From Desulfomonilia bacterium (lineage in GTDB: Bacteria > Desulfobacterota > Desulfomonilia > UBA1062): DNA of 64,000 bases. The notes beneath the pieces are model-generated. The model saw nothing but the letters and a program-made list of their open reading frames with translations, was not told the origin of the DNA and did no database searches. The translations under genes and the position numbers were made by a program. Location: contig JBEKDT010000001.1 of assembly GCA_050014195.1 (NCBI GenBank), positions 149,341 through 213,340 of the forward strand, written 5' to 3'. Below are positions 1 through 64,000 of this stretch, in pieces. Each line of letters opens with the position of its first letter. Positions within the stretch are counted from its first letter, which is position 1.

Positions 1-59
1 TGAAGCTGAAATACGTTACTATCAGGAATATTTATGTCTATATATCTATAACAGGGTAA

Positions 60-145
60 TGCCTTGCACTCAATATCCGGATATACTGCAATCGTGCATC
101 AAATATTGGATATGCTGCAAAAGTGCAGTATAGTAATTGTTAGGC
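60..145 (+). other. candidate integron attI site (direct repeats plus simple site ending GTTAGGC)
   Basis: Near-identical direct repeats atatccggatatactgcaa (73-91) and atattggatatgctgcaa (103-120), small inverted repeat ctgcaaaagtgcag (115-128), and a GTTRRRY core GTTAGGC at 139-145. No L''/L' boxes of the array attC family are present. The R'' of the first attC (GCCTAAC, ~1287) is the reverse complement of this core. Confidence 0.4.
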
Positions 146-208
146 TAAGAGGTAATATTTCAAAATGAGCTAGATAAAAAGCAACTTCTAATATGAATGG
201 AGTGATAA

Positions 209-1267
209 ATGAAAATTGAATTTATAAATCATAAATCCTGTATATTATTTGTCTTCATCGTAGCATGTCTTCTTTCACCTAGAATATCTCTGTCAGAATC
301 AGATCTTCCAGACGACAATCTAGCCTACCCGGTACTGTTAATAAGCAAGGAGGGAGGGACAGGAAGTGGCTTTTTCTATAATAAGGATGAAGCTATATAT
401 CTAATAACAGCAAGACACGTTCTATTCAATGAAACGTCTATACGTGTACCAGAAGCAGTTATTGTCCCGAAAAATCTAAGGTGTAAGTTATATTGTATAG
501 AGGATAAAGGGAAAAAAGATAAAAAGGAATTCATACTCACTTTCTATGGTGTCATGTTGGAGAGCGAAAAAAACGAACTTATTAAGGCGACTCCAAAGAC
601 TGATAACTTCAACTTCATTCCAGTTATTGAACGACTTTATAAAGAATCCCAAAAACTTAAACTGAGAAGTACTGAACTTACATTATTCTCATATGATAGA
701 AAGGTTAACAAAGGTGGAATAAACGAATTCGAAGTTCAACTGATGGATCTTTATAATAACGGTCAAATTAAATACCACCCAACACATGATGTTGCTTTTA
801 TTAGAATTGGAATCCCTAAAAAAGTAAAAGGCGAAGATATAATGAAATTGCAGAAAGGAGTAATAAAGAAACAAGGGACAGGGGTGGGTGGCTTAAGTAA
901 AGACAACTTCAAACTTTTTAAGGATGTTATCGTGGGCAACCAAGTGTTCGTTTTTGGTTATCCTACATCAATATCAGGAATAAACCCGTGGCTTGATACT
1001 AAATTACCTTTGCTCAGAAAAGGGACTATCGCTGGAAAAAATGAAAATCTTAATGCAATCATATTGGACTGTCCAGCCTTTCAAGGAAATAGTGGTGGAC
1101 TTGTAATAGAAGTTGAACAAGAATCAATTGATAAAATAAAATATAAAGCAATTGGTTTGATTACAAATTTAGTGCCTTATGCAGGTGCATGGATTCAGAA
1201 TTCGGGTTATTCCATCGTTGTCCCTATGGATTTCGTAGAGGAATTATTAAATGCACAATCTAAATAA
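209..1267 (+). CDS. secreted trypsin-like (S1 chymotrypsin-fold) serine protease; cassette 1, attI-proximal
   Basis: 352-aa ORF with an N-terminal hydrophobic signal-like segment. Catalytic motifs TARHV (His) and GNSGG (Ser; a GDSGG variant) are present. RBS GGAGTGA lies upstream of the ATG. The ORF is ~33% GC. Confidence 0.75.
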   Translation: MKIEFINHKSCILFVFIVACLLSPRISLSESDLPDDNLAYPVLLISKEGGTGSGFFYNKDEAIYLITARHVLFNETSIRVPEAVIVPKNLRCKLYCIEDKGKKDKKEFILTFYGVMLESEKNELIKATPKTDNFNFIPVIERLYKESQKLKLRSTELTLFSYDRKVNKGGINEFEVQLMDLYNNGQIKYHPTHDVAFIRIGIPKKVKGEDIMKLQKGVIKKQGTGVGGLSKDNFKLFKDVIVGNQVFVFGYPTSISGINPWLDTKLPLLRKGTIAGKNENLNAIILDCPAFQGNSGGLVIEVEQESIDKIKYKAIGLITNLVPYAGAWIQNSGYSIVVPMDFVEELLNAQSK

Positions 1268-1286
1268 CAATGTTTTGGCTATCATA

Positions 1287-1343
1287 GCCTAACCATCGCA
1301 TCCACCGGACGGCTAAAGCCGCCGGTGATGCACATCGTTCGCC
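1287..1343 (+). repeat. attC 1
   Basis: R'' GCCTAAC, L'' caccggacgg, L' gccggtgatgc, R' GTTCGCC. R'' equals the revcomp of GTTAGGC at 139-145. Confidence 0.8.
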
Positions 1344-1361
1344 AAATAATCTGAGATTAAA

Positions 1362-2423
1362 ATGAGTACGCCAATAATAACAACATCTGATTCAATTAAA
1401 ATTGCAAGAGGTGTATTCGAGAGATCAAAGTACGAGGTTACTGAAGAATGCATTATAGACCTTTCAAAAAATATAACACTAGTAGAAGAAAAAGGTTTAT
1501 CCAAGTTAAACAATAGGCTGATTGCAGGCGGTAGACATATCCAGGATACACTAGTCGAGCATAATTATGCTGCCACAATATTACCTATTCTTGGACCTGA
1601 GGCATCTATCGAATATGAACCCGAGGGTTTACATCGACCTCCAGACTTTAAAATAGTTAGGGAAGGCATTACTTATTGGATTCAAATAAAAAATTTATCA
1701 ATATTGGAAAGAGAGAATCGGCAAGATAAGATTCTCCAAGAAATTGAGAGACAGATAAGAGAAATCGAAGTCGGGATGTTCCTTGGATGCCAACTCAATG
1801 ATGACTTTTCTAGAGATGATATCGAATCACTTTTAACTTTTGTTAGGAGTATTATTAATGAAGCTAATATAGGGCAAGCGTACTTCTTTCCAAATGAGTC
1901 AACACCCAAAGCAAAAATAGAATTCTGGCTTCCAAATAAATTACAATTATCTCATCTCACCTTGGGCATATCCGGTGACATTGATATTGTTGAACAGACA
2001 GGGCTTGCTCAAGAACAAATAAAAAACAGTATCGTTAATGCAGCAGGTGCTTTTAAATGGATTTCTGATGAAAAAACTATCAATCTCATAGCCATGGACT
2101 GTGGCCGATATGATGATATTGATATTTGTGATGCATTATTTGGAACAGAATATGATGAAATATCTCAGAGCGGTAGACATTGTTGGTGTCGAAAAGAAAA
2201 TGGTTTATTTAAAAAATCCCCGTATGATGAAACAGTATTCGGTGTGATTTCACTTAGGAAAAAAGATAAGTGGGCCCCTATTATTAGCACATATACAATG
2301 TCCTTTTTCTTGAATGATACTTATAAAGATTCTCTTGATTGTGTAACGAGCCTTTTCCCTTTCGTGATAATTGTTCAATATAATATGAGACCCCCTATAG
2401 GCCATGCCAATTTCATAATCTAA
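1362..2423 (+). CDS. hypothetical protein (possible PD-(D/E)xK-like core EYEPEG..PDFKI..IQIK); cassette 2
   Basis: 353-aa ORF filling the cassette between attC1 and attC2. It is AT-rich like cassette 1. No recognisable family; the nuclease-like motif is a weak visual match only. Confidence 0.6.
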   Translation: MSTPIITTSDSIKIARGVFERSKYEVTEECIIDLSKNITLVEEKGLSKLNNRLIAGGRHIQDTLVEHNYAATILPILGPEASIEYEPEGLHRPPDFKIVREGITYWIQIKNLSILERENRQDKILQEIERQIREIEVGMFLGCQLNDDFSRDDIESLLTFVRSIINEANIGQAYFFPNESTPKAKIEFWLPNKLQLSHLTLGISGDIDIVEQTGLAQEQIKNSIVNAAGAFKWISDEKTINLIAMDCGRYDDIDICDALFGTEYDEISQSGRHCWCRKENGLFKKSPYDETVFGVISLRKKDKWAPIISTYTMSFFLNDTYKDSLDCVTSLFPFVIIVQYNMRPPIGHANFII

Positions 2424-2454
2424 AAAATGGAATAAGATATTGGGGGAGAATAAA

Positions 2455-2514
2455 GGCGAACAAATCATTTCAGCGGACGCGGCGGGGCCGCGCCGCTGAT
2501 GCCCGCCGTTCGGT
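2455..2514 (+). repeat. attC 2
   Basis: R'' GGCGAAC (revcomp of the upstream R' GTTCGCC), L'' cagcggacg, L' gccgctgatgc, R' GTTCGGT. Confidence 0.85.
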
Positions 2515-2522
2515 GACAAGAT

Positions 2523-3584
2523 ATGATGAAATTGATTGATCTAGGTTTTGATCCCTGGTTTGAAGCACATGTCGATGACATGCGCCGAGAGGATCAAGGA
2601 ATTGCACGTGTGTCAGCAGTTGACCGCAACTCGTACATTATCAGGAATGAGATCAGAGAGATCCCAGCTGAACTTGCAGGGAAGTTCTATTTCCATGTTG
2701 AGTCCTCGATTGAGCTGCCATGTGTCGGCGATTGGGTCACCGTGCAGTATCATAATGATGACACCTCGGCAATCATCCATGGGATTTTTCCACGAAGGAC
2801 GTTTTTACGCCGCAAACGTGCCGGCGTAGAAGTGGACTACCAGATGATTGCAGCCAACATTGACATCGCTTTCATTGTCCAGTCATGTCACTTTGACTTT
2901 AATCTACCTAGACTGAATCGGTATTTAGTAATGGCAGCTGACGGACATGTTGAGCCGATTGTCATTCTTGCCAAGACGGACTTGATCTCCCACGATGAGC
3001 TGCAACAGAAGCTTGCGGCTATTAGACAGGCTGGCATCACGACGAGAGTTATTGCTCTCAGTAACATAACCGGCTCCGGGTTTGACGAATTCCAGCAGGT
3101 ATTAATGTCGGGGCGCACATATTGCCTGCTCGGGTCATCCGGAGTCGGCAAGACTACACTGATCAACCATCTGATTGGACGAGATGATCTTGATACTAAA
3201 GCTGTCAGTGGAACAGGAGAAGGCACACACACAACAGCGCGTCGGCAACTCATTGTTCTTGATAAAGGCATGATGTTCATTGATACACCTGGAATGAGAG
3301 AATTAGGCCTTCTGGGCGCCAGTGAGGGAGTAAACAAAGGGTTTGAAGATATTATTGAGCTTTCCATGACTTGTCGCTATGCCGATTGCAGCCATACTCA
3401 GGAATCAGACTGCGCAGTTCTTACTGCAATTACAAACGGCGAGTTGAGTGAAGAGCGCTATTCTAGTTATTTGAAACTCAGGAAAGAGTCAGAGCACTAT
3501 GAGATGTCGTACTTGGACAAACGTAAAAAGGACAGGGCATTCGGACGCTTCGTTAAGACAGCAAAGAAGAATATGAAAAAATGA
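2523..3584 (+). CDS. RsgA/YjeQ-family circularly permuted ribosome-biogenesis GTPase paralog; cassette 3
   Basis: N-terminal OB-like segment, then G4 (LAKTDL; AKTD in place of NKxD), G1 (GSSGVGKTTLIN) and G3 (DTPG) in permuted order. C-terminal zinc-finger motif CRYADCSHTQESDC. Bounded by attC2 and attC3. Confidence 0.8.
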   Translation: MMKLIDLGFDPWFEAHVDDMRREDQGIARVSAVDRNSYIIRNEIREIPAELAGKFYFHVESSIELPCVGDWVTVQYHNDDTSAIIHGIFPRRTFLRRKRAGVEVDYQMIAANIDIAFIVQSCHFDFNLPRLNRYLVMAADGHVEPIVILAKTDLISHDELQQKLAAIRQAGITTRVIALSNITGSGFDEFQQVLMSGRTYCLLGSSGVGKTTLINHLIGRDDLDTKAVSGTGEGTHTTARRQLIVLDKGMMFIDTPGMRELGLLGASEGVNKGFEDIIELSMTCRYADCSHTQESDCAVLTAITNGELSEERYSSYLKLRKESEHYEMSYLDKRKKDRAFGRFVKTAKKNMKK

Positions 3585-3593
3585 ATGCCGTGC

Positions 3594-3652
3594 ACCGAAC
3601 AATCGGCTCCAGCGGACGCGGTGAAACGCGCCGCTGACCCATGCCGTTCGGC
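3594..3652 (+). repeat. attC 3
   Basis: R'' ACCGAAC (revcomp of GTTCGGT), L'' cagcggacg, L' gccgctgac, R' GTTCGGC. Confidence 0.85.
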
Positions 3653-3668
3653 AGGTGAGGCGCTTATA

Positions 3669-4640
3669 ATGGCACCACGCAAAGAAGACATCCCGGAATG
3701 GCGTCAGTTCGAGCAATTAGTGGCCAGAATCGAGGCTGATGCTGGTCCTCTCGGTTTGATCGTGACTTCTCCTGATCGCATAAAGTGCAGGACCACTGGA
3801 CGCTTACGCGAGGTCGATGCAAGTGTGCGAACACAGATAGGGACATCGAGCATTCTGATCACGATTGAATGCCGGAAACGTCGAGTAAAGCAAGACGTTA
3901 CTTGGATTGAGCAACTTTCGACCAAAAAACATGCGATCGGGGCTGCCCGCACTATTGCCGTTAGTTCCTCCGGGTTTTCTCAGGAAGCTGAAGCAGCGGC
4001 CCTCCAGCACGGCATAGATCTGCGACGATTATCCGATGTATCCGCCGCAGAGATAAACGAACTAATAAGGCTAGATTTCGTTTTATTTACACACAAAAGA
4101 TGCGCCCTGGCTCGTGTTGGCCTCCGACTTTTCCGGTCTTTGGACTGGACGGTGCCCGATCCAGAAAACGTAGACCTTATTTTACCGCCAAGCACGGACC
4201 CGTTTGCCACTATCTTCAGGAATACGGAGACAGGAGCGACTTGGTCGCTCAATGACCTATGGCTGCAATTGCAAGAAGTAACTAATCCGTTTGCCGATGT
4301 CGAGAAGGGCTGCGCTCCAGTTATCAAAACTGCTTGTTTTCCTTTTCCTGGCAATGTCATCGTGAACACTCCAGACGGGCAGAAAAAGATTGGAGATGTG
4401 TTGCTTAGCGTGGCGCTGTCGCTTGAAGTGGAGCAAGTTGATCTGGAATCCGCCAAGAAAGTTGAATATACGTCTCCAGATGGTGCCGCGATCCAACGAG
4501 TGGAGTTTGCCTCTCGTGAACCCGGCGCAGAGGATTGGCATCTTTCGCTACAGATTCCCAAGGATTCAGTGGATATAAGCCAGCTCAGAACAGGAGGGAA
4601 CTGGCCAGTAACAAAGCAAACTGATCAAAAGGGCCACTGA
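3669..4640 (+). CDS. Mrr-like restriction-endonuclease-fold (PD-(D/E)xK) protein with an uncharacterised C-terminal domain; cassette 4
   Basis: N-terminal motif W..FEQLVARI...G......SPD......T......D...R......ILITIECRKR resembles the Mrr_cat nuclease core. RBS GGTGAGG precedes the ATG at 3669. The track ORF start at 3585 lies inside attC3 and is rejected. Confidence 0.6.
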   Translation: MAPRKEDIPEWRQFEQLVARIEADAGPLGLIVTSPDRIKCRTTGRLREVDASVRTQIGTSSILITIECRKRRVKQDVTWIEQLSTKKHAIGAARTIAVSSSGFSQEAEAAALQHGIDLRRLSDVSAAEINELIRLDFVLFTHKRCALARVGLRLFRSLDWTVPDPENVDLILPPSTDPFATIFRNTETGATWSLNDLWLQLQEVTNPFADVEKGCAPVIKTACFPFPGNVIVNTPDGQKKIGDVLLSVALSLEVEQVDLESAKKVEYTSPDGAAIQRVEFASREPGAEDWHLSLQIPKDSVDISQLRTGGNWPVTKQTDQKGH

Positions 4641-4684
4641 GTCGGTGGGTTCAATCTGCCAACTGCGCGTGCTGATAGCGATAA

Positions 4685-4743
4685 GCCGAACCAGTAAATT
4701 CAGCGGACGCAAAAAGCCGCGCCGCTGATGCCCACCGTTCGGT
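4685..4743 (+). repeat. attC 4
   Basis: R'' GCCGAAC (revcomp of GTTCGGC), L'' cagcggacg, L' gccgctgatgc, R' GTTCGGT. Confidence 0.85.
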
Positions 4744-4764
4744 GTCTAAGGAGGAGGCGTAATA

Positions 4765-5013
4765 ATGAATGGGAATAAAGGTGACCACCCATTAACAGAT
4801 ATCCTTATCCATAATATTGAAGTCTATGGCAAAGAAGCAGATGATCTGATTCGTAAGATTAGTTCCTTATCAAGCAGGAGAGAACTAGATGAGTGGTGGG
4901 AAAAGGAAATTAACTGGTCATCAGATAAAACACTAGCCTTACAGAAATCTCAATTGAGATACGAAGAACTTCTTGATCGAGCAAGAAAAAGTGGATGGGA
5001 AATTGATGAGTAA
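4765..5013 (+). CDS. hypothetical 82-aa protein; cassette 5
   Basis: Strong RBS AAGGAGGAGG. The ORF fills the cassette between attC4 and attC5. Confidence 0.6.
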   Translation: MNGNKGDHPLTDILIHNIEVYGKEADDLIRKISSLSSRRELDEWWEKEINWSSDKTLALQKSQLRYEELLDRARKSGWEIDE

Positions 5014-5015
5014 TC

Positions 5016-5109
5016 ACCGAACAAGCAAATCCAGCGGACCACTGGGGCCGTTTGTCCTTGCTGATTCAACGCTCACCTGCCCCAGTGGCCGCTGATCCGC
5101 ACGTTAGCC
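5016..5109 (+). repeat. attC 5 (long variant, ~94 bp)
   Basis: R'' ACCGAAC, extended stem ccagcggaccactgggg / ccccagtggccgctgat, R' GTTAGCC. Confidence 0.8.
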
Positions 5110-5116
5110 AGGAGAA

Positions 5117-5998
5117 GTGATGAATTATTTCTCATACAATACTGATGGTGGGCAACGTAGGTTCGATGTCCTAATCAAAAAAGGACTAGCTGCAACTAGT
5201 GGAGATGAGAAGTTTGGTAAACAACTTGGCAAGCTTAATATAGATGACATTCTTCTCATGTATGAGGATGGATTAGGAATTGTTGCCATCGGAGAAGTTC
5301 AAGAAGAATGGGACGGGAAACCTTATAGTAAACCCATATACTATATTCCCGGTAAAGAGTTTCCCGAAGGTGCAAATGAATATAGAATAAAGGTCAAATG
5401 GTTTCTAAATATCTCTGATTCTCCATTGAGCGTTAAGGAACTAAAAGAGCGTATTGGTTACATTCCACGTGGTGCAGTAACACCATTCATTAAATGGAGG
5501 TATGAGATTGAAAAAATTATTGCTGAACTTAGAGCTCGCAACCCAGAAACTGTTCAAGATGCTATTGATGATCTTGAATCTCATAAAAGAGAGTTTAAGT
5601 TACTCGATAAAACTGAGCAAGAGTCAATTATCAAAAGCCGAATTGGCCAAGGGATATTTCGAGAAGAGCTTATCAAAATCTGGGGTAGCTGTTCTGTAAC
5701 CGGGCTAACCAATCTTTCTCTGTTGCGGGCTTCTCATATAAAACCATGGCGGGAGTGCTCTAATCAGGAACGCTTAGATCCGATGAACGGACTTTTACTG
5801 CATCCTACTTTGGATCATTTGTTTGATTCTGGATTTGTCACATTTGATGCTGATGGGAAAATCCTTATATCAAGGAAGTTATCGGAAAAAGATGTTGAGA
5901 TCCTGCATATTGACCAAAATAGTTATTTGAGGATAATGCCACGAAGGTTAAAGAACTACATGCAGTATCATCGAAAGAATGTTTTTAAACCTGGCTAA
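5117..5998 (+). CDS. HNH (HNH_2-type) endonuclease fused to an N-terminal EVE/PUA-like putative modified-base-binding domain; cassette 6
   Basis: C-terminal motif LLRASHIKPW...NGLLLHPTLDHLFDSGFVTF is typical of the HNH_2 nuclease family. The N-terminal ~140 aa (DDILLMYEDGLGIVAIGEV ... YRIKVKW) has an EVE-like pattern. RBS GGAGAAG. Confidence 0.65.
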   Translation: MMNYFSYNTDGGQRRFDVLIKKGLAATSGDEKFGKQLGKLNIDDILLMYEDGLGIVAIGEVQEEWDGKPYSKPIYYIPGKEFPEGANEYRIKVKWFLNISDSPLSVKELKERIGYIPRGAVTPFIKWRYEIEKIIAELRARNPETVQDAIDDLESHKREFKLLDKTEQESIIKSRIGQGIFREELIKIWGSCSVTGLTNLSLLRASHIKPWRECSNQERLDPMNGLLLHPTLDHLFDSGFVTFDADGKILISRKLSEKDVEILHIDQNSYLRIMPRRLKNYMQYHRKNVFKPG

Positions 5999-6049
5999 CC
6001 AGCCACTTCAGCCGACGGGCTACGCCCGCGGCTGACCGGCACGTTGGGC
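5993..6049 (+). repeat. attC 6
   Basis: R'' GGCTAAC (revcomp of GTTAGCC), L'' cagccgacgg, L' gcggctgac, R' GTTGGGC. Confidence 0.8.
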
Positions 6050-6101
6050 ATAGAATCTGCGGGGACCACCGTTTCCTCGCTTTTTCAAAGGAGAATTCAA
6101 T

Positions 6102-6416
6102 ATGCGTTGGAATCATTACGTCTCTTACTTTTTTGGCGGAGCCTTTCTCACAAATGCGATCCCGCATTTTGTGAGCGGCGTTACAGGGCACCCTTTCCAA
6201 AGCCCTTTTGCCTCTCCCCCGGGGCAAGGGCTCTCTTCCGCCGTGGTGAATGTGCTTTGGGGCTCGCTCAACCTTGTTATCGGCTACTTGCTCGTATGCC
6301 GCATTGGACAATTTGAGTTGCGTCGGACAAGGCATGTTCTCATTGCGGGATTGGGGGGCCTACTCATGGCCGTGATGCTTGCGCATGTATTTGGTCGCTT
6401 CTATGGGGGGCTCTGA
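6102..6416 (+). CDS. small integral membrane protein (104 aa); cassette 7
   Basis: Three hydrophobic segments. RBS AAAGGAGAA. Confidence 0.6.
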   Translation: MRWNHYVSYFFGGAFLTNAIPHFVSGVTGHPFQSPFASPPGQGLSSAVVNVLWGSLNLVIGYLLVCRIGQFELRRTRHVLIAGLGGLLMAVMLAHVFGRFYGGL

Positions 6417-6433
6417 AATATGGGAAACGATTT

Positions 6434-6496
6434 GCCCAACAATTCATTCCAGCGGACGGGCCACACGGTGGCCCGCCGCTGAATTTGTCGTTGGGC
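6434..6496 (+). repeat. attC 7
   Basis: R'' GCCCAAC (revcomp of GTTGGGC), L'' cagcggacgg, L' gccgctgaa, R' GTTGGGC. Confidence 0.85.
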
Positions 6497-6532
6497 ATAA
6501 TACGTAATTTATGATTCTTAGGGAGAACTATC

Positions 6533-7333
6533 ATGAAAGTTCTAGCGCTCAATGGAAGTCTTCGGGGTGACAGGGGAGCTACAGGTAAGATTCTTCAGAG
6601 TATGGGTGCGGGCGTCGAGAGGGCAGGTGGAATTTGGAATGTGGTTCATCTTTCGGAACTAAAGATTGAAACTTGCCGCGCATGCAATCACTGTCAGAGA
6701 ACAAAAACTTATAAATGTATCTTTGACGGTAAAGACGACGCCGAAGAGATCTTCAACAAGATGAGGGGTACGGATATTCTGATTTATGCATCTCCCGTTT
6801 ATGTGTTTGGTGTGTCAAGTCTTCTCAAACGTTTTCTTGAGAGAATTCATTCTCGCGCTCCTGTTGCGGAGATTCTATTAACGAAATCCGGATTATTCTT
6901 TCATGCCACAGATCAATCACTTTCAGGCAAACCTTTCATTTCCATAGTAGTGTGCGACAATATTGAAAATCTCACAGTTCGCAATACGAAAGAGTACTTC
7001 CGAATTTTTGGACGCTTCATGGACGCGCCACATGTGGCACATATGGAACGTCGGAGTGCGGCGGCATGGATGGCCGCACTGGAAGGAACCGGCAAACAGG
7101 CGAAAAATAATGCAGAGAACGTTCTGGCTGCCTATGTACGCGTGGGAGAGGAATTGGTGTTAAAAGGAAGCATCTCGAGAAAATCGAAGAAAATTACAGA
7201 GCGGCCTTTCATAAAAATTCCACTTCCGGTGCGTATGGGACGGCACATTCCAGCATTCAAACCTTTTATTGAAAAGGAAGTTCGCAGACGGTCGAGTAAA
7301 ATAAGCAGCATGATTGGAGTAAAAGGAGAGTAA
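6533..7333 (+). CDS. iron-sulfur flavoprotein (Isf-like, NADPH-dependent FMN reductase fold); cassette 8
   Basis: MKVLALNGSLRGD N-terminus of the flavodoxin-like reductase family, plus the compact Cys motif CRACNHCx7C. RBS AGGGAGAA. Confidence 0.65.
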   Translation: MKVLALNGSLRGDRGATGKILQSMGAGVERAGGIWNVVHLSELKIETCRACNHCQRTKTYKCIFDGKDDAEEIFNKMRGTDILIYASPVYVFGVSSLLKRFLERIHSRAPVAEILLTKSGLFFHATDQSLSGKPFISIVVCDNIENLTVRNTKEYFRIFGRFMDAPHVAHMERRSAAAWMAALEGTGKQAKNNAENVLAAYVRVGEELVLKGSISRKSKKITERPFIKIPLPVRMGRHIPAFKPFIEKEVRRRSSKISSMIGVKGE

Positions 7334-7358
7334 ATGTGGACGGTTCTACCAGTGGCTG

Positions 7359-7421
7359 GCCGAACCAGTCAATCTAGCTGACCCGGCGCAAGCGCCGGGC
7401 AGTTGATCTCCGCCGTTATGC
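7359..7421 (+). repeat. attC 8
   Basis: R'' GCCGAAC (one mismatch to revcomp of GTTGGGC), L'' tagctgacccggcgc, L' gcgccgggcagttgatc, R' GTTATGC. Confidence 0.75.
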
Positions 7422-7446
7422 ACCTCCAGTTTCAATATTTCGAGCA

Positions 7447-7475
7447 TTGTTAATAATGACAGTTAAGGCTATATT
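7447..7475 (+). promoter_or_regulatory. cassette-internal sigma70-like promoter for brnTA
   Basis: TTGTTA, 17-bp spacer, TATATT, located ~20 bp upstream of the BrnT start. Confidence 0.45.
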
Positions 7476-7494
7476 AAATGTGAAATGAGGAAGC

Positions 7495-7776
7495 ATGCTT
7501 ATTTTTGAGTGGGACCCAGAGAAAGCAAAAAGTAACTTAAAGAATCACAGGGTGTCCTTCGATGAAGCGAGTACTGTTTTCAGCGATACTATGTCTTTGA
7601 CAATTCATGATCCTCTCCATTCAGATGAAGAAGATAGATTTGTCATTATCGGGAATTCATACAAGAACCGTCTTGTACTGGTTGTTCATGTCGAGAGGGG
7701 CAACAGAATAAGGATTATCAACGCAAGGAAAGCGACAAGGAAGGAAAAGAAACAATATGAAGAGAATGAAAACTGA
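7495..7776 (+). CDS. brnT: BrnT-family (DUF497) type II toxin ribonuclease; cassette 9
   Basis: MLIFEWDPEKAKSNLKNHRVSFDEASTVF...RIINARKATRKEKK matches the BrnT signature. It overlaps the downstream antitoxin ORF. Confidence 0.8.
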   Translation: MLIFEWDPEKAKSNLKNHRVSFDEASTVFSDTMSLTIHDPLHSDEEDRFVIIGNSYKNRLVLVVHVERGNRIRIINARKATRKEKKQYEENEN

Positions 7777-7966
7777 TCCAGAGATGTTGGAAGAATATGA
7801 TTTCAGCAAAGGTATCAGGGGAAAATATGCACAAAAGTATTCAGAAGGAACAAACGTTGTTGTAATTGAACCTGATGTTTCAAAGTTTTTCCCTGATCAT
7901 GATTCTGTAAATCAAGCTCTCAGGTCTTTAGCTGACATCATCAAAGGGCAGAAAAAAACTGCATAA
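7757..7966 (+). CDS. brnA: BrnA-family antitoxin; cassette 9
   Basis: EYDFSKGIRGKYA motif of BrnA antitoxins. A 20-nt overlap with brnT gives the toxin-first operon typical of BrnTA. Confidence 0.7.
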   Translation: MKRMKTDPEMLEEYDFSKGIRGKYAQKYSEGTNVVVIEPDVSKFFPDHDSVNQALRSLADIIKGQKKTA

Positions 7967-8092
7967 CAAGCCAATGCACCGGACCGCAAACAGCTCGGGG
8001 GCATGCTTCCGGCCCTGCTCCGCCTTCAGTCCAGTGGTGCATTCTGGTTTGGTGCTCCGCTCCGTTTGCGGCAGGTGATCCGCACGTTGGGC
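7961..8092 (+). repeat. attC 9 (long variant, ~130 bp)
   Basis: R'' GCATAAC (revcomp of GTTATGC), L''-like ccggaccgcaaacag, L'-like ccgtttgcggcaggtgatccgc, R' GTTGGGC. Confidence 0.7.
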
Positions 8093-8110
8093 TCAACAGA
8101 GGATAATAAC

Positions 8111-8524
8111 ATGCTGAATAGATCTCTTATCATTGTGATATGTTTTTCATTGATTTCTTGTTCAAACCTTAGAGAAAATGAAAAGATCAATCAAAATAAT
8201 TATAAAAAAACTGATTCAGACGTGAAGCTTTTAGAGTTGTCAAAAGAGGCGTTAACAACATTTCTTAAAAGCCGTCTCACAGCATCTGGATGGACAATAA
8301 CAGTTAATCCTGACAAAAATATAGTTGAGACTAACTGGTATAGAGAACACAAAGGAGAGGTTGTTGTAAAATCTGAAATCAGGATTCATGAGGGACTTAT
8401 CCGTGTAGATGTATGGCAACGTGTTGGATTACTATTTACTTCTGATATTAAGAACGAAAGAACTAGATATTTTGAGTGGGCTATACAAAAACAAATAGAG
8501 AAAACACGTTCACAGTCTCAATAA
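8111..8524 (+). CDS. lipoprotein (138 aa); cassette 10
   Basis: Signal peptide with lipobox LISC. RBS GAGGA. The track start at 8003 lies inside attC9 and is rejected. Confidence 0.6.
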   Translation: MLNRSLIIVICFSLISCSNLRENEKINQNNYKKTDSDVKLLELSKEALTTFLKSRLTASGWTITVNPDKNIVETNWYREHKGEVVVKSEIRIHEGLIRVDVWQRVGLLFTSDIKNERTRYFEWAIQKQIEKTRSQSQ

Positions 8525-8526
8525 AA

Positions 8527-8583
8527 GCCCAACCATGGCATCCCCCGGACGGCTTACAGCCTCCGCTGATCCGCCCGTTATGC
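8527..8583 (+). repeat. attC 10
   Basis: R'' GCCCAAC (revcomp of GTTGGGC), L'' cccggacgg, L' ccgctgatccgc, R' GTTATGC. Confidence 0.85.
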
Positions 8584-8629
8584 AACGAAAGAAAAAGGCA
8601 TGTATCAGTAAATGAGGGTGGGGGTCATC

Positions 8630-9151
8630 ATGCAAAAAGAAGAAGATCACTCTGGAGAATTGGGCAAAAAATTTGCCGCTGTATGTGGCCTTTACTGTGA
8701 GGCGTGCTCATGGTTCATTGCCACCACTGAAGATCCTGAAAGGCTCAAAAGGCTTGCGGCACAATTGCATTTTTCGGAGGAAGAGAGCAAGTGCTATGGA
8801 TGCCGGTCGGACAAGAGGTTGCCTTATTGCGAGAAATGCAAGATGTTCGCTTGCGCAGCTGAACGAGGTATCGACTTTTGCAGCGAATGTGAAGAGTATC
8901 CCTGCGACGACCTAAAACAGTTTCAATCTGCAATGCCTCATCGGATCGAGCTTTGGGCCAATCTGGAACGAATCAAGTCTATTGGTTATAAACATTGGCT
9001 CAAGGAAATTCGGGAAAACTATGCCTGCCCACGGTGCCACATCATCAATTCCACCTACGACTTGAAATGTAGAAAGTGCGGCGAAGAGCCTAGCTGCAAT
9101 TACGTAGCCAAACACCAGCAGGTAATCGAGGAGTATTTGAAGAGTAGATGA
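8630..9151 (+). CDS. cysteine-rich DUF3795-like protein; cassette 11
   Basis: CGLYCEACSWF...CYGC...CEKCKMFACAAERGIDFCSECEEYPC pattern. The start may be 8612 or 8630. Confidence 0.6.
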   Translation: MQKEEDHSGELGKKFAAVCGLYCEACSWFIATTEDPERLKRLAAQLHFSEEESKCYGCRSDKRLPYCEKCKMFACAAERGIDFCSECEEYPCDDLKQFQSAMPHRIELWANLERIKSIGYKHWLKEIRENYACPRCHIINSTYDLKCRKCGEEPSCNYVAKHQQVIEEYLKSR

Positions 9152-9158
9152 TGGGGTC

Positions 9159-9256
9159 GCCGGGGTCTCAACATATGACAAATTTGTTGATTGTTGAGAC
9201 CCTGACCCCGGTGCTTCGCCCGACGTTTTGCCTGCCTGTGATTTGCGACGTTATGT
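9159..9256 (+). repeat. atypical recombination-site-like element (nested palindrome plus degenerate attC ending GTTATGT)
   Basis: Perfect nested palindrome ggggtctcaaca..acaaatttgt..tgttgagacccc (~9161-9213). It is followed by cgcccgacg / cctgtgatttgcgac (weak L''/L') and GTTATGT at 9250-9256. The expected R'' GCATAAC is absent. Confidence 0.4.
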
Positions 9257-9272
9257 GAAGGAGAATAAAAGA

Positions 9273-9692
9273 ATGAGAGATGCGAGCAAAACAATTGGCA
9301 ATCTGATCGAAAGAGCAAGCGTTTCTATTATCAGTTCCGTTGATGAAGACGGTTTTCCTAATTCAAAGGCAATGCTTCCACCGAGGAAAAGGGAAGGCAT
9401 AAAGCATATCTTCTTCACGACCAATACATCCTCAATGAGAGTAAGGCAATATCTCAATAACCCGAAAGCGTGCGTATATTTCTTTGATAATAGATTCTTC
9501 AAGGGCATTATGCTGAGGGGCACCATGGAAGTCCTGCATGATAGCGCATCTAAGGAAATGATCTGGAAGCATGGCGACGAAATGTATTATCCAAAGGGTG
9601 TAACTGATCCCGATTACTGCGTGCTCAGGTTCACTGCTCAAAGTGGAAGGTATTACAGCAATTTTAAATCTGAGAATTTTGAAGTTGAGTAG
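9273..9692 (+). CDS. pyridoxamine 5'-phosphate oxidase-like FMN-binding protein; cassette 12
   Basis: Split-barrel PNPOx-family pattern (SVDEDGFPNSKAM...ACVYFFD...MLRGTMEVL). RBS GAAGGAGAA. Confidence 0.6.
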   Translation: MRDASKTIGNLIERASVSIISSVDEDGFPNSKAMLPPRKREGIKHIFFTTNTSSMRVRQYLNNPKACVYFFDNRFFKGIMLRGTMEVLHDSASKEMIWKHGDEMYYPKGVTDPDYCVLRFTAQSGRYYSNFKSENFEVE

Positions 9693-9706
9693 AGACCCAA
9701 GCTATC

Positions 9707-9770
9707 ACATAACCAGCGCATCCAGGCAGACGCGTCGTGTCCGCCGCGCCGCTGATTCGCAATGTTCGGT
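9707..9770 (+). repeat. attC 12
   Basis: R'' ACATAAC (revcomp of GTTATGT at 9250; one mismatch to the revcomp of GTTATGC at 8577), L' gccgctgattcgc, R' GTTCGGT. Confidence 0.75.
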
Positions 9771-9904
9771 ACACTTGATTGGATCGTCATCGTGACAAGA
9801 GGGTGTTCTTTTGTTGCTGCATATCTGAGCGCTCATAGTTGTTTTCCGTTCGCTGCTTTTCAGGCGTACGGTCAGCCAATATAGAGAATGCTGGAGGATG
9901 AACC

Positions 9905-10198
9905 ATGAACGACAATTTCGAAAAGAGGCTTTGGGCCGCAGCGCTGGCAGGATGGTGGACCTTGCTGGTGGCCGCAGGGGTTCTGATGCTTCAGTGGATC
10001 GTCTACCTGCTGGTTATGTCCGGACGACCCATGTGGTTTCTTTCCCTCTGGGGGCCTGATGTCAGCTGGCATGACGTTCATAACATCTGGTTTCTGGGCT
10101 TAGGGTTCTTCAAGGTCTGCTTGCTACTTTTGGCGGTTGTGGTTCTCTGGCTTACCTTGTGGGCCAGGCGATTACGAAAAGGGGCTGGCAGTTCATGA
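9905..10198 (+). CDS. small membrane protein (97 aa); cassette 13
   Basis: Trp-rich hydrophobic helices. RBS GGAGGATGA. Preceded by a 135-nt untranslated leader. Confidence 0.55.
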   Translation: MNDNFEKRLWAAALAGWWTLLVAAGVLMLQWIVYLLVMSGRPMWFLSLWGPDVSWHDVHNIWFLGLGFFKVCLLLLAVVVLWLTLWARRLRKGAGSS

Positions 10199-10294
10199 AG
10201 TCTTGAATTCGCTCTCGCTCGCTTTTCCACAAACAGTCAGGTCGTCGCTGCGATCGCAATTAGAGAGCAAAGGACGGAGTTATCTCGTAAGTGC

Positions 10295-10314
10295 GCCCAA
10301 CTAGGGCGTTGGGT
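10295..10314 (+). repeat. minimal R''/R' inverted pair (possible attC remnant)
   Basis: GCCCAAC-tagggc-GTTGGGT with no L boxes. It sits between two ORFs that may belong to a single cassette. Confidence 0.3.
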
Positions 10315-10334
10315 CAAAGGAAGGAGATACAAGA

Positions 10335-10757
10335 ATGTTCAGAAGAATAGTGTGTTTTGCAGTCATTGGACTTGTCCTTGGTACTGCTGCTCTCATGGCT
10401 GACGAATCCGATAGGGGGAAGGCTGCAGTTGCTTCAGCTGAAGAATGGCTTGGAATTGTTGATGAAGGTAACTATATTGAGAGCTGGAAGGAATCGTCTG
10501 AATATTTTCAGCAAGCCATCAAACAGGATCAGTGGGAACAAGCAGTTCAGGCGGTACGGAAGCCCCTCGGCAAATTGGTTTCAAGGAAAGTGATGAGTGC
10601 CTCATACAGAACGTCTCTCCCGGGAGCACCCGATGGGCAGTATGTGGTAATCAAATTTAACACCTGGTTCGAGAATAAAAAATCAGCTATTGAGACAGTT
10701 ACTCCAAAGATGGACAAAGATGGGATGTGGAGAGTTTCCGGTTACTACATCAAATGA
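10335..10757 (+). CDS. secreted DUF4019-like protein; cassette 13/14
   Basis: Signal peptide, then EEWLGIVDEGNY..SW..S...FQ pattern. Strong RBS AAGGAAGGAGA. Confidence 0.55.
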   Translation: MFRRIVCFAVIGLVLGTAALMADESDRGKAAVASAEEWLGIVDEGNYIESWKESSEYFQQAIKQDQWEQAVQAVRKPLGKLVSRKVMSASYRTSLPGAPDGQYVVIKFNTWFENKKSAIETVTPKMDKDGMWRVSGYYIK

Positions 10758-10823
10758 AGACCAGACAATGGCATCCTCGCGGATGCGGGCTGCGCCAGCG
10801 CCGCTGATGCCTGGCTGTTCGAC
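10757..10823 (+). repeat. attC 14
   Basis: Degenerate R'' ACCAGAC (two mismatches to the revcomp of GTTCGGT at 9764), L'' catcctcgcggatgcggg, L' gcgccagcgccgctgatgc, R' GTTCGAC. Confidence 0.7.
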
Positions 10824-10831
10824 GGAGAGAA

Positions 10832-11500
10832 ATGAAGAAGAAAACATTGCTGAGTTGGAGTAGCGGGAAGGACAGCGCATGGGCGCTTCACCTGCTCCAA
10901 CAAGATCCGCAGATTGAGCTTCTCGGCATGTTTACTGTAATGAATCAAAAATACAGTCGTGTGTCGATGCACGCCACCCGGTTGGAGATGCTTCAGCGTC
11001 AAGCCGAGGCAGTAGGTCTGCCGATCCAAACGATCAGTCTTCCCGACCCGTGCACAAACGAGCAATACGACGCTATCATGCGACACTTCGTCACCGAGTC
11101 TGTCAACAAGGGGATTGAGTGCATGGCATTCGGAGATCTGTTCCTTGAGGACGTCCGAAAGTATCGGGAGAATCAACTGAAAGGGAGTGGGATCGATCCT
11201 CTTTTCCCGTTGTGGGGAATCCCCACGAGCGACCTGGCTGAGCAAATGTTGTCAGCAGGACTCGAAGCCTATGTCAGCAGTGTTGATCTCAAGAAATTGC
11301 CTTCGCGTTTTGCCGGACAAAAATGGTCAAGGGACTTGATTGTGGAATTTCCCAAGGATTGCGACCCATGTGGAGAGAACGGGGAAATCCACACGGTCGC
11401 CGTGGGCGGCCCGATGTTTCGGAAAACAGTCCTTGTCAAAGTCGGCGACGTGGTGAATCGAAAAGGATTTGCTTACGCTGACATCATTCCGATTAACTGA
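10832..11500 (+). CDS. PP-loop ATP pyrophosphatase of the MJ0570/Dph6-like family (ATP_bind_4); cassette 15
   Basis: N-terminal LLSWSSGKDS PP-loop. Length and architecture match diphthine-ammonia-ligase-like enzymes. Confidence 0.65.
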   Translation: MKKKTLLSWSSGKDSAWALHLLQQDPQIELLGMFTVMNQKYSRVSMHATRLEMLQRQAEAVGLPIQTISLPDPCTNEQYDAIMRHFVTESVNKGIECMAFGDLFLEDVRKYRENQLKGSGIDPLFPLWGIPTSDLAEQMLSAGLEAYVSSVDLKKLPSRFAGQKWSRDLIVEFPKDCDPCGENGEIHTVAVGGPMFRKTVLVKVGDVVNRKGFAYADIIPIN

Positions 11501-11507
11501 AACGACT

Positions 11508-11565
11508 GTCGAACCAAGGAGTGCAGGCGATGCGATACCCGCGAGCCTGACTCCTGCCGTTGGAG
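11508..11565 (+). repeat. attC 15
   Basis: R'' GTCGAAC (revcomp of GTTCGAC), L''-like gcaggcgatgcg, L' gcgagcctgactcc, R' GTTGGAG. Confidence 0.75.
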
Positions 11566-11572
11566 GTTTGCA

Positions 11573-12121
11573 ATGACCCAAGCATTGTTACTCATAGACA
11601 TTCAGAACGATTACTTCCCTGGCGGGGCAATGGAACTAGTGGGAAGTTCTCCTGCTGCGGCGCAGGCCGGGAAACTACTTCAGGCGTTCAGACAAAAAGC
11701 GCTGAGCGTTATCCACATCCAACACATCTCGACAAGACCAGGAGCGACCTTCTTTTTGCCGAATACCGCTGGGGTACAAATTCACGAGAGCGTAGCTCCC
11801 AACAGTGGCGAAACGGTCTTTCAGAAACACTACCCGAACAGCTTTCGTGAAACACGTCTGCTTGAGCACCTTCGTGAGAATCAAATCTCGCAGCTTGTGA
11901 TCGCAGGGATGATGACCCATATGTGCATTGACACTACCTCACGTGCTGCCACCGACCTTGGCTTCCCGTGCGTTCTGGCTCATGACGCATGCGCTACAAG
12001 AGCTCTGTCGTTTAATGGCGCTACTGTTTCTGCTCAGAGCGTACAAACAGCATTCCTCGCAGCCCTTAATGGCCTGTTTGCCGAAGTGCTGTCAGTGGAG
12101 GAAATATGCACCAACCTCTAA
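11573..12121 (+). CDS. isochorismatase-family cysteine hydrolase; cassette 16
   Basis: ALLLIDIQNDYF N-terminus, and a catalytic Cys in MMTHMCIDTT. Confidence 0.75.
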   Translation: MTQALLLIDIQNDYFPGGAMELVGSSPAAAQAGKLLQAFRQKALSVIHIQHISTRPGATFFLPNTAGVQIHESVAPNSGETVFQKHYPNSFRETRLLEHLRENQISQLVIAGMMTHMCIDTTSRAATDLGFPCVLAHDACATRALSFNGATVSAQSVQTAFLAALNGLFAEVLSVEEICTNL

Positions 12122-12178
12122 CGAGCTGATCCGGCAGACCGGGGCTAAGCCCCGCGCCGCTGATACCTGCCGTGAGAG
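12116..12178 (+). repeat. attC 16 (mutated R' box GTGAGAG)
   Basis: R'' CTCTAAC, L'' cagaccgggg, L' ccccgcgccgctgatacc. The R' reads cGTGAGAG, whereas GTTAGAG is expected from the next cassette's R'' CTCTAAC. Confidence 0.7.
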
Positions 12179-12190
12179 GGCAAGGACCCT

Positions 12191-12988
12191 ATGCAACCAG
12201 TGCAACAGAAATGGAATGCTGAGGATTACGCGAAGAATTCTTCGGCACAGCTACAGTGGGCGCAGGAGCTTATTTCAAAACTCTTCTTGCAGGGTTGCGA
12301 ATCTGTGCTTGATATCGGATGCGGAGATGGGAAGATCAGCGCCCAACTTGCGCTGGCTGCCAAGAACGGAAACGTGCTGGGCATTGATCTATCTGAAGAC
12401 ATGATTCGGCTTGCCTCAGAGCAGTTTCCTTCAGCGAAATACCCCAACCTGTCTTTCTTGCGTATGGACGCAACAGGCATTCGCCTTTCTGAGAGATTCG
12501 ACGTCGCATTCTCAAACGCCGCCCTTCATTGGGTGAAAAACCATATTGCAGTTCTTCGAGGCGTGCATGCCTGCCTCAAGTCCGGTGGCAAGATATTGTT
12601 TCAGATGGGCGGCCGCGGAAACGCAACTGAGGTTTTTGGCGCCATTGAGAAAGTTTTACGGCACCCTCGGTGGCGGCGGTACTATAAAGACTTCACACCA
12701 CCCTACCACTTTTATGGACCGGAAGAATATGAAGCCTGGCTATTGGAAAGCGGTTTTCGCTCGGTACGTGTTGAACTCGTGCCAAAAGATATGCAGCATG
12801 GTGCGGAGGGGTTTAAGGGTTGGCTACGGACAACTTGGTTCCCCTATACCGACCGCTTGCCGGTCGAACTGCGCGATGCCTTTCTTGCGGAAGTGGTCGA
12901 GACTTATACGGCGGTAAATCCGTTTGACGCTCTCGGCCATACACACGTCAAAATGGTCCGTTTGGAGGTCGAGGCGTATGCCCTCTAA
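12191..12988 (+). CDS. trans-aconitate methyltransferase (Tam)-like SAM-dependent methyltransferase; cassette 17
   Basis: W.AEDY...S..Q..WA N-terminus, SAM motif LDIGCGDG, and Tam-like length and C-terminal region. Confidence 0.65.
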   Translation: MQPVQQKWNAEDYAKNSSAQLQWAQELISKLFLQGCESVLDIGCGDGKISAQLALAAKNGNVLGIDLSEDMIRLASEQFPSAKYPNLSFLRMDATGIRLSERFDVAFSNAALHWVKNHIAVLRGVHACLKSGGKILFQMGGRGNATEVFGAIEKVLRHPRWRRYYKDFTPPYHFYGPEEYEAWLLESGFRSVRVELVPKDMQHGAEGFKGWLRTTWFPYTDRLPVELRDAFLAEVVETYTAVNPFDALGHTHVKMVRLEVEAYAL

Positions 12989-13040
12989 CAATTCGCTCAA
13001 CGCGGACGTGCAAAAGCGCCGGTTAGCTCAAACGTTATGT
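12983..13040 (+). repeat. attC 17
   Basis: R'' CTCTAAC, L'' cgcggacg, L' caaaagcgccgg, R' GTTATGT. Confidence 0.7.
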
Positions 13041-13059
13041 GGCAAATGGGAGAAGACAA

Positions 13060-13743
13060 ATGGCTTACACTTTGGAAAAAGTAGTTCCTTGGGGACGATC
13101 TTTCGACGAATATTTGGCAATGTTTGCATTGTCGGAAGAAGACCTTAGAAAGCGGTTACTAGGATGTGGAGACGGTCCCGCAAGCTTTAATTGTATGATG
13201 AAACGTCGTGGAGGCCATGTAGTTTCTGTCGATCCGATTTACACTTTCAGTGCCGGTGAAATAAGAAGTCGGATAGATGAAACATATGAAGAGGTTATGG
13301 AACAAGCTAGAAAAAACAAACATGAGTTCGTGTGGAGACATATCTCATCAGTTGATGAACTCGGCAAAGTTCGTATGTCTGCTATGAACGACTTTTTGTC
13401 TGATTATGCAGTAGGTTTAAAAGAAGGTCGTTATGTAGACGCGAGTTTGCCTACGCTTCCATTCTCAGATCGAGAATTTGACATTGCTTTATGTTCGCAC
13501 TTTCTCTTTCTTTACAGCGAGCACCTTTCAGAAGATTTTCATATCCAGTCAATTGAAGAACTCTGCCGAGTTGCATCTGAAGTAAGGATATTCCCTCTGT
13601 TGGAGTTGGGAGCCAAAGAATCAAGACATCTCAAGATAGTCGTGGATAGACTTGAAAAAGGTGGTTTTGTTGTCGATATGAAGAAAGTGCCTTATGAGTT
13701 TCAAAAAGGTGGAAACGAAATGTTGAGGGTTACAGCCACATAA
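13060..13743 (+). CDS. class I SAM-dependent methyltransferase; cassette 18
   Basis: LGCGDGPASFN motif I and acidic motif II. RBS GGGAGAAG before the ATG at 13060. Confidence 0.6.
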   Translation: MAYTLEKVVPWGRSFDEYLAMFALSEEDLRKRLLGCGDGPASFNCMMKRRGGHVVSVDPIYTFSAGEIRSRIDETYEEVMEQARKNKHEFVWRHISSVDELGKVRMSAMNDFLSDYAVGLKEGRYVDASLPTLPFSDREFDIALCSHFLFLYSEHLSEDFHIQSIEELCRVASEVRIFPLLELGAKESRHLKIVVDRLEKGGFVVDMKKVPYEFQKGGNEMLRVTAT

Positions 13744-13807
13744 CAAATCAATGCACCTGAGAGCAAATCGCTGTGCGATTTCCGGCAAGTGATTTCTGCC
13801 GTTGGAG
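13738..13807 (+). repeat. attC 18
   Basis: R'' ACATAAC (revcomp of GTTATGT), stem gagcaaatcgc / gcgatttc, R' GTTGGAG. Confidence 0.75.
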
Positions 13808-13824
13808 GTCCGTTGGAGATAACA

Positions 13825-14397
13825 ATGAATCAGAAAAAATATGCGCTGATCATAATTGATATGCAAAATGATTTTGTTTTATCTGGTACACCAGCGTGCG
13901 TTGCTGGTGCTTATGCCACGATCCCGTGTATAAAAAGGTTGCTTGATTTTTACAGGGCAAATGGATGGCCGGTATTTCATGTCATACGGGAATATCGTGC
14001 AGATGGAAGTGATATCGAGTTTACCCGCCTCCAGGGTTTTCTTAACAACAAGCGCTATGCAGTGCCTGGCACGAAAGGTTGTGAAATTGTGGAAAGCCTT
14101 GCACCAGTTGAAGGAGAGTATAGGGTCATAAAGAATAGATTCAGTGGTTTTATGAATACGGAGTTAGATTTTATGTTGAGAAGGGTCGGGGCAACGCACC
14201 TGGTCATATGCGGAACTCAGTATCCTAACTGTGTCCGGGCTACTATCTTTGATGCCATTGCATATGGGTATCCTGTAATCAACATTACCGATGCCACATC
14301 AGCACAGACTCCACAAATTGCAGATGCAAATATCGTAGATTTAAAGAATATCGGAGTTGACTGTATTTCGTTAGATGAGTTTATGAAATTATTCTGA
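13825..14397 (+). CDS. isochorismatase-family hydrolase (second, divergent copy); cassette 19
   Basis: ALIIIDMQNDF and LVICGTQYPNCVRAT catalytic-Cys region. Confidence 0.75.
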   Translation: MNQKKYALIIIDMQNDFVLSGTPACVAGAYATIPCIKRLLDFYRANGWPVFHVIREYRADGSDIEFTRLQGFLNNKRYAVPGTKGCEIVESLAPVEGEYRVIKNRFSGFMNTELDFMLRRVGATHLVICGTQYPNCVRATIFDAIAYGYPVINITDATSAQTPQIADANIVDLKNIGVDCISLDEFMKLF

Positions 14398-14411
14398 AAT
14401 GGGAGAGAATC

Positions 14412-14472
14412 TCTCCAACAAACGAAGCACCGGACGGGGCAAGCGCCAGGCCGATGATCTCCGTCGTTATGC
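14412..14472 (+). repeat. attC 19
   Basis: R'' CTCCAAC (revcomp of GTTGGAG), L'' caccggacgg, L' gccgatgatc, R' GTTATGC. Confidence 0.85.
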
Positions 14473-14503
14473 GCCAGTATTAGTAGAATATAGGTGATAG
14501 CAA

Positions 14504-14989
14504 ATGGATGATCTTACTATCCGGAATGTAGAGCCGACTGATTATCAGCCTGTCATTTCTGTGCTGAATGACTGGTGGGGCGGTCGGAATATGAGTGACA
14601 TGCTCCCGAAACTCTTCTTTGTTCACTTTTGTGAGACAAGCTTTGTGGCTGAGGCTGAAGGAAAGATCGTCGGGTTCCTCATAGGTTTTTTATCACAGAC
14701 TTTCCCGGATCAGGCCTATATACACTTTGCCGGGGTTCACCCAGATTATCGAAGGAAAGGATTAGCGGGCAATCTCTACAGGCATTTTTTTGAGATTTCC
14801 CGGAACCATGGCTGCAGGGTCGTCCACTGCGTAACCTCGCCTGTTAATAAAGCTGCAATCGCATTTCACCTTCGGATGGGGTTCAGCATTGAACAGGGTG
14901 ATAAGCTCATCGAAGGTATTTCAGTTGCTGAGAACTATGATGGGTACGGTAGCGACCGGGTTTTGTTCATAAAATTGCTCGGCACATAA
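14504..14989 (+). CDS. GNAT-family N-acetyltransferase; cassette 20
   Basis: Acetyl-CoA binding motif VHPDYRRKGLAGNL. Confidence 0.75.
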   Translation: MDDLTIRNVEPTDYQPVISVLNDWWGGRNMSDMLPKLFFVHFCETSFVAEAEGKIVGFLIGFLSQTFPDQAYIHFAGVHPDYRRKGLAGNLYRHFFEISRNHGCRVVHCVTSPVNKAAIAFHLRMGFSIEQGDKLIEGISVAENYDGYGSDRVLFIKLLGT

Positions 14990-15049
14990 CAAGGGCATCC
15001 AGGCGGAAGCGGGCTGCCCAGCGCCGCCGCTGATGCACACCGTTATCTC
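14984..15049 (+). repeat. attC 20 (R' box GTTATCT)
   Basis: R'' GCATAAC (revcomp of GTTATGC), L'' ccaggcggaagcggg, L' gccgccgctgatgc, R' GTTATCT. Confidence 0.8.
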
Positions 15050-15067
15050 CCAATATTCAATCCCTGC

Positions 15068-15110
15068 TTGACATTCAAAATGGTATGATTAATTATCATA
15101 CCGGAGGCGG
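15068..15110 (+). promoter_or_regulatory. mazEF cassette promoter with palindromic operator
   Basis: TTGACA at 15068-15073. Near-perfect palindrome GTATGATTAATTATCATAC (15083-15101) overlaps the -10 region, and RBS GGAGG lies 5 nt before the ATG. Confidence 0.5.
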
Positions 15111-15113
15111 AAA

Positions 15114-15356
15114 ATGAGATCAGCCAAGGTTGCAATCACGATTGATGACGAAACCCTTCAAAGGCTTGACCGTCTTGTGAAGGAACATGTTTTTCCTAAT
15201 CGAAGCAAGGCGATACAAGAGGCCGTACAGGATAAAATTAAACGTATTGAGAAAACCAGGCTCGCCCGGGAATGCGCAAAGCTTGACCCTTTATATGAGC
15301 AAGCACTTGCTGACGAAGGAATTTCTGAGGATATGAACGAATGGCCAGAATATTAA
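15114..15356 (+). CDS. mazE: ribbon-helix-helix (MazE/CopG-like) antitoxin; cassette 21
   Basis: 80 aa with an N-terminal RHH pattern ([19 protein letters not shown]). It overlaps the downstream toxin gene. Confidence 0.7.
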
Positions 15357-15679
15357 GAGGTGATATCCGCCTCGCTGATCTGAATCCCACAAAAGGGAAA
15401 GAACAAGCCGGCATCAGACCCGTACTTATCTTAAGTCATGATGTCTTCAATGAAAGATCGGGAACTGTTATAGCCATGGCAATCACAAGCCAGCCGCAGC
15501 GCGCCGGATTTCCTCTCACATTTGAACTTGAGTCCGACAAGCTCCCGAAAAAATCATGGGTGAAAATCAGCCAAGTAAGAACACTGTCTGTACAGCGTAT
15601 TGGGAAGAAGATCACCAATCTACCACCTGAAATCCTCGACCACCTTATTGATGGTCTGGGTGAGATTATTGGAAGATAA
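15341..15679 (+). CDS. mazF: MazF/PemK-family endoribonuclease toxin; cassette 21
   Basis: [25 protein letters not shown]...AITSQ pattern of MazF/PemK. Confidence 0.8.
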
Positions 15680-15736
15680 CTTCTCACTGCACCAGACCGC
15701 AGCTTACGCCGCGGCCGGTGATCTCACGCGTTAGAG
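15673..15736 (+). repeat. attC 21
   Basis: R'' AGATAAC is the exact revcomp of the unusual upstream R' GTTATCT. L'' cagaccgcagc, L' gcggccggtgatc, R' GTTAGAG. Confidence 0.85.
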
Positions 15737-15749
15737 CCCTCACCAACAA

Positions 15750-16157
15750 ATGATAGAGTCAATAAGTCACATTACTTTCATCGTCAAAGATGTTGAAAGA
15801 ACGGGGCATTTCCTGCGATCGATCTTCGATGCCGAAGAGGTCTATGACAGTGCGGGGAAGAACTTTTCAATTTCATACGAGAAGTTCTTTATTATCGGGG
15901 GTGCTTGGATAGCGGTTATGCAAGGTGAGCCATTGTCGGAGCGTTCTTATAACCATGTTGCATTCAAGGTATCCGACTCTGAGTTTGATGAGTATGTATC
16001 AAGACTAAAGCGACTTGGGATCGAGGTGGAACCAGGTCGTGACCGGGTTAGTGGTGAGGCCCGGTCAATATATTTCTATGATTACGACAACCATCTCTTC
16101 GAGCTGCACACCGGCACGCTTCATGAGAGGCTGGTGCATTATTCCAAAGGGAAATAA
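15750..16157 (+). CDS. fosX: FosX/FosB-like fosfomycin-resistance protein (VOC/glyoxalase superfamily); cassette 22
   Basis: 135 aa, co-linear with Listeria FosX as recalled from memory. Shared blocks include SHITFIVKD, YNHVAF, PGRDRV.GE.RSIYFYD.DNHLFELHTGTL and ERL..Y. Confidence 0.65.
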   Translation: MIESISHITFIVKDVERTGHFLRSIFDAEEVYDSAGKNFSISYEKFFIIGGAWIAVMQGEPLSERSYNHVAFKVSDSEFDEYVSRLKRLGIEVEPGRDRVSGEARSIYFYDYDNHLFELHTGTLHERLVHYSKGK

Positions 16158-16159
16158 AG

Positions 16160-16212
16160 CTCTAACAAAAGCCTGCGGACGGCTACAGCCGCCGCTGATG
16201 CGTGTCGAAAAT
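16160..16212 (+). repeat. attC 22 (last site of the array; degenerate R')
   Basis: R'' CTCTAAC (revcomp of GTTAGAG), L'' ctgcggacgg, L' gccgccgctgatgc, then gtgtcgaaaa in place of a clean GTTRRRY. Conserved core-genome genes begin immediately after. Confidence 0.75.
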
Positions 16213-16257
16213 ACGTCTTAATAGCTTCAATTGACCCATTGCATAAAGGTTTGTTAT

Positions 16258-17409
16258 ATGGACACCATGAAGCCATCCAACACTGCCAGGACCATACAGC
16301 CTTTTCTGGTCATGGATGTCATGGAAAAGGCAAACACCCTTGCCGCGTCCGGCCGGGACATCATCCACCTGGAGGTGGGTGAGCCTGATTTCGACACCCC
16401 GGAGTGCATACGCATAGCAGCGGCGAATGCCATGCATCAGGGCAGGACCCACTATACCGACTCGCTCGGCATCCCGGAGCTGAGGAATGCCCTCAAAGAA
16501 CATTATGAAATGACCTACCACGTTAGTATCGATGAGAATTGTATCGTGGTGACTGCAGGCTCCTCTCCCGCACTCCTCATGGCCATATCCTGCCTTGTGG
16601 ATGCGGGTGACGAGGTCATTATGACCGACCCGTACTATGCCTGCTACCCGAACTTCGTCAAGATCTTAGGCGCGAAACCCCGCCTCATCCGCACGGGAAG
16701 CTCGGACAGATTCCAGCTGGACCCCGGAAAGGTAAAACGGAACATAACCGGCGTCACGAAAGCCCTGCTCATCAACTCACCGGCAAACCCTACGGGTATC
16801 TGCCTGGACGCCGATCACCTGAAGGCTTTAAGCGGGCTGGCCATCCCCATCATATCCGATGAGATCTACCATGGGCTGGTCTATGCCGGGCAGCAGCACA
16901 CCATACTCGAATTTACGGACAATACGATTGTGATCAACGGATTCTCCAAGGCCTATGCCATGACGGGCTGGAGGCTCGGCTGGGCGGTCTTCCCCAGGGA
17001 ACTCATCCGAACGGCCCAGAAGATCCAGCAGAACCTTATGATCTGCGCCCCATCCATTGCCCAGTGGGGCGGCGTCGCCGCACTTACCAAGGCCGGCACG
17101 GATGTAGAGAACATGCATCAGACCTTTGCCCGGCGAAGGAAGGTCATGCTCTCCGAGATGGCGAAGTTCGGCTTCAACGTAGAGGTGGAGCCCACGGGTG
17201 CATTCTATGTACTCGTGAATATGGGTGCGTACACAAATGACTCCCGCTCATTTGCCATGGAAACCCTGGAGCATACCGGTGTCGGGGTGACCCCGGGTAT
17301 CGATTTCGGGCCCGGTGCTGAAGGCTACATCCGGTTCTCCTATGCCAACTCGGAAAAGAATATCGTGGAAGGCATCTCCCGTGTCGCCTCATACTTAAAA
17401 AGCCTATGA
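16258..17409 (+). CDS. class I/II pyridoxal-phosphate-dependent (aspartate-type) aminotransferase
   Basis: HLEVGEPDFDTP, SFSKAYAMTGWRLG (PLP-Lys region), ~384 aa. Confidence 0.8.
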   Translation: MDTMKPSNTARTIQPFLVMDVMEKANTLAASGRDIIHLEVGEPDFDTPECIRIAAANAMHQGRTHYTDSLGIPELRNALKEHYEMTYHVSIDENCIVVTAGSSPALLMAISCLVDAGDEVIMTDPYYACYPNFVKILGAKPRLIRTGSSDRFQLDPGKVKRNITGVTKALLINSPANPTGICLDADHLKALSGLAIPIISDEIYHGLVYAGQQHTILEFTDNTIVINGFSKAYAMTGWRLGWAVFPRELIRTAQKIQQNLMICAPSIAQWGGVAALTKAGTDVENMHQTFARRRKVMLSEMAKFGFNVEVEPTGAFYVLVNMGAYTNDSRSFAMETLEHTGVGVTPGIDFGPGAEGYIRFSYANSEKNIVEGISRVASYLKSL

Positions 17410-17981
17410 AGGTGAAGATCCGGGACGCCGCCTTTGCAGGGGTCTTCCCCCATAATAGTGCAGGCCTGCCTCAGTATGCCATTGCAGGCAGGTCGAACGT
17501 GGGCAAGTCTTCGCTGATCAACAAGCTGCTGAACAGGAAGTCGCTCGTGAGGACGAGCAAGGTGCCGGGCAAGACCAGGGCCGTGAACCTTTTCAAAGTC
17601 GACCTGGTTGACCTTCCCTCCCTATACCTTGTCGACCTGCCGGGATATGGCTATGCCAAGGTTTCCAAGACCATCAGTCATGAGTGGAAAGAGCAGATCG
17701 CCAAATACTTCTCGAACAATCATGAACTCAAGCTTGTCATGCTGCTCGTGGACATCCGAAGGGATCTTCAAGATGAGGAACGCCTGCTCATGGACCTCAT
17801 CAATAAAACCAAGGCCAAGGTCGTGCTTGTAGCTACCAAGACCGATAAGCTGGGGTATGCTCAGATGCTCAAACGCACATCGGAGCTTTCAAGGCAGTGT
17901 GGGTTGACCCCGGTTATCACCTCGTCTGCCACGGGAGACGGCATGGAAGAACTCTGGAGACTCATCATCTCTTCCCTGTAG
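17406..17981 (+). CDS. engB: ribosome biogenesis GTP-binding protein EngB/YsxC
   Basis: GRSNVGKSSLINKL (G1), DLPGYGYA (G3), TKTDKL (G4). Confidence 0.85.
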   Translation: MKVKIRDAAFAGVFPHNSAGLPQYAIAGRSNVGKSSLINKLLNRKSLVRTSKVPGKTRAVNLFKVDLVDLPSLYLVDLPGYGYAKVSKTISHEWKEQIAKYFSNNHELKLVMLLVDIRRDLQDEERLLMDLINKTKAKVVLVATKTDKLGYAQMLKRTSELSRQCGLTPVITSSATGDGMEELWRLIISSL

Positions 17982-18103
17982 TCGCTTTACGCATTTGTGA
18001 GCCCAACGGTCTTCGATGCAGTTCAATGCCCGGTACACCCCTGGTCCGTAATCCCAATATTTCTATTTACTCCCCACTGCGTTGTGCTATTATCTGAGAA
18101 ATC

Positions 18104-18373
18104 ATGCGTGATACTTCCTTTACCATAGACATCCAATCTTTTCTCCCCATCATCCTGCTCCTCCTCTTTCTGGTGATCCCCTATATGCTGAAAAACCTCG
18201 GCCGATACACATCAGCCGGTAAAAACCTCGACAGGTTTCCGGAAAAACCCAGGGACAGCATGCACCCCGAGACCATGAGCGACTACCTCGAAGAGCCTCC
18301 TGTCAGGACTGACTATGAGAGGGTTACCAAGGATTCAGTCTCCAGTAAACCAATCACCCCTAAATGGTTCTAG
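18104..18373 (+). CDS. hypothetical small membrane protein
   Basis: 89-aa ORF with one TM helix. Confidence 0.4.
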   Translation: MRDTSFTIDIQSFLPIILLLLFLVIPYMLKNLGRYTSAGKNLDRFPEKPRDSMHPETMSDYLEEPPVRTDYERVTKDSVSSKPITPKWF

Positions 18374-19041
18374 ATAAGAAACCCGACACGGACGCCTGGC
18401 GTTTCATCTTAGGTATCTGCATCATCGCAGCATCCATCTATGTGTTCTACATCGGGACCGCCCTCAGGAACTCCCCTGAGCTCTTCCTCAAACCCCAAGC
18501 CATTAAGGTGAAAGCTTTTCCCTGCACATCCGTCACCTCGGAAGGGCTTACTGCCTGCATCCCTTCCGGGATCGAATTCTTAGCCGGGGGAAGCGGGATT
18601 GAGCTCTTTTCCAGCAAGGACCGGATAAGGGGATCGATAAAAATCATACAAGTGCTTCCTCACGAGCGTGGATGGAGGGCATCCCTGAAGAGACCCTTCA
18701 TGAAGATGTTCATCGGGAATGTCGATACGATCGGCACCTTTGAACTCATGGTCTTGATCCTCCAGCACCGATACAACCCAACGCTCATGGGGGCAAAGGC
18801 CGCACTTATCCCGCCCTGGATGAAAAACACGAAAGGCGCACATATCCTTATCTTGAAGGAAGAACGGGGCCTTATATTCTATACCCCGGGGCAGTCGTTG
18901 GGGCTCTCGTTCAAAAAGGGCTCAACCATATTGATGTCCATGAACGGACGGATCCCGCCTTCGATCACGGCCGGGATCATGTCCTCGATAAGCCTTATTA
19001 CAACGGCAAGACCAAAAACGGGATCGAAGGGCTCTTCATGA
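18364..19041 (+). CDS. hypothetical membrane-anchored protein
   Basis: 225-aa ORF with an N-terminal TM segment. Confidence 0.45.
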   Translation: MVLDKKPDTDAWRFILGICIIAASIYVFYIGTALRNSPELFLKPQAIKVKAFPCTSVTSEGLTACIPSGIEFLAGGSGIELFSSKDRIRGSIKIIQVLPHERGWRASLKRPFMKMFIGNVDTIGTFELMVLILQHRYNPTLMGAKAALIPPWMKNTKGAHILILKEERGLIFYTPGQSLGLSFKKGSTILMSMNGRIPPSITAGIMSSISLITTARPKTGSKGSS

Positions 19042-19456
19042 ACTTCTCCGCATAGTCGCTCCTGAATCCGGCCAAGGCCCCTTTGATGACCTCGTGGCCG
19101 ACTATGAGCAATTCGATGCCCTTGTCCTTGATCACCTTGTTGATCACTTCAATGGGAATCCCCCTCATGATCAGCCTGTGTTTCGCATCTATCGCATCGT
19201 CCCCCACCTGGCTGCAGATCGAATACATCTTGTCTCTGGCTGCCTTTATCACTTCTTCTTCGAGCTTGTCCGTATTGATGTGGGGGACGTAGAAGCCTGC
19301 AGCACTCTTGATGTCGGTTACGGTGTGGAGAACAAAGAGCTCCGCATCAACAAGACAGGAGAGCTGGTATGCATAGTCGACAAGATAAGGGCTGTACTTT
19401 GCAAAATCGATATAGCAGAGTATCTTCTGGGGCTTTTTCACTTTGGTCTTCTTCAT
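18998..19456 (-). CDS. universal stress protein (UspA family)
   Basis: KILCYIDF...LFVLHTV...LIVGHE pattern. RBS GGAGG. Confidence 0.75.
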   Translation of the reverse strand: MKKTKVKKPQKILCYIDFAKYSPYLVDYAYQLSCLVDAELFVLHTVTDIKSAAGFYVPHINTDKLEEEVIKAARDKMYSICSQVGDDAIDAKHRLIMRGIPIEVINKVIKDKGIELLIVGHEVIKGALAGFRSDYAEKFMKSPSIPFLVLPL

Positions 19457-19459
19457 CAT

Positions 19460-19852
19460 CTACCTCCTCGGTGCCGTTGTTGTGACCTCTTCTGAAACCG
19501 ATTCTATCACATTCTTAAGCTCTTTGAGCTTAAAAGGTTTCGCTATGAAGGCGTTGGCACCCCGTTCAAAGGCCAACTTCTGGGCTTCACTCACGGAAAA
19601 CCCCGTTATCAGGACGATAGGCACCTTGGGGTACTTCATCTTGATCTCACCCATCAGGGTAAACCCATCCATGCGGGGCATATGGATATCACTCACCACG
19701 ACCTGAATCGGTTGCTTGCCCATACAGTCCAACGCATCCAAGCCGTCGTGCGCTATATGGACCTGATACCCATGCATGCTCAAGAAATCAGCAATCACAT
19801 TGGTCAGATCCTGCGAATCGTCAACAATTAAAATTCTTTTTGAACTAATCAT
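19460..19852 (-). CDS. single-domain response regulator (REC)
   Basis: RILIVDDS...VVSDIHMPRMDG...AKPF. RBS GAGGAGG. Confidence 0.8.
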   Translation of the reverse strand: MISSKRILIVDDSQDLTNVIADFLSMHGYQVHIAHDGLDALDCMGKQPIQVVVSDIHMPRMDGFTLMGEIKMKYPKVPIVLITGFSVSEAQKLAFERGANAFIAKPFKLKELKNVIESVSEEVTTTAPRR

Positions 19853-20513
19853 TGGCCTCCTCATTCGGCAAATCAATAATCTCATAATCCCTTAAAGCCG
19901 GGTATCTCTTGGTATCGGCGTTTGTGAGGCCTGCCAGCTTCTCCATTACCTTCTTGATGGCGAAGATTTGATTCTCCATTACATGCAGTATCTCTTGTAT
20001 CTTTGCATTGCTTTCCAGCTCCGGGTTGAGCTCAAGCATCTCCAGGTTGCCCAGGATGATGTTGAGCGGGGTATTGATCCTGTCTGAGAGAGTCACTGCG
20101 GTCTTGGCAATGGCGCTCAGCTCATTGAGCTTCTTCTGCTCCATGCCATAAACCTGCATCTCGAGGGCTCTGTGCACCCTTAGGATGAGCTCATTCTCAT
20201 CGCAGGGTTTGAGGAGATAGTCGTATACTCCCAGCCTGAGCGCCGATACCGCGGTCTTCAGGGAACCGTACCCAGTAATAACAATAACCAGGGTCTTAGG
20301 CGAGATAACCTTGATGTTCTCCAGCAGCTCAAGCCCACCCATGCCTTCCAGGACAATGTCCGTAAGCACCAGATGGAAACTCTTGTCATAGAGCAGCTTG
20401 AGCGCCTCCTCGGCTGATCCGACATCTTCCACCTCAAACCCGTTGGACGAAAGGATGTTTTTTAATGAATAGCGGACGATCTCTTCATCGTCCACAACGA
20501 GTATCCTCTTCAT
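19845..20513 (-). CDS. response regulator with C-terminal helical HisKA/HPt-like domain
   Basis: REC motifs ILVVDDE...LTDIVLEGMGG...LLKP, plus a ~100-aa helical C-terminus. Confidence 0.7.
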   Translation of the reverse strand: MKRILVVDDEEIVRYSLKNILSSNGFEVEDVGSAEEALKLLYDKSFHLVLTDIVLEGMGGLELLENIKVISPKTLVIVITGYGSLKTAVSALRLGVYDYLLKPCDENELILRVHRALEMQVYGMEQKKLNELSAIAKTAVTLSDRINTPLNIILGNLEMLELNPELESNAKIQEILHVMENQIFAIKKVMEKLAGLTNADTKRYPALRDYEIIDLPNEEAND

Positions 20514-20515
20514 TG

Positions 20516-22642
20516 TTATTCCTTGACCACTCTGAACTGCAAGTGCTTATGGACGGATTCCCTTAATTCTTTGATCCTGAAAGGCTTCCTCAGATATGTC
20601 ACACCCGTGGTCTCCAGGAATTCCTTTACCTGGAAGTCATAGGTATCACCCGTAATAAACATGAACCGCTTTTTCAGACCCGGGTCCTTCTTGATGGCTT
20701 CCTGATAGAACTCCATACCGTTCATTACCGGCATCCTCAAGTCGGAGATGATGAGTTCCCAGGCATACTCATCGAGGTGGTCACAAGCCTTTCTGCCGTC
20801 CTCAAAGGTAATCACCGTGTAATACGGGCTCAAGGTGTCAACCATGAGGTCAAGGAGGTCCTTCTCATCTTCCACTACCATAATCAAGCTCTGTCTCTTC
20901 TGGTCTTCGTAGGATGGGCAGGCCGATTCATCATCTAAGGCAGCATCTTTTCCCCTGGTATCCACATCCATAATGGCCGGGAGCTTCATGATCGCCATGG
21001 CGCCATTCTTCGTGTTTTCTATAAATACCTCGCCCTTGTGATCGGCGATAATACCATAGCAGATGGATAGCCCCAGCCCGGTCCCCTTATCCTTGGGTTT
21101 GGTGGTGAAGAAGGGATCGAAGATCTTCGTCATAACACTTTGGGGTATACCGGGACCCGTGTCTTCTATAGTAACATTCACATAGTCGTTACTCATGAAC
21201 GACCTGACCCAGATGGTGCCCATCCGTTCGTCTATGGCATCGATGGAATTGTTGATGAAATTCACGAGCACCTGCTCCATGCAGTTCATATCAGCCCTTA
21301 TATAGAGGGGATCTTCAGTGTCTTCGTTGATGATGGTAATACCGCGCTTCTTGATGATGGGGCTATAGAGGGTTATGGTTCTCCTGATAACCTCACGCAT
21401 GTCGAAAATATTTTTCTCGGGTGGTTTATTCCGGGCAAACTTGAGCAGGGATTCCACAATCCCCTTGGCGGCGGCGGCGGAGTTGATGATGACATTAAGC
21501 CTCTTCTGATCCTGAGGGGTCAGGTAGTCCTGGTCGATGAGGTCGGCAAACCCTAAAATAGGGGTAAGCTTGTTATTGAGCTCGTGAGCTATCCCGGACG
21601 TAAGCAACCCCAAGGAGGTGAGCTTCTCTGTCTGCATGGTCTTCTGCTCAATGCGTCTCTTGACCGTGATATCCCTCATGATCACAAGCACCTGGTCAAG
21701 ATCGATATGCTTGATAAAGAACTGGCCGATTATATCGGCCTTCTCTCCCACCTTCACATTAATATCAAACTCAGAGGAATGGCCGGTATCTCCCTGGGAG
21801 ATCTTCTCGAGGATCAAGGAAGCGCATGCTTCATCGAAGATGTCTGTAACAACCAAGGGTTGTCTGGTAATGAGATTCTGCAGGGCACTATTGAGAAACA
21901 AGACCTTGCCCGAGGTATCAAGAATGAAGATCATCTCCTCGGATACATCGACCACAGCCTTGTACCTCTCCGTCACACTCCGTATAGATTCATCCTTCTG
22001 CTTCACGAGTTCGGTAAGGTCGGAATTCTTCCGCTGGAAGACCTCATAGAGGTGCACCAGGGTCAGCATCTGGCCGATAAGCATACCCAGCAACTCAAAA
22101 ACCCTAACATAGTGGACATTGAAGAAGCCCTTGAGAGAATGGGACAGGTTCATGACCCCCAGGGTCCTGTTGCCCTCCTTGATGGGCACGCATAACATGG
22201 AACCGATTCGGACTTTGGCGGAATCAATCTTCTTGAAAAACTCGCAATCTTCGACATCACTGACCAGAATGGTCTTTCCATTCCTGGCACAGGTCCCTGC
22301 AACACCATCTCCAAGCTCCATACTCACATGGGGATTGGCATTGTCGATAGCCATGCCGGAAGCCGCCTTGAGTACGATCCTCTCACCCTCCACCATGAAG
22401 ATGGAGGCGTTCTCACACCGGGATTCTTCGATGAGCACGCTTGTCACATAGGAAAAGAAATCATGCTCAGGGGAACCTTTCGTGACGAATTCGGTGATCT
22501 CGAAGATGGAGGAAAGTATGCCTACCGTGTATTCATAGAAGTCAGAGGCCTTGCTGAGAAGATCAAGCAGGATTCTTTCACGAGTTGAGGTAAGCTCTGT
22601 GGATTCGCCCCGTAGAGAATACAGATCCTTCACGGTAAACAC
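20516..22642 (-). CDS. hybrid sensor histidine kinase (GAF-PAS-HisKA-HATPase-REC)
   Basis: H-box AHELNNKLTPILGFADL, G-boxes GPGIP / GTGLGLSI, and a C-terminal REC (LIMVVEDE...ISDLRMPVMNG). Confidence 0.85.
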   Translation of the reverse strand: MFTVKDLYSLRGESTELTSTRERILLDLLSKASDFYEYTVGILSSIFEITEFVTKGSPEHDFFSYVTSVLIEESRCENASIFMVEGERIVLKAASGMAIDNANPHVSMELGDGVAGTCARNGKTILVSDVEDCEFFKKIDSAKVRIGSMLCVPIKEGNRTLGVMNLSHSLKGFFNVHYVRVFELLGMLIGQMLTLVHLYEVFQRKNSDLTELVKQKDESIRSVTERYKAVVDVSEEMIFILDTSGKVLFLNSALQNLITRQPLVVTDIFDEACASLILEKISQGDTGHSSEFDINVKVGEKADIIGQFFIKHIDLDQVLVIMRDITVKRRIEQKTMQTEKLTSLGLLTSGIAHELNNKLTPILGFADLIDQDYLTPQDQKRLNVIINSAAAAKGIVESLLKFARNKPPEKNIFDMREVIRRTITLYSPIIKKRGITIINEDTEDPLYIRADMNCMEQVLVNFINNSIDAIDERMGTIWVRSFMSNDYVNVTIEDTGPGIPQSVMTKIFDPFFTTKPKDKGTGLGLSICYGIIADHKGEVFIENTKNGAMAIMKLPAIMDVDTRGKDAALDDESACPSYEDQKRQSLIMVVEDEKDLLDLMVDTLSPYYTVITFEDGRKACDHLDEYAWELIISDLRMPVMNGMEFYQEAIKKDPGLKKRFMFITGDTYDFQVKEFLETTGVTYLRKPFRIKELRESVHKHLQFRVVKE

Positions 22643-22650
22643 AATGCCCC

Positions 22651-23460
22651 TTACCCCAAATTTTCAAATATGGCTGTGTTCGTTCTATACCTTTGTCTCA
22701 CAGTATTTACAAGATCTTTATACTCATCACCCAACAGGCTCCTGATGAGGGCCTCTTGCTCTATATCTTCAGACATCAAGCCCCTTTCATGCTGTATAGC
22801 GACCTGGTCAGTCAGATAAACGATTGCGGATGTGCGGTTTACCGGCTCATGATGATTCCTGATGACGCTGATGACTTCCGGAGGGAAATGCCACCGCTGT
22901 GCAACAATCTCGCCGATTATCGTGTGGTCCATTGAAAAAACATCCTTCTCTAATGTCAGGTCAGGCCAGCATCCGCTGAATTCACATAAGGGTAAGTACT
23001 GGTCGGGGGCCTTGCAGACGAGGACCATCCTGCCGATATCATGGAGAAGACCCCCCGTAAAGAGACATTCTTTCTCCGTTTTACTTCTCCCAAGGAGTCC
23101 TGAGATAAAGGCTACTGCATACGAATGTCTCCAGAGCTGCTTCATGGAAGGTGTCTCATTGCCGAAGGTTTCCATTACGGCCATGGACAACGCAATGCAT
23201 TTGACCATGTCAATGCCGATCGTACGCAACGCCTGCTGGATACCTACATGCTTCTCGGCATGCCGGTAGAACGAAGAATTTGCAAGCTTGATCACCTTGG
23301 CCGCCATGGCAGGATCACTGGATACAACCTGCTCGATACTCTCAAGGGAGGAGTCCTCCTCCTGGAGTACCTGAAACAGTTTCATCCGGCTGGATTCCAG
23401 CGTCGGGATGCTCTCAATGTGCTGCTCAATCTTTTCCATGAGATAAGACTGTTCCATCAA
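22651..23460 (-). CDS. HDOD-domain signalling protein
   Basis: VVSSDPAMAAKVIKLANSSFY...GLLHDIGRMVL. Confidence 0.75.
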   Translation of the reverse strand: MMEQSYLMEKIEQHIESIPTLESSRMKLFQVLQEEDSSLESIEQVVSSDPAMAAKVIKLANSSFYRHAEKHVGIQQALRTIGIDMVKCIALSMAVMETFGNETPSMKQLWRHSYAVAFISGLLGRSKTEKECLFTGGLLHDIGRMVLVCKAPDQYLPLCEFSGCWPDLTLEKDVFSMDHTIIGEIVAQRWHFPPEVISVIRNHHEPVNRTSAIVYLTDQVAIQHERGLMSEDIEQEALIRSLLGDEYKDLVNTVRQRYRTNTAIFENLG

Positions 23461-23682
23461 ACCATTTAACGGCCTTTTATTGAAATATCTTTAAGGCTTA
23501 ATGCCGCCATGCACACAGGAGTTGCGTAACTTAAGCACGGCCGGGGTAACATCATCATGGGATCCTCTGATGAAATGAAAAATAAATCTCATGAAATGTC
23601 TACGATTATCCGTTAGTATGGTGAGAGTTGTAAGTTGTTTGTGCTCCATTATTATGTGAGGATAAGGAGAACTGCAAAGAGA

Positions 23683-24600
23683 ATGGGTGCCGCGCTGGTA
23701 TTGAAGAAGACACGGGTCCTGACAGTAGATGATGAACAGGAGACCCTCGATCTTATTGAAGAATACCTGATAGGGCGCGATTTCGACGTGACCACCACCA
23801 TGAGCGGGGAACAGGCGGTGGAAATCGTCCAGAAAGACCTCTTCCACATCGCCATTGTGGATCTTCACCTGCCGGGCATGACCGGCGCGGAATTGCTGAA
23901 ATCCATAAAAAGTATTCGCCCTGATGTCCAGGTCGTCATGATCACCGGATACGGCACCATTCGTGATGCGGTGGAATGCATGAAACTCGGCGCCTCGGAT
24001 TTCATTACCAAGCCTATCCTGCTCGACCACCTCCACCTCACCATCCGAAGGATTCTCGAAGAGGTAAGGCTCAAGGAGGAGGCCGAGCTGGCCGACTACT
24101 ACCGCAATCTTTCCCGTACCGATGAGCTCACGGGCCTGTATAACTTCCGCCATCTCATGAGCATTCTCAAAAATGAGGTTTCGAGACATCTGAGATACAA
24201 CAGGACGCTCTCATTGGCCATGATCGATATCGATGACTTTAAAAAATACAACGATGCCAAAGGACATGAGGAGGGGAACGAACTGCTCGTACGCCTGGCT
24301 CACGTGTTCAAGCACAACACAAGGAACTGCGACATCCTTGCCCGCTATGGCGGAGAGGAGTTCATCATTATATTCCCCGAGACATCGATTGAAGAGGCCC
24401 TCGTGGTGTCTCAGCGTATCTGCAGTACCGTTGAATCGACACTGGGTGTCAGTGTCACCATGGGCATTTCAAGCCTGCCGAAGGATTCCAGCGAGCCGCA
24501 TGAAATAATCAGGATAGCGGATGCGGCCATGTACTGGGGCAAGATACACGGAAAGAATCAGATTGCCATCTACGACAGCTCGATGTCCACGTGCAGATAG
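23683..24600 (+). CDS. response regulator-diguanylate cyclase (REC-GGDEF)
   Basis: REC (VLTVDDEQE...[11 protein letters not shown]) plus an intact GGEEF active site. RBS AAGGAGA. Confidence 0.85.
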
Positions 24601-25226
24601 AGATCCCCGGCCTTTTTCGTAAAATTCGGCCTTCCCATTCCCTGCACCCTAAGAACCATATCCTGCTGCGTGTTCTTCGGCACCTTAATGCGGATCTGCC
24701 GTTTGACGAAGCCCGGCCTGTACTCTATGGTAATATATCCTCCGAGGGCGGCAATGCTTGACGGTATGGCGACCCTCTCATGCATGTCCATGACCGCATG
24801 GAACATCCTGTTCATCCCTTGCGAGGTCAGGCGAATCATGGACCGTCTGAGGATTGCACCGGGTGTGCCTCCCACGACAAAGGCCTCATAGGCAAACACC
24901 TTGCTTACGTTCAATATGCGGTCGATCCATTCTTTGCGTATGGGAAGGTCATCGAAGACGTCCCGGAACTCCGATTTGGAGAAGATATCATCGAACACCT
25001 TAGACCTGCTGAAGGTATATGTTTGCTGCCGATCGAACTTCCGCCTCTTTTCCGGATCGATAAGGACCCCATAGGCCTCGGTGATCTCCTTGAAAAACTC
25101 GGTTGTCTCTTCGTCCTGGTTACGGTCGGGGTGGTATTGAAGTGCAAGCCTTCGATAGCTCTTCTTGATCTCTAAAGGCGTTGCATCCTTCGATATACCC
25201 AAAATCCGATAATAATCCTTTGACAT
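24570..25226 (-). CDS. J-domain protein (DnaJ N-terminal domain only)
   Basis: [13 protein letters not shown]...YHPDRN with the HPD motif. The C-terminus is not DnaJ-like. Convergent 30-nt overlap with the GGDEF gene. Confidence 0.7.
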
Positions 25227-25255
25227 GCCGGAACCTCATCAGGAGATCGATTAGC

Positions 25256-25906
25256 CTACCTGAAGGACTGGATGAATGTTTCCCCGGGCAGCTCTATGGC
25301 AGTGAGGACCCCTCCATAAACCGCACCGGTATCGATCCCTATCTTATCCGGCTTCACCATGGGCCTGGCAAAGGGGGTATGCCCGAAAATCACCTTCTTT
25401 TTGATCCCCACGGGGGAAAAGATGAACTCATCCCTGATCCAGATCAAGTCATACCTGTCTTGTTTTTCTATTACGATCCGGGGCTTGATGCCTGCATGGA
25501 CATAGAGGTAGTCGTCGTCTTCATGATACCACTTGAGGTTTGCTAGAAATACCCGGTGTGCATCCGGCAACTGCCGGGCTACCTGGTCGTTTGAGGCAAA
25601 ACGTTCGTTTTTGACGTAGGATTCAACGGTCTTCATGCCGCCGTTGGCAAAAAAGACCGTTCTGTTCGTGCCGAACTCTAAAAAGGTAATAAACATATCT
25701 TCGTGGTTACCCCGCAAGAAAACACAAGGGACCCGGCCGGCAAGATCGATAAGAAAATCGATTACACCGGCGACGGAATCACCCCTGTCGATGTAATCAC
25801 CCAGAAAAATGAGGCAATCCTCCCGGCCGGGGTCTATGAGCGAGATGAGATCTTCGAGCTTGTCAAGGCATCCGTGAATGTCGCCGATGGCAAAGGTCCT
25901 GTTCAT
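25256..25906 (-). CDS. calcineurin-like metallophosphoesterase (PrpE/ApaH-like Ser/Thr phosphatase family)
   Basis: GDIHGC...FLGDYIDRG...GNHE motifs. Confidence 0.8.
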   Translation of the reverse strand: MNRTFAIGDIHGCLDKLEDLISLIDPGREDCLIFLGDYIDRGDSVAGVIDFLIDLAGRVPCVFLRGNHEDMFITFLEFGTNRTVFFANGGMKTVESYVKNERFASNDQVARQLPDAHRVFLANLKWYHEDDDYLYVHAGIKPRIVIEKQDRYDLIWIRDEFIFSPVGIKKKVIFGHTPFARPMVKPDKIGIDTGAVYGGVLTAIELPGETFIQSFR

Positions 25907-25951
25907 GATGATTATTTCTTTTAAAAAGCCTTGTGCACCGATTGAACTTAC

Positions 25952-27628
25952 TTAAAGGCCCTTCCTGAGCTTGAGGGTCTCGATTTTCAGCTCAGGTATC
26001 TTCTCTTTGGCAACCTTCGACTGAGGGTTGATTTTTAGTGCGGTCTTATATGCATCAAGCGCTGCATCAAGGTTTGTGAGCCTCTTGGGGATATCCTTAC
26101 CTGAAGCCCTGTCCTCGTATGCGTACGCAAGCGCTATGGCCGCATCATAATCCTTGTACCTCTTGAGATACAACGCAGCTGCATCGATGATCTTATCTTG
26201 ATCCTTCATCCCGACAGCAGCACTCACAAGGCCTTTCAAATACTCCTTCCTGGGGGATTTCTTTGCAAGGGACGAATAATATCCGTAGGCATCCTTGTAC
26301 TGACCCAGCTTTAATGATAAGGAGGCTGCAGTCTGAAGTGAATCCATATCACCGGGTTTTAGCTGGAGTACCTTCGCAAAGGCTTCGAGGGCCCCTTTTA
26401 TGTCCCCGGCCTTATCCCGTGCAATGCCGAGGTTATACCAGATCACGCTGTCATTAGGCGACAGTTCCGCGGCCTTCTGGTAATACATCACCTGAGACTT
26501 GGTCTCTCCAAGCTTGCCCATCACCATGGCAAGCTGTGCCAGCGCGTTCTTGTCCTGGGGGTAGCGCTGAACATAACGCTTCAGAAGTTCTCCGGCTTTT
26601 TTAAAATCATTCTTCTTGAGTGCATCTTCGATCAGCGGGATGAGGATATCCCGATCCTTGGCGGTATCTGAAGCGGCCTGATACACATCAAGGGCCTGCC
26701 GATCCATGCCTGCCTGCTCATAGGTCTTGGCCAGATCGACGACCACGGACTCATTGCGCTCATCGAGCTCAAGGGCCTTTTTGAGGTACACAACCCGGTT
26801 TTGGAAATCGCCTTTTTCACCGGCTATGTAGGCCATGCGGCGGTAAATGGTTGCATCCGCCTTGCCCGCATCCACTATTTTTTGGCACATGGCAAGGGCA
26901 TTATCGAAATCTTTCAGTTTGATGTAATACAATGAGAGGTTTGAGTATGCCGTTACATTCGCCGGATCGGCCTCCACAACCCCCTTAAAGATCCCCACCA
27001 AGGCCTGGTAGTCATCCTTCGCACTTAAGAGCTTATCAAGCATATCCAGAAAGTAGGCGTTCTTCGGAAAGGTTGCGTGGGCCGACCTTAAGATGGAAAT
27101 CTTCTCCTCATCGCTCTTGGCCGCCTTGAGCTGATCCATGAAATCCTGCTCGGCCAGCTCCAGCTCCAGCGGGACTTTGGCGATCTTGCGGTCGAGATAG
27201 TAAATATCGATAGGGACTGACTTGATACCGGCAGCAATGAGCTGGTCACGGATCTCGGCCGTATCAATGGGCTCATTCAAGTCGTTTTGCTTTCCAAAGC
27301 CCACCACATCTGCCGTGAGGTATGAATCAAAGAACGTATTCGCATGGATCTTAGTAATGATGATGGTCTCTCCGCCTTTGATCTTGAGTGACTCGCCCGC
27401 CTTCACCACATGGGGAACACCCTCCACATCGATCTCCATGGAGATGAACTGGGGGGGCTTTCTGAAGATGAATGAAATACAGGCCTCCCTGAGCTGCCCG
27501 ACCTTACCCCCAAGGGGGACGATCAGGAACAGGGCCGTAGCAATGGCGATCACCACAATGACCGCAATAACAGTATTCCCCTTGCTCTCTCTCCGTGCCA
27601 TCTTGATAGGTTTTTTGATTATTATCAA
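25952..27628 (-). CDS. membrane-anchored TPR-repeat protein
   Basis: N-terminal TM helix and many TPR-like repeats (A..Y..LG.....G...KA). Confidence 0.7.
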   Translation of the reverse strand: MIIIKKPIKMARRESKGNTVIAVIVVIAIATALFLIVPLGGKVGQLREACISFIFRKPPQFISMEIDVEGVPHVVKAGESLKIKGGETIIITKIHANTFFDSYLTADVVGFGKQNDLNEPIDTAEIRDQLIAAGIKSVPIDIYYLDRKIAKVPLELELAEQDFMDQLKAAKSDEEKISILRSAHATFPKNAYFLDMLDKLLSAKDDYQALVGIFKGVVEADPANVTAYSNLSLYYIKLKDFDNALAMCQKIVDAGKADATIYRRMAYIAGEKGDFQNRVVYLKKALELDERNESVVVDLAKTYEQAGMDRQALDVYQAASDTAKDRDILIPLIEDALKKNDFKKAGELLKRYVQRYPQDKNALAQLAMVMGKLGETKSQVMYYQKAAELSPNDSVIWYNLGIARDKAGDIKGALEAFAKVLQLKPGDMDSLQTAASLSLKLGQYKDAYGYYSSLAKKSPRKEYLKGLVSAAVGMKDQDKIIDAAALYLKRYKDYDAAIALAYAYEDRASGKDIPKRLTNLDAALDAYKTALKINPQSKVAKEKIPELKIETLKLRKGL

Positions 27629-27734
27629 TATCTCTTAAGGTTGTCTATTGCCATCTTCCAGGGTCCAATGAAGCATTTTTCTCATATCCTGGTCATTAGT
27701 CACCAGTCACTAATCAAGACATTCTGTTCATTGA

Positions 27735-28130
27735 TCACTGTTTACAAGCAATACACCCGATCTCCACGAGCACATCTCTTGGCAGTCGGGAGGCTTCCAC
27801 CGTGACGCGGGCCGGTTTTATCTCACCGGGGAAGAATGCGGCATATACCTCATTCATGGCGGCAAAGTCATTGAGGTCCTTGACGAAGACCTCCGTCTTC
27901 ACGACGCTGTTCAGAGATAGCCCTGCCTCATTCAGGATCGCCTCGATGTTCTTGAGCGTCTGGGTAGTCTGCTCTCTGATTCCTCCCGGCACTATGGTGC
28001 CCGATGACGGGTTTAGCGGGATCTGCCCGGAGACGAAAACAAAGCCCCCTGCAACAACTGCCTGGGAATAGGGTCCTATTGCCCTAGGGGCCGCTCGGGT
28101 TGCAATGGCAGTAATCCTGATTTCAGACAT
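27735..28130 (-). CDS. ridA: RidA/YjgF-family reactive-intermediate deaminase
   Basis: GPYSQAV...VFVSGQIP...[18 protein letters not shown]. Confidence 0.8.
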
Positions 28131-28359
28131 ATTACTTTTTAGCCTCCTTTCATCTGCAATTTTGATCTGATCAAGGCTGTATCATACCTTAAGACCGTGA
28201 TCCATGGATTTTCTTATACCTTCATGAGCGGTACATGAGGTTTTTTACTGAGGATAAGGCGCATTTTTATGACTTCCTCGGCCCTGGAACTTCTGCTAAG
28301 CTAATAACGCACCTCTTTTTTTAGGGAAAGACCGGTTGTTGAAAAAAGGAGCAGCCCAG

Positions 28360-29496
28360 ATGAAATCCGCTTTCATATACACATCTGCATTCGATACCTA
28401 CAGCCTTGGGTCAGATCATCCCTTTAAGCCCTACAAGGCCACTATGGTCTATGAGCTGTGCTATCGCTACGGCCTCTTCGACCATCCATGGATCAAGATA
28501 TACCAGCCCCACCCTGCAACCGAAGACGTCATGGCCGAGTACCACTCCCGAGAATATATTGATGCACTCAAGGGATGCAATGGCGGCAATTTTGACTTCA
28601 CCATGCTCCATTACGGGCTGGGCACCGGTGACAACCCCGTGTTCAAGGGTGTCTTCGATTTCTCCCTGCTCGTGCTGGGGGCATCGGTCGTCTCTGCAGA
28701 ACTCATCGCATCAGGCGAAGCGGACACGACCTTCAGTCCGGTGGGGGGGCTCCACCACGGGGGGTATGGGCATGCCGAGGGGTTCTGCTATGTGAACGAT
28801 ATCGTGATAGCCATTCACAGACTCTTAAAAACGGGATTCAAGAGAATCCTCTACATAGACATTGACGCACATCACGGCAATGGGGTCCAGGATGCCTTTT
28901 ATGACTCTGAGAAAGTCCTGTTTATCTCACTACATCAGAACGGCGAGTCGCTGTATCCGGGCACCGGTTTTGAGAACGAGATCGGTGAGGGGAAGGGACG
29001 TGGATACACGGTAAACCTGCCGCTTCCGGAATACACCGATGATGAGGCATATGTGAGGGCATTCAAGGCGATCTACCCGGATCTTGTTAAGGCTTATGAG
29101 CCCGAGTGTGTGGTGGCCCAGATAGGGCTTGATACCCTTAAGAAGGACCCGCTCACCAACTTGAGGCTCACCAACAACGGATATTGCGCGGTCATTGAGG
29201 AGATCCGCAAGAGCTGCCCCAGGGTGCTTGCCTTGGGCGGCGGGGGCTACAGTGTGCCGGATGTAGTAAGGGGTTGGACGCTTGCTTGGGCCATACTGAA
29301 CGGAATTGAACCCGTTGATCAGTTTATCGGCAGCGTGGGCAGCGGTGTATACGGTCACGGGCAGGGAATCGATGAGCTCAGGGATCTGCCTCACCGGATA
29401 TCCGATGCCCTAAAAAAGTCAGTGGACAGCTATGTGGACAATAAGATAGCCTATATCAAGACTACGGTGTTTCCCCTCCTCGGTATCAGCTGCTGA
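28360..29496 (+). CDS. histone deacetylase/acetoin-utilisation (AcuC/HDAC) family protein
   Basis: GFCYVNDI, DIDAHHGNG and GGGGY motifs of the arginase/deacetylase fold. Confidence 0.8.
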   Translation: MKSAFIYTSAFDTYSLGSDHPFKPYKATMVYELCYRYGLFDHPWIKIYQPHPATEDVMAEYHSREYIDALKGCNGGNFDFTMLHYGLGTGDNPVFKGVFDFSLLVLGASVVSAELIASGEADTTFSPVGGLHHGGYGHAEGFCYVNDIVIAIHRLLKTGFKRILYIDIDAHHGNGVQDAFYDSEKVLFISLHQNGESLYPGTGFENEIGEGKGRGYTVNLPLPEYTDDEAYVRAFKAIYPDLVKAYEPECVVAQIGLDTLKKDPLTNLRLTNNGYCAVIEEIRKSCPRVLALGGGGYSVPDVVRGWTLAWAILNGIEPVDQFIGSVGSGVYGHGQGIDELRDLPHRISDALKKSVDSYVDNKIAYIKTTVFPLLGISC

Positions 29497-29552
29497 TGCG
29501 TATGCATGTTTCTCCGAGTAGGGGCTTAAGAGATTCGATGCGGGGTGATGCC

Positions 29553-29948
29553 ATGGGTGATGAGAAGAAAGAAGAAAAAAAAAGCTATACTTTCCTGGAT
29601 AAAAGGGGACTCGACCAGGGGGCAGCAGAGGCCCCTCAAGAAACCACGAAGTTTGATCCTCAGCCTCAAGAAGGGAAGAACCAGAGGGGCTCTGCCCCGG
29701 CCATCGACTTTACAACGCTGGTCATGAGCTTTGCCAGCGCTGCCCTGGTCAGTATGGGCAGGGTGCCTGACCCTGCCGTCGGAACGGTCCAGAAGAACCT
29801 TGTTATTGCCCAGCAGAATATAGACATTATTCACCTCCTCCACGAGAAGACCAAAGGAAATCTCACTGCCGATGAGGAACGCTTGATGGATCAGGTCCTC
29901 TATGAGCTGAGGATGAGTTATGTCGATGCAACAAAGGAAGAGAGATGA
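29553..29948 (+). CDS. DUF1844-domain protein
   Basis: Lys/Glu-rich N-terminus then F..LV.S.A..A...LG pattern. Sits immediately upstream of htrA. Confidence 0.55.
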   Translation: MGDEKKEEKKSYTFLDKRGLDQGAAEAPQETTKFDPQPQEGKNQRGSAPAIDFTTLVMSFASAALVSMGRVPDPAVGTVQKNLVIAQQNIDIIHLLHEKTKGNLTADEERLMDQVLYELRMSYVDATKEER

Positions 29949-31441
29949 CAGTCAAGAAAAAATTCGGGTTTTATGGGGCTCTGCTCATGGTGGCAGTGTG
30001 CTCGGCGGTCGTTGGTATGTTCATAGCCTCCTCGCTGAAGATAGATTCGGTGAGCCAGGCCAGTCCCTTCTGGAAAGAGGGTTCTGCCCCGGCCCAGATG
30101 AAGGTTCCCCTCCCAAGTTTTTCGTCGCTCGCCAAGGAGGTAACACCTACGGTTGTGAACATACGGACCACAAAGAATCTGGCCAACAAAGACCTCTATC
30201 GCAAGTTTGAGCCGCCGCCTGGATATGATGAATGGTTCGATGATTTTTTCAAGAAATTCTTCAATAACATCCCCGAGCAGGACCTCCAGCAGCGAAGCCT
30301 GGGTTCCGGCTTCATCATCTCTGCCGACGGGTATGTGCTGACCAACAACCATGTGGTGAGCGGTGCTGATGAGATATTCGTCTCGCTCGCCGATAAGGAA
30401 GAGTTCAAGGCCAAGGTGGTAGGGACCGACGACAAGACGGATATCGCTCTCATTAAGATTACTGCCGAGAAGTATAACTTTCCTGTGGCCGTGCTCGGTG
30501 ATTCGGATGCCCTGGAGATCGGCGAATGGGTTATTGCCATCGGCAATCCCTTCGGATTCGGCCATACACTCACCCAGGGCATCGTATCAGCCAAGTCTCG
30601 GGTCATCGGTGCGGGTCCTTATGACAATTTTATCCAGACCGACGCAGCCATCAATCCCGGCAACTCGGGAGGCCCGCTCATGAACATGCAGGGTCAGGTT
30701 GTCGGCATTAACACTGCCATTGTGGCCTCCGGCCAGGGTATTGGATTTGCCACTCCCATCAACATGGCAAAGGAGATCCTGTCGGAACTCAAGGACAAAG
30801 GAGAAGTGGCGCGCGGGTGGCTCGGTGTTGCTATCCAGGAGGTAACGCCCGAGATTGCACGTGCTGTAGGGTTGAAGGAGCCGAAAGGCGCCATGGTCAC
30901 AACCGTTTATGCCGGCGACCCGGCGGACAAGGCAGGGATCAAGCCGGGCGATATCATCCTCAAGATCAATTCGCAAGAGGTCACGGATTCCCGTTCACTC
31001 ACCAGGATGATCGGCAGCCTGAAGCCTGATGTAAAAATTACCATTACCGTATGGAGAGATAGCCGCACACTCGATCTTTCCACCAAGTTGCAGAAAAGGG
31101 TCGATGAGCATGTGGCTAAACTTGGGAAAGGTCCCCAGCAAAAAGACCAAGGAGTCAGGGACAGACTCGGACTCACGGTTATGGATATTACACCCGAGGT
31201 CCAGAGGGAGTTCAACATCTCAGAACCGGGCGGTGTGATCGTGATCGAGATTGAACCCAAGAGCAGTGCCGCCAGGGGCCAAATCCAGAAGATGGACATC
31301 ATCAAGGAAGTTGAACACAAGGCTGTGAATTCTGCTGAGGAATACCTCTCTGCCATCTCTGCAAAGAAGAAAGGCAAACCTGTGCTGCTGCTGGTTGTGA
31401 GGGGATCGAAGAGCCTGTACGTGGCTGTTGACGACGATTGA
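29945..31441 (+). CDS. htrA: periplasmic serine endoprotease DegP/HtrA (two PDZ domains)
   Basis: TNNHVV (His), TDIALIKI (Asp), GNSGGPL (Ser), then two PDZ-like segments. Confidence 0.9.
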   Translation: MTVKKKFGFYGALLMVAVCSAVVGMFIASSLKIDSVSQASPFWKEGSAPAQMKVPLPSFSSLAKEVTPTVVNIRTTKNLANKDLYRKFEPPPGYDEWFDDFFKKFFNNIPEQDLQQRSLGSGFIISADGYVLTNNHVVSGADEIFVSLADKEEFKAKVVGTDDKTDIALIKITAEKYNFPVAVLGDSDALEIGEWVIAIGNPFGFGHTLTQGIVSAKSRVIGAGPYDNFIQTDAAINPGNSGGPLMNMQGQVVGINTAIVASGQGIGFATPINMAKEILSELKDKGEVARGWLGVAIQEVTPEIARAVGLKEPKGAMVTTVYAGDPADKAGIKPGDIILKINSQEVTDSRSLTRMIGSLKPDVKITITVWRDSRTLDLSTKLQKRVDEHVAKLGKGPQQKDQGVRDRLGLTVMDITPEVQREFNISEPGGVIVIEIEPKSSAARGQIQKMDIIKEVEHKAVNSAEEYLSAISAKKKGKPVLLLVVRGSKSLYVAVDDD

Positions 31442-32322
31442 AGATCTTTGCTCCCGCCAAGATCAACATCTACCTCGAGGTTCTCGGCAAGAGGCCCGAC
31501 GGCTACCATGAGTTGCGCACCATCATGGTGCCGCTGGCTTTTGGTGATGAGATCTTTCTTGATGCCGCCCCTTCAGGGATTACCCTGGATGCCGAAGGGT
31601 GTGGATGCTCTGAATCGGATAATCTTGCTTACCGGGCTGCACGGTTTTTTTTCGCCAAGACGGGTATAGACCAAGGCGTGATTATAAGGATCATAAAAAG
31701 GATACCTGTCGGCGCCGGCCTGGGAGGAGGGAGCAGTGATGCATCAAGCGTCCTTTTGGGTATGAATGTACTTTTCAAGACGGGCCTTGGCATGGAAGAG
31801 CTTTCCCGTCTTGCAGGCGAGCTGGGTGCAGACTGTCCCTTCTTTATCTACCGCAGGCCCATGCTCATGGGCTCGCGAGGGGATGTCCCCATCTCTGAGG
31901 TAAGAATCAAGGAACGTTCATATCTTATTGTTATACCCCCGGTCAGCATATCGACGGCCTTAGTTTTTTCAAATTTAACCTTGCCATTGACTCAAGACGG
32001 GAATAGAATTAAAATAGATAAGATTAGGTACAATTGCATTGAGCCTGAGCTCTGGGTCAGAAACGACCTGGAAGTTGTGGCTTGTGATATTTATCCCGAG
32101 CTTACAAGAATTAAAGGAGAGCTTATCAGTTCGGGGGCGCTGAAAGCAGGAATGTCGGGTAGCGGTTCGGCTGTTTTTGGTGTTTACGAATCGGAAGCTC
32201 ACCTTTGCAGTGCATTGAGCCGCCTCGCACGGCATGAGGGGTATATTTATATACCCACAACAAGATTGACGGGGGATATGTATGGAGATTACAGAGGTCA
32301 AGGTGTTTCCGGTCAAGGATAA
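31438..32322 (+). CDS. ispE: 4-diphosphocytidyl-2-C-methyl-D-erythritol kinase IspE
   Basis: KINIYLEVLGKRPDGYHEL and PVGAGLGGGSSDAS. An apparent TTG start overlaps the htrA TGA stop. Confidence 0.85.
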   Translation: MKIFAPAKINIYLEVLGKRPDGYHELRTIMVPLAFGDEIFLDAAPSGITLDAEGCGCSESDNLAYRAARFFFAKTGIDQGVIIRIIKRIPVGAGLGGGSSDASSVLLGMNVLFKTGLGMEELSRLAGELGADCPFFIYRRPMLMGSRGDVPISEVRIKERSYLIVIPPVSISTALVFSNLTLPLTQDGNRIKIDKIRYNCIEPELWVRNDLEVVACDIYPELTRIKGELISSGALKAGMSGSGSAVFGVYESEAHLCSALSRLARHEGYIYIPTTRLTGDMYGDYRGQGVSGQG

Positions 32323-32548
32323 CGATAAACTCAAGGCCTATGCCTCTATTGTCTTTGATGACTGCTTTGTTATCCGCGACTTAAGGGTCATTAGTGGGAC
32401 AACGGGTTTATTTGTAGCAATGCCTTCTCGGAAGCGCAAAGATGGTTCCTTTCGAGACACTGCACATCCTCTGAACATGGAAACGAGGGATAAGATTGAG
32501 AAATCCATTCTCGAATCCTACAAACTAAAGATTGCCAACGAAGTCTAA
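32282..32548 (+). CDS. spoVG: septation protein SpoVG
   Basis: MEITEVKVFPVKDNDKLKAYASIVFDDCFVIRDLRVI. Confidence 0.85.
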   Translation: MEITEVKVFPVKDNDKLKAYASIVFDDCFVIRDLRVISGTTGLFVAMPSRKRKDGSFRDTAHPLNMETRDKIEKSILESYKLKIANEV

Positions 32549-32592
32549 TTCAACTATATTCCGTCCCGGTAACCGGATGGCTTCCAAGGTAC

Positions 32593-32666
32593 TGGGATGT
32601 CGTCTAATGGCAGGACACGAGATTTTGGATCTCGTTATGGAGGTTCGAATCCTCCCGTCCCAGCCA
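32593..32666 (+). tRNA. tRNA-Gln (anticodon TTG)
   Basis: Acceptor stem tgggatg/cgtccca, anticodon stem cgaga/tctcg with loop ttttgga, T arm ggagg-ttcgaat-cctcc, encoded CCA. Confidence 0.75.
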
Positions 32667-32755
32667 CATTGAGTAATATAATACAGCCTAATGTGAAGTT
32701 GTTTGTTTTTTACATCCCGGTAGCCATGAAACTCCAGGAGGGCAAAGATGGCCTC

Positions 32756-32800
32756 TCATTGAGAGGGTATGGGCCATACCCTCAATACGTTGTTTCCATT
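32756..32800 (+). terminator. possible hairpin terminator after tRNA-Gln
   Basis: Stem gagggtat / ataccctc with an extended imperfect stem, followed by a T-rich run gtttccattcttt. Confidence 0.3.
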
Positions 32801-32841
32801 CTTTAAATGTTAGGCTCATCCTGTATAAGAGGGAAGAAACA

Positions 32842-33783
32842 ATGAACTCAAGCATCTGTGTATTGGCAGGGAACTCCAATAGGCCGCTTACCGAGAGCAT
32901 CTGCAGGATTTTAGGCGTTGGTCTCGGCCTCGGGGATGTTAAACGTTTTTCCGATGGTGAGACATCAGTAGATATCCACGAGAGCATTCGCGGCAAAGAC
33001 ATCTTTATCGTCCAGTCCACCTGCTCACCTACGAATGAGCATCTCATGGAACTCCTGGTGATGCTTGATGCAACCAGGCGTGCATCGGCCAAGAGGATCA
33101 CGGCCGTCATCCCCTACTTCGGTTATGCCCGGCAGGACCGCAAGGCCTCACCCAGAGCCCCTATTACTGCAAAGCTTGTTGCCAATCTGCTGACCGTGGC
33201 AGGGGCGGACAGGGTGCTCACCATGGATCTCCATGCAGGCCAGATCCAGGGTTTTTTCGATATCCCTGTGGATAATCTGTATGCCAAGCCTGTGATGCTG
33301 GGCCATATCCGTGACAAGTATCCTGATGACCTGTGCATCGTGGCCCCGGATGCAGGGGGTGTGGAAAGGGCCAGGGCCTATGCCAAGCCGCTGAAAGGTG
33401 AGCTTGCCATTATCGACAAGAGGCGGGAGCGGGCCAATGAATCCAATGTGATGCACATCATCGGTGATGTGACCGGAAAGATATGCCTTATTGTGGATGA
33501 CATCGTGGACACTGCAGGCACGCTGACCAACGGCGCGACAGCCCTCCTAGAGGCCGGGGCCAAAAAGGTGGTGGCATGCTGCTCTCACGGTGTGCTTTCA
33601 GGTCCGGCCATCAGCCGTATCAGCACCTCCGGAATTGACGATCTCATCATTACTGACACCATTCCGTTGCATGCCGATGCCATCGCATGCGGCAAGATCA
33701 CCGTGCTGAGTGTGGCACCGCTGCTGGCCGAGGCCATCAAGCGTACGTATACCGGCTCATCGGTAAGCGAGCTGTTTCTTTAG
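32842..33783 (+). CDS. prs: ribose-phosphate pyrophosphokinase
   Basis: VIPYFGYARQDRK and the PRPP-binding region DDIVDTAGT. Confidence 0.9.
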   Translation: MNSSICVLAGNSNRPLTESICRILGVGLGLGDVKRFSDGETSVDIHESIRGKDIFIVQSTCSPTNEHLMELLVMLDATRRASAKRITAVIPYFGYARQDRKASPRAPITAKLVANLLTVAGADRVLTMDLHAGQIQGFFDIPVDNLYAKPVMLGHIRDKYPDDLCIVAPDAGGVERARAYAKPLKGELAIIDKRRERANESNVMHIIGDVTGKICLIVDDIVDTAGTLTNGATALLEAGAKKVVACCSHGVLSGPAISRISTSGIDDLIITDTIPLHADAIACGKITVLSVAPLLAEAIKRTYTGSSVSELFL

Positions 33784-35279
33784 CCCTTACCCATCTCAGG
33801 CCTGAATTGGAGCGCCTCTGCAATGTGGGAGTCCCGGATATCAGGGCATGCCTCCAGATCCGCGATGGTCCGGGCTACTTTTATAACCCGGGTGAATCCC
33901 CTCATACTCAAGTTATATCTCGTCATGGCGGTAATAAGGAGTTCTTTTGATGTTTGCGTTAGGCTGCATGTCTCTTCAAGACGGTTATCAGGCATCTTGG
34001 CATTCAGATAGCCCCTGTCTGTCTGCAAAAAACGTGCGGCTGTCACCCTCTCACGAACAGGTTCGGATGAGGGTCTATCTCGAGGATTCAGCACACTCTT
34101 TATGTCTACAGGGTCCACCCAGACATGGAGGTCGATACGGTCTATGAGCGGACCTGATAGACGGGAGCGGTATTTGGCGACCAGAAGTGGAGGGCATCGG
34201 CACTCCTTTGAAGGGTGGCCGAGATATCCGCATGGACACGGGTTAAGGGCGGCCACGAGCTGGAAACCGGCCTTAAAGGTGAAGGCCGAGCTTGCCCGTG
34301 AGATGGTCACGTGTCCGTCCTCCAACGGCTGTCGCATGGACTCCAGGGCGCTGCGCCTGAATTCCAGCAGCTCATCCAGAAAGAGGACCCCGTTATGGGC
34401 AAGGCTCACCTCGCCGGGGGTTGGTATGGTGCCCCCGCCGATAAGTCCCGCATCAGAGATGGTATGGTGAGGGGATCTGAAAGGACGTATGCATACTATC
34501 GCATTCTTTCTGAGCTTGCCGGCAGCCGAATAGATCGAGGTGCACTCCAGGATCTCCTCTTTTGTCAATGGCGGCAGGATCGTAGGTAAGCGTTTTGCCA
34601 GCATGGACTTGCCTGTACCAGGCGGGCCGACCATGAGGAGGTTATGGCCTCCTGCAGCGGCAATCTCCAAGGCCCGCTTGGCAAAGGCCTGCCCGCTGAT
34701 CTCGGAGAGGTCAAGGCCGATAGTTTCCTGTGCCGTGAGGTCTATCCGGGGTACCTGCCGAAGGGTGATCTCCTCTCCTCTGAGAATGGCAAAAGCCTCT
34801 TTGAGGCTTGTGACCGGCAGGACCTCAACCTCTGCCAGATGCGCCTCCTGGGCGTTCTGAACCGGGCAGATAATCCCTTTGAGACCCATGCGTCTGGTGA
34901 GGAATGCAGCCGAGATCACTCCGCGCACGGGTCGTACACTGCCGTCAAGACCGAGCTCCCCCATGAGGAGGTAGCTGCTCAGAATATCCCTGGGCACAAG
35001 GCCCAATGCAGCCAGGATGGCAATCGAGACGGGCAGGTCAAAGGTCCCGCCCTCCTTCCTGACATCCGCAGGGGCAAGGTTCACGGTAATGCGCCTGGGC
35101 GGAAAGTCCAGCCCTGAATTCACGATAGCCGATCTTACCCGTTCCCTGCTCTCCTTCACCGCGCTGTCGGGCAGACCCACGATGGCAAAATACGGCAGAC
35201 CTCCCTGTATATCAGCTTCCACAACAACGCCCAGCGCATCAGTGCCCCACAGGGTGGCTGACTGCACGCTTGCGTTCAT
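33780..35279 (-). CDS. comM: YifB/ComM-family Mg-chelatase-like AAA+ ATPase
   Basis: N-terminal Lon-like domain and a Walker A motif (GPPGTGKS). Confidence 0.85.
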   Translation of the reverse strand: MNASVQSATLWGTDALGVVVEADIQGGLPYFAIVGLPDSAVKESRERVRSAIVNSGLDFPPRRITVNLAPADVRKEGGTFDLPVSIAILAALGLVPRDILSSYLLMGELGLDGSVRPVRGVISAAFLTRRMGLKGIICPVQNAQEAHLAEVEVLPVTSLKEAFAILRGEEITLRQVPRIDLTAQETIGLDLSEISGQAFAKRALEIAAAGGHNLLMVGPPGTGKSMLAKRLPTILPPLTKEEILECTSIYSAAGKLRKNAIVCIRPFRSPHHTISDAGLIGGGTIPTPGEVSLAHNGVLFLDELLEFRRSALESMRQPLEDGHVTISRASSAFTFKAGFQLVAALNPCPCGYLGHPSKECRCPPLLVAKYRSRLSGPLIDRIDLHVWVDPVDIKSVLNPRDRPSSEPVRERVTAARFLQTDRGYLNAKMPDNRLEETCSLTQTSKELLITAMTRYNLSMRGFTRVIKVARTIADLEACPDIRDSHIAEALQFRPEMGKG

Positions 35280-35394
35280 TATGATGGCATTTTAACAGAA
35301 TCATGATGTCGTGTACAAGTGAACAGTGTCAGAAAGTGACTAGTGAGAGGATATGCTTTAATCCGATATTCGCAATCTAAGAATAATAGTGCCT

Positions 35395-35871
35395 CTAGCG
35401 TTTGGTACTCCATATCTTTGTAATCGAAGCTAAACCCATATCGAAATAAAAGATAAAAACCGTAATGGCTAGGAGGCTGAGGTCCCGGACAAGATAGATC
35501 CAGGAGATTCTTTGTGCCTCTTTTGTTGTAGTAAAGCACCCGCAGGAGATATCAAGCCCATGAAAGAGGGCTATGCCAAGGGCAAAGGCAAACATGAACA
35601 AGAGCCCTGAGATGATCAGCAAGCTGCCGGGGATGAATATTCCGAGAAGAAGTGCAATGCCGGTGATCATCTCAACGAAGGGGAGCCCCACGCTGAAAGG
35701 ATTTACCAGGACTACAGGCAGTATTCGGTAGTTGGCGACGGCCTCGGCGAATCCCTTCGGATCAAGGAAATGGACCACCCCGGTGTAGAGGAACATGGCG
35801 CCGAGAATGACTCGGAATGCTAAAGACAGATACGTGCTAATTCTTGCCTGACCCGCCGAGAGCTCCATCAC
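35395..35871 (-). CDS. DoxX/MauE-family membrane protein
   Basis: Four TM helices with a C-terminal DISCGCF motif. Confidence 0.65.
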   Translation of the reverse strand: MMELSAGQARISTYLSLAFRVILGAMFLYTGVVHFLDPKGFAEAVANYRILPVVLVNPFSVGLPFVEMITGIALLLGIFIPGSLLIISGLLFMFAFALGIALFHGLDISCGCFTTTKEAQRISWIYLVRDLSLLAITVFIFYFDMGLASITKIWSTKR

Positions 35872-36367
35872 CTACCCCTTCATCGATGGGATAACCCTTT
35901 TCCATCCATCCCTGCCAGCCGTCAGCAAACTCGCCCAAAGACTTGATTCCCTTCTTCCGGAGGGCTTCTGCGAGAACTCGTGCCTTGCCGCACCCTTGCC
36001 CATCACAGTAGGTAATGAAGATCTTACCGCCACCCTCCATTTCCTGGAGCCATGTCAGTTTCGTCTCCACCTTTTCCAGGGGCACATGGAAGGCGCCCGG
36101 CAGATGGCCCGAGACATAGGCTCCCTCTTCCCTCGCATCGAGGAAGAGTGCCCTGCCTGCCTTGAGGAGTTGCATGCATTCATCTGCCGAATAGATCTTG
36201 AGGGCATCTGTCGGTGTTGCGGTATCTTTCGGACTTCCTTTCCCCGACAGGAAGGTAAGCCCACCCGGCCTGAGCGCATTGATTGAAAAGGCCAGGGCAA
36301 GGCTCAGGACAAGGATAACAGCTGCCTCTCCAAAAGCCTTTCCGATCTTTGAATGGAATCCTGACAT
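35837..36367 (-). CDS. membrane-anchored rhodanese-domain sulfurtransferase
   Basis: Rhodanese fold with active-site Cys in ITYCDGQGCG. Start chosen at MSGFHS (36367); the track start at 36523 is also possible. Confidence 0.65.
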   Translation of the reverse strand: MSGFHSKIGKAFGEAAVILVLSLALAFSINALRPGGLTFLSGKGSPKDTATPTDALKIYSADECMQLLKAGRALFLDAREEGAYVSGHLPGAFHVPLEKVETKLTWLQEMEGGGKIFITYCDGQGCGKARVLAEALRKKGIKSLGEFADGWQGWMEKGYPIDEGVGDGALGGSGKN

Positions 36368-36506
36368 ATCCCCGCCAACCTTCTTGACGAATAATGAGAT
36401 AACACATCCTGCCACATTGCTTATCACAGAGATCTTTGTCCAGATCAAGTACCTCGTGGGTCGAGGAATTCTGCAGCTAGAACAAGAGGGTTGAACAGCC
36501 CTCTTC

Positions 36507-36695
36507 TCATGCCGCCCTGTCATGGAAAAAGCGCATCAGGAACTCCGCATCGGCCGGAGAAAGGTTAAATTCAAAGATCGCCTTATTCAGAAGCTTCTGC
36601 ACTGACTGGTTGGGGTTATTATCCAAGCGTTCCGACACCCATTTGATTGCATTCTTTATTTCTTCTCTTTCATATCTTTCCAAGATCGTTTTCAT
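36507..36695 (-). CDS. hypothetical small protein (62 aa)
   Basis: ORF only. Confidence 0.35.
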   Translation of the reverse strand: MKTILERYEREEIKNAIKWVSERLDNNPNQSVQKLLNKAIFEFNLSPADAEFLMRFFHDRAA

Positions 36696-36808
36696 AACAA
36701 TACCTCCTACTCAGTACGTCATTCATTTCCTTGGCTATTATGATGTACATATTTTTGATGCTCATCTTAAGAAAAGAGATACAACATTGTATGGTAATAA
36801 TGGATATC

Positions 36809-37564
36809 TTATCCGAGATAGCCGAAGTACCAATCGATGAGATACTGGCCCCAGAACACGTAGATCAGCGCCCCAAGCGCCAGGAAGGGCCCGAAGGGGA
36901 TGGCTGCCTTGAGGGTGCCTTTCTTCAGAAGCCCCCATGGGATACCAACCATGGTGCCCATGAGCGAGGAGGCAAACACCGTGAAGAGTACTCCCTGCCA
37001 GCCTGTGAACACACCGATCATTGCAAGCAGTTTCACATCACCGCCCCCCATGCCTTCCTTTTTCGTGAGAAAATAATAGCCATAAATGATTGCCAGGAGC
37101 AGACCGCCGCCTAAGATGAGGCCGATGAGGGCGTCCTTGTAAGTCACGGGCAGCCAGTAGACAACCAGGAGCCCCACCACGATACCGCCAAGCGACAACC
37201 TGTCGGGAATGATCTGTATATCGAGATCAATAAAGGTGATGATAAGCAAGACACAAGCCCAGAGATAATAAATCAGGAAAGTGACGCTCATGCCGAACCG
37301 GTACAGCAGGCTCACTGCAAGCAGGGCGCTTAAGAGCTCCACAACCGGATACCGCACCGATATGGGCTCGGTACAGTACCTGCATCTGCCTTTGAGGATG
37401 AGATAGCTTATGACCGGGATGTTGTCCCAGGGCTTCAGGGCCTTGGTGCATTTTGGACAATGCGATGGCGGCCAGACGATGGATTCCCCTTTCTGGATCC
37501 TGTAGATACAGACATTGAGGAAACTCCCGATAAAGAGCCCGAAGAGTACTACAATAACGACCAT
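36809..37564 (-). CDS. pilD: type IV prepilin peptidase (A24 family)
   Basis: N-terminal Cys motif CPKC...CRYC, multiple TM helices, and the conserved Asp region GGGDVKLL. Confidence 0.85.
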   Translation of the reverse strand: MVVIVVLFGLFIGSFLNVCIYRIQKGESIVWPPSHCPKCTKALKPWDNIPVISYLILKGRCRYCTEPISVRYPVVELLSALLAVSLLYRFGMSVTFLIYYLWACVLLIITFIDLDIQIIPDRLSLGGIVVGLLVVYWLPVTYKDALIGLILGGGLLLAIIYGYYFLTKKEGMGGGDVKLLAMIGVFTGWQGVLFTVFASSLMGTMVGIPWGLLKKGTLKAAIPFGPFLALGALIYVFWGQYLIDWYFGYLG

Positions 37565-37565
37565 A

Positions 37566-37991
37566 TCAACCGATCAGCTCACCCCTCCTGAAACGGAGCA
37601 CCTCACCGTACAGCGTGGAAGAAACCTCAGTCATAATACCTTTGAGCGGGTCGTTATCCGCCATGAACGATGCGGCGTTATCCACCTTGGACTTCATAGT
37701 ATCAAGCTGGTCAACCATGGAAGAGATTGTCTTGAGGTCTACATTTGGATCGGAGACGGCCTTTGAATACGTATCCAAGAGGTCGATGGCCTCCTCGCCG
37801 GTGCTTACCGCACTAAGCTTCTGCGGACTGACCGGAACCGTCTGATACTGGGTTCCAACCGTGCCGGCCTTATTCATAGATCCGGTCTCAAGACCCTTGA
37901 GGACATCCTCAAACGCCCCTTTGGGGCTACTTTGCGGTTTGATCTGCTGCCCTGCAACAGAGCCGATGGTCGTATTCGGATTAATCTTCAT
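37566..37991 (-). CDS. hypothetical protein upstream of pilD
   Basis: 142-aa ORF with a strong RBS GGAGG before the ATG at 37991. No family recognised. Confidence 0.5.
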   Translation of the reverse strand: MKINPNTTIGSVAGQQIKPQSSPKGAFEDVLKGLETGSMNKAGTVGTQYQTVPVSPQKLSAVSTGEEAIDLLDTYSKAVSDPNVDLKTISSMVDQLDTMKSKVDNAASFMADNDPLKGIMTEVSSTLYGEVLRFRRGELIG

Positions 37992-38115
37992 ACTCGCCTC
38001 CTGCACAAATGCTAGCAAGGAGGGTGCCAGCCCCTCTTTCCTCGGTCTTCACCATGCAGACGTAACGTAAATAAGGAACTTTCTTCCACCCCAAAGGGAA
38101 AAATGGTCCATGTCT

Positions 38116-39048
38116 TTACGAAGGAGGGACCAGCCTCTGAATGAAAGCCGAGCGTGCCTTGATGATCTCCTCAATGGGCATCTTGACAAGCTCATGCACA
38201 TATTGGCGCACAGCCCGGCATACTCCATCAATGACCAGCGATGGGTCATTATGCGCCCCGCCTGTGGGTTCTTTGACGAGATAGTCCACAATGCCGTAGC
38301 TGTAGAGGTCGCGACCGCTTCCCCTGAGCGTCTCGGCAGCCTTCTCCTTTTTGGTAGAGTCGCCGTAGAAGATGGAAGAGAAACCCTCAGGGCTGATGGC
38401 GCTGTAAAAGGCATTCTCGAGCATGATGATCCTGTCACCGAAGCCGAGTGCCAACGCACCTCCGGAACCCGCTTCACCTATGATGCAGGCCACCACCGGG
38501 GTCTTTACGCAGGCTACCATCCGGATGCACTGTGCAATGGAAAAAGCCTGGCCCTTGTCTTCCGCCTCTGGTGCTGGATAGGCACCGGGTGTGTCTACAA
38601 AAGTGATCACCGGCCTTTTGAACTTTTCAGCGAGCTTGAACAGCTTGATGGCCTTATAATGACCGGAGGGGCTTGCCATTCCGTAGTGGTAACGGATATA
38701 ATCCTTCTTCCCCTCTGAGCGCTTCTTGTGCCCGATGACCACCACAGGTATATCATCCAGAAATGCGAGACCGCCTAAGACGGCAGGGTCATCTTCATAC
38801 CGGCGATCACCTTTGAGTTCGGTAAAATCACGAAACAGGTGTGCGATGTACTCATCAATGCCGGGCCGGTCGGAATGACGGGAAAGCTCTACACTACTCC
38901 ACCGGGAGATTCCCTCGTAGAGGTCCTTTCTGAAGACCTCCACCTTCCGCTCAATCTCGGCGGTATCGACCCCCTTGAGTCTTGATATGGTCTCCTGAAG
39001 CTCCTTGAGGGCATTATCAATATCAATGAACTTCTCTTTGGATTTCAT
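38116..39048 (-). CDS. accA: acetyl-CoA carboxylase carboxyltransferase alpha subunit
   Basis: Conserved AccA blocks, including GGSGGALA-like AGSGGALAL. Confidence 0.9.
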   Translation of the reverse strand: MKSKEKFIDIDNALKELQETISRLKGVDTAEIERKVEVFRKDLYEGISRWSSVELSRHSDRPGIDEYIAHLFRDFTELKGDRRYEDDPAVLGGLAFLDDIPVVVIGHKKRSEGKKDYIRYHYGMASPSGHYKAIKLFKLAEKFKRPVITFVDTPGAYPAPEAEDKGQAFSIAQCIRMVACVKTPVVACIIGEAGSGGALALGFGDRIIMLENAFYSAISPEGFSSIFYGDSTKKEKAAETLRGSGRDLYSYGIVDYLVKEPTGGAHNDPSLVIDGVCRAVRQYVHELVKMPIEEIIKARSAFIQRLVPPS

Positions 39049-42000
39049 TGGAGTTCCACCCCCTTTGGCCCCACGATCTCGGAAAGTCTTTGGAGAAAAT
39101 CCCTCACCGGGGAGACCATGTAATCCTTGCCCGCATCAATATTCACATACGCACCATCGGTCTCCACCTCAAAACAGATCAAGCACGGACCTTTGCTGGA
39201 GATGATCGTCTCTTTGAGGGTTCTTAAGGCCTCACTCCTCAAGGTGTAAGGTACTCGCACAATCACACGTTTTGCCAGCACCATATCGGCCCCGTCCAGC
39301 GGCATAACCTCTTCGGCGACAAGGTCGAGGGTATGAACGTCGGATTCCGCTCCTCCGTTCTCCTCTTCACGGTTGATCCTTGCCTTGATGATTACGGGCT
39401 CATCCGAGGCGATAAGGGATTGAAACTTGGCGTAACACTGGGGGAAGAAAAGGACCTGGACGGAGCCTTCAAGGTCTTCCAGCACTCCTCTTGCCATGGC
39501 CTCGCCTTTCTTGGTCCTCGAAACATTCAAAGCGCTTAAGACCCCGGCTAGAAAGACCTGCGGGGGTGCGTCCTTGAGGCTCAAGGTTGTGGCCGTGGCA
39601 TACTTGTCGATGAGATCCGCATACTTGTTCAGCGGATGGCCGGAAAGGTAGAATCCCATCCCATCCTTCTCCATCTTGAGCTTCTCAGCCTCAGGCCAGT
39701 CAGGGATGTCGTGCAATACAAGGGGTTTGCTGATATCTTCGGTTGCGAATTCCTCAAGGCTGAACAAACTGCCCTGGGCATCTTGCTTGTTGCGGGCTAA
39801 CCGTTGAGCCTGGTCCAGCAGTACATCGAGCATCTCGGACATGGCCCTGCGGTTTTTGTGCATCTTGTCGAATGAACCGGCCTTGATGAGTGACTCAACC
39901 ACGCGTCTGTTCACCTTGGACAGTGCGATCCTGTTAAGGAACGATGCAATGTCCTTAAAAGCCCCCCCTGAGATACGCTCGGCAAGGATCGCCTCCACTG
40001 CACCCTTGCCCACGTTCTTTATGGCCCCCAGGCCGAAGCGGATGCCGTCTTTTGTGACCACGAACTCGAAGCTGCTCTCGTTGATATCGGGAGGCAATAC
40101 GGCTACATTGCGCTTCCTGCATTCGGCAATGTGCTGTGAGACCTTGTCCGTGTTGTTCAGGTCCAGCGTCAGGTTTGCAGCCATAAATTCCTTGAAGTGG
40201 TGCGCCTTCAGGTAGGCGGTCTGGTAGGCCACCAGAGCATATGCGGCTGCATGTGACTTATTGAACCCATAATCGGCAAACTTCTCCATGAGGTCGAAGA
40301 TCTCGCCGGCCTTTTCCTTATCCACACCCCTTTCCACCGACCCGTCCATGAAGATCTGGCGCTGCTTTGCCATCTCTTCGCGTATCTTCTTGCCCATGGC
40401 ACGCCTTAACAGGTCGGCCTTGCCCAGGGTGTAACCGGCCATCTCCTGTGCGATCTGCATGACCTGCTCCTGGTAGACGATGATGCCATAGGTCTCCTTG
40501 AGGATCCTTTCCAGCAAAGGATGGGGAAAGTCGATGGCCTGCCTTTCGTGTCTGCGGTCGACATAGGAGGGGATGAGGTCCATGGGTCCGGGCCTGTAAA
40601 GGGCCACTGCTGCGATGATATCCTCGAACTTGTCAGGCTTGAGCTGTCTGAGCATGCCCTTCATCCCGGAGCTTTCAAGCTGGAATACGCTGGAGGTATC
40701 GCCGTCTCCGATGAGCTGGTAGGTAAGTTTGTCATCCAGGGGTAGTCCTGAGATGTCAAGGTCAATACCCTCTGAGCGCAGCATCTCAACTGTCTTGGCG
40801 ATGACCGTGAGCGTCTTCAAGCCCAGCATATCAAACTTGATGAGCCCGACCCGCTCGATGCGCTTCATGTCGTACTGGCTGATGAGCATGCCCTTCTTGT
40901 CGACATATACCGGTACGTGGTCGGTAAGCGGCCTGTCATCCGATATGATGACACCACCCGCATGCACCGAGGCGTGCCTGCTCAAGCCTTCCAGGGCCTT
41001 GGCTATTTCAATGAGCTGATTCACCGAAGGGTCGGTCTCCACGAGCTCCTTCAGGCGCGGTTCGGCCATTACGGCCTGATCGAGGGTGATATTCAGGTCG
41101 TTCGGGATGAGCTTGGCGATCTTGTCGACCTCTGCATAGCCCATTCCCATGGCCCTGCCCACATCCCTGATGACAGCCTTTGCCTTCATGTTGCCGAATG
41201 TTGTGATCTGGCTCACGAACTCGGCTCCATACCGGTTCTTGACGTATTCGATCACCTCATCTCTTCGGTTCTGGCAGAAATCCACATCGATATCGGGCAT
41301 GCTCCTGCGCTCAGGGTTTAAGAACCGCTCGAATAGAAGGTTCCACCTTATGGGGTCGATGTCGGTTATCTTCAGACTGTAGGCCACCAAAGACCCGGCA
41401 GCACTTCCTCGGCCGGGGCCTACGGGGATGTCGTGCCCCTTGGCATACTGGATATAATCAGCAACGATTAAGAAGTAGCCCGCAAACCCCATGGACTTTA
41501 TGATCTCAAGCTCTTCTGAGAGCCTCCTTGCATAGTCCTCGGGGATATCGTCCCCCATCCTAGCCTTCAGTCCCTCCCAGGATTTATCCTCGATGACCTG
41601 CTCCAGGCTCTTGCCTGTGCCGACGGGATAAACCGGAAAACAATAGACATCTTTGGGGATCTCCACATTGCAGAGCCCGGCGATATCGGAGGTGACACCC
41701 ACTGCCTCAGGTATCCAGCCAAAGTCCCTCACCATCTCATCGGGGCTCTTGAGATAGAGCTGGTCGCTTTCAAAGGTCATCCGTCCCTTGTCATGGATGG
41801 TGTTCTGGGTCTGTATACACAGGAGCACCTCGTGGGCCTTGGCATCCCCGGACTTCAGGTAGTGGCAATCATTGGTGGCCGCCACAGGGGTTCCGGTACG
41901 TTTTCCCAAGTCCACAATAAGCGGATTCACCTTATCCTGGTCGGGCAGGGCATTGTGCTGGATCTCAAGATAGAAACGCCCTTCAAAGGTCTTACGATAA

Positions 42001-42482
42001 AAATCAAGGGCCTCGTGTGCCCTTTCCTCATTGTCCCGGAGCAGCCAGTAGGGGACCTCTCCCTGGAGACATGCGGAGAGACCGATAAGGCCCTTGCTCA
42101 GCTCCGCAAGCACCTTCCTGTCAACCCTGGGCTTGTAGTAGAAGCCCTTGGTATGGGCCAACGAGGTGAGCTTCATGAGGTTGCGGTAGCCCTCATTATC
42201 CTTGGCAAGGAGGATGAGGTGATAATGTTTTGGCAGCCCGGGGATGACATCTCTGCTCTCCATGTCTCCCGGGCTGACGTAGATCTCGCAGCCGATAATG
42301 GGTTTTATGCCCGCTTTAATGGCCTTGTCGTAAAACTCCAAGGCCCCGTACATGACACCGTGGTCGGTAATGGCCACTGCATCCTGGCCGAACGCCTTGG
42401 TGGCCTTGATAAGGTCGTCGATACGGATGGCCCCGTCCAAAAGACTGTACTGGGTATGGCAATGGAGATGGACGAAACCCAT
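39045..42482 (-). CDS. dnaE: DNA polymerase III alpha subunit
   Basis: PHP domain start MGFVHLHCHTQYSLLDGA, plus polymerase core and OB regions. Start set at 42482; the track start at 42620 would overlap guaB. Confidence 0.9.
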   Translation of the reverse strand: MGFVHLHCHTQYSLLDGAIRIDDLIKATKAFGQDAVAITDHGVMYGALEFYDKAIKAGIKPIIGCEIYVSPGDMESRDVIPGLPKHYHLILLAKDNEGYRNLMKLTSLAHTKGFYYKPRVDRKVLAELSKGLIGLSACLQGEVPYWLLRDNEERAHEALDFYRKTFEGRFYLEIQHNALPDQDKVNPLIVDLGKRTGTPVAATNDCHYLKSGDAKAHEVLLCIQTQNTIHDKGRMTFESDQLYLKSPDEMVRDFGWIPEAVGVTSDIAGLCNVEIPKDVYCFPVYPVGTGKSLEQVIEDKSWEGLKARMGDDIPEDYARRLSEELEIIKSMGFAGYFLIVADYIQYAKGHDIPVGPGRGSAAGSLVAYSLKITDIDPIRWNLLFERFLNPERRSMPDIDVDFCQNRRDEVIEYVKNRYGAEFVSQITTFGNMKAKAVIRDVGRAMGMGYAEVDKIAKLIPNDLNITLDQAVMAEPRLKELVETDPSVNQLIEIAKALEGLSRHASVHAGGVIISDDRPLTDHVPVYVDKKGMLISQYDMKRIERVGLIKFDMLGLKTLTVIAKTVEMLRSEGIDLDISGLPLDDKLTYQLIGDGDTSSVFQLESSGMKGMLRQLKPDKFEDIIAAVALYRPGPMDLIPSYVDRRHERQAIDFPHPLLERILKETYGIIVYQEQVMQIAQEMAGYTLGKADLLRRAMGKKIREEMAKQRQIFMDGSVERGVDKEKAGEIFDLMEKFADYGFNKSHAAAYALVAYQTAYLKAHHFKEFMAANLTLDLNNTDKVSQHIAECRKRNVAVLPPDINESSFEFVVTKDGIRFGLGAIKNVGKGAVEAILAERISGGAFKDIASFLNRIALSKVNRRVVESLIKAGSFDKMHKNRRAMSEMLDVLLDQAQRLARNKQDAQGSLFSLEEFATEDISKPLVLHDIPDWPEAEKLKMEKDGMGFYLSGHPLNKYADLIDKYATATTLSLKDAPPQVFLAGVLSALNVSRTKKGEAMARGVLEDLEGSVQVLFFPQCYAKFQSLIASDEPVIIKARINREEENGGAESDVHTLDLVAEEVMPLDGADMVLAKRVIVRVPYTLRSEALRTLKETIISSKGPCLICFEVETDGAYVNIDAGKDYMVSPVRDFLQRLSEIVGPKGVELQ

Positions 42483-42490
42483 CTTAATTC

Positions 42491-43969
<1,479 letters not shown>

Positions 43970-44845
43970 TTACTGGATGCTGTAATCAAGGCGAACAGGC
44001 CGCCCCATGCCTAAGCCCTGAGTAAGATCTCCTCTCAAAGGCAACGGTATAACATTCCACGGAAGGACCTTTTTGAGTAGTTCCCAGATTCCTTCATGCG
44101 TTTCAGGCCGGACAATGCGGGGCTCACCTACTATGTGCCCCCTTTTCTTTGCCTCATCCACGGCATCATCAAGACCGCCGATTTTGTCAACAAGCCCTAT
44201 GGCACGCGCCTGTCTGCCCGTGAACACCCTGCCGTCGGCAAGCCGGCGTACCGTCTCGACCTTCAGTTTCCTGCCCGATGATACCGCCTCGATGAACTGC
44301 AAATGAACATCGTCCACAAGGGCTTTGAAATAGGCCTTCTCCTGTTCGGACATGGGCTTGAAGGGTGACCCGGCATCCTTCAGCGTGCCGGCCGTAATGC
44401 TGTTTGGAGTAATACCAAGCCTTTTCAGTCCCTCACTCGCATCGAAGAACTCCATGATTACTCCGATGCTGCCGGTCATGGTGCCCGGCAGGGCATAGAT
44501 GGTGTCCGCTGCGCAGGCAATGTAGTATGCACCCGATGCGCCCAGCGCACCGAAAGACGCTATAACGGGCTTTTTCTTCTTGAGCTTCAGCAATGCGCTG
44601 TAGACCTCCTGGGATGGACCTACCTTGCCGCCCGGGCTGTCAAGACGTACCACAACCGCCTTGATCTTATCGTCATCCGTGAACTGCTTGATGGCATCCA
44701 GGTAGGGCATCGAATCGGTGATAACGCCATCCACCTCGATAATACCAATGGCAGGTTTCATGGATGTCTTGACGGCACTACCTCCCCAGGCAATTGCAAC
44801 AACGGCAATCACGATTAAGAGTATCCACTTGGTTCTTCGTTTCAT
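43970..44845 (-). CDS. sppA: signal peptide peptidase SppA (36K type)
   Basis: Signal anchor, then catalytic region SFGALGASGAYY. Confidence 0.85.
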   Translation of the reverse strand: MKRRTKWILLIVIAVVAIAWGGSAVKTSMKPAIGIIEVDGVITDSMPYLDAIKQFTDDDKIKAVVVRLDSPGGKVGPSQEVYSALLKLKKKKPVIASFGALGASGAYYIACAADTIYALPGTMTGSIGVIMEFFDASEGLKRLGITPNSITAGTLKDAGSPFKPMSEQEKAYFKALVDDVHLQFIEAVSSGRKLKVETVRRLADGRVFTGRQARAIGLVDKIGGLDDAVDEAKKRGHIVGEPRIVRPETHEGIWELLKKVLPWNVIPLPLRGDLTQGLGMGRPVRLDYSIQ

Positions 44846-45025
44846 GGCGTTAGCGGTTTCGAACTCCGGGTTTAAAGCACCTAATGCGGTGAAACAATAC
44901 CTGCAACAGAGTATATAGAAGAACTTTTCCGTTGTCCATATACTTGGGACACTGTGTCGGTGCTAAATACTGTAAGGGATACCCCTTGGTCCGAGGTACT
45001 CCCCTTTATCGACTTTTAATGTTGC

Positions 45026-46810
45026 CTAGCTCTTCTGCTTGGTCTCACGCAGACCTTTGAGCAGATCACCAAGGTTGGTGCCCACCTTATTATCGGATGG
45101 CTTGCTTTCCTGAACAGGTGCAGCCTTTCGGTGGTGCGCCTCATCAATGGCCTTGATGGAAAGCCCGATCTTCTTGTTCTCCGGACTGATCCTCAAGACT
45201 ACTGCGTCCACCTCTTGGCCGACTTCAAGTACCTCTGCCAATGAATCGATCTTGTCACTACTGACCTCGGAGATATGGATCATGCCCTCTATGCCCGGCT
45301 TGATCTCGACAAATGCGCCGAAATCGGTCAGAGAAGTGATCTTCCCCTTAATGATGCTGCCCACCGGATGCTCGAGAGCGATCTGATGCCATGGATCGGG
45401 CTGGAGTTGTTTAATGCCCAAAGAGAATTTTTCGTTCTCAGGGTCGATGGCCAGGACCTTGGCCTTGATCACATCGCCCTTTTTATAAAGCTCACGGGGG
45501 TTCTTCACCTTGGGGTCCCAGGTAAGGTCGGATACATGGATGAGACCGTCAACGTCAATGGTATCATCTATGCTCACAAACAGCCCGAAGTCAGTGACAT
45601 TCTTCACTGTGGCATCTACGACGGTGCCTTCAGGATAAAACTCCTGGATCTGTCTCCATGGATTGGGCATGGTCTGCTTGAGTCCAAGTGAGATGCGGCG
45701 GCCAGGCTGATCCACACCCAGAACGACCACATCCACACTCTGTCCTTCATCGAGTACCGAAGACGGGTGCCTCATGCGCTTGGTCCAGAACATCTCAGAG
45801 ATATGAACGAGCCCCTCGACCCCCTCTTCTACCTCTACGAATGCGCCATAATTGGTAACCGAGGTCACCTTGCCGTTGATCTTCTTACCTATGGGATACC
45901 GGTACTCCAATCCTTCCCAGGGATCTGTCGTGAGCTGTTTGAGGCCCAGCGAAATCTTTTCAGTGGCCGGATCAAATTCAAGCACCTTAACCTTAATATC
46001 CTGACCGGAAGCAACCTTTTCTTTCGGGTCCTTAAGCTTGCCCCATGACATGTCGGTGATGTGTAGAAGGCCGTCGATGCCCCCGATATCAACAAAAGCA
46101 CCATAGCTCATGATGTTCTTGACCCTGCCGGTTACCACATTACCTTTGGCCAACGTTGTGAGCAGGTGCTTTTTGTTTTCTTCTCTCTGTTTTTCCAAGA
46201 CCTCCCGGTGGCTTACCACCACGTTGTTTTTCTTACGGTTGAATTTGATGATAGCCACGTCGATTGCCTGGCCGATCATCTTTTCAAGGTCGGTCTCGCT
46301 CACGGGATTGACCGTGGCCTGGGAGCTCGGCAGGAAAGCACTCAGCCCGATGTCTACGATAAGGCCACCCTTGATCCTCTCCGTCACTTTTCCCCTGAGA
46401 TATGAATTATCCTGATAGGCCTTGACGATATCATCCCAGATCTTCAGCCGTTTGGCCTTCTCCTTGGAGAGTCTTATCACACCTCTGGATGCGTTTATGC
46501 TCTCAACAAGAACCTCGACTTCCTGGCCCACGGCAGTGGTGATCTCCCCGTCATCTCCGATAAACTCGTTTATAGGTGCCTGTCCGTCTATCTTTCTCCC
46601 GATATCGATCATGATATGGTCCGTGCCGATCTGAACTACCGTGCCCGTCACCACTGATCCGGGTGTTATACGCTTATCAAATGTCCCCTCATACAGGGCC
46701 TCAAAATTGGTGCTCTCAGCCTCATGGTTCTCCGGCTTGGTTTCTGCAAGATCCTCCTTTGTTGAATCGGTGTTCTCGTGCTCATTTTTAGTTTCGTCTA
46801 CACTATACAT
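45026..46810 (-). CDS. rpsA: 30S ribosomal protein S1
   Basis: Six tandem S1 domains. Start at MYSVDE with RBS GGGGGAAGG. Confidence 0.9.
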   Translation of the reverse strand: MYSVDETKNEHENTDSTKEDLAETKPENHEAESTNFEALYEGTFDKRITPGSVVTGTVVQIGTDHIMIDIGRKIDGQAPINEFIGDDGEITTAVGQEVEVLVESINASRGVIRLSKEKAKRLKIWDDIVKAYQDNSYLRGKVTERIKGGLIVDIGLSAFLPSSQATVNPVSETDLEKMIGQAIDVAIIKFNRKKNNVVVSHREVLEKQREENKKHLLTTLAKGNVVTGRVKNIMSYGAFVDIGGIDGLLHITDMSWGKLKDPKEKVASGQDIKVKVLEFDPATEKISLGLKQLTTDPWEGLEYRYPIGKKINGKVTSVTNYGAFVEVEEGVEGLVHISEMFWTKRMRHPSSVLDEGQSVDVVVLGVDQPGRRISLGLKQTMPNPWRQIQEFYPEGTVVDATVKNVTDFGLFVSIDDTIDVDGLIHVSDLTWDPKVKNPRELYKKGDVIKAKVLAIDPENEKFSLGIKQLQPDPWHQIALEHPVGSIIKGKITSLTDFGAFVEIKPGIEGMIHISEVSSDKIDSLAEVLEVGQEVDAVVLRISPENKKIGLSIKAIDEAHHRKAAPVQESKPSDNKVGTNLGDLLKGLRETKQKS

Positions 46811-47072
46811 GGTTTCCTTCCCCCCATCCGTCGTTCCGTATTCCTGTTTAAGTTGCGTTCCTATACAATAGAGGCCGGTAAAACACAAGATCATAATGGG
46901 TGCTCTGAAAACCTCTCATGACAAGGATTCCCGAGATATCTAACCTCTTGATTTCGTGTCTCGATACTCCACTCATACGAAGGTTAGATCTATGGCACAG
47001 ATCAGGTAAGGCACATTACCCATTTTCTAAAGATCAATTACCAAGAAGGGTTTTAAAGGACTGGTCTCTTTT

Positions 47073-47495
47073 TTAGTCGAGAGGGTTCTTCTTTTTTAAT
47101 AGGGATGGGTCTTTGAGGGCCTTTTCAAGCTCGGAAAAGATGCTGCTCTTGTCACCTTTTTTCGCCAGTGAATCCTCAATACCCTTAAGGCGGGACTCCT
47201 GTTTTGTCTTGAACTGTGAGATCTCTTCTTCCATTCTGGGAGCCTCTAAGGTCCGAGGGAGCTCCTCGAGTTTGGTGTGATCCCGTACGGAGAACCGGAC
47301 CTCTCCACCGCTGATGATGACATCGATAGCCCCTATGTCTTCGAGCTTCCTGGATATGCGTGAGAGTTCCTCTTCTGAAACCTGAAGGAATTCCTTTAAA
47401 CCCTTCAGCGAGGGGGGCTGATGGTGGAGGTGCTCGAACACCCTGGTAGCTGCTATGAAGAGATGCGCCTGGCTATAGATATCGCCTGGTAACAT
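47073..47495 (-). CDS. hypothetical protein
   Basis: ORF only; start chosen at the internal ATG. Confidence 0.4.
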   Translation of the reverse strand: MLPGDIYSQAHLFIAATRVFEHLHHQPPSLKGLKEFLQVSEEELSRISRKLEDIGAIDVIISGGEVRFSVRDHTKLEELPRTLEAPRMEEEISQFKTKQESRLKGIEDSLAKKGDKSSIFSELEKALKDPSLLKKKNPLD

Positions 47496-47618
47496 AATGG
47501 TTACTGTAATCCAAAGGCTCGTCCCATGCAACTAACATTCAAGAATATCCTTGACTTCTCCGATACAAGAAAACAAAGATACTATGCCTGAATTGAAGAA
47601 ATCAAAGGAGGACCCGCT

Positions 47619-48623
47619 TTGAAAAAATATGCACTAATTGTGATGGGCCTTTTTTTGTTTCTTGGCTTGATCAGTCCATGCCCGGCAGATGAGATAAAGC
47701 ACACCGTCATAAAGGGGGACACCCTGTGGGACATCTCCATGAAATATCTGAAGACGCCGTGGAAGTGGCCCCTTGTCTGGGCAAATAACCAGGACATTAC
47801 CAATCCACATCTTATTTACCCCGGGGATATTGTGATCATCACAAAAGACGGCGACAAGACTATCATTAAGATCATCCCATCTCCTGATCGTGGCGGTAAG
47901 GAAACAAAAATGACAATCTATACCCCGGAAGAAGCTGCTGCGGTTAAAGAGAAATCTTTATTGATTTCACCGCAGTATGCAACCTACATCTACAGCCCTA
48001 ACATCCTGACCGGTTCCGGAACGATACTTAAGAAGATCGAGGGGGGAGAGCTTATCTCTCAAAACGATCACATCGTTATCAAGACGACCTCGGAGCTGAA
48101 ACCGGATCAAGCGATCACCATTGTCTCTAAGATACAGGATATTACAAAAGAAGGCGAACCGGCAGGGTATCTCTATAAGGCGGTAGCCACAGCTGTAGTG
48201 GAAGACGTACAGTCTGATATTGTAAAGTCCCGCCTCATATACTCCCTTCAAGAAGCCAAGGTAGGCGATGTGATCTTCGATGACCTTGCCCCTGTCAGGC
48301 CATTGATGCTGACTATATCCCAGCCGACTTTAAATGCTCCGGCAAAGGTTATTGACTTCCATGGCGGCACATCAGGCAGCAGCACCAACAACCTGGTCTT
48401 CCTGGATGCCGGGAAAAACCAGGGGGTGGACAAGGGATCAATCCTGAATATAACAAAGCCGACAAAGTTCGATGAGGAAGGGAAAAGGGAACAAGTGGCG
48501 ATATTCCATGAATATATCGGCATGGCACTCGTGCTTCAGACCCTTGATAACAGCTCCATGGGCCTTCTGGTCGAATCCAGGGCCCAGATAGAAAAAGGGT
48601 ACACGGTAACGGGCAAGAAATAA
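47619..48623 (+). CDS. secreted LysM-domain protein
   Basis: Signal peptide, then the LysM motif HTVIKGDTLWDISMKY. Confidence 0.75.
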   Translation: MKKYALIVMGLFLFLGLISPCPADEIKHTVIKGDTLWDISMKYLKTPWKWPLVWANNQDITNPHLIYPGDIVIITKDGDKTIIKIIPSPDRGGKETKMTIYTPEEAAAVKEKSLLISPQYATYIYSPNILTGSGTILKKIEGGELISQNDHIVIKTTSELKPDQAITIVSKIQDITKEGEPAGYLYKAVATAVVEDVQSDIVKSRLIYSLQEAKVGDVIFDDLAPVRPLMLTISQPTLNAPAKVIDFHGGTSGSSTNNLVFLDAGKNQGVDKGSILNITKPTKFDEEGKREQVAIFHEYIGMALVLQTLDNSSMGLLVESRAQIEKGYTVTGKK

Positions 48624-48658
48624 CCGCCTCTGGGCTTTAAACAATACAGGAAATTTGA

Positions 48659-48961
48659 TTAAACGCTCCGGTAGGATAAAATGTTGTTGAGCCCTTTTTC
48701 GTCAGTGCTCGTAAACATGACGGCCATGCCCGAGCGGGTCTTCCAGATGACATGCCCCTGCACCCAAATGACCTTGCCGAACTCTTCGGCATCAATACTG
48801 GCGATCACATATCCGTCCACATTGGGGATGTCCCAGGTTTGGACATACATGCCGCTCTTGCTGATGTCGTAAACCTTGCCAACCTTATAAGCATGGGCAT
48901 TGTCACGATAGGCGACCTTCATATTCACTCTGATACGTTTATGTGTTCTTTGATCCTGCAT
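48659..48961 (-). CDS. PilZ-domain c-di-GMP binding protein
   Basis: RxxxR (QRTHKRIR) and DxSxxG (DISKSGM) motifs. Confidence 0.75.
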   Translation of the reverse strand: MQDQRTHKRIRVNMKVAYRDNAHAYKVGKVYDISKSGMYVQTWDIPNVDGYVIASIDAEEFGKVIWVQGHVIWKTRSGMAVMFTSTDEKGLNNILSYRSV

Positions 48962-49164
48962 AACTTTTAAAGACCCTTCACATATAAATCATTAAATCAA
49001 TTGTAGGGTTATACGATGGGAAATGTCTCGCTTTTTCGTGTTAATTAAATATCTTACACAAATCTCACGAAAAAGTCCATACCCTTTATAATCCTGGAGA
49101 TGATGGCATTAAGCGCGCCAACACTACATTGACACCCCTGCCACGATACGTTATAGATCAGACC

Positions 49165-49701
49165 ATGAAAGTGCTCTATACCGCAAGCGAGATTGCTGAA
49201 AAGGTCGCTGAGCTTGGGGATAAGATCTCGTTAGCGTATCAGGGCCATGAGTTATTCATCGTAGGTATCTTAAAAGGCGGCTTCATGTTCATGTCCGATC
49301 TGGTCCGCCGGATCAATCTCCCCGTGAGAATTGAGTTTGCCAGACTATCCAGCTATGGTAACTCCGACGGTCCCATAGGAGATGTCGCACTCATTGATGA
49401 TATTCATGAACCAATTACCGGCAAGCATGTTTTAATTGTTGATGACATCATGGACACCGGACACAGCTTACTTGCATTTAAAAAGCACCTCTTGGAAAAA
49501 GGACCGGCTTCTGTCAAGATCTGCACAATGATAGACAAGACACAGAGGAGGGAGACCTCCATATCACCTGACTACTACGGTTTCCGTATAACCGAGGGGT
49601 TTGTAGTGGGATACGGCTTGGACTTCGCAGAGAATTACCGTACATTGCCGCAGCTGTGCGTACTCGACCCCGAAGACAGGAGGAACCTCTCATGGTCATA
49701 G
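49165..49701 (+). CDS. hpt: hypoxanthine-guanine phosphoribosyltransferase
   Basis: PRPP-binding motif VLIVDDIMDTGHSL. Confidence 0.85.
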   Translation: MKVLYTASEIAEKVAELGDKISLAYQGHELFIVGILKGGFMFMSDLVRRINLPVRIEFARLSSYGNSDGPIGDVALIDDIHEPITGKHVLIVDDIMDTGHSLLAFKKHLLEKGPASVKICTMIDKTQRRETSISPDYYGFRITEGFVVGYGLDFAENYRTLPQLCVLDPEDRRNLSWS

Positions 49702-50600
49702 TTAATTGTCCAAGCTGCCACAGCAAATTCAGGTTTTCCCAAGAAGGCCTCACACAGGGCACGATCAAAATGCGCTGCAGTGTCTGTCAGCATGTCTTTT
49801 CATACACCATGGAATCCGAAGTCTCCCTGGAAAAGGAATTCGACATACTTTTAAGCTCAAAACCTGTAGAGGCGGCACCTGCCGTGGATGAATCCCTTTC
49901 ATCACAGGAATCAGTTCTTGAAGAGGCCTCCATGGAGATTAGCGAGACGCCTCCGGAGTCAAAATCGGAAGGGTCCCAAGCTGCTACGGAATCGGTCATC
50001 CGGGAAATTGACTCTATACTTGGGACCGGCTCTGATGCAGCCGAAACAGAAGAGGAATCAGAACCCCAGGAGACTGAGAAGAAAAGCCACCTGAAAATTG
50101 CCGTCCTCATCATCTGCCTTATCGTGGCAACATGCGCCTCCTTGTGGTTACTACGCGACAAGATTCCGTTCTTTCATGGGGCCAAACAGGAGAGTCCCCA
50201 AGCTACCCTGCTGAAAGGACCATTTTTCTCCATAGATGAACATGGCCTCACCTATGAGATGCTCACCCATGAGCAGGAGGGCAGTGTACTTGTAATCAAG
50301 GGCAACCTCAGAAAAATCACGGCTAAGCCTGTTGAATCGGTCATGGTAGAGGCCAGGGTATATGACAAGACAGGCAAACTCATTGAATCCCGTCTCGCCT
50401 ATGCGGGTATCGTACCGGATACGAGCGAATTCACCAAGCAACCACAGAAGGATATCGATGCCCTTCTGACCTCTGATCCCGCATCCCCGGGTTCAACGCT
50501 TCCCTCCAGCGACATCCCGTTCGCCGTAGCCTTCTTTGGGAAGCCAGCTCAAGAAGTGTCATCATTCCAGGTAGAAGTGAAGGATATTCGTTGGAAATAA
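49692..50600 (+). CDS. MJ0042-type zinc-ribbon protein with DUF3426-like C-terminal region
   Basis: N-terminus MVIVNCPSCHSKF...MRCSVCQHVF, a TM segment, and a C-terminal beta-rich domain. Overlaps the hpt end by 10 nt. Confidence 0.6.
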   Translation: MVIVNCPSCHSKFRFSQEGLTQGTIKMRCSVCQHVFSYTMESEVSLEKEFDILLSSKPVEAAPAVDESLSSQESVLEEASMEISETPPESKSEGSQAATESVIREIDSILGTGSDAAETEEESEPQETEKKSHLKIAVLIICLIVATCASLWLLRDKIPFFHGAKQESPQATLLKGPFFSIDEHGLTYEMLTHEQEGSVLVIKGNLRKITAKPVESVMVEARVYDKTGKLIESRLAYAGIVPDTSEFTKQPQKDIDALLTSDPASPGSTLPSSDIPFAVAFFGKPAQEVSSFQVEVKDIRWK

Positions 50601-51610
50601 AGGAACGCGCACCGGCATCACGCCTGAAATACGGGGCGGCACTCCTGTGTATTGTATTCACTATAGGGACCTTGGGTTTTCACTTCATCGAAGGATGGAC
50701 TTACCTCGATGCGTTTTTCATGACGCTCATTACCATAACCACAATAGGCTACCAGGAGATTCATCCTCTCACAGAGATCGGCAAGGTCTTTGACATCTTC
50801 ATAATCTTCCTGGGCGTTGGGTCTGCTGCATACGTGTTTGCATCCTTTACCCGGTTCATAGTAGAGGGTGAGATGCAACATTACTTTGGGAGGCTTAGGT
50901 TGGATAAGACAATCATGCGGATGAACAATCATTATATCATCTGCGGCAACGGAAGGATCGGGTCGCTCATCAGCCAGGAACTCCTTCACTCAAACAAGAC
51001 ATTTCTTGTGATAGATAATGATCCCGCCATCATCGAGCACCTTGAGCGCACAGGTGTCCCACATATTTTAGGCAATGCTTCGGATGAAGACATCCTGCTC
51101 AAAGCAGGGATCAAGCGTGCAAAGGGTCTCATTGCCACGGCATCATCCGACATGACAAATGTTTACATCATCCTGATAGCCAAAGAGCTTAATCCCGATC
51201 TCTTTGTGCTTGCCCGGGCCGAGACTGAGGACTCCACCAAGAACCTCATACGGGCCGGGGCAAATAAAGTGGTCTCTCCTTACCTCATCGGAGGCCGCCA
51301 CATGGCAAATATCATCCTCAAGCCCACGGTAGTGGACTTCATTGAGCTGGCCACCGGTGAGAAGACCGGAGATTTTATTATTCAAATGGAAGGGTTTAAG
51401 ATCCGCGAAGACTCCTGTCTTGTGGGTAAAACATTGAAAGACGCCCCCATAAGGAAGGACATCGGTCTCATCGTAGTCGCGATCAGGGATCGTGCCGGCA
51501 AGATGATCTTCAACCCAGGTGCCGATATGACAATCTCGGTTGATGACGTGCTTGTCTGCATAGGTGATACCGAGGCCCTTCGGTCCATGAAGACCCTTGT
51601 AAACAGCTAG
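50591..51610 (+). CDS. RCK (TrkA-N/TrkA-C) domain cation channel with non-canonical selectivity filter
   Basis: Two TM segments plus a pore helix. The filter reads TTIGYQE where TVGYGD is canonical. Rossmann motif ICGNGRIG and a C-terminal TrkA-C. Confidence 0.75.
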   Translation: MEIKERAPASRLKYGAALLCIVFTIGTLGFHFIEGWTYLDAFFMTLITITTIGYQEIHPLTEIGKVFDIFIIFLGVGSAAYVFASFTRFIVEGEMQHYFGRLRLDKTIMRMNNHYIICGNGRIGSLISQELLHSNKTFLVIDNDPAIIEHLERTGVPHILGNASDEDILLKAGIKRAKGLIATASSDMTNVYIILIAKELNPDLFVLARAETEDSTKNLIRAGANKVVSPYLIGGRHMANIILKPTVVDFIELATGEKTGDFIIQMEGFKIREDSCLVGKTLKDAPIRKDIGLIVVAIRDRAGKMIFNPGADMTISVDDVLVCIGDTEALRSMKTLVNS

Positions 51611-51615
51611 AGGTC

Positions 51616-52029
51616 ATGCGGATATTAGGATTGGATTACGGCAGTAAACGCATCGGCGTTGCCTTGAGTGATCCGTCAGAGACCATGGCCCATCCTATCG
51701 AAACCATACAGGTAAAGTCCGATGGGTCACATTTTAAGGTTATAAAGACCATTGCTGATGCATACCAGGTGTCCAAGGTTGTGGTAGGTCTGCCTTACAA
51801 TATGGACGGCAGCCTCGGGAATAAGGGGGAAGAGGTAATTAAATGGGGCAAAGACCTTGAGAAAGTGCTCGACTTACCTGTTGTATTCTTTGATGAAAGG
51901 CTTTCTACATCAGAGGCTCATGAGTTGCTCATGAGGATCAATGTCAAGGGGAGAAAGCGCAATGCAATCGTGGATAAGATCGCTGCGAGCATTATCCTGA
52001 AAGGATATCTGGATTCGGAGAATACATGA
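51616..52029 (+). CDS. ruvX: Holliday-junction resolvase-like RuvX/YqgF
   Basis: MRILGLDYGSKRIGVALSD. Confidence 0.85.
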   Translation: MRILGLDYGSKRIGVALSDPSETMAHPIETIQVKSDGSHFKVIKTIADAYQVSKVVVGLPYNMDGSLGNKGEEVIKWGKDLEKVLDLPVVFFDERLSTSEAHELLMRINVKGRKRNAIVDKIAASIILKGYLDSENT

Positions 52030-53036
52030 GAACTCGCCTGCGCGCCCTTCTTTTCTTGCTGGTATGTCTCCTCACTCTTGTCTTCGTCCACACATGCTCC
52101 TTTTTGAGAACACCCATCACTCCACACAAACCTGTTGAGGTGGATATCGTGCCGGGGCAGAGTGCCTGGGAGATCACACAGACTCTTAAGAACACTGGAG
52201 TCATATCCCATGCAGGCACCTTCATAATCATTGCCACCCTTACAGGCAAGGCAAAGCATCTCCGGGCAGGCGCATATGTGTTCGAAGGCAACCATGTCCC
52301 AATGGATATCATGGATATATTGTTCAGGGGAAAGACACTCAAGTATCGCATCACCATCCCTGAGGGTTATACGATCTATCAGATAGGAGAGGCTGTATCA
52401 AGGACAGGACTTATCCCCAAGAACCTGTTTATTCAAAGTGCACTCAGCCCGAAGACAAAAGACTTCTTTCAGGTAAAGGCACCTTCCATGGAGGGTTTTC
52501 TCTATCCTGACACCTATTACCTGGTCCCCCATATGACACCACTGGAGATCATGGCAAAGATGATTGACCGTTTCAGAGGCATATATACCCCTGAGATGGA
52601 ACAGCGGGCAAAAGCGATCGGCATGTCCAAGCTTGAAGTCATCACGCTGGCATCTCTCATCGAGAAGGAGGCTTATGCAAAGGCTGAACAGCCCATTATA
52701 TCCTCGGTATTTCACAACAGAATGATGCGGGGAATGCGCCTCCAATCCGATCCGACCGCCATTTACGGCATTGAGGGCTTTACGGGCAAGATAGGCCCGG
52801 ATGATCTGTTGAGGGAAAGTCCTTACAACACCTACCGACATGGAGGGCTCCCACCAGGTCCTATATGCAACCCCGGTTTGGATTCCATTCGATCCGCACT
52901 CTGGCCTGCAAAGACCACTTACCTCTACTTCGTCTCGCAAGGCGATGGGACACATTCATTCTCCCACTCGCTCGAAGAACATAACCGAGCAATTTCAAAT
53001 AATTCCAAGCAGAAGAAAAATCGCGGTATTCTCTAA
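52026..53036 (+). CDS. mltG: endolytic murein transglycosylase MltG/YceG
   Basis: TM anchor and conserved YceG blocks (LASLIEKEA, YNTY..GLPPGPICNPG). Confidence 0.85.
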   Translation: MRTRLRALLFLLVCLLTLVFVHTCSFLRTPITPHKPVEVDIVPGQSAWEITQTLKNTGVISHAGTFIIIATLTGKAKHLRAGAYVFEGNHVPMDIMDILFRGKTLKYRITIPEGYTIYQIGEAVSRTGLIPKNLFIQSALSPKTKDFFQVKAPSMEGFLYPDTYYLVPHMTPLEIMAKMIDRFRGIYTPEMEQRAKAIGMSKLEVITLASLIEKEAYAKAEQPIISSVFHNRMMRGMRLQSDPTAIYGIEGFTGKIGPDDLLRESPYNTYRHGGLPPGPICNPGLDSIRSALWPAKTTYLYFVSQGDGTHSFSHSLEEHNRAISNNSKQKKNRGIL

Positions 53037-53069
53037 AGTTGTGTCTCGCCCCTTTCGATAAGGGAAGAC

Positions 53070-53684
53070 ATGGTAGAAGTGCGTGCAGCCATTGTCGATG
53101 ATGAGGATGAAATACTTGATCTTATCGAACAAATCCTTATTGAGGAAGGGCTCAAGTCAAAAAGGTTCCATAAGGCAGAGGATTTACTTGTTATCTCAGA
53201 GAAAGAGTCATTTGACATCATTATCTCTGACCTCATGCTTCCTGGTATAACGGGGCTCGAACTCCTTGAGAGACTTCATAAGAAAGGGATTACAACACCG
53301 TTTGTCCTCATCACCGGATATGCATCGCTGGATACGGCCATCGAGGCAGTGAACCAGGGTGCCTTTTCATATATCAAGAAGCCATTTAATATTGAAGAAA
53401 TCCGTATTGTGGTCAACCGACTCAGGCAAAGGCAGGACCTCATGGATGAGATCGCTCAGCTGAAAAGACAGGTAACGTTGCTGCAGTCGAAACTCTCAAA
53501 AGCAATAGGAGAAGATTATCCAAACACGGCACTGCCGCCTGTGATGAGGGCATTGCAGGGCCCCAACGATATGAGCAAGGCCTTTTCCGCCATAGAATAT
53601 CTCGGCAGGCTCAAGACGGAGGGGCTGATTACTGAAAGGGAATTCGGCGAATACAAAGGCAGAATTTTAAAAGGGATTGCTTGA
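53070..53684 (+). CDS. response regulator (REC) with helical C-terminal domain
   Basis: AAIVDDEDE...IISDLMLPGITG...KKPF. Confidence 0.75.
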   Translation: MVEVRAAIVDDEDEILDLIEQILIEEGLKSKRFHKAEDLLVISEKESFDIIISDLMLPGITGLELLERLHKKGITTPFVLITGYASLDTAIEAVNQGAFSYIKKPFNIEEIRIVVNRLRQRQDLMDEIAQLKRQVTLLQSKLSKAIGEDYPNTALPPVMRALQGPNDMSKAFSAIEYLGRLKTEGLITEREFGEYKGRILKGIA

Positions 53685-55108
53685 TGTACAACAGGGTCCT
53701 CATTGTTGACGATGATCCCGGGATACGGGAGACCATATCGCAGATAATAGAAGAGCTCGGATACGCTCCTGATACCGCCTCCGACGGACTGGAGGCGTTG
53801 GCCATGTTGGATACCGGCTCTTATCTATGCATATTCACCGATATCATGATGCCTAAGATGACCGGGATCGAGCTCATTAAAAAGATCAAGGCCCGCGATG
53901 TATCGCTGCCCATCATTGTGATCACCGGTTATGCTTCCTTAGAGATCGCCATTGATGCCATGAAGTGCGGGGCCTCCGACTTCATATCAAAGCCCTTCAA
54001 GGTGAGCCAGATCCAGCTTGTTCTCAGTAAGATGAAGCGAGAAAAGCTCTTGCTCGAGGAGAACAGGAGATTCTCGGACGCCTTGCAGCTCCATCGCCTC
54101 ATCGACACCCTTGTGGGACAGCTGGAAGACAAGAACAAAGAGATCAACTCCCTGCAGGCCATATCCGAGAAGATCATCAGCTTAAAGGGTATCCGCGATC
54201 TGGTGGGTGCCATCGTAGACGTCTCCAAGCAACTTCTTGAGAATGTGGATGTTCAATTCTATCCCTTAAACCGGAAGACCCAGACACTCATTGATACCGG
54301 CAATGGACAAGGCAGAATCATCAGCGCCGATCTCGTCGAGGGGAAGATCATCAGGAAAAACAATTCTCTGGGCGTTTCAAGCCGGAACTTCGTGACTATC
54401 TTTCCACTCATGATCGAAGGCCAGGTATTCGGCACACTTGATATCCGTTCCGACTCCATACTCGGCGAGGAGAAGGAGGGAAAGATTCTGTATCTCCTCA
54501 ACCGCTCCGCTGAACGCATGGAAAATGTGGCCCTTTATGAGGGTCTTTACGAGAACATGCTCTCCACCTTGAACAGCATGGCCAAGATCCTGGATGCCAG
54601 AGACCCGCACACATCCCAGCATTCCACCAGGGTCACCAACTTCTCTCTCGCCTTGGCCAATATCATCAAGCTGTCTGATGATGAAAAGGATGTGCTGTAT
54701 ATCGCCGCTTCGCTCCACGATATCGGGAAGGTGGGTATACCCGACAGCATACTCCTGAAGAAAGACAAGCTCACTGATGAAGAGTTCAAGATCATCAAGA
54801 GACATCCCGATATCGGGGCAGATATCTTAAAGCCCCTGCCACCTATGTCGCGCGAGACGGACGTCATACGTTATCACCATGAACGCTATGACGGTAAAGG
54901 ATACCCGGCAGGGATCGGGGGTGGTGAGATCCCTCTCCTCTCACGCATTATTACGCTCGCAGATTCCTATGATGCTATGACTACGGACAGGCCTTACCGG
55001 AACGGATTACCTATCGACAAGGCTATTGAAGAGATCATACGCTGCATCGGGAGCCAGTTTGACCCGGAGCTGGCGAATATGTTTATCCACAAGGTTATCG
55101 GGGTCTGA
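53681..55108 (+). CDS. response regulator with GAF and HD-GYP phosphodiesterase domains
   Basis: REC (VLIVDDDPG...FTDIMMPKMTG), then HD-GYP motifs AASLHDIGK and HHERYDGKGYP. Confidence 0.85.
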   Translation: MMYNRVLIVDDDPGIRETISQIIEELGYAPDTASDGLEALAMLDTGSYLCIFTDIMMPKMTGIELIKKIKARDVSLPIIVITGYASLEIAIDAMKCGASDFISKPFKVSQIQLVLSKMKREKLLLEENRRFSDALQLHRLIDTLVGQLEDKNKEINSLQAISEKIISLKGIRDLVGAIVDVSKQLLENVDVQFYPLNRKTQTLIDTGNGQGRIISADLVEGKIIRKNNSLGVSSRNFVTIFPLMIEGQVFGTLDIRSDSILGEEKEGKILYLLNRSAERMENVALYEGLYENMLSTLNSMAKILDARDPHTSQHSTRVTNFSLALANIIKLSDDEKDVLYIAASLHDIGKVGIPDSILLKKDKLTDEEFKIIKRHPDIGADILKPLPPMSRETDVIRYHHERYDGKGYPAGIGGGEIPLLSRIITLADSYDAMTTDRPYRNGLPIDKAIEEIIRCIGSQFDPELANMFIHKVIGV

Positions 55109-55116
55109 TATGACCT

Positions 55117-55596
55117 CTAAGGAATAGTCCCTTGCGGGGCCGGTACCTGAACCGGTGCGCTCCCGCTGGCCTTTGAAGGTCTCGTTGATGAGTTCATCTG
55201 TTCCACAAGAGTCTGCACCCTCTGCCGAAGTTGCTGGTTTTCCTGGACAAGGGCTTCGTTTTGACCTGCAGTTGCCTTGAGGTCGGTGTTCTCTTTCTCC
55301 AAGGCTGAGAGTCTTTCATTTAAACGCGCGATCTGGCTGTCTTCGGGGACGCCCTGCTGCTTTTTCAATGATGCAACCTCGTTATCAAGGGCACTCACCC
55401 TGCCGGTCAGCTCCTGATTCTTTTCCTCCAAGGCCGAGATATAGGAGCTAGTCTGCTTGAGCATGTCTTTGTAATCAGGGTGCTGCTGTTTCCGATAGCC
55501 CCAGAAGTAATATCCGACAAATAACCCGCCTAAGAATATTACAAGGAGGACAACCACAATCGCCCGTACATGACTCTTCTCCTCCTCCATCAGCAC
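55117..55596 (-). CDS. membrane-anchored coiled-coil protein
   Basis: TM helix, then heptad-rich repeats. Confidence 0.5.
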   Translation of the reverse strand: MLMEEEKSHVRAIVVVLLVIFLGGLFVGYYFWGYRKQQHPDYKDMLKQTSSYISALEEKNQELTGRVSALDNEVASLKKQQGVPEDSQIARLNERLSALEKENTDLKATAGQNEALVQENQQLRQRVQTLVEQMNSSTRPSKASGSAPVQVPAPQGTIP

Positions 55597-55716
55597 ACCT
55601 CCCCACTATTTCTTATTAAGCTGTATGCGAGTTGTGTTACCCCGTCAAGCCCAAGTTAGTTATCACACCAAACCTCATTATCGTATAAGGTTTTAAGGGC
55701 AGAAAGCCCTTGAGCT

Positions 55717-57201
55717 TTATAGTACGAATGAGGATCTTTGAACTTTGATGATGCCACTGTCCTTCAGATGCCCTGTAATAAGTTCAGTAAGCCCGGGTAT
55801 ATCAACAAAAGAGGAGAGGAACCTCTCTAACCTCCCTTCCTGTGTTGACCAATTGTAAAAGGCTGGTCGATTGAATATTAAAAGATTGTGAAATACTACC
55901 CTAAGACCCGATATGATAATCCCTTCCGGGTTGATGCGGCCGGCGGTTATCCCAAATTCCTCCATGCGGGTGAATGTATCTGCCAGGGCTTCTGCAATAC
56001 TCCCCTTTATATCTGAGGTCACATTCTCGGAATGAAAAAAATCCTTGAGGTTCATCCCTTCCACAGGTTTGAAAAAAACTGCACAGTCCCACCTAAAAAT
56101 ATTTCTACACTTGCCTACAAGGGTAACCGGTATGGGGGTTTCTATGCCTATTCTCCTCAGCATGAGAGCATTCTTCCAGATCCTGCTTGCAGACCAAAAC
56201 CTCTTGAGTATGCGCGGTCCGTATCCTCTTGAGGACCATACGAGCATCTCCTTGTCTCCCACCGAGATTAGGGAATATCCTGAAGCCAAGCGGTTCCCTT
56301 CACCATGGGGAAGATGCCGTGAGGCGTCGAGGATCTCTTCATACACCACATCAAATTGGTGCCTGTCATAGACTGAGAAAAACCGGGTATCCCATCGGGT
56401 AAGGAATGGGTCTCGGGTTTTGTTCGTCTTCCGGAGGTATTCGGAAAGTATACCCTGTCTGATCTTTCGTGTTTCTCTCTTGACCCTTACCATCTCGCGA
56501 TCTGTAATGACCCACCCCCTCTTCTTCACATAGGCCATTATCCGATCCTCCATACCCCCGTTGTACACAGGTGGGAGGTTTGCTAGCAGACAAGCCAGAT
56601 TGCTCAGTGATCTCTTCGGACCGATGGCCCCACGGTAAATCTTCACCTGATCTCCATCGAGGGCATATATGCACTCATCCAGAATCATGAAATTGCCCAG
56701 GTGGAGATCGTTCTGCAGTATCCCCTGCTCGTGACAGCTCCCGAGAAAGGCCATGAGGACATCAAGCACCCTCTCCACCTGATGGATATCCGGACATGCC
56801 TCTAATGCACTGTCGACCCGTACGGCATCCGTCAGGTATTCAAAGACAATGACATAGATCCCATAGTCGGGGATATGACCGGAAAAGAGGATTTCCGGAG
56901 CAGGGATACCTTTTTCAGCAAAGGCCCTGCAACCTCTGCTGCTCCTCTTCCAGTTGGCATGGGCCCTTCTGGCTGAGAAGTAGAGTTTTACTATTACCAT
57001 TCTTGAGCGTATTTCGCCGAGACATACCAGTCTCTTGCCCTGTATTGCACGGAAAACCTTTGAGCATGCAATCTCACCGACATCTGGTATGTTGACCTTA
57101 AAAGATATGTGCCTATCTTCCCTGACATAATCCTGGTTGATCTTATTGAGTTGGGATATAAGTATGCTTTTATCAATAATGTCCGAATGATCAGCCAACA
57201 C
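55717..57201 (-). CDS. lipopolysaccharide kinase (Kdo/WaaP/InaA)-like protein, apparently duplicated kinase fold
   Basis: DLHLGNFMI catalytic-loop-like motif. 494-aa length suggests two kinase-like halves. Confidence 0.5.
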   Translation of the reverse strand: MLADHSDIIDKSILISQLNKINQDYVREDRHISFKVNIPDVGEIACSKVFRAIQGKRLVCLGEIRSRMVIVKLYFSARRAHANWKRSSRGCRAFAEKGIPAPEILFSGHIPDYGIYVIVFEYLTDAVRVDSALEACPDIHQVERVLDVLMAFLGSCHEQGILQNDLHLGNFMILDECIYALDGDQVKIYRGAIGPKRSLSNLACLLANLPPVYNGGMEDRIMAYVKKRGWVITDREMVRVKRETRKIRQGILSEYLRKTNKTRDPFLTRWDTRFFSVYDRHQFDVVYEEILDASRHLPHGEGNRLASGYSLISVGDKEMLVWSSRGYGPRILKRFWSASRIWKNALMLRRIGIETPIPVTLVGKCRNIFRWDCAVFFKPVEGMNLKDFFHSENVTSDIKGSIAEALADTFTRMEEFGITAGRINPEGIIISGLRVVFHNLLIFNRPAFYNWSTQEGRLERFLSSFVDIPGLTELITGHLKDSGIIKVQRSSFVL

Positions 57202-57275
57202 TCATATCTCCTTCAACCAGGAGAATTTGCTTTTCAACTCTCCAGTACGGATATACATGGGGCTTTCAGGTCACC

Positions 57276-58334
57276 TCATGGATGCAATTCATTTTGAAGC
57301 AGCGCCAGGTATATCCCTTCATATGCCCTTGCCATTGCCTCAATGGAGAACCGCTTTGCAAGAATGCCGTAGGCATTCGTTGTGCAATATGTGCAGAAAT
57401 CCGTATCATCAAGCATCTTCAAAATAGATTCGGCTATCCTAGCATAATCTCCCACTCCAGCCAGTAATCCGGTTTCCTCATTTTTCACAAGCTCCGGAAT
57501 TCCTCCCGCTGCTGTAGCAACTACAGGGACATGATACAAGAAGGCATCCAGGATGGAACTGCCAAGACCCTCTTCTCTCGATGTCAGGACAAACACATTA
57601 AAGATGGGGTAGTAGGGATAAGGATCATCCTGATATCCTTCAAAGATGATGTTATGCAGATGCAACTTTCCGGCCTGGCGTTCCAATTCTTCACGCAGGT
57701 CCCCATCACCGATGAGCACGAAGACAACATCCTCCCTTTTGTCCTGTATTAGAGATGCAGCTCTGAGGAGCGTGATGTGATCCTTGCGCTTCTCAAGGGC
57801 AGCTATGCACCCTATGACCTTCATAGACCGGAATCTGTCCTTCAGTATCCTGACAGTGCTGTCGGATAGTTGTCTGTTCATGTCTATGGAATCAGGTATC
57901 ACCATGATACTTCGGTTATTGCCCTCCCAGGTAACCATGACGGACTTCACCTTTTCCGAGACTTCGGCCAGAGAGTTGAGCCTGCTGTACATCTGCCGTG
58001 TCAGGATATTGCGCGAAGGCGGACTGTCGATACGCCTGGTTGCCACAATGGGTCTGCCATGAATGGGTTTCCAGGCAACTGCAAGCTGAATGCCGCGGGT
58101 TTCATGTGCATGAATCACATCAAATCTGGAAAGGAGGCCTCCATGGATCAGGAACGGTTTCCTTATGACGTGCACGGGAAAACCCATGTCTTTTGTCTTA
58201 CTGATGAACATCTCATTGGTACGTGCAATCAGAAGGGATTCATGGCCGAGACGTCTGAGTCCTTCCATGAGATAAAGGGTTTGTCGCTCACCACCGCGCC
58301 AAGTTCGCTCAAGGTTGATATGCACAACTCGCAT
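57276..58334 (-). CDS. GT4 (group 1) glycosyltransferase
   Basis: C-terminal EGLGSSILDAFLYHVPVVAT...E motif region. Confidence 0.75.
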   Translation of the reverse strand: MRVVHINLERTWRGGERQTLYLMEGLRRLGHESLLIARTNEMFISKTKDMGFPVHVIRKPFLIHGGLLSRFDVIHAHETRGIQLAVAWKPIHGRPIVATRRIDSPPSRNILTRQMYSRLNSLAEVSEKVKSVMVTWEGNNRSIMVIPDSIDMNRQLSDSTVRILKDRFRSMKVIGCIAALEKRKDHITLLRAASLIQDKREDVVFVLIGDGDLREELERQAGKLHLHNIIFEGYQDDPYPYYPIFNVFVLTSREEGLGSSILDAFLYHVPVVATAAGGIPELVKNEETGLLAGVGDYARIAESILKMLDDTDFCTYCTTNAYGILAKRFSIEAMARAYEGIYLALLQNELHP

Positions 58335-58337
58335 GGG

Positions 58338-59105
58338 TTATCCTTTCTGCCCCTTGTCGTATGTCATCTCCAGGAGCTTGGCTGTCATGACGAGGTCTGC
58401 AAAGGCACCCATTGCAGAGATCAGGAACCCCCTCCATCCATCGAGTATGCCAAGGCGTAACACATAATCCTTGAGAAAACGCAAGGGTGGCCTCACCAGC
58501 ATGTAGAGGACAGGAAACGTGATACCCTTGTCATATTTATCCTGAGCCTTATACAAGGTGTACCGGTTAATCTTATTGACCCACTCTCCCATGGAAGGTA
58601 CGGTATAATGATCAAGGGTGGAATTGAGAACACCTGTATTGCTGAGAATAATCTCCCCATGAACCCTTTTTTCTTCGTACCTCCCTTTACTCTTCCGAAA
58701 CAGCCTGAGGACGGAATCATTCCCCCAGCTGGAGTATTTAACATGTTTATTCATGAGATAATTCTTTCTAAAGATCCAGTACCCATCCTTGAGTTGGTCA
58801 TTGCTTAACAGATCGATTATTTCATCTCGCAACTCAGGGGGTACCCGTTCATCACAATCAACAATAAGGATCCAGTCATAGGTAGCCTGAGGTATGGCCC
58901 AGTTCTTCTGAACGGCATCGTTGATAAATTCATGCTGAACAATACGATCTGTGTAAGCCTTAGCTATATCAAGCGTCCTGTCTGTACTATAGGAATCTAC
59001 GATAAAAATCTCATCGGCCCACGAGACGCTCTTCAGGCACTCCTCCATATTCCTCTCTTCATTGAAGCATGGTATAAGTACAGTCAGTTTCTGTCTTTCA
59101 GGCAT
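58338..59105 (-). CDS. GT2 glycosyltransferase
   Basis: LTVLIPCFNEE...IFIVDSYSTD...DCDE motifs. Confidence 0.75.
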   Translation of the reverse strand: MPERQKLTVLIPCFNEERNMEECLKSVSWADEIFIVDSYSTDRTLDIAKAYTDRIVQHEFINDAVQKNWAIPQATYDWILIVDCDERVPPELRDEIIDLLSNDQLKDGYWIFRKNYLMNKHVKYSSWGNDSVLRLFRKSKGRYEEKRVHGEIILSNTGVLNSTLDHYTVPSMGEWVNKINRYTLYKAQDKYDKGITFPVLYMLVRPPLRFLKDYVLRLGILDGWRGFLISAMGAFADLVMTAKLLEMTYDKGQKG

Positions 59106-59305
59106 CGCTGTATTTCCCCCATCTTTGGAGTTTATCTAACTCGGGATGACCACAACATAATCTATCTGGGAATTATCACGAAGGGTTGCATATGCGAAGT
59201 GATTTATTGACACAACAGTGGTCGACTGTCAACGAAGTTTGGGCGCACCCCGTATGATGAAGTGGGTACATATTCAGGGTCTCAGGGCGAGAATCACCCC
59301 CCACT

Positions 59306-60256
59306 TTATGGACGGTTTTGATCACAGAGAGCCAGCACCCTGTCTACAAAATGGTGAAAGGTGTTGTGCTCATGCACATACCGATAACCCTGATCAGCTA
59401 TTCTCTCGCGTTCTTTAGGTTTTGCAAGAAATTCCTTAACGAGATCGATACATTCATCTTCACTTTTATACCACACAAGGTGCTCACGATTCGTATAAAA
59501 CTTCTCCATTCCTGGGACATAATTCGTTAAGAGAAATCCGCCACACCCCAATGTAAACGGAAGACGGCTGGACCAGTATCCATAAAGAGAACTTGTATTA
59601 TCTGCACCGAGTACGATCTTAGTGCCACCGCATACCAAAGAATAGCTTCGGGGATATATATTCTTCAGGGTAGCCTTCTTGTTAATCAACTCCCAATTCT
59701 TCCCATAAACTCTTACATTACAGATCTCATCGAGTCTCTGTATAAGATCTACTCTGGATTCGTTCTCTCTTGCGGCGCCTATAAATGCCACATCAGATTT
59801 CCATATCGGCAGAATCGGATGTCTCCTTCGGTGTACATACCTGTCACAGGCATTGATGATGTATACGGGATTCTTTACTCCTGCTTTACGATATTCTTCG
59901 AGCACCCCTTCTGCAGTCACCAAGAAAATATCAACCAATTTCCCCCGCTCAAAGACGTCAGGGAGAATGCTCGTAACCCAAGGGTCTTCAAAAAACATAA
60001 CCGTCTTTATCGGCCCCCCCGAGATTTGTTTCAGCACAGAGAAAGGTATATCTTGGGAATTAATGAATACGATATCGGGGTTAAAAGATTCTATCTGATC
60101 CAACATGTAAGCATCGGCATTCTTTCCCTTCCGGCGAAGAACCCTTGGAGTTTTTAACCATAAAATTTCATGTCCTCTTTCTATAAACGCACGCTCTAGG
60201 TACCTTATTTTGCCTGTTTTACTTCTTGATTTTGAGAAGATGAATACTTTAGACAT
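59306..60256 (-). CDS. CgeB/DUF3880-like glycosyltransferase
   Basis: C-terminal Glyco_trans_1_2-like region (SSRLPFTLGCGGFLLTN...). Confidence 0.5.
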   Translation of the reverse strand: MSKVFIFSKSRSKTGKIRYLERAFIERGHEILWLKTPRVLRRKGKNADAYMLDQIESFNPDIVFINSQDIPFSVLKQISGGPIKTVMFFEDPWVTSILPDVFERGKLVDIFLVTAEGVLEEYRKAGVKNPVYIINACDRYVHRRRHPILPIWKSDVAFIGAARENESRVDLIQRLDEICNVRVYGKNWELINKKATLKNIYPRSYSLVCGGTKIVLGADNTSSLYGYWSSRLPFTLGCGGFLLTNYVPGMEKFYTNREHLVWYKSEDECIDLVKEFLAKPKERERIADQGYRYVHEHNTFHHFVDRVLALCDQNRP

Positions 60257-60298
60257 ACCTTAATCCTTTGGATACTTTAGTTTAATCTATAAATTTAT

Positions 60299-61279
60299 TT
60301 ACTTACACAATTCCTTCATTTCTCTCAGAAGTATGATAGATAAATCATCAAGCCAAAAATTTAGCTTATTATTATTTATAGATGAGCGAATTTTATATAT
60401 TTCACCAAGAGATGCTAAAGCAAAAATGAATCCTGCTATAAATGGGATATCCAGCCGTATGATCCTACCAATAAACCTAGGTAACAGCCAAGGGATATGG
60501 GAAAAGAAGATTTTCCTCTTTGAGAGATGAAGCCATAAGTATATAAATTTATTTCTCTTACTTATTGTTTTTATCCTTAGATAAGAAAAGAACCTATTTA
60601 TTGTACTATGATGATCGTGGATCACACTGCTACTGGGCTCACAGTATGTCTTCCACCCCTTTTCCCAGGCACGCAAACAGAGATCCGCATCTTCATGATA
60701 AAATGGCTTATACAAGCTTAAGAATCCATTTAACTCCATAAACATACTCTTGCGGAGAGCCATCGAACCACCTGAAGAGAACATGCTCATTAATGGTTTT
60801 CCTTTACTTTGAGCCTTAAATATATCATCAACACTCATCCTCACATATCGAATGGTACCTCTTTCTATCTTACAAATATTCCATGATACCCCGGATATTA
60901 TCCCATCAGTATTATAAACAAGTGGAGAAACAGAAAAGGTATCTTTGAGATCAAACCACTTCACAAGAGGATTAATAAAATTTTTGTCAGGATAAACATC
61001 CGTATTCAACAAAATAATAATTTCATTTAGAGCGAGCATTATACCCGTGTAAACAGCTTCAGAGAATCCTTTATTGATATCATGACAAACAATTCTAATG
61101 CCTGGGAATTTTTCCTTCAGGAGTAAAACGCTCCCATCCTGCGAAGCATCATCAACGACAATTACCTCCACTCTACCAGGGTACTGTTCAACGGCGTCAT
61201 AAATCTTAGGAAGTGATCTAGGTAATAAATCTTCCCCATTATAATTTGGGATTACTATACTAATAGGGGAATACTTCAT
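60299..61279 (-). CDS. GT2 glycosyltransferase (AT-rich)
   Basis: ISIVIPNYNGEDLL...VIVVDDASQDGS...LLNTD motifs. The gene is ~33% GC. Confidence 0.75.
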   Translation of the reverse strand: MKYSPISIVIPNYNGEDLLPRSLPKIYDAVEQYPGRVEVIVVDDASQDGSVLLLKEKFPGIRIVCHDINKGFSEAVYTGIMLALNEIIILLNTDVYPDKNFINPLVKWFDLKDTFSVSPLVYNTDGIISGVSWNICKIERGTIRYVRMSVDDIFKAQSKGKPLMSMFSSGGSMALRKSMFMELNGFLSLYKPFYHEDADLCLRAWEKGWKTYCEPSSSVIHDHHSTINRFFSYLRIKTISKRNKFIYLWLHLSKRKIFFSHIPWLLPRFIGRIIRLDIPFIAGFIFALASLGEIYKIRSSINNNKLNFWLDDLSIILLREMKELCK

Positions 61280-61414
61280 AACTGATTCAAATTGTTATAC
61301 GAATCATTATTGAGCAATTGATCTGCAAGATTGTTAATGTCACGATCGCCTTAAATTTGGCCGACACCATATCTTATTTGTTTCAGCAAATCTTCCCCGT
61401 TCAAAATCATTGTG

Positions 61415-62632
61415 TTAATCCAAAAGGATCGTATTCTTGACATTGGGTTGTATCAACATTTCTCTATACATTACCATACCCCCCAAAATCAAGGAGAATG
61501 GGTAAAGTGAATTTTTTGAGTAGAAAGGAAATACAATGCTTGCATCCAAGAACCACGCAATGAATACCACTAACAGGCAACAAAGAAATACCCTATCATC
61601 TTTCTTCACCACCTTAATGGTATCTTTGAATAATCTTATAAATAAAAATGATAAAGGCACACAAAGGAGAAAAACACCAAAAATACCATTATCATAAACA
61701 ATCTCTAAGAAAAAATTATGAGGAAAGTTAACCTCATAGCTTGGGTATTTCACAGTTCGATCAATCCCTACGCCATGTCCCCAAACCCACTCTGAAATCT
61801 TATTGTGCTCCAAAATCTTTATTACATCGTTCCATATAAACACTCTTGCTTGTTTATTTATATTAACGAAAAGATCCGACAATCGCATTTCAACCCTCAA
61901 ATCAATACATATAATAAGAAAAAGTAAACTAACGAGGACCAATAAACTAATCCACCTCTTTGTTCCTCTTAGAAACATTATAATACCAAATACACAGCTG
62001 ATCGTTATGCTTATCCAGGCTGCCCTAGAATTTGAAAGAATCAATGTAATAACATTAAGGATTCCGACGATGGAAAAGACAATTTTACTCAGTGACTTTG
62101 ATGTATAAAAAAAATAAAAAACTATTGGAAGCGTCAAAATGCTCGTGCTACCGAGAATATGGGGATTAGAAAATGTTCCATAAGGCATATGGAATAAAAC
62201 ACATGAAACAAACTGGCATATTATAGTAAGGAGCAATAAAACCATAAGAACATATTTTAATAACACCTTTATACTCAGCTGATTATTGATGATAGTAAGA
62301 TAATGAATACTCAGTACAATGCCTAAAAGTTTTAGAACAGTGAATATGGTGCTGATATTTGTATATACCCCTGAAATAAAAAAGCTTGGTATAACAAGAA
62401 AAAGTGTAATGATGACTGTATAAACTATATGTTTATATCTGATTGGGTTGTATGCCCTCATTAAAATTAAAACTACCAGGTTGATATCACACACGATAAG
62501 GCTTGTCCTTACACCTCCAGTGTTTATGACAAAGAAAAATAAAATAAAACTGGCTACTCCCAGAACAAGCAGGATATTTAAAAAGAATACATTCAAATTA
62601 TGTTCTGGCAGATATTTATTTATAAGATTCAT
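61415..62632 (-). CDS. O-antigen ligase/polymerase-like polytopic membrane protein (Wzy/WaaL family)
   Basis: About 10-12 TM helices, a periplasmic loop late in the protein, and the conserved SNSRAAW region. The gene is ~30% GC. Confidence 0.6.
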   Translation of the reverse strand: MNLINKYLPEHNLNVFFLNILLVLGVASFILFFFVINTGGVRTSLIVCDINLVVLILMRAYNPIRYKHIVYTVIITLFLVIPSFFISGVYTNISTIFTVLKLLGIVLSIHYLTIINNQLSIKVLLKYVLMVLLLLTIICQFVSCVLFHMPYGTFSNPHILGSTSILTLPIVFYFFYTSKSLSKIVFSIVGILNVITLILSNSRAAWISITISCVFGIIMFLRGTKRWISLLVLVSLLFLIICIDLRVEMRLSDLFVNINKQARVFIWNDVIKILEHNKISEWVWGHGVGIDRTVKYPSYEVNFPHNFFLEIVYDNGIFGVFLLCVPLSFLFIRLFKDTIKVVKKDDRVFLCCLLVVFIAWFLDASIVFPFYSKNSLYPFSLILGGMVMYREMLIQPNVKNTILLD

Positions 62633-62981
62633 GATTCCTCACTGCGAAGAAATTCCATTTAATGATAATCCTTAAAACCTTCTCATTAGTGAACCGGTGA
62701 TAAAATAATTGAATGGCTGCCATCCACACTTTGCTTGAACCTCTTTGTCTTTGCCTCCAATAGAGCTTCTTGTTCAAGGTGCGTGCAAGGCATACCATTA
62801 TGCAAGGCATGAATCAAGCTCGGTAAAACTCATTTCTCTAGATAACGAGCTTGTAATTTTTCACTAAACAGCATTATTTTTAAGATTCATCAACCATGGG
62901 GATTCAGGGCGCATCTCAAGGCTTTATCTTATCATATAAACAATGGTATAGAGGCACAAATATCATATTAAACAACGTACA

Positions 62982-63944
62982 ATGGATATCCTCTTCATCA
63001 AACTAGGCGCTTTGGGTGATGTGATCAATACGTTGCCTCTGGCCATAACCCTTCATGAACAGCTGCAGGCACGCATACACTGGTTGGTGGAACCTTTGAG
63101 TTATCCGCTTGTATCCTCTCATGCAAGTGTGAATCGTGCCATTCTTTTTGATAAAAAGCGATGGCTTCAGGTCTTCCCGAGTGTATTTAATGAACTAAGG
63201 AGGCAACACTTCGACATCACCCTGGACCTCCAGCGCATCATCAAGTCAGGCCTTTTCTGCATGGCTGCCTACAGTGACAGGAAGATCGGCTTCAATAAGG
63301 CGCGCTGCAAGGAATTCACATGGCTCTATCCTTTTGAACGGATCCCGGTATCTGATCCATCGGTGCACATGGTTTACCAGTACCTCGAATTTGCACGCTA
63401 TCTGGGGATTACCCCAGGCGAAATCAGGTGGGATATCCCCGTCACAGGGAGACTGCCGTTTGATCTCCCCAAGGAATACGTGGTCCTTAACATCGGCGCC
63501 ACTACAAGCGCAAAACGTTGGACAACTCAAGGATTTGCATCACTCGCCCAGGGACTTATGGAGCGTTATGAGGTGCATGCGGTGCTCACAGGCGGTCCTA
63601 CTGATACACCTGTGGCCGGCGGGATAGAATCCATGGCCGGAAACAGCGTTATTAATCTTGTGGGAAAAACAAACATCCAGGAACTCTCAGAGGTAATTGC
63701 AGGTGCTGTTGCCGTAGTTACCTGTGATACCGGGCCCATGCACTTAGCAGTGGCGCTGGGGAAAGAGGTCATTGCGCTGATCGGTCCTACCAATCCGCAG
63801 AGGACAGGCCCTTTAAGGGGAAGGATCATCCGGCAGGATCTGAGCTGTATGCCCTGTAACAAGAGGCGATGCGAAAATCCGATATGTATGGGCGGGATTA
63901 CTGCCGAGATGGTGCTTGATGCGCTTGGAGACGTACTTGGGTGA
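62982..63944 (+). CDS. GT9 ADP-heptose:LPS heptosyltransferase
   Basis: MDILFIKLGALGDVINTLP N-terminus characteristic of GT9. Confidence 0.8.
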   Translation: MDILFIKLGALGDVINTLPLAITLHEQLQARIHWLVEPLSYPLVSSHASVNRAILFDKKRWLQVFPSVFNELRRQHFDITLDLQRIIKSGLFCMAAYSDRKIGFNKARCKEFTWLYPFERIPVSDPSVHMVYQYLEFARYLGITPGEIRWDIPVTGRLPFDLPKEYVVLNIGATTSAKRWTTQGFASLAQGLMERYEVHAVLTGGPTDTPVAGGIESMAGNSVINLVGKTNIQELSEVIAGAVAVVTCDTGPMHLAVALGKEVIALIGPTNPQRTGPLRGRIIRQDLSCMPCNKRRCENPICMGGITAEMVLDALGDVLG

Positions 63945-64000
63945 TTAGTGATGCGTGAACAGATAAAACCCCCAAGGTCGTTTGTTTCAAGCATGAGATC

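Follow-up and report, generated by a model that had tools for sequence, protein, structure and literature searches.

A 22-cassette chromosomal integron array with no integrase gene nearby in an uncultured Desulfomonilia-like bacterium

We analysed a 64,000-nucleotide stretch of DNA (the window) whose host is an uncultured Thermodesulfobacteriota (Desulfomonilia-like) bacterium. Between positions 139 and 16213 lie 22 co-oriented gene cassettes with 24 open reading frames (ORFs), all on the + strand. The cassettes span 140 to 16207 and are separated by 20 recognisable attC sites and two decayed relics (attC coordinates run from the start of R'' to the end of R', + strand).

1..145, +: attI-like entry site, window portion of a ~300-bp conserved block
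140..1343, +: cassette 1, GC 35%; ORF 209-1267, trypsin-like serine protease; attC 1287-1343 (GCCTAAC...GTTCGCC)
1338..2514, +: cassette 2, GC 37%; ORF 1362-2423, 353 aa, without family match; attC 2455-2514
2509..3652, +: cassette 3; ORF 2523-3584, RsgA-type GTPase paralogue (TIGR00157, 159 bits); attC 3594-3652
3647..4743, +: cassette 4; ORF 3669-4640, weak Mrr_cat match; attC 4685-4743
4738..5109, +: cassette 5; ORF 4765-5013, 82 aa, no assigned family; long attC 5016-5109 (94 nt)
5104..6049, +: cassette 6; ORF 5117-5998, HNH endonuclease (PADLOC HNH, 1.4e-27); attC 5993-6049
6044..6496, +: cassette 7; ORF 6102-6416, 104 aa, no assigned family; attC 6434-6496
6491..7421, +: cassette 8; ORF 6533-7333, FMN reductase or flavodoxin-like; attC 7359-7421
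7416..8092, +: cassette 9, toxin-antitoxin; BrnT toxin 7495-7776, putative BrnA 7757-7966; long attC 7961-8092 (132 nt)
8087..8583, +: cassette 10; ORF 8111-8524, lipoprotein-like, without family match; attC 8527-8583
8578..9256, +: cassette 11; ORF 8612-9151 (DUF3795); attC relic ~9161-9256
9251..9770, +: cassette 12; ORF 9273-9692, PNPOx-like; attC 9707-9770
9765..10314, +: cassette 13; ORF 9905-10198, 97 aa, no assigned family; miniature relic 10295-10314
10309..10823, +: cassette 14; ORF 10335-10757 (DUF4019); attC 10760-10823, R'' degraded (ACCAGAC)
10818..11565, +: cassette 15; ORF 10832-11500, diphthamide-synthase-like ATP-binding domain; attC 11508-11565
11560..12178, +: cassette 16; ORF 11573-12121, isochorismatase family; attC 12116-12178, R' mutated to GTGAGAG (GTT to GTG)
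12173..13040, +: cassette 17; ORF 12191-12988, SAM methyltransferase; attC 12983-13040
13035..13807, +: cassette 18; ORF 13069-13743, weak methyltransferase match; attC 13738-13807
13802..14472, +: cassette 19; ORF 13825-14397, isochorismatase family; attC 14413-14472
14467..15048, +: cassette 20; ORF 14504-14989, GNAT acetyltransferase; attC 14984-15048
15043..15736, +: cassette 21, toxin-antitoxin; RHH antitoxin 15114-15356, PemK/MazF toxin 15341-15679; attC 15674-15736
15731..16213, +: cassette 22; ORF 15750-16157, glyoxalase/VOC; terminal attC 16160-16213 (36 bits), R' without GTT (G|AAAATA)
16258..17409, +: aminotransferase, first flanking housekeeping gene, outside the array

Such contents (GNAT, isochorismatase, methyltransferases, glyoxalase, toxin-antitoxin pairs, DUFs and unknowns) are usual for chromosomal integrons, and the proximal cassettes are low in GC and defence-like (protease, GTPase, Mrr-like protein, HNH endonuclease). 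Cassette GC was 35.2-53.5% against 49.8% over the remaining window, where 33% to 55% had been predicted. Five junctions are decayed: the two relics, site 14 in its R'', site 16 (GTT to GTG) and site 22, which has no GTT. The relic of cassette 11 is a hairpin with TCTCAAC/GTTGAGA, a degenerate L' and an intact R' (GTTATGT), its R'' being unrecognisable, while that of cassette 13 is reduced to GCCCAAC-TAGGGC-GTTGGGT, with the L boxes and loop gone. The expected stem-loop after every ORF or ORF pair was thus present at 20 sites, the other two junctions being relics without it. Housekeeping genes do begin beyond the array, as had been predicted, but the clean end placed at 16212 falls at a last site that lacks GTT.

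We then compared each R'' with the R' at the 5' junction of the same cassette. The full R'' heptamer was the exact reverse complement of that R' in 15 of the 21 testable cassettes (cassette 1, for instance, complements GTTAGGC; cassette 8 carries one mismatch), rising to 16/21 when only the four variable bases were scored, and R'' matched the 3' R' of its own site in only 2/21. The original prediction had counted at least 17 cassettes; the pattern is real, at 15-16 of 21. Permuting the junctions gave a mean of 1.8 matches and a maximum of 10, and 16 was reached in none of 500,000 permutations (p < 2e-6), so in the shuffle test that the prediction had named the complementarity stood far above chance.

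Folding the bottom strands with DNA parameters returned an R box, a central spacer in which ~8 nt stay unpaired, and an L stem from which a T bulges out; the extrahelical bases were largely kept (T in 17/18 sites; G in 14/18). The R boxes of the predicted formula RYYYAAC-...-GTTRRRY are present at the sites, although the formula leaves out the unpaired R-L spacer, which is 7-11 nt across sites. With the structure specified by hand on an 18-site alignment, 78% of cells were paired, against 30-43% when partners were slid; both sides changed at 11 pairs, and the observed covariation was reached by 0/500 shuffles. A covariance model trained on these 18 sites of the same array recovered both held-out long sites, 5016-5109 (39.7 bits, E = 5e-7) and 7961-8092 (30 bits, E = 1e-4). 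It had no other hit in 74 kb, with none in window 16.2-64 kb or the 10 kb upstream, none in a further 21-kb locus from this organism, and no match at the relics of cassettes 11 and 13. Homogeneity among the sites is moderate (mean column identity 59%).

Since the sites are GC-rich hairpins downstream of ORFs, they could be read as REP-like intergenic palindromes or rho-independent terminators 3' of genes. The permutation result effectively refutes this reading; moreover, the AAC/GTT boxes are conserved along with the bulged T and G, T-tracts are absent, the sites do not recur in the remaining 48 kb of the window, and the same site type adjoins a bona fide IntI. Together, the attC folds, covariation, covariance model and R''/R' bookkeeping bear out the prediction of a genuine chromosomal integron array of gene cassettes over the first 16 kb of the window, and the folds, model and permutation agree in identifying its R''/R' pattern as the mark that IntI-type G|TT crossover leaves.

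At the left end, the crossover lies between G139 and T140 within the core GTATAGTAATT|GTTAGGC (128-145). The upstream block is common to this locus (L001) and to that of a close relative (L089) at ~86-89% identity (96% for the M48 peptidase). Homology begins at a promoter-like site (TTGACA-18-TATAAA) 148 bp before window position 1, a consensus match only and absent from the list of a stricter promoter scan, and ends exactly at G|TTA (139|140). Beyond lie unrelated cassettes in the relative, themselves with correct bookkeeping (GTTATAC/GTATAAC; GTTATGT/ACATAAC). Judged by this break in homology and by the change of cassettes after it, the left junction behaves as attI. A direct-repeat motif of the attI region is found in L089 ahead of an unrelated gene as well; this repeat may be a host operator instead of an integrase-binding site.

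A core of the form GTATAnTAAT[AT]GTT also stands at the array start beside an intact intI (L039), beside a truncated intI (L088, an N-terminal remnant; E = 5e-18) and where there is no intI (L107). In the complete integrons of Syntrophales MAGs, the attI core is likewise GTATATTAATT|GTT (L039) and the first cassette carries the same attC type as here, GCCCAAC-CAACAAATCCACCG... (L046); there, unlike here, an integron integrase lies directly beside attI (bona fide integron type in L046, 432 bits on TIGR02249). These cores, next to intI or its remnants in related MAGs, speak against the array having been founded by a foreign integrase that inserted cassettes at a secondary GWT site (attG) which was never an integron platform. 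That route is documented, and the canonical TT is missing from the right end (G|AAAATA), but GAA misfits GWT, and Loot et al. (10.1101/2022.09.11.507474) propose the route for SALINs and small CALINs, far below 22 cassettes. Such insertions resemble our array in that their cassettes have no integrase close by in the genome and differ in being single or few cassettes at GWT sites, as opposed to 22 at an attI-type site. We regard this origin as very improbable.

The original prediction had pointed upstream of position 1 for intI, and none was found in the 10 kb there. Using Pfam annotation of all called genes, tblastn with IntI1 (a query validated against NCBIfam) and an HMM of three integron integrases in six frames, we searched 10 kb upstream and 48 kb downstream of the array and detected neither an intI gene nor an intI pseudogene; the best six-frame hit of the tblastn and HMM searches had E ~0.9. 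The 10 kb upstream encodes a rubrerythrin-like protein, an M48 peptidase, a GAF protein, GAPDH, CarB, a C1 peptidase and the end of HsdR, and the 48 kb downstream consists of housekeeping genes. Outside the searched span lie ~18 kb more of upstream sequence on the 97.8-kb source contig, plus the remaining genome. An intI more than 10 kb upstream on this contig, or an integron split by rearrangement, could therefore be envisaged: the type I R-M gene at the locus edge suggests an inserted island, and a 10-kb threshold fused 27/279 CALINs with an integron (Cury et al., PMC4889954). However, attI stays with the array, the intervening rubrerythrin-like, M48, GAPDH and carB genes are syntenic in relatives, and canonical integrons have intI abutting attI (e.g. 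L039), which makes this arrangement improbable. An intI further upstream on the contig would in any case leave the element a CALIN by definition.

Whether the array still moves can be read in two ways. In the first, the integrase is gone from the genome and the array is an inert, slowly decaying fossil, an account that we find plausible while stopping short of calling it probable. The decayed junctions argue for it, as do the recurrent loss of intI in the platform family (truncated in L088, absent in L107) and the clonality of the array across samples; against it, 15 junctions are still perfect and the cassettes differ from those of L089 at a common intI-less junction. In the second, which is possible but somewhat doubtful, the platform remains active and its intI-less attI is served in trans by an integrase from another part of the genome or from a visiting element. 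The two loci share the intI-less 300-bp block and its left edge at the -35 box, but their attI-proximal cassettes are wholly different, and without an integrase the junction of attI and cassette would not change. In most attC sites the R boxes and extrahelical bases are intact, and trans mobilisation of CALIN cassettes has been held plausible (Cury et al., PMC4889954). Yet no integrase was seen in the searched flanks, five junctions have decayed, sequence identity is 100% among four assemblies that come from different samples, with no population-level sign of shuffling, and the difference from L089 is also explicable by homologous array replacement or independent loss of intI.

By IntegronFinder definitions (PMC4889954) the element is a CALIN and not a complete integron, because no intI lies nearby, and it has the size of a sedentary chromosomal integron. 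The array of 22 cassettes announced by the original prediction is thus real, but 'complete' does not hold, and that label is further weakened because five of 22 junctions are mutationally degraded. We consider it very likely that the cis-encoded integrase of a sedentary chromosomal integron has been lost here and that the cassette array left behind is a large CALIN. Like CALINs as defined in PMC4889954, it has at least two co-oriented attC sites, no intI or pseudogene within 4-10 kb (a nearby intI pseudogene is missing for 95% of CALINs) and mostly unknown or non-resistance functions; unlike most, it has 20-22 sites (just 6.6% of CALINs have more than 10), and it keeps an attI-like junction together with a conserved promoter-like block upstream, neither of which is normally assessed for CALINs. 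Darracq et al. class a CALIN as an SCI once it has more than 10 cassettes. Similar to sedentary chromosomal integrons such as the Vibrio cholerae superintegron, the array is chromosomal, has more than 19 cassettes and one attC family, and intersperses toxin-antitoxin cassettes among co-oriented promoterless ORFs, but it has no adjacent intI and its attC homogeneity is not VCR-like. Chromosomal integrons of Xanthomonas with inactivated intI are lineage-fixed arrays that outlast integrase decay, as this array appears to; their intI pseudogene is usually recognisable, whereas here none is left. See also 10.1101/2025.06.18.660453. The array is an ordinary, though large, case of a known class; new here are the homology break of a relative at G|TTA, which marks the left junction as attI-like, the recurrence of the attI core in related MAGs with intact, truncated or missing intI, and the decay of five junctions.

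The integron mechanism, IntI recombination of attC with attI, is established. Here, an IntI tyrosine recombinase would have joined the folded attC bottom strand (the - strand) of circular cassettes to attI at 139|140, with newer cassettes nearest attI. It would have cut between G and TT, so that each cassette carries a TTRRRY complementing its own R''. Further cassette movement would need an integrase in trans, given the lack of intI in the searched flanks and the decayed junctions. The conserved, near-consensus sigma-70-like promoter predicted 290 bp upstream of attI points into the array and would drive the proximal cassettes, and the array would owe stability to its two toxin-antitoxin cassettes (9 and 21).

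Throughout the first 17 kb of the window (1-17000), sequence reading revealed the same layout 3' of every + strand ORF or ORF pair: a heptamer ending in AAC, 7-11 unpaired nt, a box resembling CAGCGGACG, a loop, a box resembling GCCGCTGAT, 6-9 nt and a heptamer beginning with GTT. After the first GTTAGGC (139-145) we catalogued 22 junctions, made up of 20 full sites (54-132 nt) and two relics, which bears out the predicted stem-loop after each ORF or ORF pair save at the two relics. All ORFs (24/24) lie on the + strand, and the sites are co-oriented with them, 0-30 nt past the stop codon. Site lengths accord with the ~55-140 nt usual for attC. The AAC was present in 19/20 and the GTT in 18/20 recognisable sites, the exceptions being sites 14, 16 and 22. 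The R/Y pattern of the core boxes was looser than the textbook consensus, and because the sites deviate from this pattern a strict RYYYAAC...GTTRRRY regular expression found only one match on the + strand of the array.

The bottom (-) strands, folded with DNA energy parameters, formed a 6-7 bp R box, a central spacer of ~8 unpaired nt per side and an L stem broken by a bulged T, with several sites adding a bulged G six positions on and then a variable loop. In an alignment of 18 sites, the extrahelical T column was T in 17/18 and the G column was G in 14/18; minimum free energy folds placed the T as a single-base bulge in 10/18 sites, and T plus G in 4/18. RNAalifold on a MAFFT alignment returned only 4 pairs because the loops were misaligned, and a hand-specified structure was used instead. 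With this structure 78% of the cells in the 18-site alignment were paired, versus 30-43% when partners were slid by 1-3 columns, and 11 pairs were altered on both sides, a level of covariation reached by 0/500 shuffles and including compensatory changes in the L stem. A covariance model trained on 18 sites of the array itself, with the two long sites held out, recovered both (5016-5109, 39.7 bits, E = 5e-7; 7961-8092, 30 bits, E = 1e-4) and also matched related sites in other MAGs. Searched against window 16.2-64 kb, the 10 kb upstream and a further locus (21 kb) from this organism, the model had no additional match. Rfam 15, which holds no usable attC or attI family, matched only a tRNA in the whole window at the gathering threshold; this single tRNA gene (32593-32663, + strand, 62.6 bits) is the sole Rfam match in the window. 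The junction elements are integron attC sites, folding in the textbook manner with extrahelical T and G, and a reading of them as palindromes of non-integron origin is excluded.

IntI cleaves between G and TT (Cury et al., 2016, PMC4889954; Darracq et al., 2024), and therefore a cassette's 5' TTRRRY belongs with the attC at its 3' end. The R'' heptamer was the exact reverse complement of the upstream R' in 15 of the 21 cassettes with a recognisable R'', and cassette 17, exact in the four variable bases, brought the matches to 16/21; R'' matched the R' of its own site in only 2/21. With permuted junctions, exact matches averaged 1.8 and never exceeded 10; none of 500,000 permutations reached 16. 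The original prediction had counted at least 17 complementary cassettes, which is slightly high, while the signal it described is overwhelming and far above chance. The same rule was obeyed in four loci from related genomes or MAGs (L089, L009, L107 and L046). Cassette GC, predicted to run from 33 to 55%, measured 35.2-53.5% against 49.8% for the remaining window. The array thus bears the IntI crossover signature, and folds, covariance model and bookkeeping all uphold the core of the original prediction, an integron cassette array.

The protein of cassette 1 traced the source to JGI contig Ga0427922_0000564 (97,781 bp), of which other samples hold identical copies. Window position 1 corresponds to position 9793 of L001, the source locus. 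In the 10 kb preceding it lie genes for a rubrerythrin-like protein, divergent and 454 bp from the first GTT, for an M48 and a C1 peptidase, for a GAF protein, GAPDH and CarB, and the end of the HsdR gene. Downstream of the array, all genes to 64 kb are housekeeping or LPS biosynthesis genes. Within this stretch, 59300-62700 has a GC of 33-35% versus ~50% elsewhere and encodes GT2, GT1 and GT9 glycosyltransferases together with a protein resembling Wzy_C; the stretch has the look of a variable O-antigen/LPS island with no relation to the integron. An IntI1 query, validated on NCBIfam NF011946 (799.5 bits, full length), detected integron integrases by tblastn in two Syntrophales MAG loci (47-48% identity) and had no match in the window or in loci L001-L008. 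All six-frame segments (30 aa or longer) of the window, L001, L089 and L009 were searched, filters off, with an HMM built from IntI1 and the two Syntrophales integrases, and the best E-value was 0.9; this search corresponds to the pseudogene test of Cury et al., which spanned 10 kb either side (PMC4889954). Annotation, tblastn and HMM, covering ~74 kb, thus found no intI or recognisable pseudogene within 10 kb upstream or 48 kb downstream, and an intI more distant in cis is improbable.

A complete integron, in IntegronFinder, has an integrase (PF00589 plus an IntI-specific domain) within ~4 kb of the array, whereas a CALIN comprises two or more attC sites with no intI or recognisable intI pseudogene nearby (PMC4889954). 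With no intI signal near 20 attC sites, the array is therefore a CALIN and not a complete integron by the definitions of Cury et al. The "complete" of the original prediction was wrong, and the sequence upstream of position 1, where an intI was to be sought, carries none over 10 kb. The 20 model-recognised sites and 22 cassettes surpass both operational size thresholds for a sedentary chromosomal integron (SCI), namely more than 19 attC sites (Cury et al., 2016, PMC4889954) and a complete integron or CALIN of more than 10 cassettes (Darracq et al., 2024). We class the array, whose host is an uncultured Thermodesulfobacteriota bacterium, as a large CALIN, or SCI-type array.

Damage was apparent at 5/22 junctions.

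Damaged junctions of the array
9161-9256, + strand: relic 11, with a degenerate L', an intact R' and no R''
10295-10314, + strand: relic 13, a 20-nt miniature, GCCCAAC-TAGGGC-GTTGGGT
Site 14: damaged R'', ACCAGAC
Site 16: damaged R', GTGAGAG
Terminal site: G followed by AAAATA in place of TT

The R' of site 16 was originally GTTAGAG, since the downstream R'' is CTCTAAC. Three more R'' boxes differ by one base from their partners. Such damage, which fuses some cassettes permanently, is what relaxed selection on recombination would produce. This junction decay, together with an array that is 100% identical across samples, favours a reading of the array as a fossil, which we hold to be a serious candidate, if somewhat short of an even chance. 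Separately, window 9161-9212 forms a strong hairpin, CCGGGGTCTCAACA...TGTTGAGACCC(TGA)CCCCGG, with a perfectly complementary TCTCAAC/GTTGAGA pair; it may be a second miniature attC relic in cassette 11, implying 23 ancestral cassettes.

A metagenome scan yielded a close relative's locus, L089 (Ga0326728_10004885), with 96%, 98% and 96% identity to the source in M48, GAF and GAPDH. The two loci share a block of ~290-300 bp at 86-89% identity (L001 9644-9934, window -148 to 142), whose start, TTCTTTGACA, resembles a promoter (TTGACA-18-TATAAA) and lies at L001 9644, 148 bp ahead of window position 1. Homology stops exactly after the G of GTTA (window 139-142), with unrelated sequence to the right. 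L089 continues past the junction with a first cassette (GTTATAC; 271-aa ORF; attC R'' GTATAAC) and a second one (GTTATGT; FRG-domain ORF; attC R'' ACATAAC, R' GTTGGCG); the products of these attI-proximal cassettes (L089 10982-12875) are a 271-aa protein without a Pfam match and an FRG-domain protein. Since a shared edge gives way to unrelated cassettes, the crossover point is the same and the cassettes differ in L001 and L089, with intI in neither. The left junction is a recombination point common to the window and L089, and this comparison suggests that it behaves as attI, the entry site for new cassettes. The proximal cassettes of L089 look defence-like, as do those of the window.

That L001 and L089 share an intI-less block yet differ in their proximal cassettes speaks for an array still served by an integrase in trans, a reading we regard as plausible and would back at distinctly less than even chances. 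Still more tentatively, a Desulfomonilia-like lineage might maintain an integrase-free platform of promoter, attI and array in which cassettes are gained and lost via a trans integrase; if so, this CALIN would be a functional, selected expression and storage site, not a decaying remnant.

Conserved between L001 and L089, the TTGACA-18-TATAAA site lies 290 bp upstream of attI and went unlisted by a consensus scanner because its second hexamer lacks a T at position 6; it may serve as Pc. The conserved block between this near-consensus promoter and attI is non-coding, might conceivably act as a leader or regulatory RNA, has a possible stem AAACTCC...GGAGTTT and no Rfam match, and an E-value Rfam scan of attI plus the upstream block likewise returned no match. 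A 57-codon ORF in the block is not a gene, as a 1-nt indel in L089 breaks its frame. We also rejected the block as an ORF-less cassette: the putative R'' CTATAAC is not complementary to the left boundary GTTCTTT or GATTCTT, and the covariance model had no match. Direct repeats at attI are doubtful as IntI-binding DR1/DR2, the second not being conserved in L089 and the first also occurring before an acyl-CoA synthetase gene. The motif TTGCACTCAATATnnGGATATACTG, with palindrome ATATCCGGATAT, lies at window 64-88 in the attI-proximal block and at L089 10840 (+) and 2260 (-), one L089 copy being upstream of the acyl-CoA synthetase gene; rather than serving as a binding repeat for the integrase, TTGCACTCAATATnnGGATATACTG may act as the operator of a host transcription factor. 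L001 9570-9605, in the interval separating the rubrerythrin-like gene from the conserved block, carries three copies of a short tandem-like motif, cacgaag(a/g)g; L089 lacks both this repeat and the rubrerythrin-like gene altogether.

Of the 80 GTDB-species loci found with M48 peptidase as query, every one belongs to Thermodesulfobacteriota (Desulfomonilia, Syntrophales and "uncultured delta proteobacterium"), and the best M48 identities among them were 81-85%. Rubrerythrin-M48-GAF-GAPDH-CarB synteny was conserved, and the region beyond the rubrerythrin gene varied. L009, an 81% relative, has a two-attC mini-array without intI at the same chromosomal position (8004-8741), beside its rubrerythrin-like gene, with correct bookkeeping (GTTGGCC/GGCCAAC), a BrnT-like/CopG-like toxin-antitoxin cassette and then an MBL-fold hydrolase gene; this mini-array showed no similarity to the window's attI block. 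L072 (7063-8038), a locus from a more remotely related Thermodesulfobacteriota MAG, has a pair of attC sites belonging to the window's attC family (37 and 29 bits), at 4-5 kb from the M48 homologue. Of 160 loci fetched only through homology to M48 or the C1 peptidase, 7 contained arrays, a hint of a preferred chromosomal neighbourhood.

An attI core, GTATAnTAAT[AT]/GTT, recurs at array starts in other fetched loci. In L039 (Syntrophales) a full integron-integrase ORF starts ~140 bp away from it, and in L088 its neighbour is an IntI remnant of 66 N-terminal aa (tblastn E = 5e-18). Group II introns associate with attC sites, and the L088 array fits this association, having a group II intron reverse transcriptase (10296-11636, 446 aa) inserted directly behind its first cassette. 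In L107 (11394-18930 and 19067-20638) a cassette array with the same core lies directly beside a PIF1/RecD-like helicase gene, which starts 150 bp from the core with no intI in between; the next cassette obeys the bookkeeping rule (GTTATGC/GCATAAC), and the distal attC abuts a C1 peptidase homologue. A homologous helicase (66% identity) is immediately 3' of intI in L046 and L039. Chance alone predicts ~5 matches to the core in the 2 × 2.08 Mb searched, and those in L110 and L112 look like chance, whereas those in L039, L088 and L107 fall exactly at the cassette boundary. The integrase of L046 (Syntrophales) scored 432 bits on TIGR02249, and the first cassette of that locus, ending GCCCAAC-CAACAAATCCACCG..., has an attC of the window's type. 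The complete integrons of L039 and L046 thus differ from the window array in having an integrase, and share with it the attI core (L039) or the attC type (L046). We rejected intI near M48 as the ancestral arrangement, as L046 and L039, where intI is ~8 kb from the M48 homologue, have no other synteny with the window locus.

The attI core also bears on whether the array was founded at an attG site, which is highly improbable: the core stands at the left junction, and GAA at the right end misfits the GWT consensus (10.1101/2022.09.11.507474). Together, the L089 junction, the core shared by L039, L088 and L107 and the L046 attC type place the array in a Thermodesulfobacteriota integron family with repeated intI loss, and intI was probably lost from an ancestral platform.

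The cassette contents are the usual repertoire of sedentary integrons.

Cassettes of the array (+ strand)
Cassette 1: trypsin-like protease
Cassette 2: unknown, 353 aa
Cassette 3: RsgA-type GTPase paralogue
Cassette 4: Mrr-like protein
Cassette 5: unknown, 82 aa
Cassette 6: HNH endonuclease
Toxin-antitoxin pairs (two): BrnT with a partner; RHH with PemK/MazF
Other cassettes: FMN reductase, DUF3795, PNPOx, DUF4019, diphthamide-synthase-like protein, two isochorismatases, two methyltransferases, GNAT, glyoxalase and unknowns

Cassettes 1-6 are attI-proximal. The HNH protein of cassette 6 scored 1.4e-27 on the PADLOC HNH model, and the remaining defence matches were weak. Cassette 3 (2523-3584) encodes a full-length paralogue of the RsgA-type ribosome-biogenesis GTPase (TIGR00157, 159 bits), an unusual mobile cargo that might have a defence or ribosome-targeting function. 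Toxin-antitoxin cassettes reportedly regulate and stabilise such arrays (PMC13108822), and the two pairs may stabilise the array in the window.

The cassettes offer material for discovering new functions, possible phage defence among them: many are unknowns, and those next to attI comprise a low-GC protease, a GTPase, an Mrr-like protein and an HNH endonuclease. The array leaves the current understanding of integrons unchanged and offers a modest comparative story of how integrase was lost while attI stayed conserved. For the Thermodesulfobacteriota, an anaerobic lineage that has been poorly studied, it contributes a large and well-resolved cassette array devoid of integrase. To our knowledge a mapped attI is rare for CALINs, and here attI is mapped through comparative evidence. 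The differing cassettes of two intI-less relatives make trans servicing of CALINs testable in this group, and one attI type found with intact (L039), truncated (L088) and absent intI (L107, L089 and the window) gives a concrete picture of how CALINs originate by integrase loss.

Follow-up and report, generated by a model that had tools for sequence, protein, structure and literature searches.

A probable attI site of a chromosomal integron family heads a cassette array without an integrase gene in a Desulfomonilia bacterium

The attI site has been identified for only a handful of integron classes and cannot be recognized by software (Cury et al., 2016, PMC4889954). For this reason, it is usually undecidable whether a cassette array that lacks an integrase gene (a CALIN) is a dead remnant or a live acquisition site. 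The 64,000-nucleotide stretch of Desulfomonilia DNA analyzed here (hereafter the window) raises this question at its left edge, where the sequence at 60–145 (GCCTTGCACTCAATATCCGGATATACTGCAATCGTGCATCAAATATTGGATATGCTGCAAAAGTGCAGTATAGTAATTGTTAGGC, plus strand) directly precedes the first cassette of a long array. A preliminary description had regarded this site as an attI, with the integrase gene intI located divergently just left of the window, and had named a CALIN as the alternative.

The cassette array is located at 140–16212 on the plus strand and includes about 20 attC sites, all on that strand, as determined by a covariance model, a pattern-and-fold scan, and the sequence itself. The covariance model was built from 11 attC sites of the array (about 67% identical to each other), and its matches span 1287–16206. 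Consecutive R' and R'' boxes complement each other, as they should in a series of cassettes. Cassette 1 (140–1343, plus strand) consists of an ORF at 209–1267, encoding a trypsin-like protein of 352 aa, and attC1 at 1287–1343. Cassette 2 encodes a 353-aa unknown protein, and attC2 is located at 2455–2514. These two cassettes have the array's own G+C-rich attC type, and the region that contains them (1–2500) has a G+C content of about 35%, compared with 44–55% in the rest of the array and the chromosome. PADLOC analysis of cassettes 1–4 and 6 produced weak or generic HNH matches only, including a weak match of cassette 1 to PDC-S45 (E = 2e-7). Toxin–antitoxin cassettes, which are typical of large sedentary integrons, are found at 7495–7966 (BrnT-type, based on Pfam) and 15116–15680 (a MazF/PemK-like pair recognized by eye). 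In the last attC (16160–16212, plus strand), the R'', L'', and L' boxes are intact, but G|AAAATA takes the place of the expected G|TTRRRY in the R' box; the covariance model matches this site only partially (16172–16206). The array therefore has no canonical attI-derived junction at its distal end. Near the other end of the window, the region at 59306–63944 has a low G+C content (35%) and encodes glycosyltransferases, a Wzy-type O-antigen ligase/polymerase, and a heptosyltransferase; it looks like a surface-polysaccharide island that is unrelated to the integron.

The site in front of cassette 1 ends in the core GTTAGGC (R box; 139–145, plus strand), with the crossover between G139 and T140. 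This core had been described as exactly complemented by the R'' box of attC1, and indeed attC1 opens with GCCTAAC (1287–1293), the reverse complement of GTTAGGC. The two direct repeats reported upstream of the core were also confirmed. A repeat finder identified 17 matches in 20 positions between 79–98 and 108–127, in direct orientation with a spacing of 29 nt. A repeat of this quality or better was reached in 4 of 2000 dinucleotide-preserving shuffles of bases 1–208 and in none of the other 613 of the 614 overlapping 208-nt windows into which the 64 kb was divided. Moreover, the degenerate motif GATATRCTGCAANNGTGCA has exactly two occurrences in the 64 kb (80–98 and 109–127), compared with an expectation of 0.01. 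The observation of direct repeats together with a core is thus real, and a chance effect is ruled out. Tandem Repeats Finder did not report this repeat. Based on the repeat and motif searches and on conservation across the family described below, direct repeat 1 (DR1; GATATACTGCAATCGTGCA) is placed at 80–98 and direct repeat 2 (DR2; GATATGCTGCAAAAGTGCA) at 109–127, both on the plus strand. The repeats had previously been placed at 73–91 and 103–120, which corresponds to the DR1/DR2 unit aligned with a 1-nt gap. In the window lineage, the full repeat unit is about 28 nt (71–98 and 100–127).

The site also has structure that was absent from the preliminary description. A perfect 12-bp palindrome, ATATCCGGATAT (73–84), was read from the sequence and overlaps the start of DR1; ATATCYGGATAT is kept in the family alignment. 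A 9-bp inverted repeat, TATGCTGCA-AAAG-TGCAGTATA (111–132), joins DR2 to the core-proximal 9-mer just before the crossover. It was flagged as a stem-loop and is a perfect 9-bp palindrome in most family members. Neither 80–98 nor 109–127 contains a GTTRRRY-like or GTT core heptamer on either strand. The 12 nt left of the crossover, GTATAGTAATTG (128–139, plus strand), are the most widely conserved part of the site and form the probable integrase-binding left arm of the simple site. A promoter-like sequence, TGGATA-16-TATAGT (107–134, plus strand; 9 of 12 matches), reads into cassette 1 and is a weak candidate for Pc; a promoter scan did not find this match in L082, a family member that is linked to intI. 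Further left, ATAACAGGGTAAT at 48–60 equals 13 nt of the I-SceI recognition site; other family members have CAGTATAAT at this position, and the likeness is regarded as a coincidence.

The DNA left of the window could be inspected in two 97.8-kb contigs (L001 and L002), which extend the window leftwards by 9792 bases and are 100% identical to it; the exact cassette 1 protein is recorded in 72 blocks of the collection. The genes in this flank, all on the minus strand, encode a 155-aa rubrerythrin-like protein (Rbr), an M48 peptidase, a GAF protein, GAPDH, and CarB, and the rubrerythrin-like gene ends 454 nt from the crossover. The expected divergent intI is not there: among the genes of these 10 kb, which are housekeeping genes, no tyrosine recombinase or intI remnant was found. 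Similarly, tBLASTn searches with IntI1 and four IntI-like proteins found nothing in the 64-kb window or the 10-kb left flank of L001. The IntI1 query does match the intI remnants of other loci, and one of the four IntI-like queries passes the NCBIfam integron-integrase cut-off. Pfam searches of ten recombinase-sized ORFs of the window identified no recombinases, but metabolic, glycosyltransferase, envelope, and similar genes. The locus thus has neither an adjacent, usually divergent intI nor the combination of attC sites with an intI carrying the IntI-specific extra domain that makes a complete integron. Because no intI is present in the 10-kb left flank or the 64-kb window, the array, with its approximately 20 attC sites, is a CALIN by the IntegronFinder definition, yet one that keeps its attI. 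This outcome corresponds to the alternative that had been named for the case of no integrase within about 1.5 kb upstream.

Homologs of the rubrerythrin-like neighbor are encoded at 45 genome loci, and the Rbr–M48–GAF–GAPDH–carB synteny is kept in L005–L016. None of these 45 loci provides an empty or intI-bearing version of the site. Their array-side DNA is unrelated and contains no array proteins, IntI, or attI module, and when the left flanks were searched with a relaxed HMM for a decayed second copy of the attI, no significant match was obtained. Two copies of a short repeat (CACGAAGAGCACGAAGGACACGAAG...) are present in the flank (L001:9519–9587 and L001:2068–2137; 81% identity). In the related locus L057, a 151-bp insertion beside a repeat of this type (alignment columns 167–317) bears its inverted copy. 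Judging from these sequences, it looks like a small mobile or hairpin-forming repeat of the Rbr–attI intergenic region.

Strong support for an attI comes from the recurrence of the site elsewhere. A metagenome scan with a 20-mer left half-site returned 21 loci. The left half-site and accessory region together form an attI module of about 105 nt (32–139, plus strand), which recurs in these 21 loci and in one Desulfomonilia MAG (L057), and the similarity ends in every case exactly at G|TT (139|140), beyond which the cassette differs. The metagenome loci and the window/L057 locus represent 13 unrelated left-flank groups. Among these 13 contexts, with 19 non-redundant copies, at least 14 different first cassettes are found behind the module. 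Pairwise identity averages 0.72 immediately left of the searched pattern and drops to 0.28, the random level, from +7 rightwards. Blocks with at least 85% column identity are located at 64–77, 79–92, 94–97, 109–113, and 115–139, of which the last 20 nt were fixed by the search pattern. All 19 distinct junction cores begin with GTT, and most fit GTTRRRY. In L059, L060/L071, L065, L068, L074, and L077, the first downstream attC has an R'' box that is exactly reverse-complementary to the junction core; in five more loci, the match extends to 5–6 of 7 positions. With the attC model, attC sites were found right of the junction in most loci, and only one weak match (17 bits, L064) was found to the left. 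A profile HMM of the 19 non-redundant copies has a single match in the window (32–139, E = 1e-28) and no other match there or in the 45 relatives' loci. A BLAST search of 30–145 against 72,556 plasmid records also returned no matches.

Within this family, DR1 and DR2 start 29 nt apart in the window and in L057 and L076, 30 nt apart in L077, and 34 nt apart in most other members, and the inter-repeat spacer varies in both sequence and length. The 5-nt difference between 29 and 34 nt is half a helical turn, which is odd for a fixed protein-binding geometry. Two more distant attI sites, L085/L086 and L087, were found through intI fragments rather than by a DNA pattern. Because they keep GTATAGTAATTG beside the crossover and have only a single diverged ATATCCTG...GCA element, we consider the simple site to span 128–145 and the repeats to be an accessory region specific to the lineage. 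L073 has only one repeat, the hybrid GCACTCAATATCC-CGATAAACTGCAAAAGTGCA (oriented, about −60 to −20), as though recombination between DR1 and DR2 had removed the intervening DNA; a GTTAGGC junction follows nonetheless. The 30-nt variant, close to the type of the window, sits at the unrelated locus L077, and L084 is a mosaic that has the intI-side sequence of L070 and the core-side variant and first cassette of L074. Since attI variants do not track flank phylogeny, homologous exchange does take place between attI copies, and it could also move leading cassettes. In L078 (oriented, crossover at 745), the junction reads GTT|GAAC... and the place of the cassette is occupied by a 304-aa tyrosine recombinase followed by an IS91-like transposase of the zinc-finger, rolling-circle type (ORFs 842–1753 and 1735–2997); an apparent IntI1 hit right of this crossover corresponds to this recombinase and was rejected as intI. 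L067 has the same left flank as L078 and a normal cassette.

Several family members are adjacent to intI, in all cases as N-terminal remnants (L068, L070/L081–L084, L080, L085/L086, and L087). In L068, L070 (identical to L082), and L081–L084, a divergent ORF begins some 160 nt to the left of G|TT; this arrangement is also seen in L080, the contig of which is cut before the crossover. These ORFs are 41–43% identical to residues 13–86 of IntI1. For example, the minus-strand ORF of L068 reads MPEIKLVDKIRNVIRMKHYSLSTEKTYIGWIKRYLVFHHMRHPREMG... and is 43% identical to residues 13–68, and the corresponding gene in L070 is truncated after about 80 residues. The fragments match TIGR02249 (integron integrase) with E-values of 1e-45 to 5e-16 and match no Xer models, except for archaeal XerA with the longest fragment (P0125, 3e-10). 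They reach residue 142 or so at most, short of the IntI-specific domain near patch III. All intI copies observed next to attI sites of this family are truncated, by an IS110-family element, a frameshift, or a contig end. In L085/L086, the gene is frameshifted with a stop near residue 142, and in L068, it is cut by the contig end. In L087 (10001–12020) and L080 (122–1803), a gene for an IS110-family transposase directly follows the truncated intI; such a gene is also listed for L081–L084. The fragments P0122 and P0129 differ by about 25% in their N-terminal parts and share an identical C-terminal junk peptide (QKSGVRIQNRLRVTCQ), implying that one element end was inserted at one intI codon in diverged lineages. 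This pattern points to an IS with site specificity for integron integrase genes. The searches made did not recover an intact integrase belonging to this attI family: two word-index searches retrieved only fragments of 56–160 aa, and an exhaustive representative search retrieved full-length IntI-like proteins at 57% identity or less. Since a PNPOx-like cassette of the window (9415–9756) is 90% identical to the second cassette of L070 (oriented, about 2100–2440), the window array and the intI-remnant-headed array of L070 share a common cassette pool.

When the integrase gene was lost relative to the acquisition of cassettes can be assessed at the window's own chromosomal locus. The Desulfomonilia MAG L057 (GCA_052144175.1), reached through the search for homologs of the rubrerythrin-like neighbor, has a flank that is 96% identical to that of the window over 7.6 kb. 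In the intergenic region, L057 and the window can be aligned across both repeats as far as ...GTGCAGTATAGTAATTG; beyond G|TT, L057 continues as GTTATGC... into a different cassette, the attC of which opens with GCATAAC (complement seen by eye). The loci L076 and L069/L072 represent the same chromosomal locus at 93–94% identity, each with yet another first cassette. Among these four lineages, the Rbr/M48/GAF/GAPDH/carB flank is 93–96% identical at the nucleotide level and the intergenic region is intI-less. L057, L076, and L069/L072 all depart from the window exactly after G|TT, and their right-hand sequences have no similarity to the window array. Given that these four lineages share an intI-less junction but differ in their leading cassettes, the turnover of cassettes postdates the loss of intI. 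L069/L072 carry the 34-nt-spacing variant at this locus; they have no rubrerythrin-like gene there, and the M48 start lies 620 nt from the crossover, compared with 1049 nt in L001. When only the window clade is considered, conservation of the module does not exceed that of the adjoining intergenic DNA (94–95%). L001–L004 are 100% identical to the window, and the population is clonal over the first 11 kb in all samples read, with no ongoing turnover seen in this region. Gene calls within the array differ between contigs, and given this identity, these differences were rejected as sequence polymorphism.

The window site is almost certainly an attI, because one crossover is used repeatedly, the left arm is conserved, and a divergent integrase is present in what would be the ancestral arrangement. 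It is located 5' of the first cassette, has its crossover in a GTTRRRY core, is distinct from attC, and belongs to a module that is conserved while the cassettes differ. The proposal of an attI primary site is borne out by a module that heads different cassettes in 13 left contexts and ends at G|TT, with divergent intI remnants beside some copies. This attI family, found in Desulfomonilia-like bacteria, is previously undescribed. In a wider interpretation, which we consider probable, 32–145 is the attI of a Desulfomonilia-like chromosomal integron family that has lost intI at this locus and in which cassette turnover has continued in trans. Cassettes would enter when a folded attC recombines with the double-stranded core at G139|T140. 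In this process, GTATAGTAATTG and GTTRRRY would constitute the simple site, and the two upstream direct repeats would be accessory elements, most likely extra integrase-binding sites by analogy with attI1. At the window locus, complete loss of the integrase gene would have left an array of about 20 cassettes headed by an orphan attI. This site most likely kept receiving or losing cassettes afterwards, via an integron integrase encoded elsewhere.

Other explanations of the site differ greatly in plausibility. It is hardly credible that the site is a diverged, AT-rich attC of a preceding cassette, with the window beginning within a longer array. An R''-like CTATAAC at 46–52, 86 nt ahead of GTTAGGC, and a possible short TGCACT/AGTGCA pairing are compatible with such an attC; however, the covariance model found no match in 1–208 of the window or in the 10-kb left flank, even at E ≤ 10 with filters off. 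In addition, single-strand folds of 40–150 have z-scores of −1.0 to −2.0, compared with −3.6 and −4.3 for real attC sites, and both 40–150 and 60–145 were rejected as attC based on the weak z-scores obtained when both strands were folded. These results agree with the earlier observation that no array-type attC boxes precede cassette 1. The 10 kb leftwards also contains no cassettes or attC, and its conserved housekeeping genes are syntenic in related genomes. It is very improbable, too, that a cassette once hit a chance secondary site in the genome (attG-type, G|WT) and that no dedicated attI exists. Integrases do insert cassettes at many GWT sites outside att sites, which has been proposed as an origin of CALINs (10.1101/2022.09.11.507474), and the window site has no intI nearby. 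Nevertheless, a one-off site would be unique to its locus, whereas the 105-nt module is found ahead of at least 14 first cassettes in 13 unrelated contexts, and some of its copies adjoin integrase remnants in the canonical divergent arrangement. A more serious alternative, possible although not the one that we favor, concerns the repeats: they may be regulatory or structural (an operator for a dimeric regulator, a part of a cassette promoter, or an insulating hairpin), with the recombination site limited to the last 20 nt or so (GTATAGTAATTG|TTRRRY). Such a role would suit the perfect 12-bp palindrome and the 9-bp inverted repeat (TATACTGCA/TGCAGTATA, 4-nt spacer), and DR1 and DR2 have no GTTRRRY-like core, unlike DR1 (GTTACGC) and DR2 (GTTATGG) of attI1 (PMC3146285). 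It is also consistent with the single diverged element of L085 and L087, with the junction still headed by L073 minus one repeat, and with the attIA of V. cholerae, which functions without such repeats (PMC8946536). On the other hand, the repeats are kept in intI-less contexts, where a regulator of intI would lack a target, and the sole promoter-like match (107–134) is weak and not conserved in the family. The precedent of attI1, in which accessory repeats at such a position favor attI × attC recombination (PMC8946536), further argues for accessory elements of the attI.

Regarding the activity of the site, an integron integrase acting in trans is the simplest mechanism and the one toward which we lean, because the four lineages share the intI-less junction yet carry different leading cassettes; mobilization of CALINs in trans is generally assumed (10.1101/2025.06.18.660453). 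The main competing explanation, which we find rather doubtful, is that the attI is a relic, inactive since the loss of intI, and that the sister lineages acquired their cassettes from other arrays by homologous recombination or allelic replacement. The attI variants are indeed shuffled relative to flank phylogeny (the 34-nt type in L069/L072 and the 30-nt type in the unrelated L077), L084 joins an intI side like that of L070 to the core-side variant and first cassette seen in L074, samples of the window population do not differ over 11 kb, and the family searches found no intact intI. However, homologous replacement requires a second crossover rightwards, whereas the compared arrays share no cassettes over 1–4 kb and their attC sites are short and about 67% identical. 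Even then, new attI–cassette junctions at exactly G|TT would still need an integrase somewhere. Moreover, Xanthomonas lineages with one intI lesion usually keep identical arrays (Gillings 2005, as summarized in 10.1101/2025.06.18.660453), which is not the case here. The left ends of the module show a regularity of their own. In nine of the 12 intI-less contexts, similarity to the intI-linked reference ends within a 15-nt window, −102 to −116 from the crossover, beside an AT-rich GTTATTTAT / GATTTA motif and about 45–55 nt short of the intI start codon. In L064/L077, the attI-core-like GTAATTG abuts the left end of the module. Random intI deletions should not cluster this tightly; either a minimal functional unit has been selected for, or the attI and its array have moved as one unit by means of a second crossover at the left end. 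Together with the G|AAAATA of the last attC in the window, the clustered left ends and GTAATTG would fit a scenario in which the attI and its cassettes are excised as a giant cassette and reinserted elsewhere, with a distant integrase serving many scattered arrays; we regard this scenario as unlikely.

Compared with known systems, the window family shares with attI1 of class 1 integrons the position at the array head, the G|TT crossover in GTTRRRY, two direct repeats within about 60 nt upstream, and, in its intI-bearing relatives, a divergent intI start about 160 nt away. It differs from attI1 in having no sequence similarity, in repeats that are 19–20 nt long, partly palindromic, and spaced by 29–34 nt within the family, and in the absence of intI at the window locus. 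The repeats also do not contain the GTTAYGS heptamer of attI1, in which both DR1 (GTTACGC) and DR2 (GTTATGG) are core-like (PMC3146285; PMC8946536). As a CALIN (Cury et al., 2016, PMC4889954), the array is ordinary in its roughly 20 attC sites and in the absence of intI over 10 kb to one side and 48 kb to the other, and it agrees with the 95% of CALINs that have no intI pseudogene nearby (PMC4889954). What sets it apart from the usual CALIN is that a bona fide attI can be recognized in front of the first cassette; because most integrons have no known attI, retention of the site in CALINs is normally not assessable (PMC4889954). The ilvD-linked integrons of Xanthomonas with decayed intI are similar in that they are chromosomal, occupy a fixed locus in related lineages, and have a lost or inactive intI. 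In Xanthomonas, strains with a common intI lesion usually have identical arrays (Gillings 2005, as summarized in 10.1101/2025.06.18.660453), whereas the lineages at the window locus have a complete intI deletion in common and entirely different leading cassettes. The attIA of V. cholerae likewise heads a large sedentary chromosomal array with homogeneous attC sites and toxin–antitoxin cassettes, but has no direct repeats (PMC8946536) and adjoins a functional intIA. Finally, attG sites (10.1101/2022.09.11.507474) resemble the window site as double-stranded targets of attC away from the integrase gene; they have a GWT consensus only and are locus-specific, in contrast to a 105-nt module conserved in many contexts.

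Taken together, these findings define an attI purely by comparison, as a site that heads arrays at 13 loci, nearly all of which are integrase-less. It is a second natural attI with accessory direct repeats, unrelated in sequence to attI1, and could serve for testing the function of such repeats. At the window locus, turnover of the leading cassettes has continued after the loss of the integrase. If the responsible integrase is indeed encoded elsewhere, some CALINs would be working parts of a distributed integron rather than wreckage.

Follow-up and report, generated by a model that had tools for sequence, protein, structure and literature searches.

The window, i.e., the whole 64-kb stretch of DNA that was analysed, contains an integron gene cassette with a single open reading frame (ORF) for an RsgA-like (RsgA2-type) GTPase. 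The cassette recurs in other genomes. It and its surroundings comprise the following features:

1287..16206, + strand: attC array, 17 confident and 3 weaker sites (covariance model)
2455..2514, + strand: upstream attC, part of the preceding cassette, hairpin, with R'' GGCGAAC and R' GTTCGGT (2508-2514)
2509..3646, + strand: gene cassette of 1138 bp that opens with the TT in the upstream R' and closes with the G in its own R' (computed boundaries)
2509..2522, + strand: 14-nt leader, TTCGGTGACAAGAT (sequence)
2523..3584, + strand: ORF with an ATG start, 353 amino acids
3594..3652, + strand: attC of the cassette itself, hairpin, with R'' ACCGAAC, L'' CAGCGGAC, L' GCCGCTG, and R' GTTCGGC

The 5' crossover point of the cassette falls between the G at 2508 and the TT that starts at 2509, and the cassette's own attC begins 10 nt past the stop codon. 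The 14-nt leader leaves no space for a promoter, and the single ORF is co-oriented with the array. GGTGA at positions -11 to -7, which overlaps the R' box, is likely to be the Shine-Dalgarno sequence. The bottom strands of both attCs (2455-2514 and 3594-3652) form imperfect hairpins, each leaving a T of the L box unpaired, with DNA-fold z values of -3.5 and -3.8, respectively, and none of 200 shuffled sequences folds as well. Both sites belong to the training set of the covariance model, and their scores of 64.7 bits (upstream) and 62.3 bits (own) are thus given by construction; independent support for them comes from the folds and from the same attC behind the gene in other genomes. The claim of an earlier note on this DNA that the gene is an integron cassette between two attC sites holds, and ORF 2523-3584 lies in a genuine integron gene cassette.

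This cassette is the third in an array of about 20 that lies in the chromosome of a Desulfomonilia bacterium. The covariance model, which was built from 15 attCs of the window, detects 20 sites (5 of them outside the training set), which span positions 1287 to 16206 and are all on the + strand; it finds none in the remaining 48 kb of the window. Scans that demand R''/R' complementarity and a strong fold missed most sites, because the 3' half of R' is supplied by the next cassette, and covariance models were used instead; on the related loci described below, the complementarity-based scan gave 6 of 79 against 11 of 600 in the control, i.e., no improvement. Gene annotation and a scan for tyrosine-recombinase motifs reveal no integron integrase in the whole window or in the 7.5 kb upstream, and since none is nearby, the array is an integrase-less, CALIN-type chromosomal array. 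Expression of cassette 3 is putative, because the array has neither an integrase nor an identified Pc promoter. A possible attI-like remnant is located at 46-145 of the window. The flanks of the array are core genes: rubrerythrin-like, M48 peptidase, GAF, GAPDH, and CarB genes lie upstream on the same contig, and aminotransferase and EngB-like GTPase genes followed by DnaE, IMPDH, and S1 lie downstream. Among the cassettes are genes for GNAT, glyoxalase, isochorismatase, and methyltransferase proteins, and defense-like neighbors, i.e., a trypsin-like protease (weak PDC-S45 match), an Mrr-type nuclease, an HNH nuclease (PADLOC, 1.4e-27), BrnT, and MazF.

The product of the ORF belongs to the RsgA/YjeQ GTPase family (PF03193/TIGR00157) and is not of the canonical RsgA type. 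The PF03193 (RsgA_GTPase) profile matches residues 88-263 (E = 2.2e-44, 151.7 bits against a cutoff of 30), and the TIGR00157 score of 159.2 bits exceeds its cutoff of 100. On the other hand, the scores with the full-length RsgA equivalogs NF008931 (172 bits, cutoff 360) and NF008932 (107 bits, cutoff 483) are well under their cutoffs. The protein has the following elements:

2595..2822, + strand: N-terminal OB-fold domain, about residues 25-100 (AlphaFold2 secondary structure and superposition on RsgA structures)
2970..2981, + strand: G4 motif, A150-K151-T152-D153 (direct reading)
3132..3155, + strand: G1 motif (P-loop), GSSGVGKT, residues 204-211; GSSGVGK followed by T or S in 79 of 79 cassette-clade genes
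3228..3236, + strand: switch I, H236-T237-T238, of which T238 never varies in the subfamily and the other two residues hardly ever do
3282..3293, + strand: G3 motif, DTPG, residues 254-257; DTPG in 79 of 79 cassette-clade genes
3372..3413, + strand: CCHC zinc finger, CRYADCSHTQESDC, with ligands C284, C289, H291, and C297
3450..3578, + strand: long C-terminal helix, residues 310-352, with a K/R-rich tail (AlphaFold2 model and composition)

The order G4-G1-G3 along the sequence identifies a circularly permuted GTPase, and a methionine directly after DTPG places a hydrophobic residue at the position of the catalytic glutamine. The four zinc ligands are invariant in 131 subfamily sequences and in 79 of 79 cassette-clade genes. 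The AlphaFold2 model (pLDDT 89.4, pTM 0.83) superposes on 30S-bound E. coli RsgA (7boi_W and 5no2_Z) over approximately 305 columns with a target TM-score of 0.79-0.80, which also confirms the OB domain. Three short helices that are specific to the subfamily (residues 4-20, AlphaFold2 secondary structure) precede the OB domain. At the other end, lysine and arginine make up 36% of residues 325-353, and past about residue 322, nothing in canonical RsgA aligns with the tail, as such alignments stop at residues 318-330. The earlier note's description of a full-length RsgA-family protein is thus borne out by the profile scores, the permuted motifs, and the OB domain and zinc finger of the model, as are the permuted motif order, read directly in the sequence, and the OB domain, by the superposition; its C4 zinc finger is to be corrected to CCHC.

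The protein belongs with a group of second RsgA copies of about 350 amino acids. The window protein aligns with those of Listeria, Bacillus, and Vibrio over the full length (197-221 bits), versus 96-116 bits for canonical RsgA, where only the GTPase and zinc parts align. In a simple neighbor-joining tree without support values, rooted on an E. coli sequence of which only residues 96-333 were checked, it clusters with these second copies and apart from the canonical genes found alongside them in their genomes. A canonical YloQ-type gene and a second copy occur together on one chromosome of Listeria and on one of Bacillus, and in both it is the second copy that is the closer relative of the window protein. 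An rsgA2 gene is also annotated in L. plantarum (lp_1687; compared by name only). By alignment and tree, the window protein is a member of this RsgA2-type branch. RsgA had been called a single-copy factor, which the Listeria and Bacillus chromosomes contradict, and the word paralog is a reasonable one for a protein that scores so far under the canonical equivalog cutoffs. Our literature search found neither a functional study of a second-copy RsgA nor a study of a cassette-borne RsgA.

The gene is widespread. There are 527 related stretches among GTDB species representatives, and the best 80 of these share 72-96% protein identity with the window protein over the full length and come from at least eight phyla; the carriers include Nitrospirota, Desulfobacterota, Chlorobiaceae, Verrucomicrobiota, Kiritimatiellae, Omnitrophota, Thiotrichaceae, and Bacteroidales. 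Values of dS are as low as 0.14-0.21 against the copies in a Nitrospiraceae genome and in other delta-proteobacterial genomes. In 72 of the 80 loci, the cassette is the sole stretch in common with the window, and no conserved partner cassette or neighbor protein was found across the related loci. The 5' junction GTTCGGTGACAA (two mismatches or fewer) is kept in 53 of the 80 loci, compared with 0.16% of random positions, and an R'' box right after the stop codon is kept in 36 of the 80, compared with a chance rate of 1.2%. With a second attC covariance model, 132 of 134 matches in these loci lie on the gene strand, the other two being reverse-strand echoes of + strand matches. AttCs are present in 48 of the 80 loci and directly abut the gene in 31, and the attC of the window cassette also stands behind the gene in other phyla. 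The 32 relatives without an attC under these models may be fixed chromosomal copies or may have attC types that the models miss. One copy (L025) is part of a complete integron: a divergent integron integrase (TIGR02249, 473 bits; cutoff 265) lies 6.6 kb away, and attCs are found in the interval; this integrase is the only one that the tyrosine-recombinase motif scan finds in the window and all loci. Of two solitary copies (L016 and L053), one adjoins rpoC and the other adjoins gap-pgk. The cassette therefore moves as a unit, in that leader, ORF, and attC recur in different arrays, in a complete integron, and as solitary insertions. Close relatives were not found in IMG/VR, and the matches in phage GenBank entries are distant (29-39% identity) and come mostly from "phage" records of Listeria or metagenomes that are short and unannotated. 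The gene is under purifying selection, as indicated by a median dN/dS of 0.12 (maximum 0.23). A pseudogene or decaying copy is ruled out by this ratio and by the intact motifs (DTPG and CCHC in 79 of 79, and the P-loop).

We read positions 2509-3646 as a single-gene, promoterless cassette, an old mobile unit that encodes a functional RsgA2-type GTPase with an accessory, 30S-related role predicted from its relatives, and we give this reading a probability of approximately 60%. The product keeps every catalytic and structural element of RsgA and adds a basic C-terminal helix. The cassette is an old, self-contained unit of leader, ORF, and own attC, and integron integrases have carried it from integron to integron among many anaerobic lineages of sediment and groundwater. 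By analogy with RsgA, the protein would bind the small ribosomal subunit via its OB domain, zinc finger, and basic tail and would hydrolyze GTP there; 30S maturation in a recipient may thereby gain an additional or reserve checkpoint or release factor, useful under some stress. An accessory 30S-binding GTPase is the most likely role, and its accessory status derives from relatives that are second copies beside a canonical rsgA, so the earlier proposal of an accessory factor is still the best one. That ribosome-assembly factors are atypical cassette cargo counts against it. A gene related to a "core" factor of ribosome assembly is thus shown to travel as mobile, accessory DNA. Its distribution is striking: under strong purifying selection, it extends over hundreds of species and eight phyla or more. 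The finding also points to the second-copy subfamily, with members in Listeria, Bacillus, and Vibrio, as one that selection favors for its own sake. Most environmental integron cassettes have no known function, and this one has a recognizable fold and testable biochemistry. If the benefit is antibiotic tolerance, phage defense, or stress-specific ribosome maturation, the family would add a new class to integron cargo; if there is no such benefit, it is simply a well-documented cassette family.

Several other readings of the selected function were weighed. An unlikely one is that the cassette is a horizontally traded ribosome module that alters the 30S subunit under attack, either by protecting the decoding center from natural 30S-binding antibiotics or by halting translation when a phage infects; if true, this would be the first translation-apparatus GTPase shown to be adaptive integron cargo. 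As a dedicated anti-phage or abortive-infection effector, the GTPase would lock or dissociate small subunits on infection and thus stop translation. Chromosomal integron arrays have been reported to be rich in defense cassettes (Darracq et al., bioRxiv 10.1101/2024.07.02.601686), and the defense-like neighbors of the window gene are in keeping with such a role, which is nevertheless doubtful: PADLOC-DB 2.0 gives only P-loop-level matches (LeoA, E = 0.0015; mad8, E = 0.0038), the protein has no sensor domain and no conserved partner gene, the Listeria and Bacillus second copies are ordinary chromosomal genes, the gene has no close relatives in IMG/VR, and no GTPase is mentioned in Darracq et al. 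or in another integron paper.

Equally doubtful is that the selected activity is that of a small-molecule phosphatase in metabolite proofreading and not ribosome assembly. The Bacillus RsgA ortholog CpgA dephosphorylates the toxic compound 4-phosphoerythronate, a role that Firmicute orthologs retain (PMC12445079); several close homologs bear the JGI name "ribosome biogenesis GTPase / thiamine phosphate phosphatase", and stand-alone enzymes, such as those encoded in this array, are typical cassette cargo. However, a pure phosphatase would have no need of the RNA-binding OB domain, zinc finger, and basic tail, all of which are strongly constrained, and E. coli RsgA lacks this moonlighting role, so the activity is not family-wide. 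Ribosome protection, in which the protein would displace or exclude 30S-targeting antibiotics at the decoding center and act as a mobile tolerance gene, is improbable. Resistance genes classically travel in integron cassettes, the fold corresponds to that of RsgA at the 30S decoding region, and aminoglycosides interfere with the ribosome-stimulated GTPase activity of RsgA, but the hosts are environmental anaerobes and the array holds no resistance gene.

According to the earlier note, the loss of the asparagine from the NKxD form of G4 could shift nucleotide specificity, for example toward ATP. The alanine is no sequencing error, since it is fixed as the first G4 residue in 108 of 120 close homologs, and this fixation is what favors a switch. 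Against it, K151 is invariant and the guanine-specificity residue D153 nearly so in the subfamily alignment, the G4 of canonical Bacillus and Listeria RsgA is already TKMD or SKMD, and the subfamily has N, S, or T at the first position in roughly equal shares. Within the cassette lineage, the motif is TKTD in 35 and AKTD in 43 of 79 genes, and the other motifs are unchanged. Judged from these alignments, AKTD is a T-to-A change inside the cassette lineage, a minor and tolerated variant at an already relaxed position, which most likely influences nucleotide affinity or the exchange rate at most and leaves base specificity unaffected; a switch of specificity is very improbable.

The other option raised in the earlier note, namely that the core rsgA of the host itself was recently caught between two attC sites, can be set aside almost entirely: TIGR00157 annotates the gene as RsgA and no second rsgA is found in the window, but the gene has its own conserved attC, leader, and 5' junction across hosts with different neighbors, shares 95-96% identity with the copies of Nitrospiraceae and other lineages (compared with values down to 55% for canonical RsgA within Bacillales), groups in the tree with second copies and not with canonical genes, and scores far under the full-length equivalog cutoffs. 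The search for a second rsgA also covered the 7.5 kb upstream of the window and the flanks of all 80 related loci, and it found none in these stretches.

The accessory GTPase of the preferred reading can be compared with several known systems. Like canonical RsgA/YjeQ/CpgA (E. coli, PDB accession numbers 5NO2 and 7BOI; B. subtilis YloQ, 1T9H), it has an OB domain, a permuted GTPase domain, and a CCHC finger, with the P-loop, the switch I His-Thr-Thr, and DTPG followed by a hydrophobic residue. Its identity to canonical RsgA is 22-27% in structural alignments and 30-33% in BLASTP, and the three short N-terminal helices, the long basic C-terminal helix, and the AKTD form of G4 set it apart. Canonical RsgA resides at a core locus (pknB-rsgA-rpe in Bacillus), whereas the window gene resides on a mobile cassette, and its identity across phyla amid unrelated neighbors is not that of vertical inheritance at a stable core locus. 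E. coli RsgA has a basic N-terminal extension, which is absent from the window protein. The second copies of L. monocytogenes FDAARGOS_57 (628-1602) and Bacillus sp. N5-665 (3606823-3607839) resemble it more closely, in that they are of the same length, can be aligned end to end including the C-terminal tail, share 35-37% identity with it, fall in the same clade of the tree, and are each accompanied by a canonical rsgA in their genome. Unlike the window gene, they are chromosomal, and no attC was detected beside the Listeria copy; in place of AKTD, their G4 reads TKAD, and in the Bacillus copy TKSS.

As a genetic element, the cassette shares its vehicle with the phage-defense cassettes of Darracq et al., and its array is likewise rich in nuclease, protease, and toxin cassettes, but its protein matches no defense model. 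It resembles the cassettes of sedentary chromosomal integrons and CALINs, such as the Vibrio superintegrons, in which a promoterless ORF is followed by an R''-L''...L'-R' attC with a bottom-strand hairpin and toxin-antitoxin cassettes are interspersed in a co-oriented array; a relative with 35% identity lies inside a repeat array of V. alginolyticus. Unlike the Vibrio superintegrons, the array in the window has no integrase, and while the usual cargo of such cassettes is small proteins of unknown function, that of the present cassette is a 353-amino-acid homolog of a translation-apparatus factor.

The open reading frame at 2523..3584 (+ strand, ATG start) encodes a 353-aa product that matches Pfam RsgA_GTPase over residues 88-263 (E = 2.2e-44) and NCBIfam TIGR00157 ("ribosome small subunit-dependent GTPase A"; 159 bits, with the cutoff at 100). 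The motifs, which were read from the DNA, and the surrounding cassette are as follows.

2455-2514, + strand: upstream attC, GGCGAAC...CAGCGGAC...GCCGCTGA...GTTCGGT, in R''-L''...L'-R' layout
2509-3646, + strand: cassette (1138 bp), crossover taken between the G and the TT of GTT
2970-2981, + strand: G4 motif, AKTD
3132-3155, + strand: G1 motif, GSSGVGKT
3282-3293, + strand: G3 motif, DTPG
3372-3413, + strand: zinc finger, CRYADCSHTQESDC
3594-3652, + strand: downstream attC, ACCGAAC...CAGCGGAC...GCCGCTGA...GTTCGGC, in R''-L''...L'-R' layout

The motifs stand in the permuted order G4-G1-G3, as the earlier note had described, and the zinc ligands are Cys-Cys-His-Cys, which corrects its C4 assignment. 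The full-length RsgA architecture that it proposed is borne out by the AlphaFold2 model (input alignment of 131 sequences, mean pLDDT = 89.4, pTM = 0.83), in which the OB domain, GTPase, and zinc finger are all predicted to be present, because the model superposes in Foldseek on 30S-bound E. coli RsgA (7boi_W and 5no2_Z; ~305 columns, 26% identity, target-normalised TM = 0.79-0.80). The next Foldseek matches are all the remaining solved RsgA/YjeQ/YloQ structures, and the best sequence matches among solved structures are canonical RsgAs, at about 108 bits. The model has two further elements: residues 4-20 form three short helices at the N terminus, and residues 310-352 form a long C-terminal helix, and Lys+Arg make up 36% of its tail.

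Both attC sites flanking the gene, likewise recognised earlier, form imperfect hairpins on the bottom strand with an unpaired T in the L box. Their DNA-parameter fold z-scores are -3.5 (2455-2514) and -3.8 (3594-3652), and 0 of 200 shuffles fold equally well. A covariance model trained on 15 attC sites of the window (R1) finds 20 sites spanning 1287-16206, all 20 on the + strand and 5 of them outside the training set, and none in the other 48 kb of the window apart from two weak reverse-strand echoes of palindromic sites. The two flanking sites belong to the training set, so their own R1 scores are partly by construction; they are supported independently by their folds and by the occurrence of the same attC in other genomes. 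The cassette leader is only 14 nt long (TTCGGTGACAAGAT), and GGTGA at -11 to -7, which overlaps the R' box, is a plausible Shine-Dalgarno sequence.

Homologues of the window protein make up more than 120 distinct 90%-identity clusters (84-95% identity), named from Syntrophales, Desulfobulbaceae, Nitrospiraceae, Thermodesulfovibrionales, and others. Relatives are encoded in 527 stretches of GTDB contigs (one genome per species); the best 80 of the 527 have full-length identities of 72-96% and come from Desulfobacterota, Nitrospirota, Chlorobiaceae, Bacteroidales, Verrucomicrobiota, Kiritimatiellae, Omnitrophota, Thiotrichaceae, and Bacteriovoracaceae. By comparison, canonical RsgA is 55% identical between Bacillus and Listeria and 44% for Staphylococcus. 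The dS values between the window copy and copies in other lineages go down to 0.14-0.21, and the median dN/dS over 78 comparisons is 0.12 (maximum, 0.23). At the DNA level, this cassette is all that the window and the locus have in common in 72 of these 80 loci, and the proteins of its neighbour cassettes in the window are not found again beside the gene in any of the 80.

The boundaries travel with the gene. The junction GTTCGGTGACAA lies immediately 5' of the start codon in 53 of the 80 loci (0.16% of random positions), and the R'' box CACCGAAC lies immediately 3' of the stop codon in 36 (1.2% by chance). The attC behind the gene is recognisably alike in distant hosts (ACCGAAC-AA.CGGCTCCAGCGGACGCG...GCTGACCCATG.CGTT), and two more attC flavours occur behind it in the clades of 72-77% identity. 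A covariance model trained on 56 matches from other genomes (R2) yields 134 matches in the 80 loci, 132 on the strand of the gene and 2 that are reverse-strand echoes of + strand matches. At least one attC is present in 48 of the 80 loci, two or more in 23, and one abutting the gene in 31; the counts of 48 and 31 are lower bounds, because the models were trained on the attC type of this array and miss others. R2 detected no attC at several Chlorobiaceae copies. The Nitrospira MAG L025 has a complete integron: a divergent integron integrase (TIGR02249, 473 bits; cutoff, 265) is encoded 6.6 kb away from the gene, and attCs lie between the two. Solitary cassettes occur in L016 (9206-11162), directly after rpoC/yajQ-like genes, and in L053 (7891-11163), directly after gap-pgk genes; in each, the GTTCGGTGA junction and the downstream attC are intact, and both look like secondary-site insertions that lie outside an array.

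Taken together, the distribution, selection, neighbours, boundaries, and contexts are the signature of a long-lived mobile cassette, and the window cassette belongs to a widespread mobile family. The capture of a host gene, one of the origins suggested earlier, does not agree with the recurrence of the same boundaries and attC in unrelated contexts among these best 80 relatives, and a recent trapping is contradicted by the signature across hosts. A different MAG that likewise has an RsgA-like cassette (L020) contains a PNPOx-like cassette (13582-14041) with 92% nucleotide identity to window 9249-9709, so that several cassettes circulate in one gene pool.

In longer metagenome contigs with the identical gene, rubrerythrin-like, M48 peptidase, GAF, GAPDH, and CarB genes lie upstream of the array, which starts one cassette ahead of the window ORF 1362. 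Downstream are an aminotransferase and an EngB-like GTPase, and then DnaE, IMPDH, ribosomal protein S1, and HtrA. This IMPDH has 100% identity to proteins of MAGs named Desulfomonilia bacterium, which identifies the host as such a bacterium. A motif scan of the whole window found no tyrosine recombinase, and an integron integrase is absent from the window and from the upstream genes on the longer contigs; thus, the array is a CALIN (an attC array without integrase), with the RsgA-like cassette in third place. By the ">10 cassettes" criterion (Darracq et al., bioRxiv 10.1101/2024.07.02.601686), it would rank as a sedentary chromosomal integron. At the array start (46-145), two direct repeats, ATATCCGGATATACTGCAA (73-91) and ATATTGGATATGCTGCAA (103-120), are followed by GTTAGGC at 139, the beginning of the first cassette. 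This stretch looks like an attI-type site that has lost its integrase gene, since the genes that precede it on the contig are core genes.

The cassette directly upstream of the RsgA-like cassette (1338-2508) encodes a 353-aa protein (ORF 1362-2423) with no Pfam or PADLOC match and a counterpart in 0 of the 80 related loci. The one directly downstream (3647-4737) encodes an Mrr_cat-type restriction-endonuclease-like protein; its mechanical start at 3585 falls within the attC, and the true start is probably ATG 3660, behind AGGTGAGG. Cassettes that look defence- or addiction-like from their predicted products encode a trypsin-like peptidase (209-1267; weak PADLOC PDC-S45), an HNH nuclease (5117-5998; PADLOC HNH, 1.4e-27), a BrnT/BrnA pair (7495-7966), and a MazE/MazF pair (about 15114-15679). 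Elsewhere, the window contains a single tRNA gene (32593-32663) and a low-GC stretch at 60000-63000 (0.33-0.35 versus about 0.5 elsewhere) with a Wzy_C O-antigen-ligase-like ORF (61415-62632); this stretch is probably a surface-polysaccharide segment gained by horizontal transfer.

The window protein matches 2913 representatives at E ≤ 1e-30 in a library of 1.84 billion proteins clustered at 50%. The best 150 of these are mostly 340-370 aa, and most align over almost the full query length, C-terminal tail included (34-56% identity, at least 228 bits). In tblastn against PLSDB, such proteins were found on secondary replicons and plasmids of Pseudoalteromonas, Vibrio, Shewanella, Stenotrophomonas, Lysinibacillus, and Brevibacillus, and also in the records of L. 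monocytogenes FDAARGOS_57 and Bacillus sp. N5-665. The "plasmid" label of NZ_CP030101.1 (2.9 Mb, Listeria monocytogenes) and NZ_CP093325.1 (5.5 Mb, Bacillus sp.) is a database artefact, and both are really whole chromosomes. A B. subtilis YloQ query, validated against B. velezensis, where it matches the annotated rsgA of the pknB-rsgA-rpe operon at 82%, showed that both chromosomes also have a canonical gene, located apart from the second copy.

L. monocytogenes FDAARGOS_57: canonical 529350-530216, second copy 628-1602
Bacillus sp. N5-665: canonical 1544584-1545462, second copy 3606823-3607839 (L091)

The window protein matches the second copies over the full length (197-221 bits) and the canonical RsgAs over the GTPase and zinc parts only (96-116 bits), and it scores far under the cutoffs of the full-length RsgA equivalog models (NF008931, 172/360; NF008932, 107/483). 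In a neighbour-joining tree without support values, rooted on an E. coli sequence that was checked over residues 96-333 only, the cassette clade lies within the second-copy clade, and the canonical proteins of Firmicutes and E. coli stand apart. These comparisons place the window protein in the second-copy subfamily, in line with the earlier view of it as a paralog. A search for a second rsgA covered the window, 7.5 kb upstream of it, and the flanks of all 80 related loci, each a stretch of a genome, and found none. In V. alginolyticus (L092; region 108237-117244 of NZ_CP135970.1, labelled plasmid), a 35%-identical RsgA2-type gene belongs to a run of small co-oriented genes with Vibrio-type repeats between them (TAACAAAC...AAGAGTGATTCA...), a region that looks like a superintegron array, and a candidate attC of roughly 115 nt follows the stop codon of the RsgA2-type gene. 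Because this member sits in such a repeat array, the link between the subfamily and integrons may be wider than this cassette family. The name rsgA2 is in use for L. plantarum lp_1687; the literature searched contained neither a functional study of the second-copy type nor a paper linking RsgA to integrons.

Beyond the cassette anatomy, mobility, purifying selection, intact catalytic and structural apparatus, and second-copy membership established here, we infer that the protein binds the small ribosomal subunit in the manner of RsgA, using its OB domain, its zinc finger, and the extra basic helix. It would hydrolyse GTP there, and the host would gain an extra 30S maturation or checkpoint activity. 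B. subtilis CpgA moonlights as a metabolite phosphatase (PMC12445079), and by analogy the protein might act as one instead, which we consider improbable. A role in phage defence or abortive infection, for which the only hints are the richness of the array in nucleases, proteases, and toxins and the literature on integron arrays, is about equally doubtful, as the window protein has no PADLOC match, no conserved partner gene in the 80 loci, and no close viral relative in IMG/VR. Protection of the 30S subunit from antibiotics is less probable still.

The earlier note had read the G4 motif correctly as AKTD, and its proposal of altered nucleotide specificity fares poorly. In Ras-like GTPases, the Asp of NKxD sets guanine specificity, and loss of the Asn mainly weakens affinity. 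The canonical motif is itself TKMD in B. velezensis and SKMD in Listeria and Bacillus sp., and the first residue is S, N, or T about equally among the 150 subfamily representatives. Among 79 cassette-clade genes, the motif is AKTD in 43, TKTD in 35, and TKSD in 1, and 41 of the 43 AKTD genes belong to the group of ≥78% identity; by this distribution, Ala is a single-step change from Thr within the cassette lineage. Since the first residue varies, whereas Lys151 is invariant and Asp153 nearly so in the 131 sequences, a specificity switch is very unlikely, and the apparent anomaly is best regarded as ordinary variation. The second-copy RsgA of Bacillus sp. N5-665 has TKSS, in which the guanine-specificity Asp itself is replaced, and would be a better candidate for altered nucleotide use.

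The feature is a real, well-formed cassette, predicted to be functional, with a second-copy-type RsgA GTPase whose activity and expression are likewise predictions. The interest lies in this cargo: the literature searched has no report of a ribosome-assembly-type GTPase that circulates among phyla as accessory DNA and is strongly constrained, and the case is open to direct test. Its two components, integron cassette and RsgA-family paralog, are each of a known kind.
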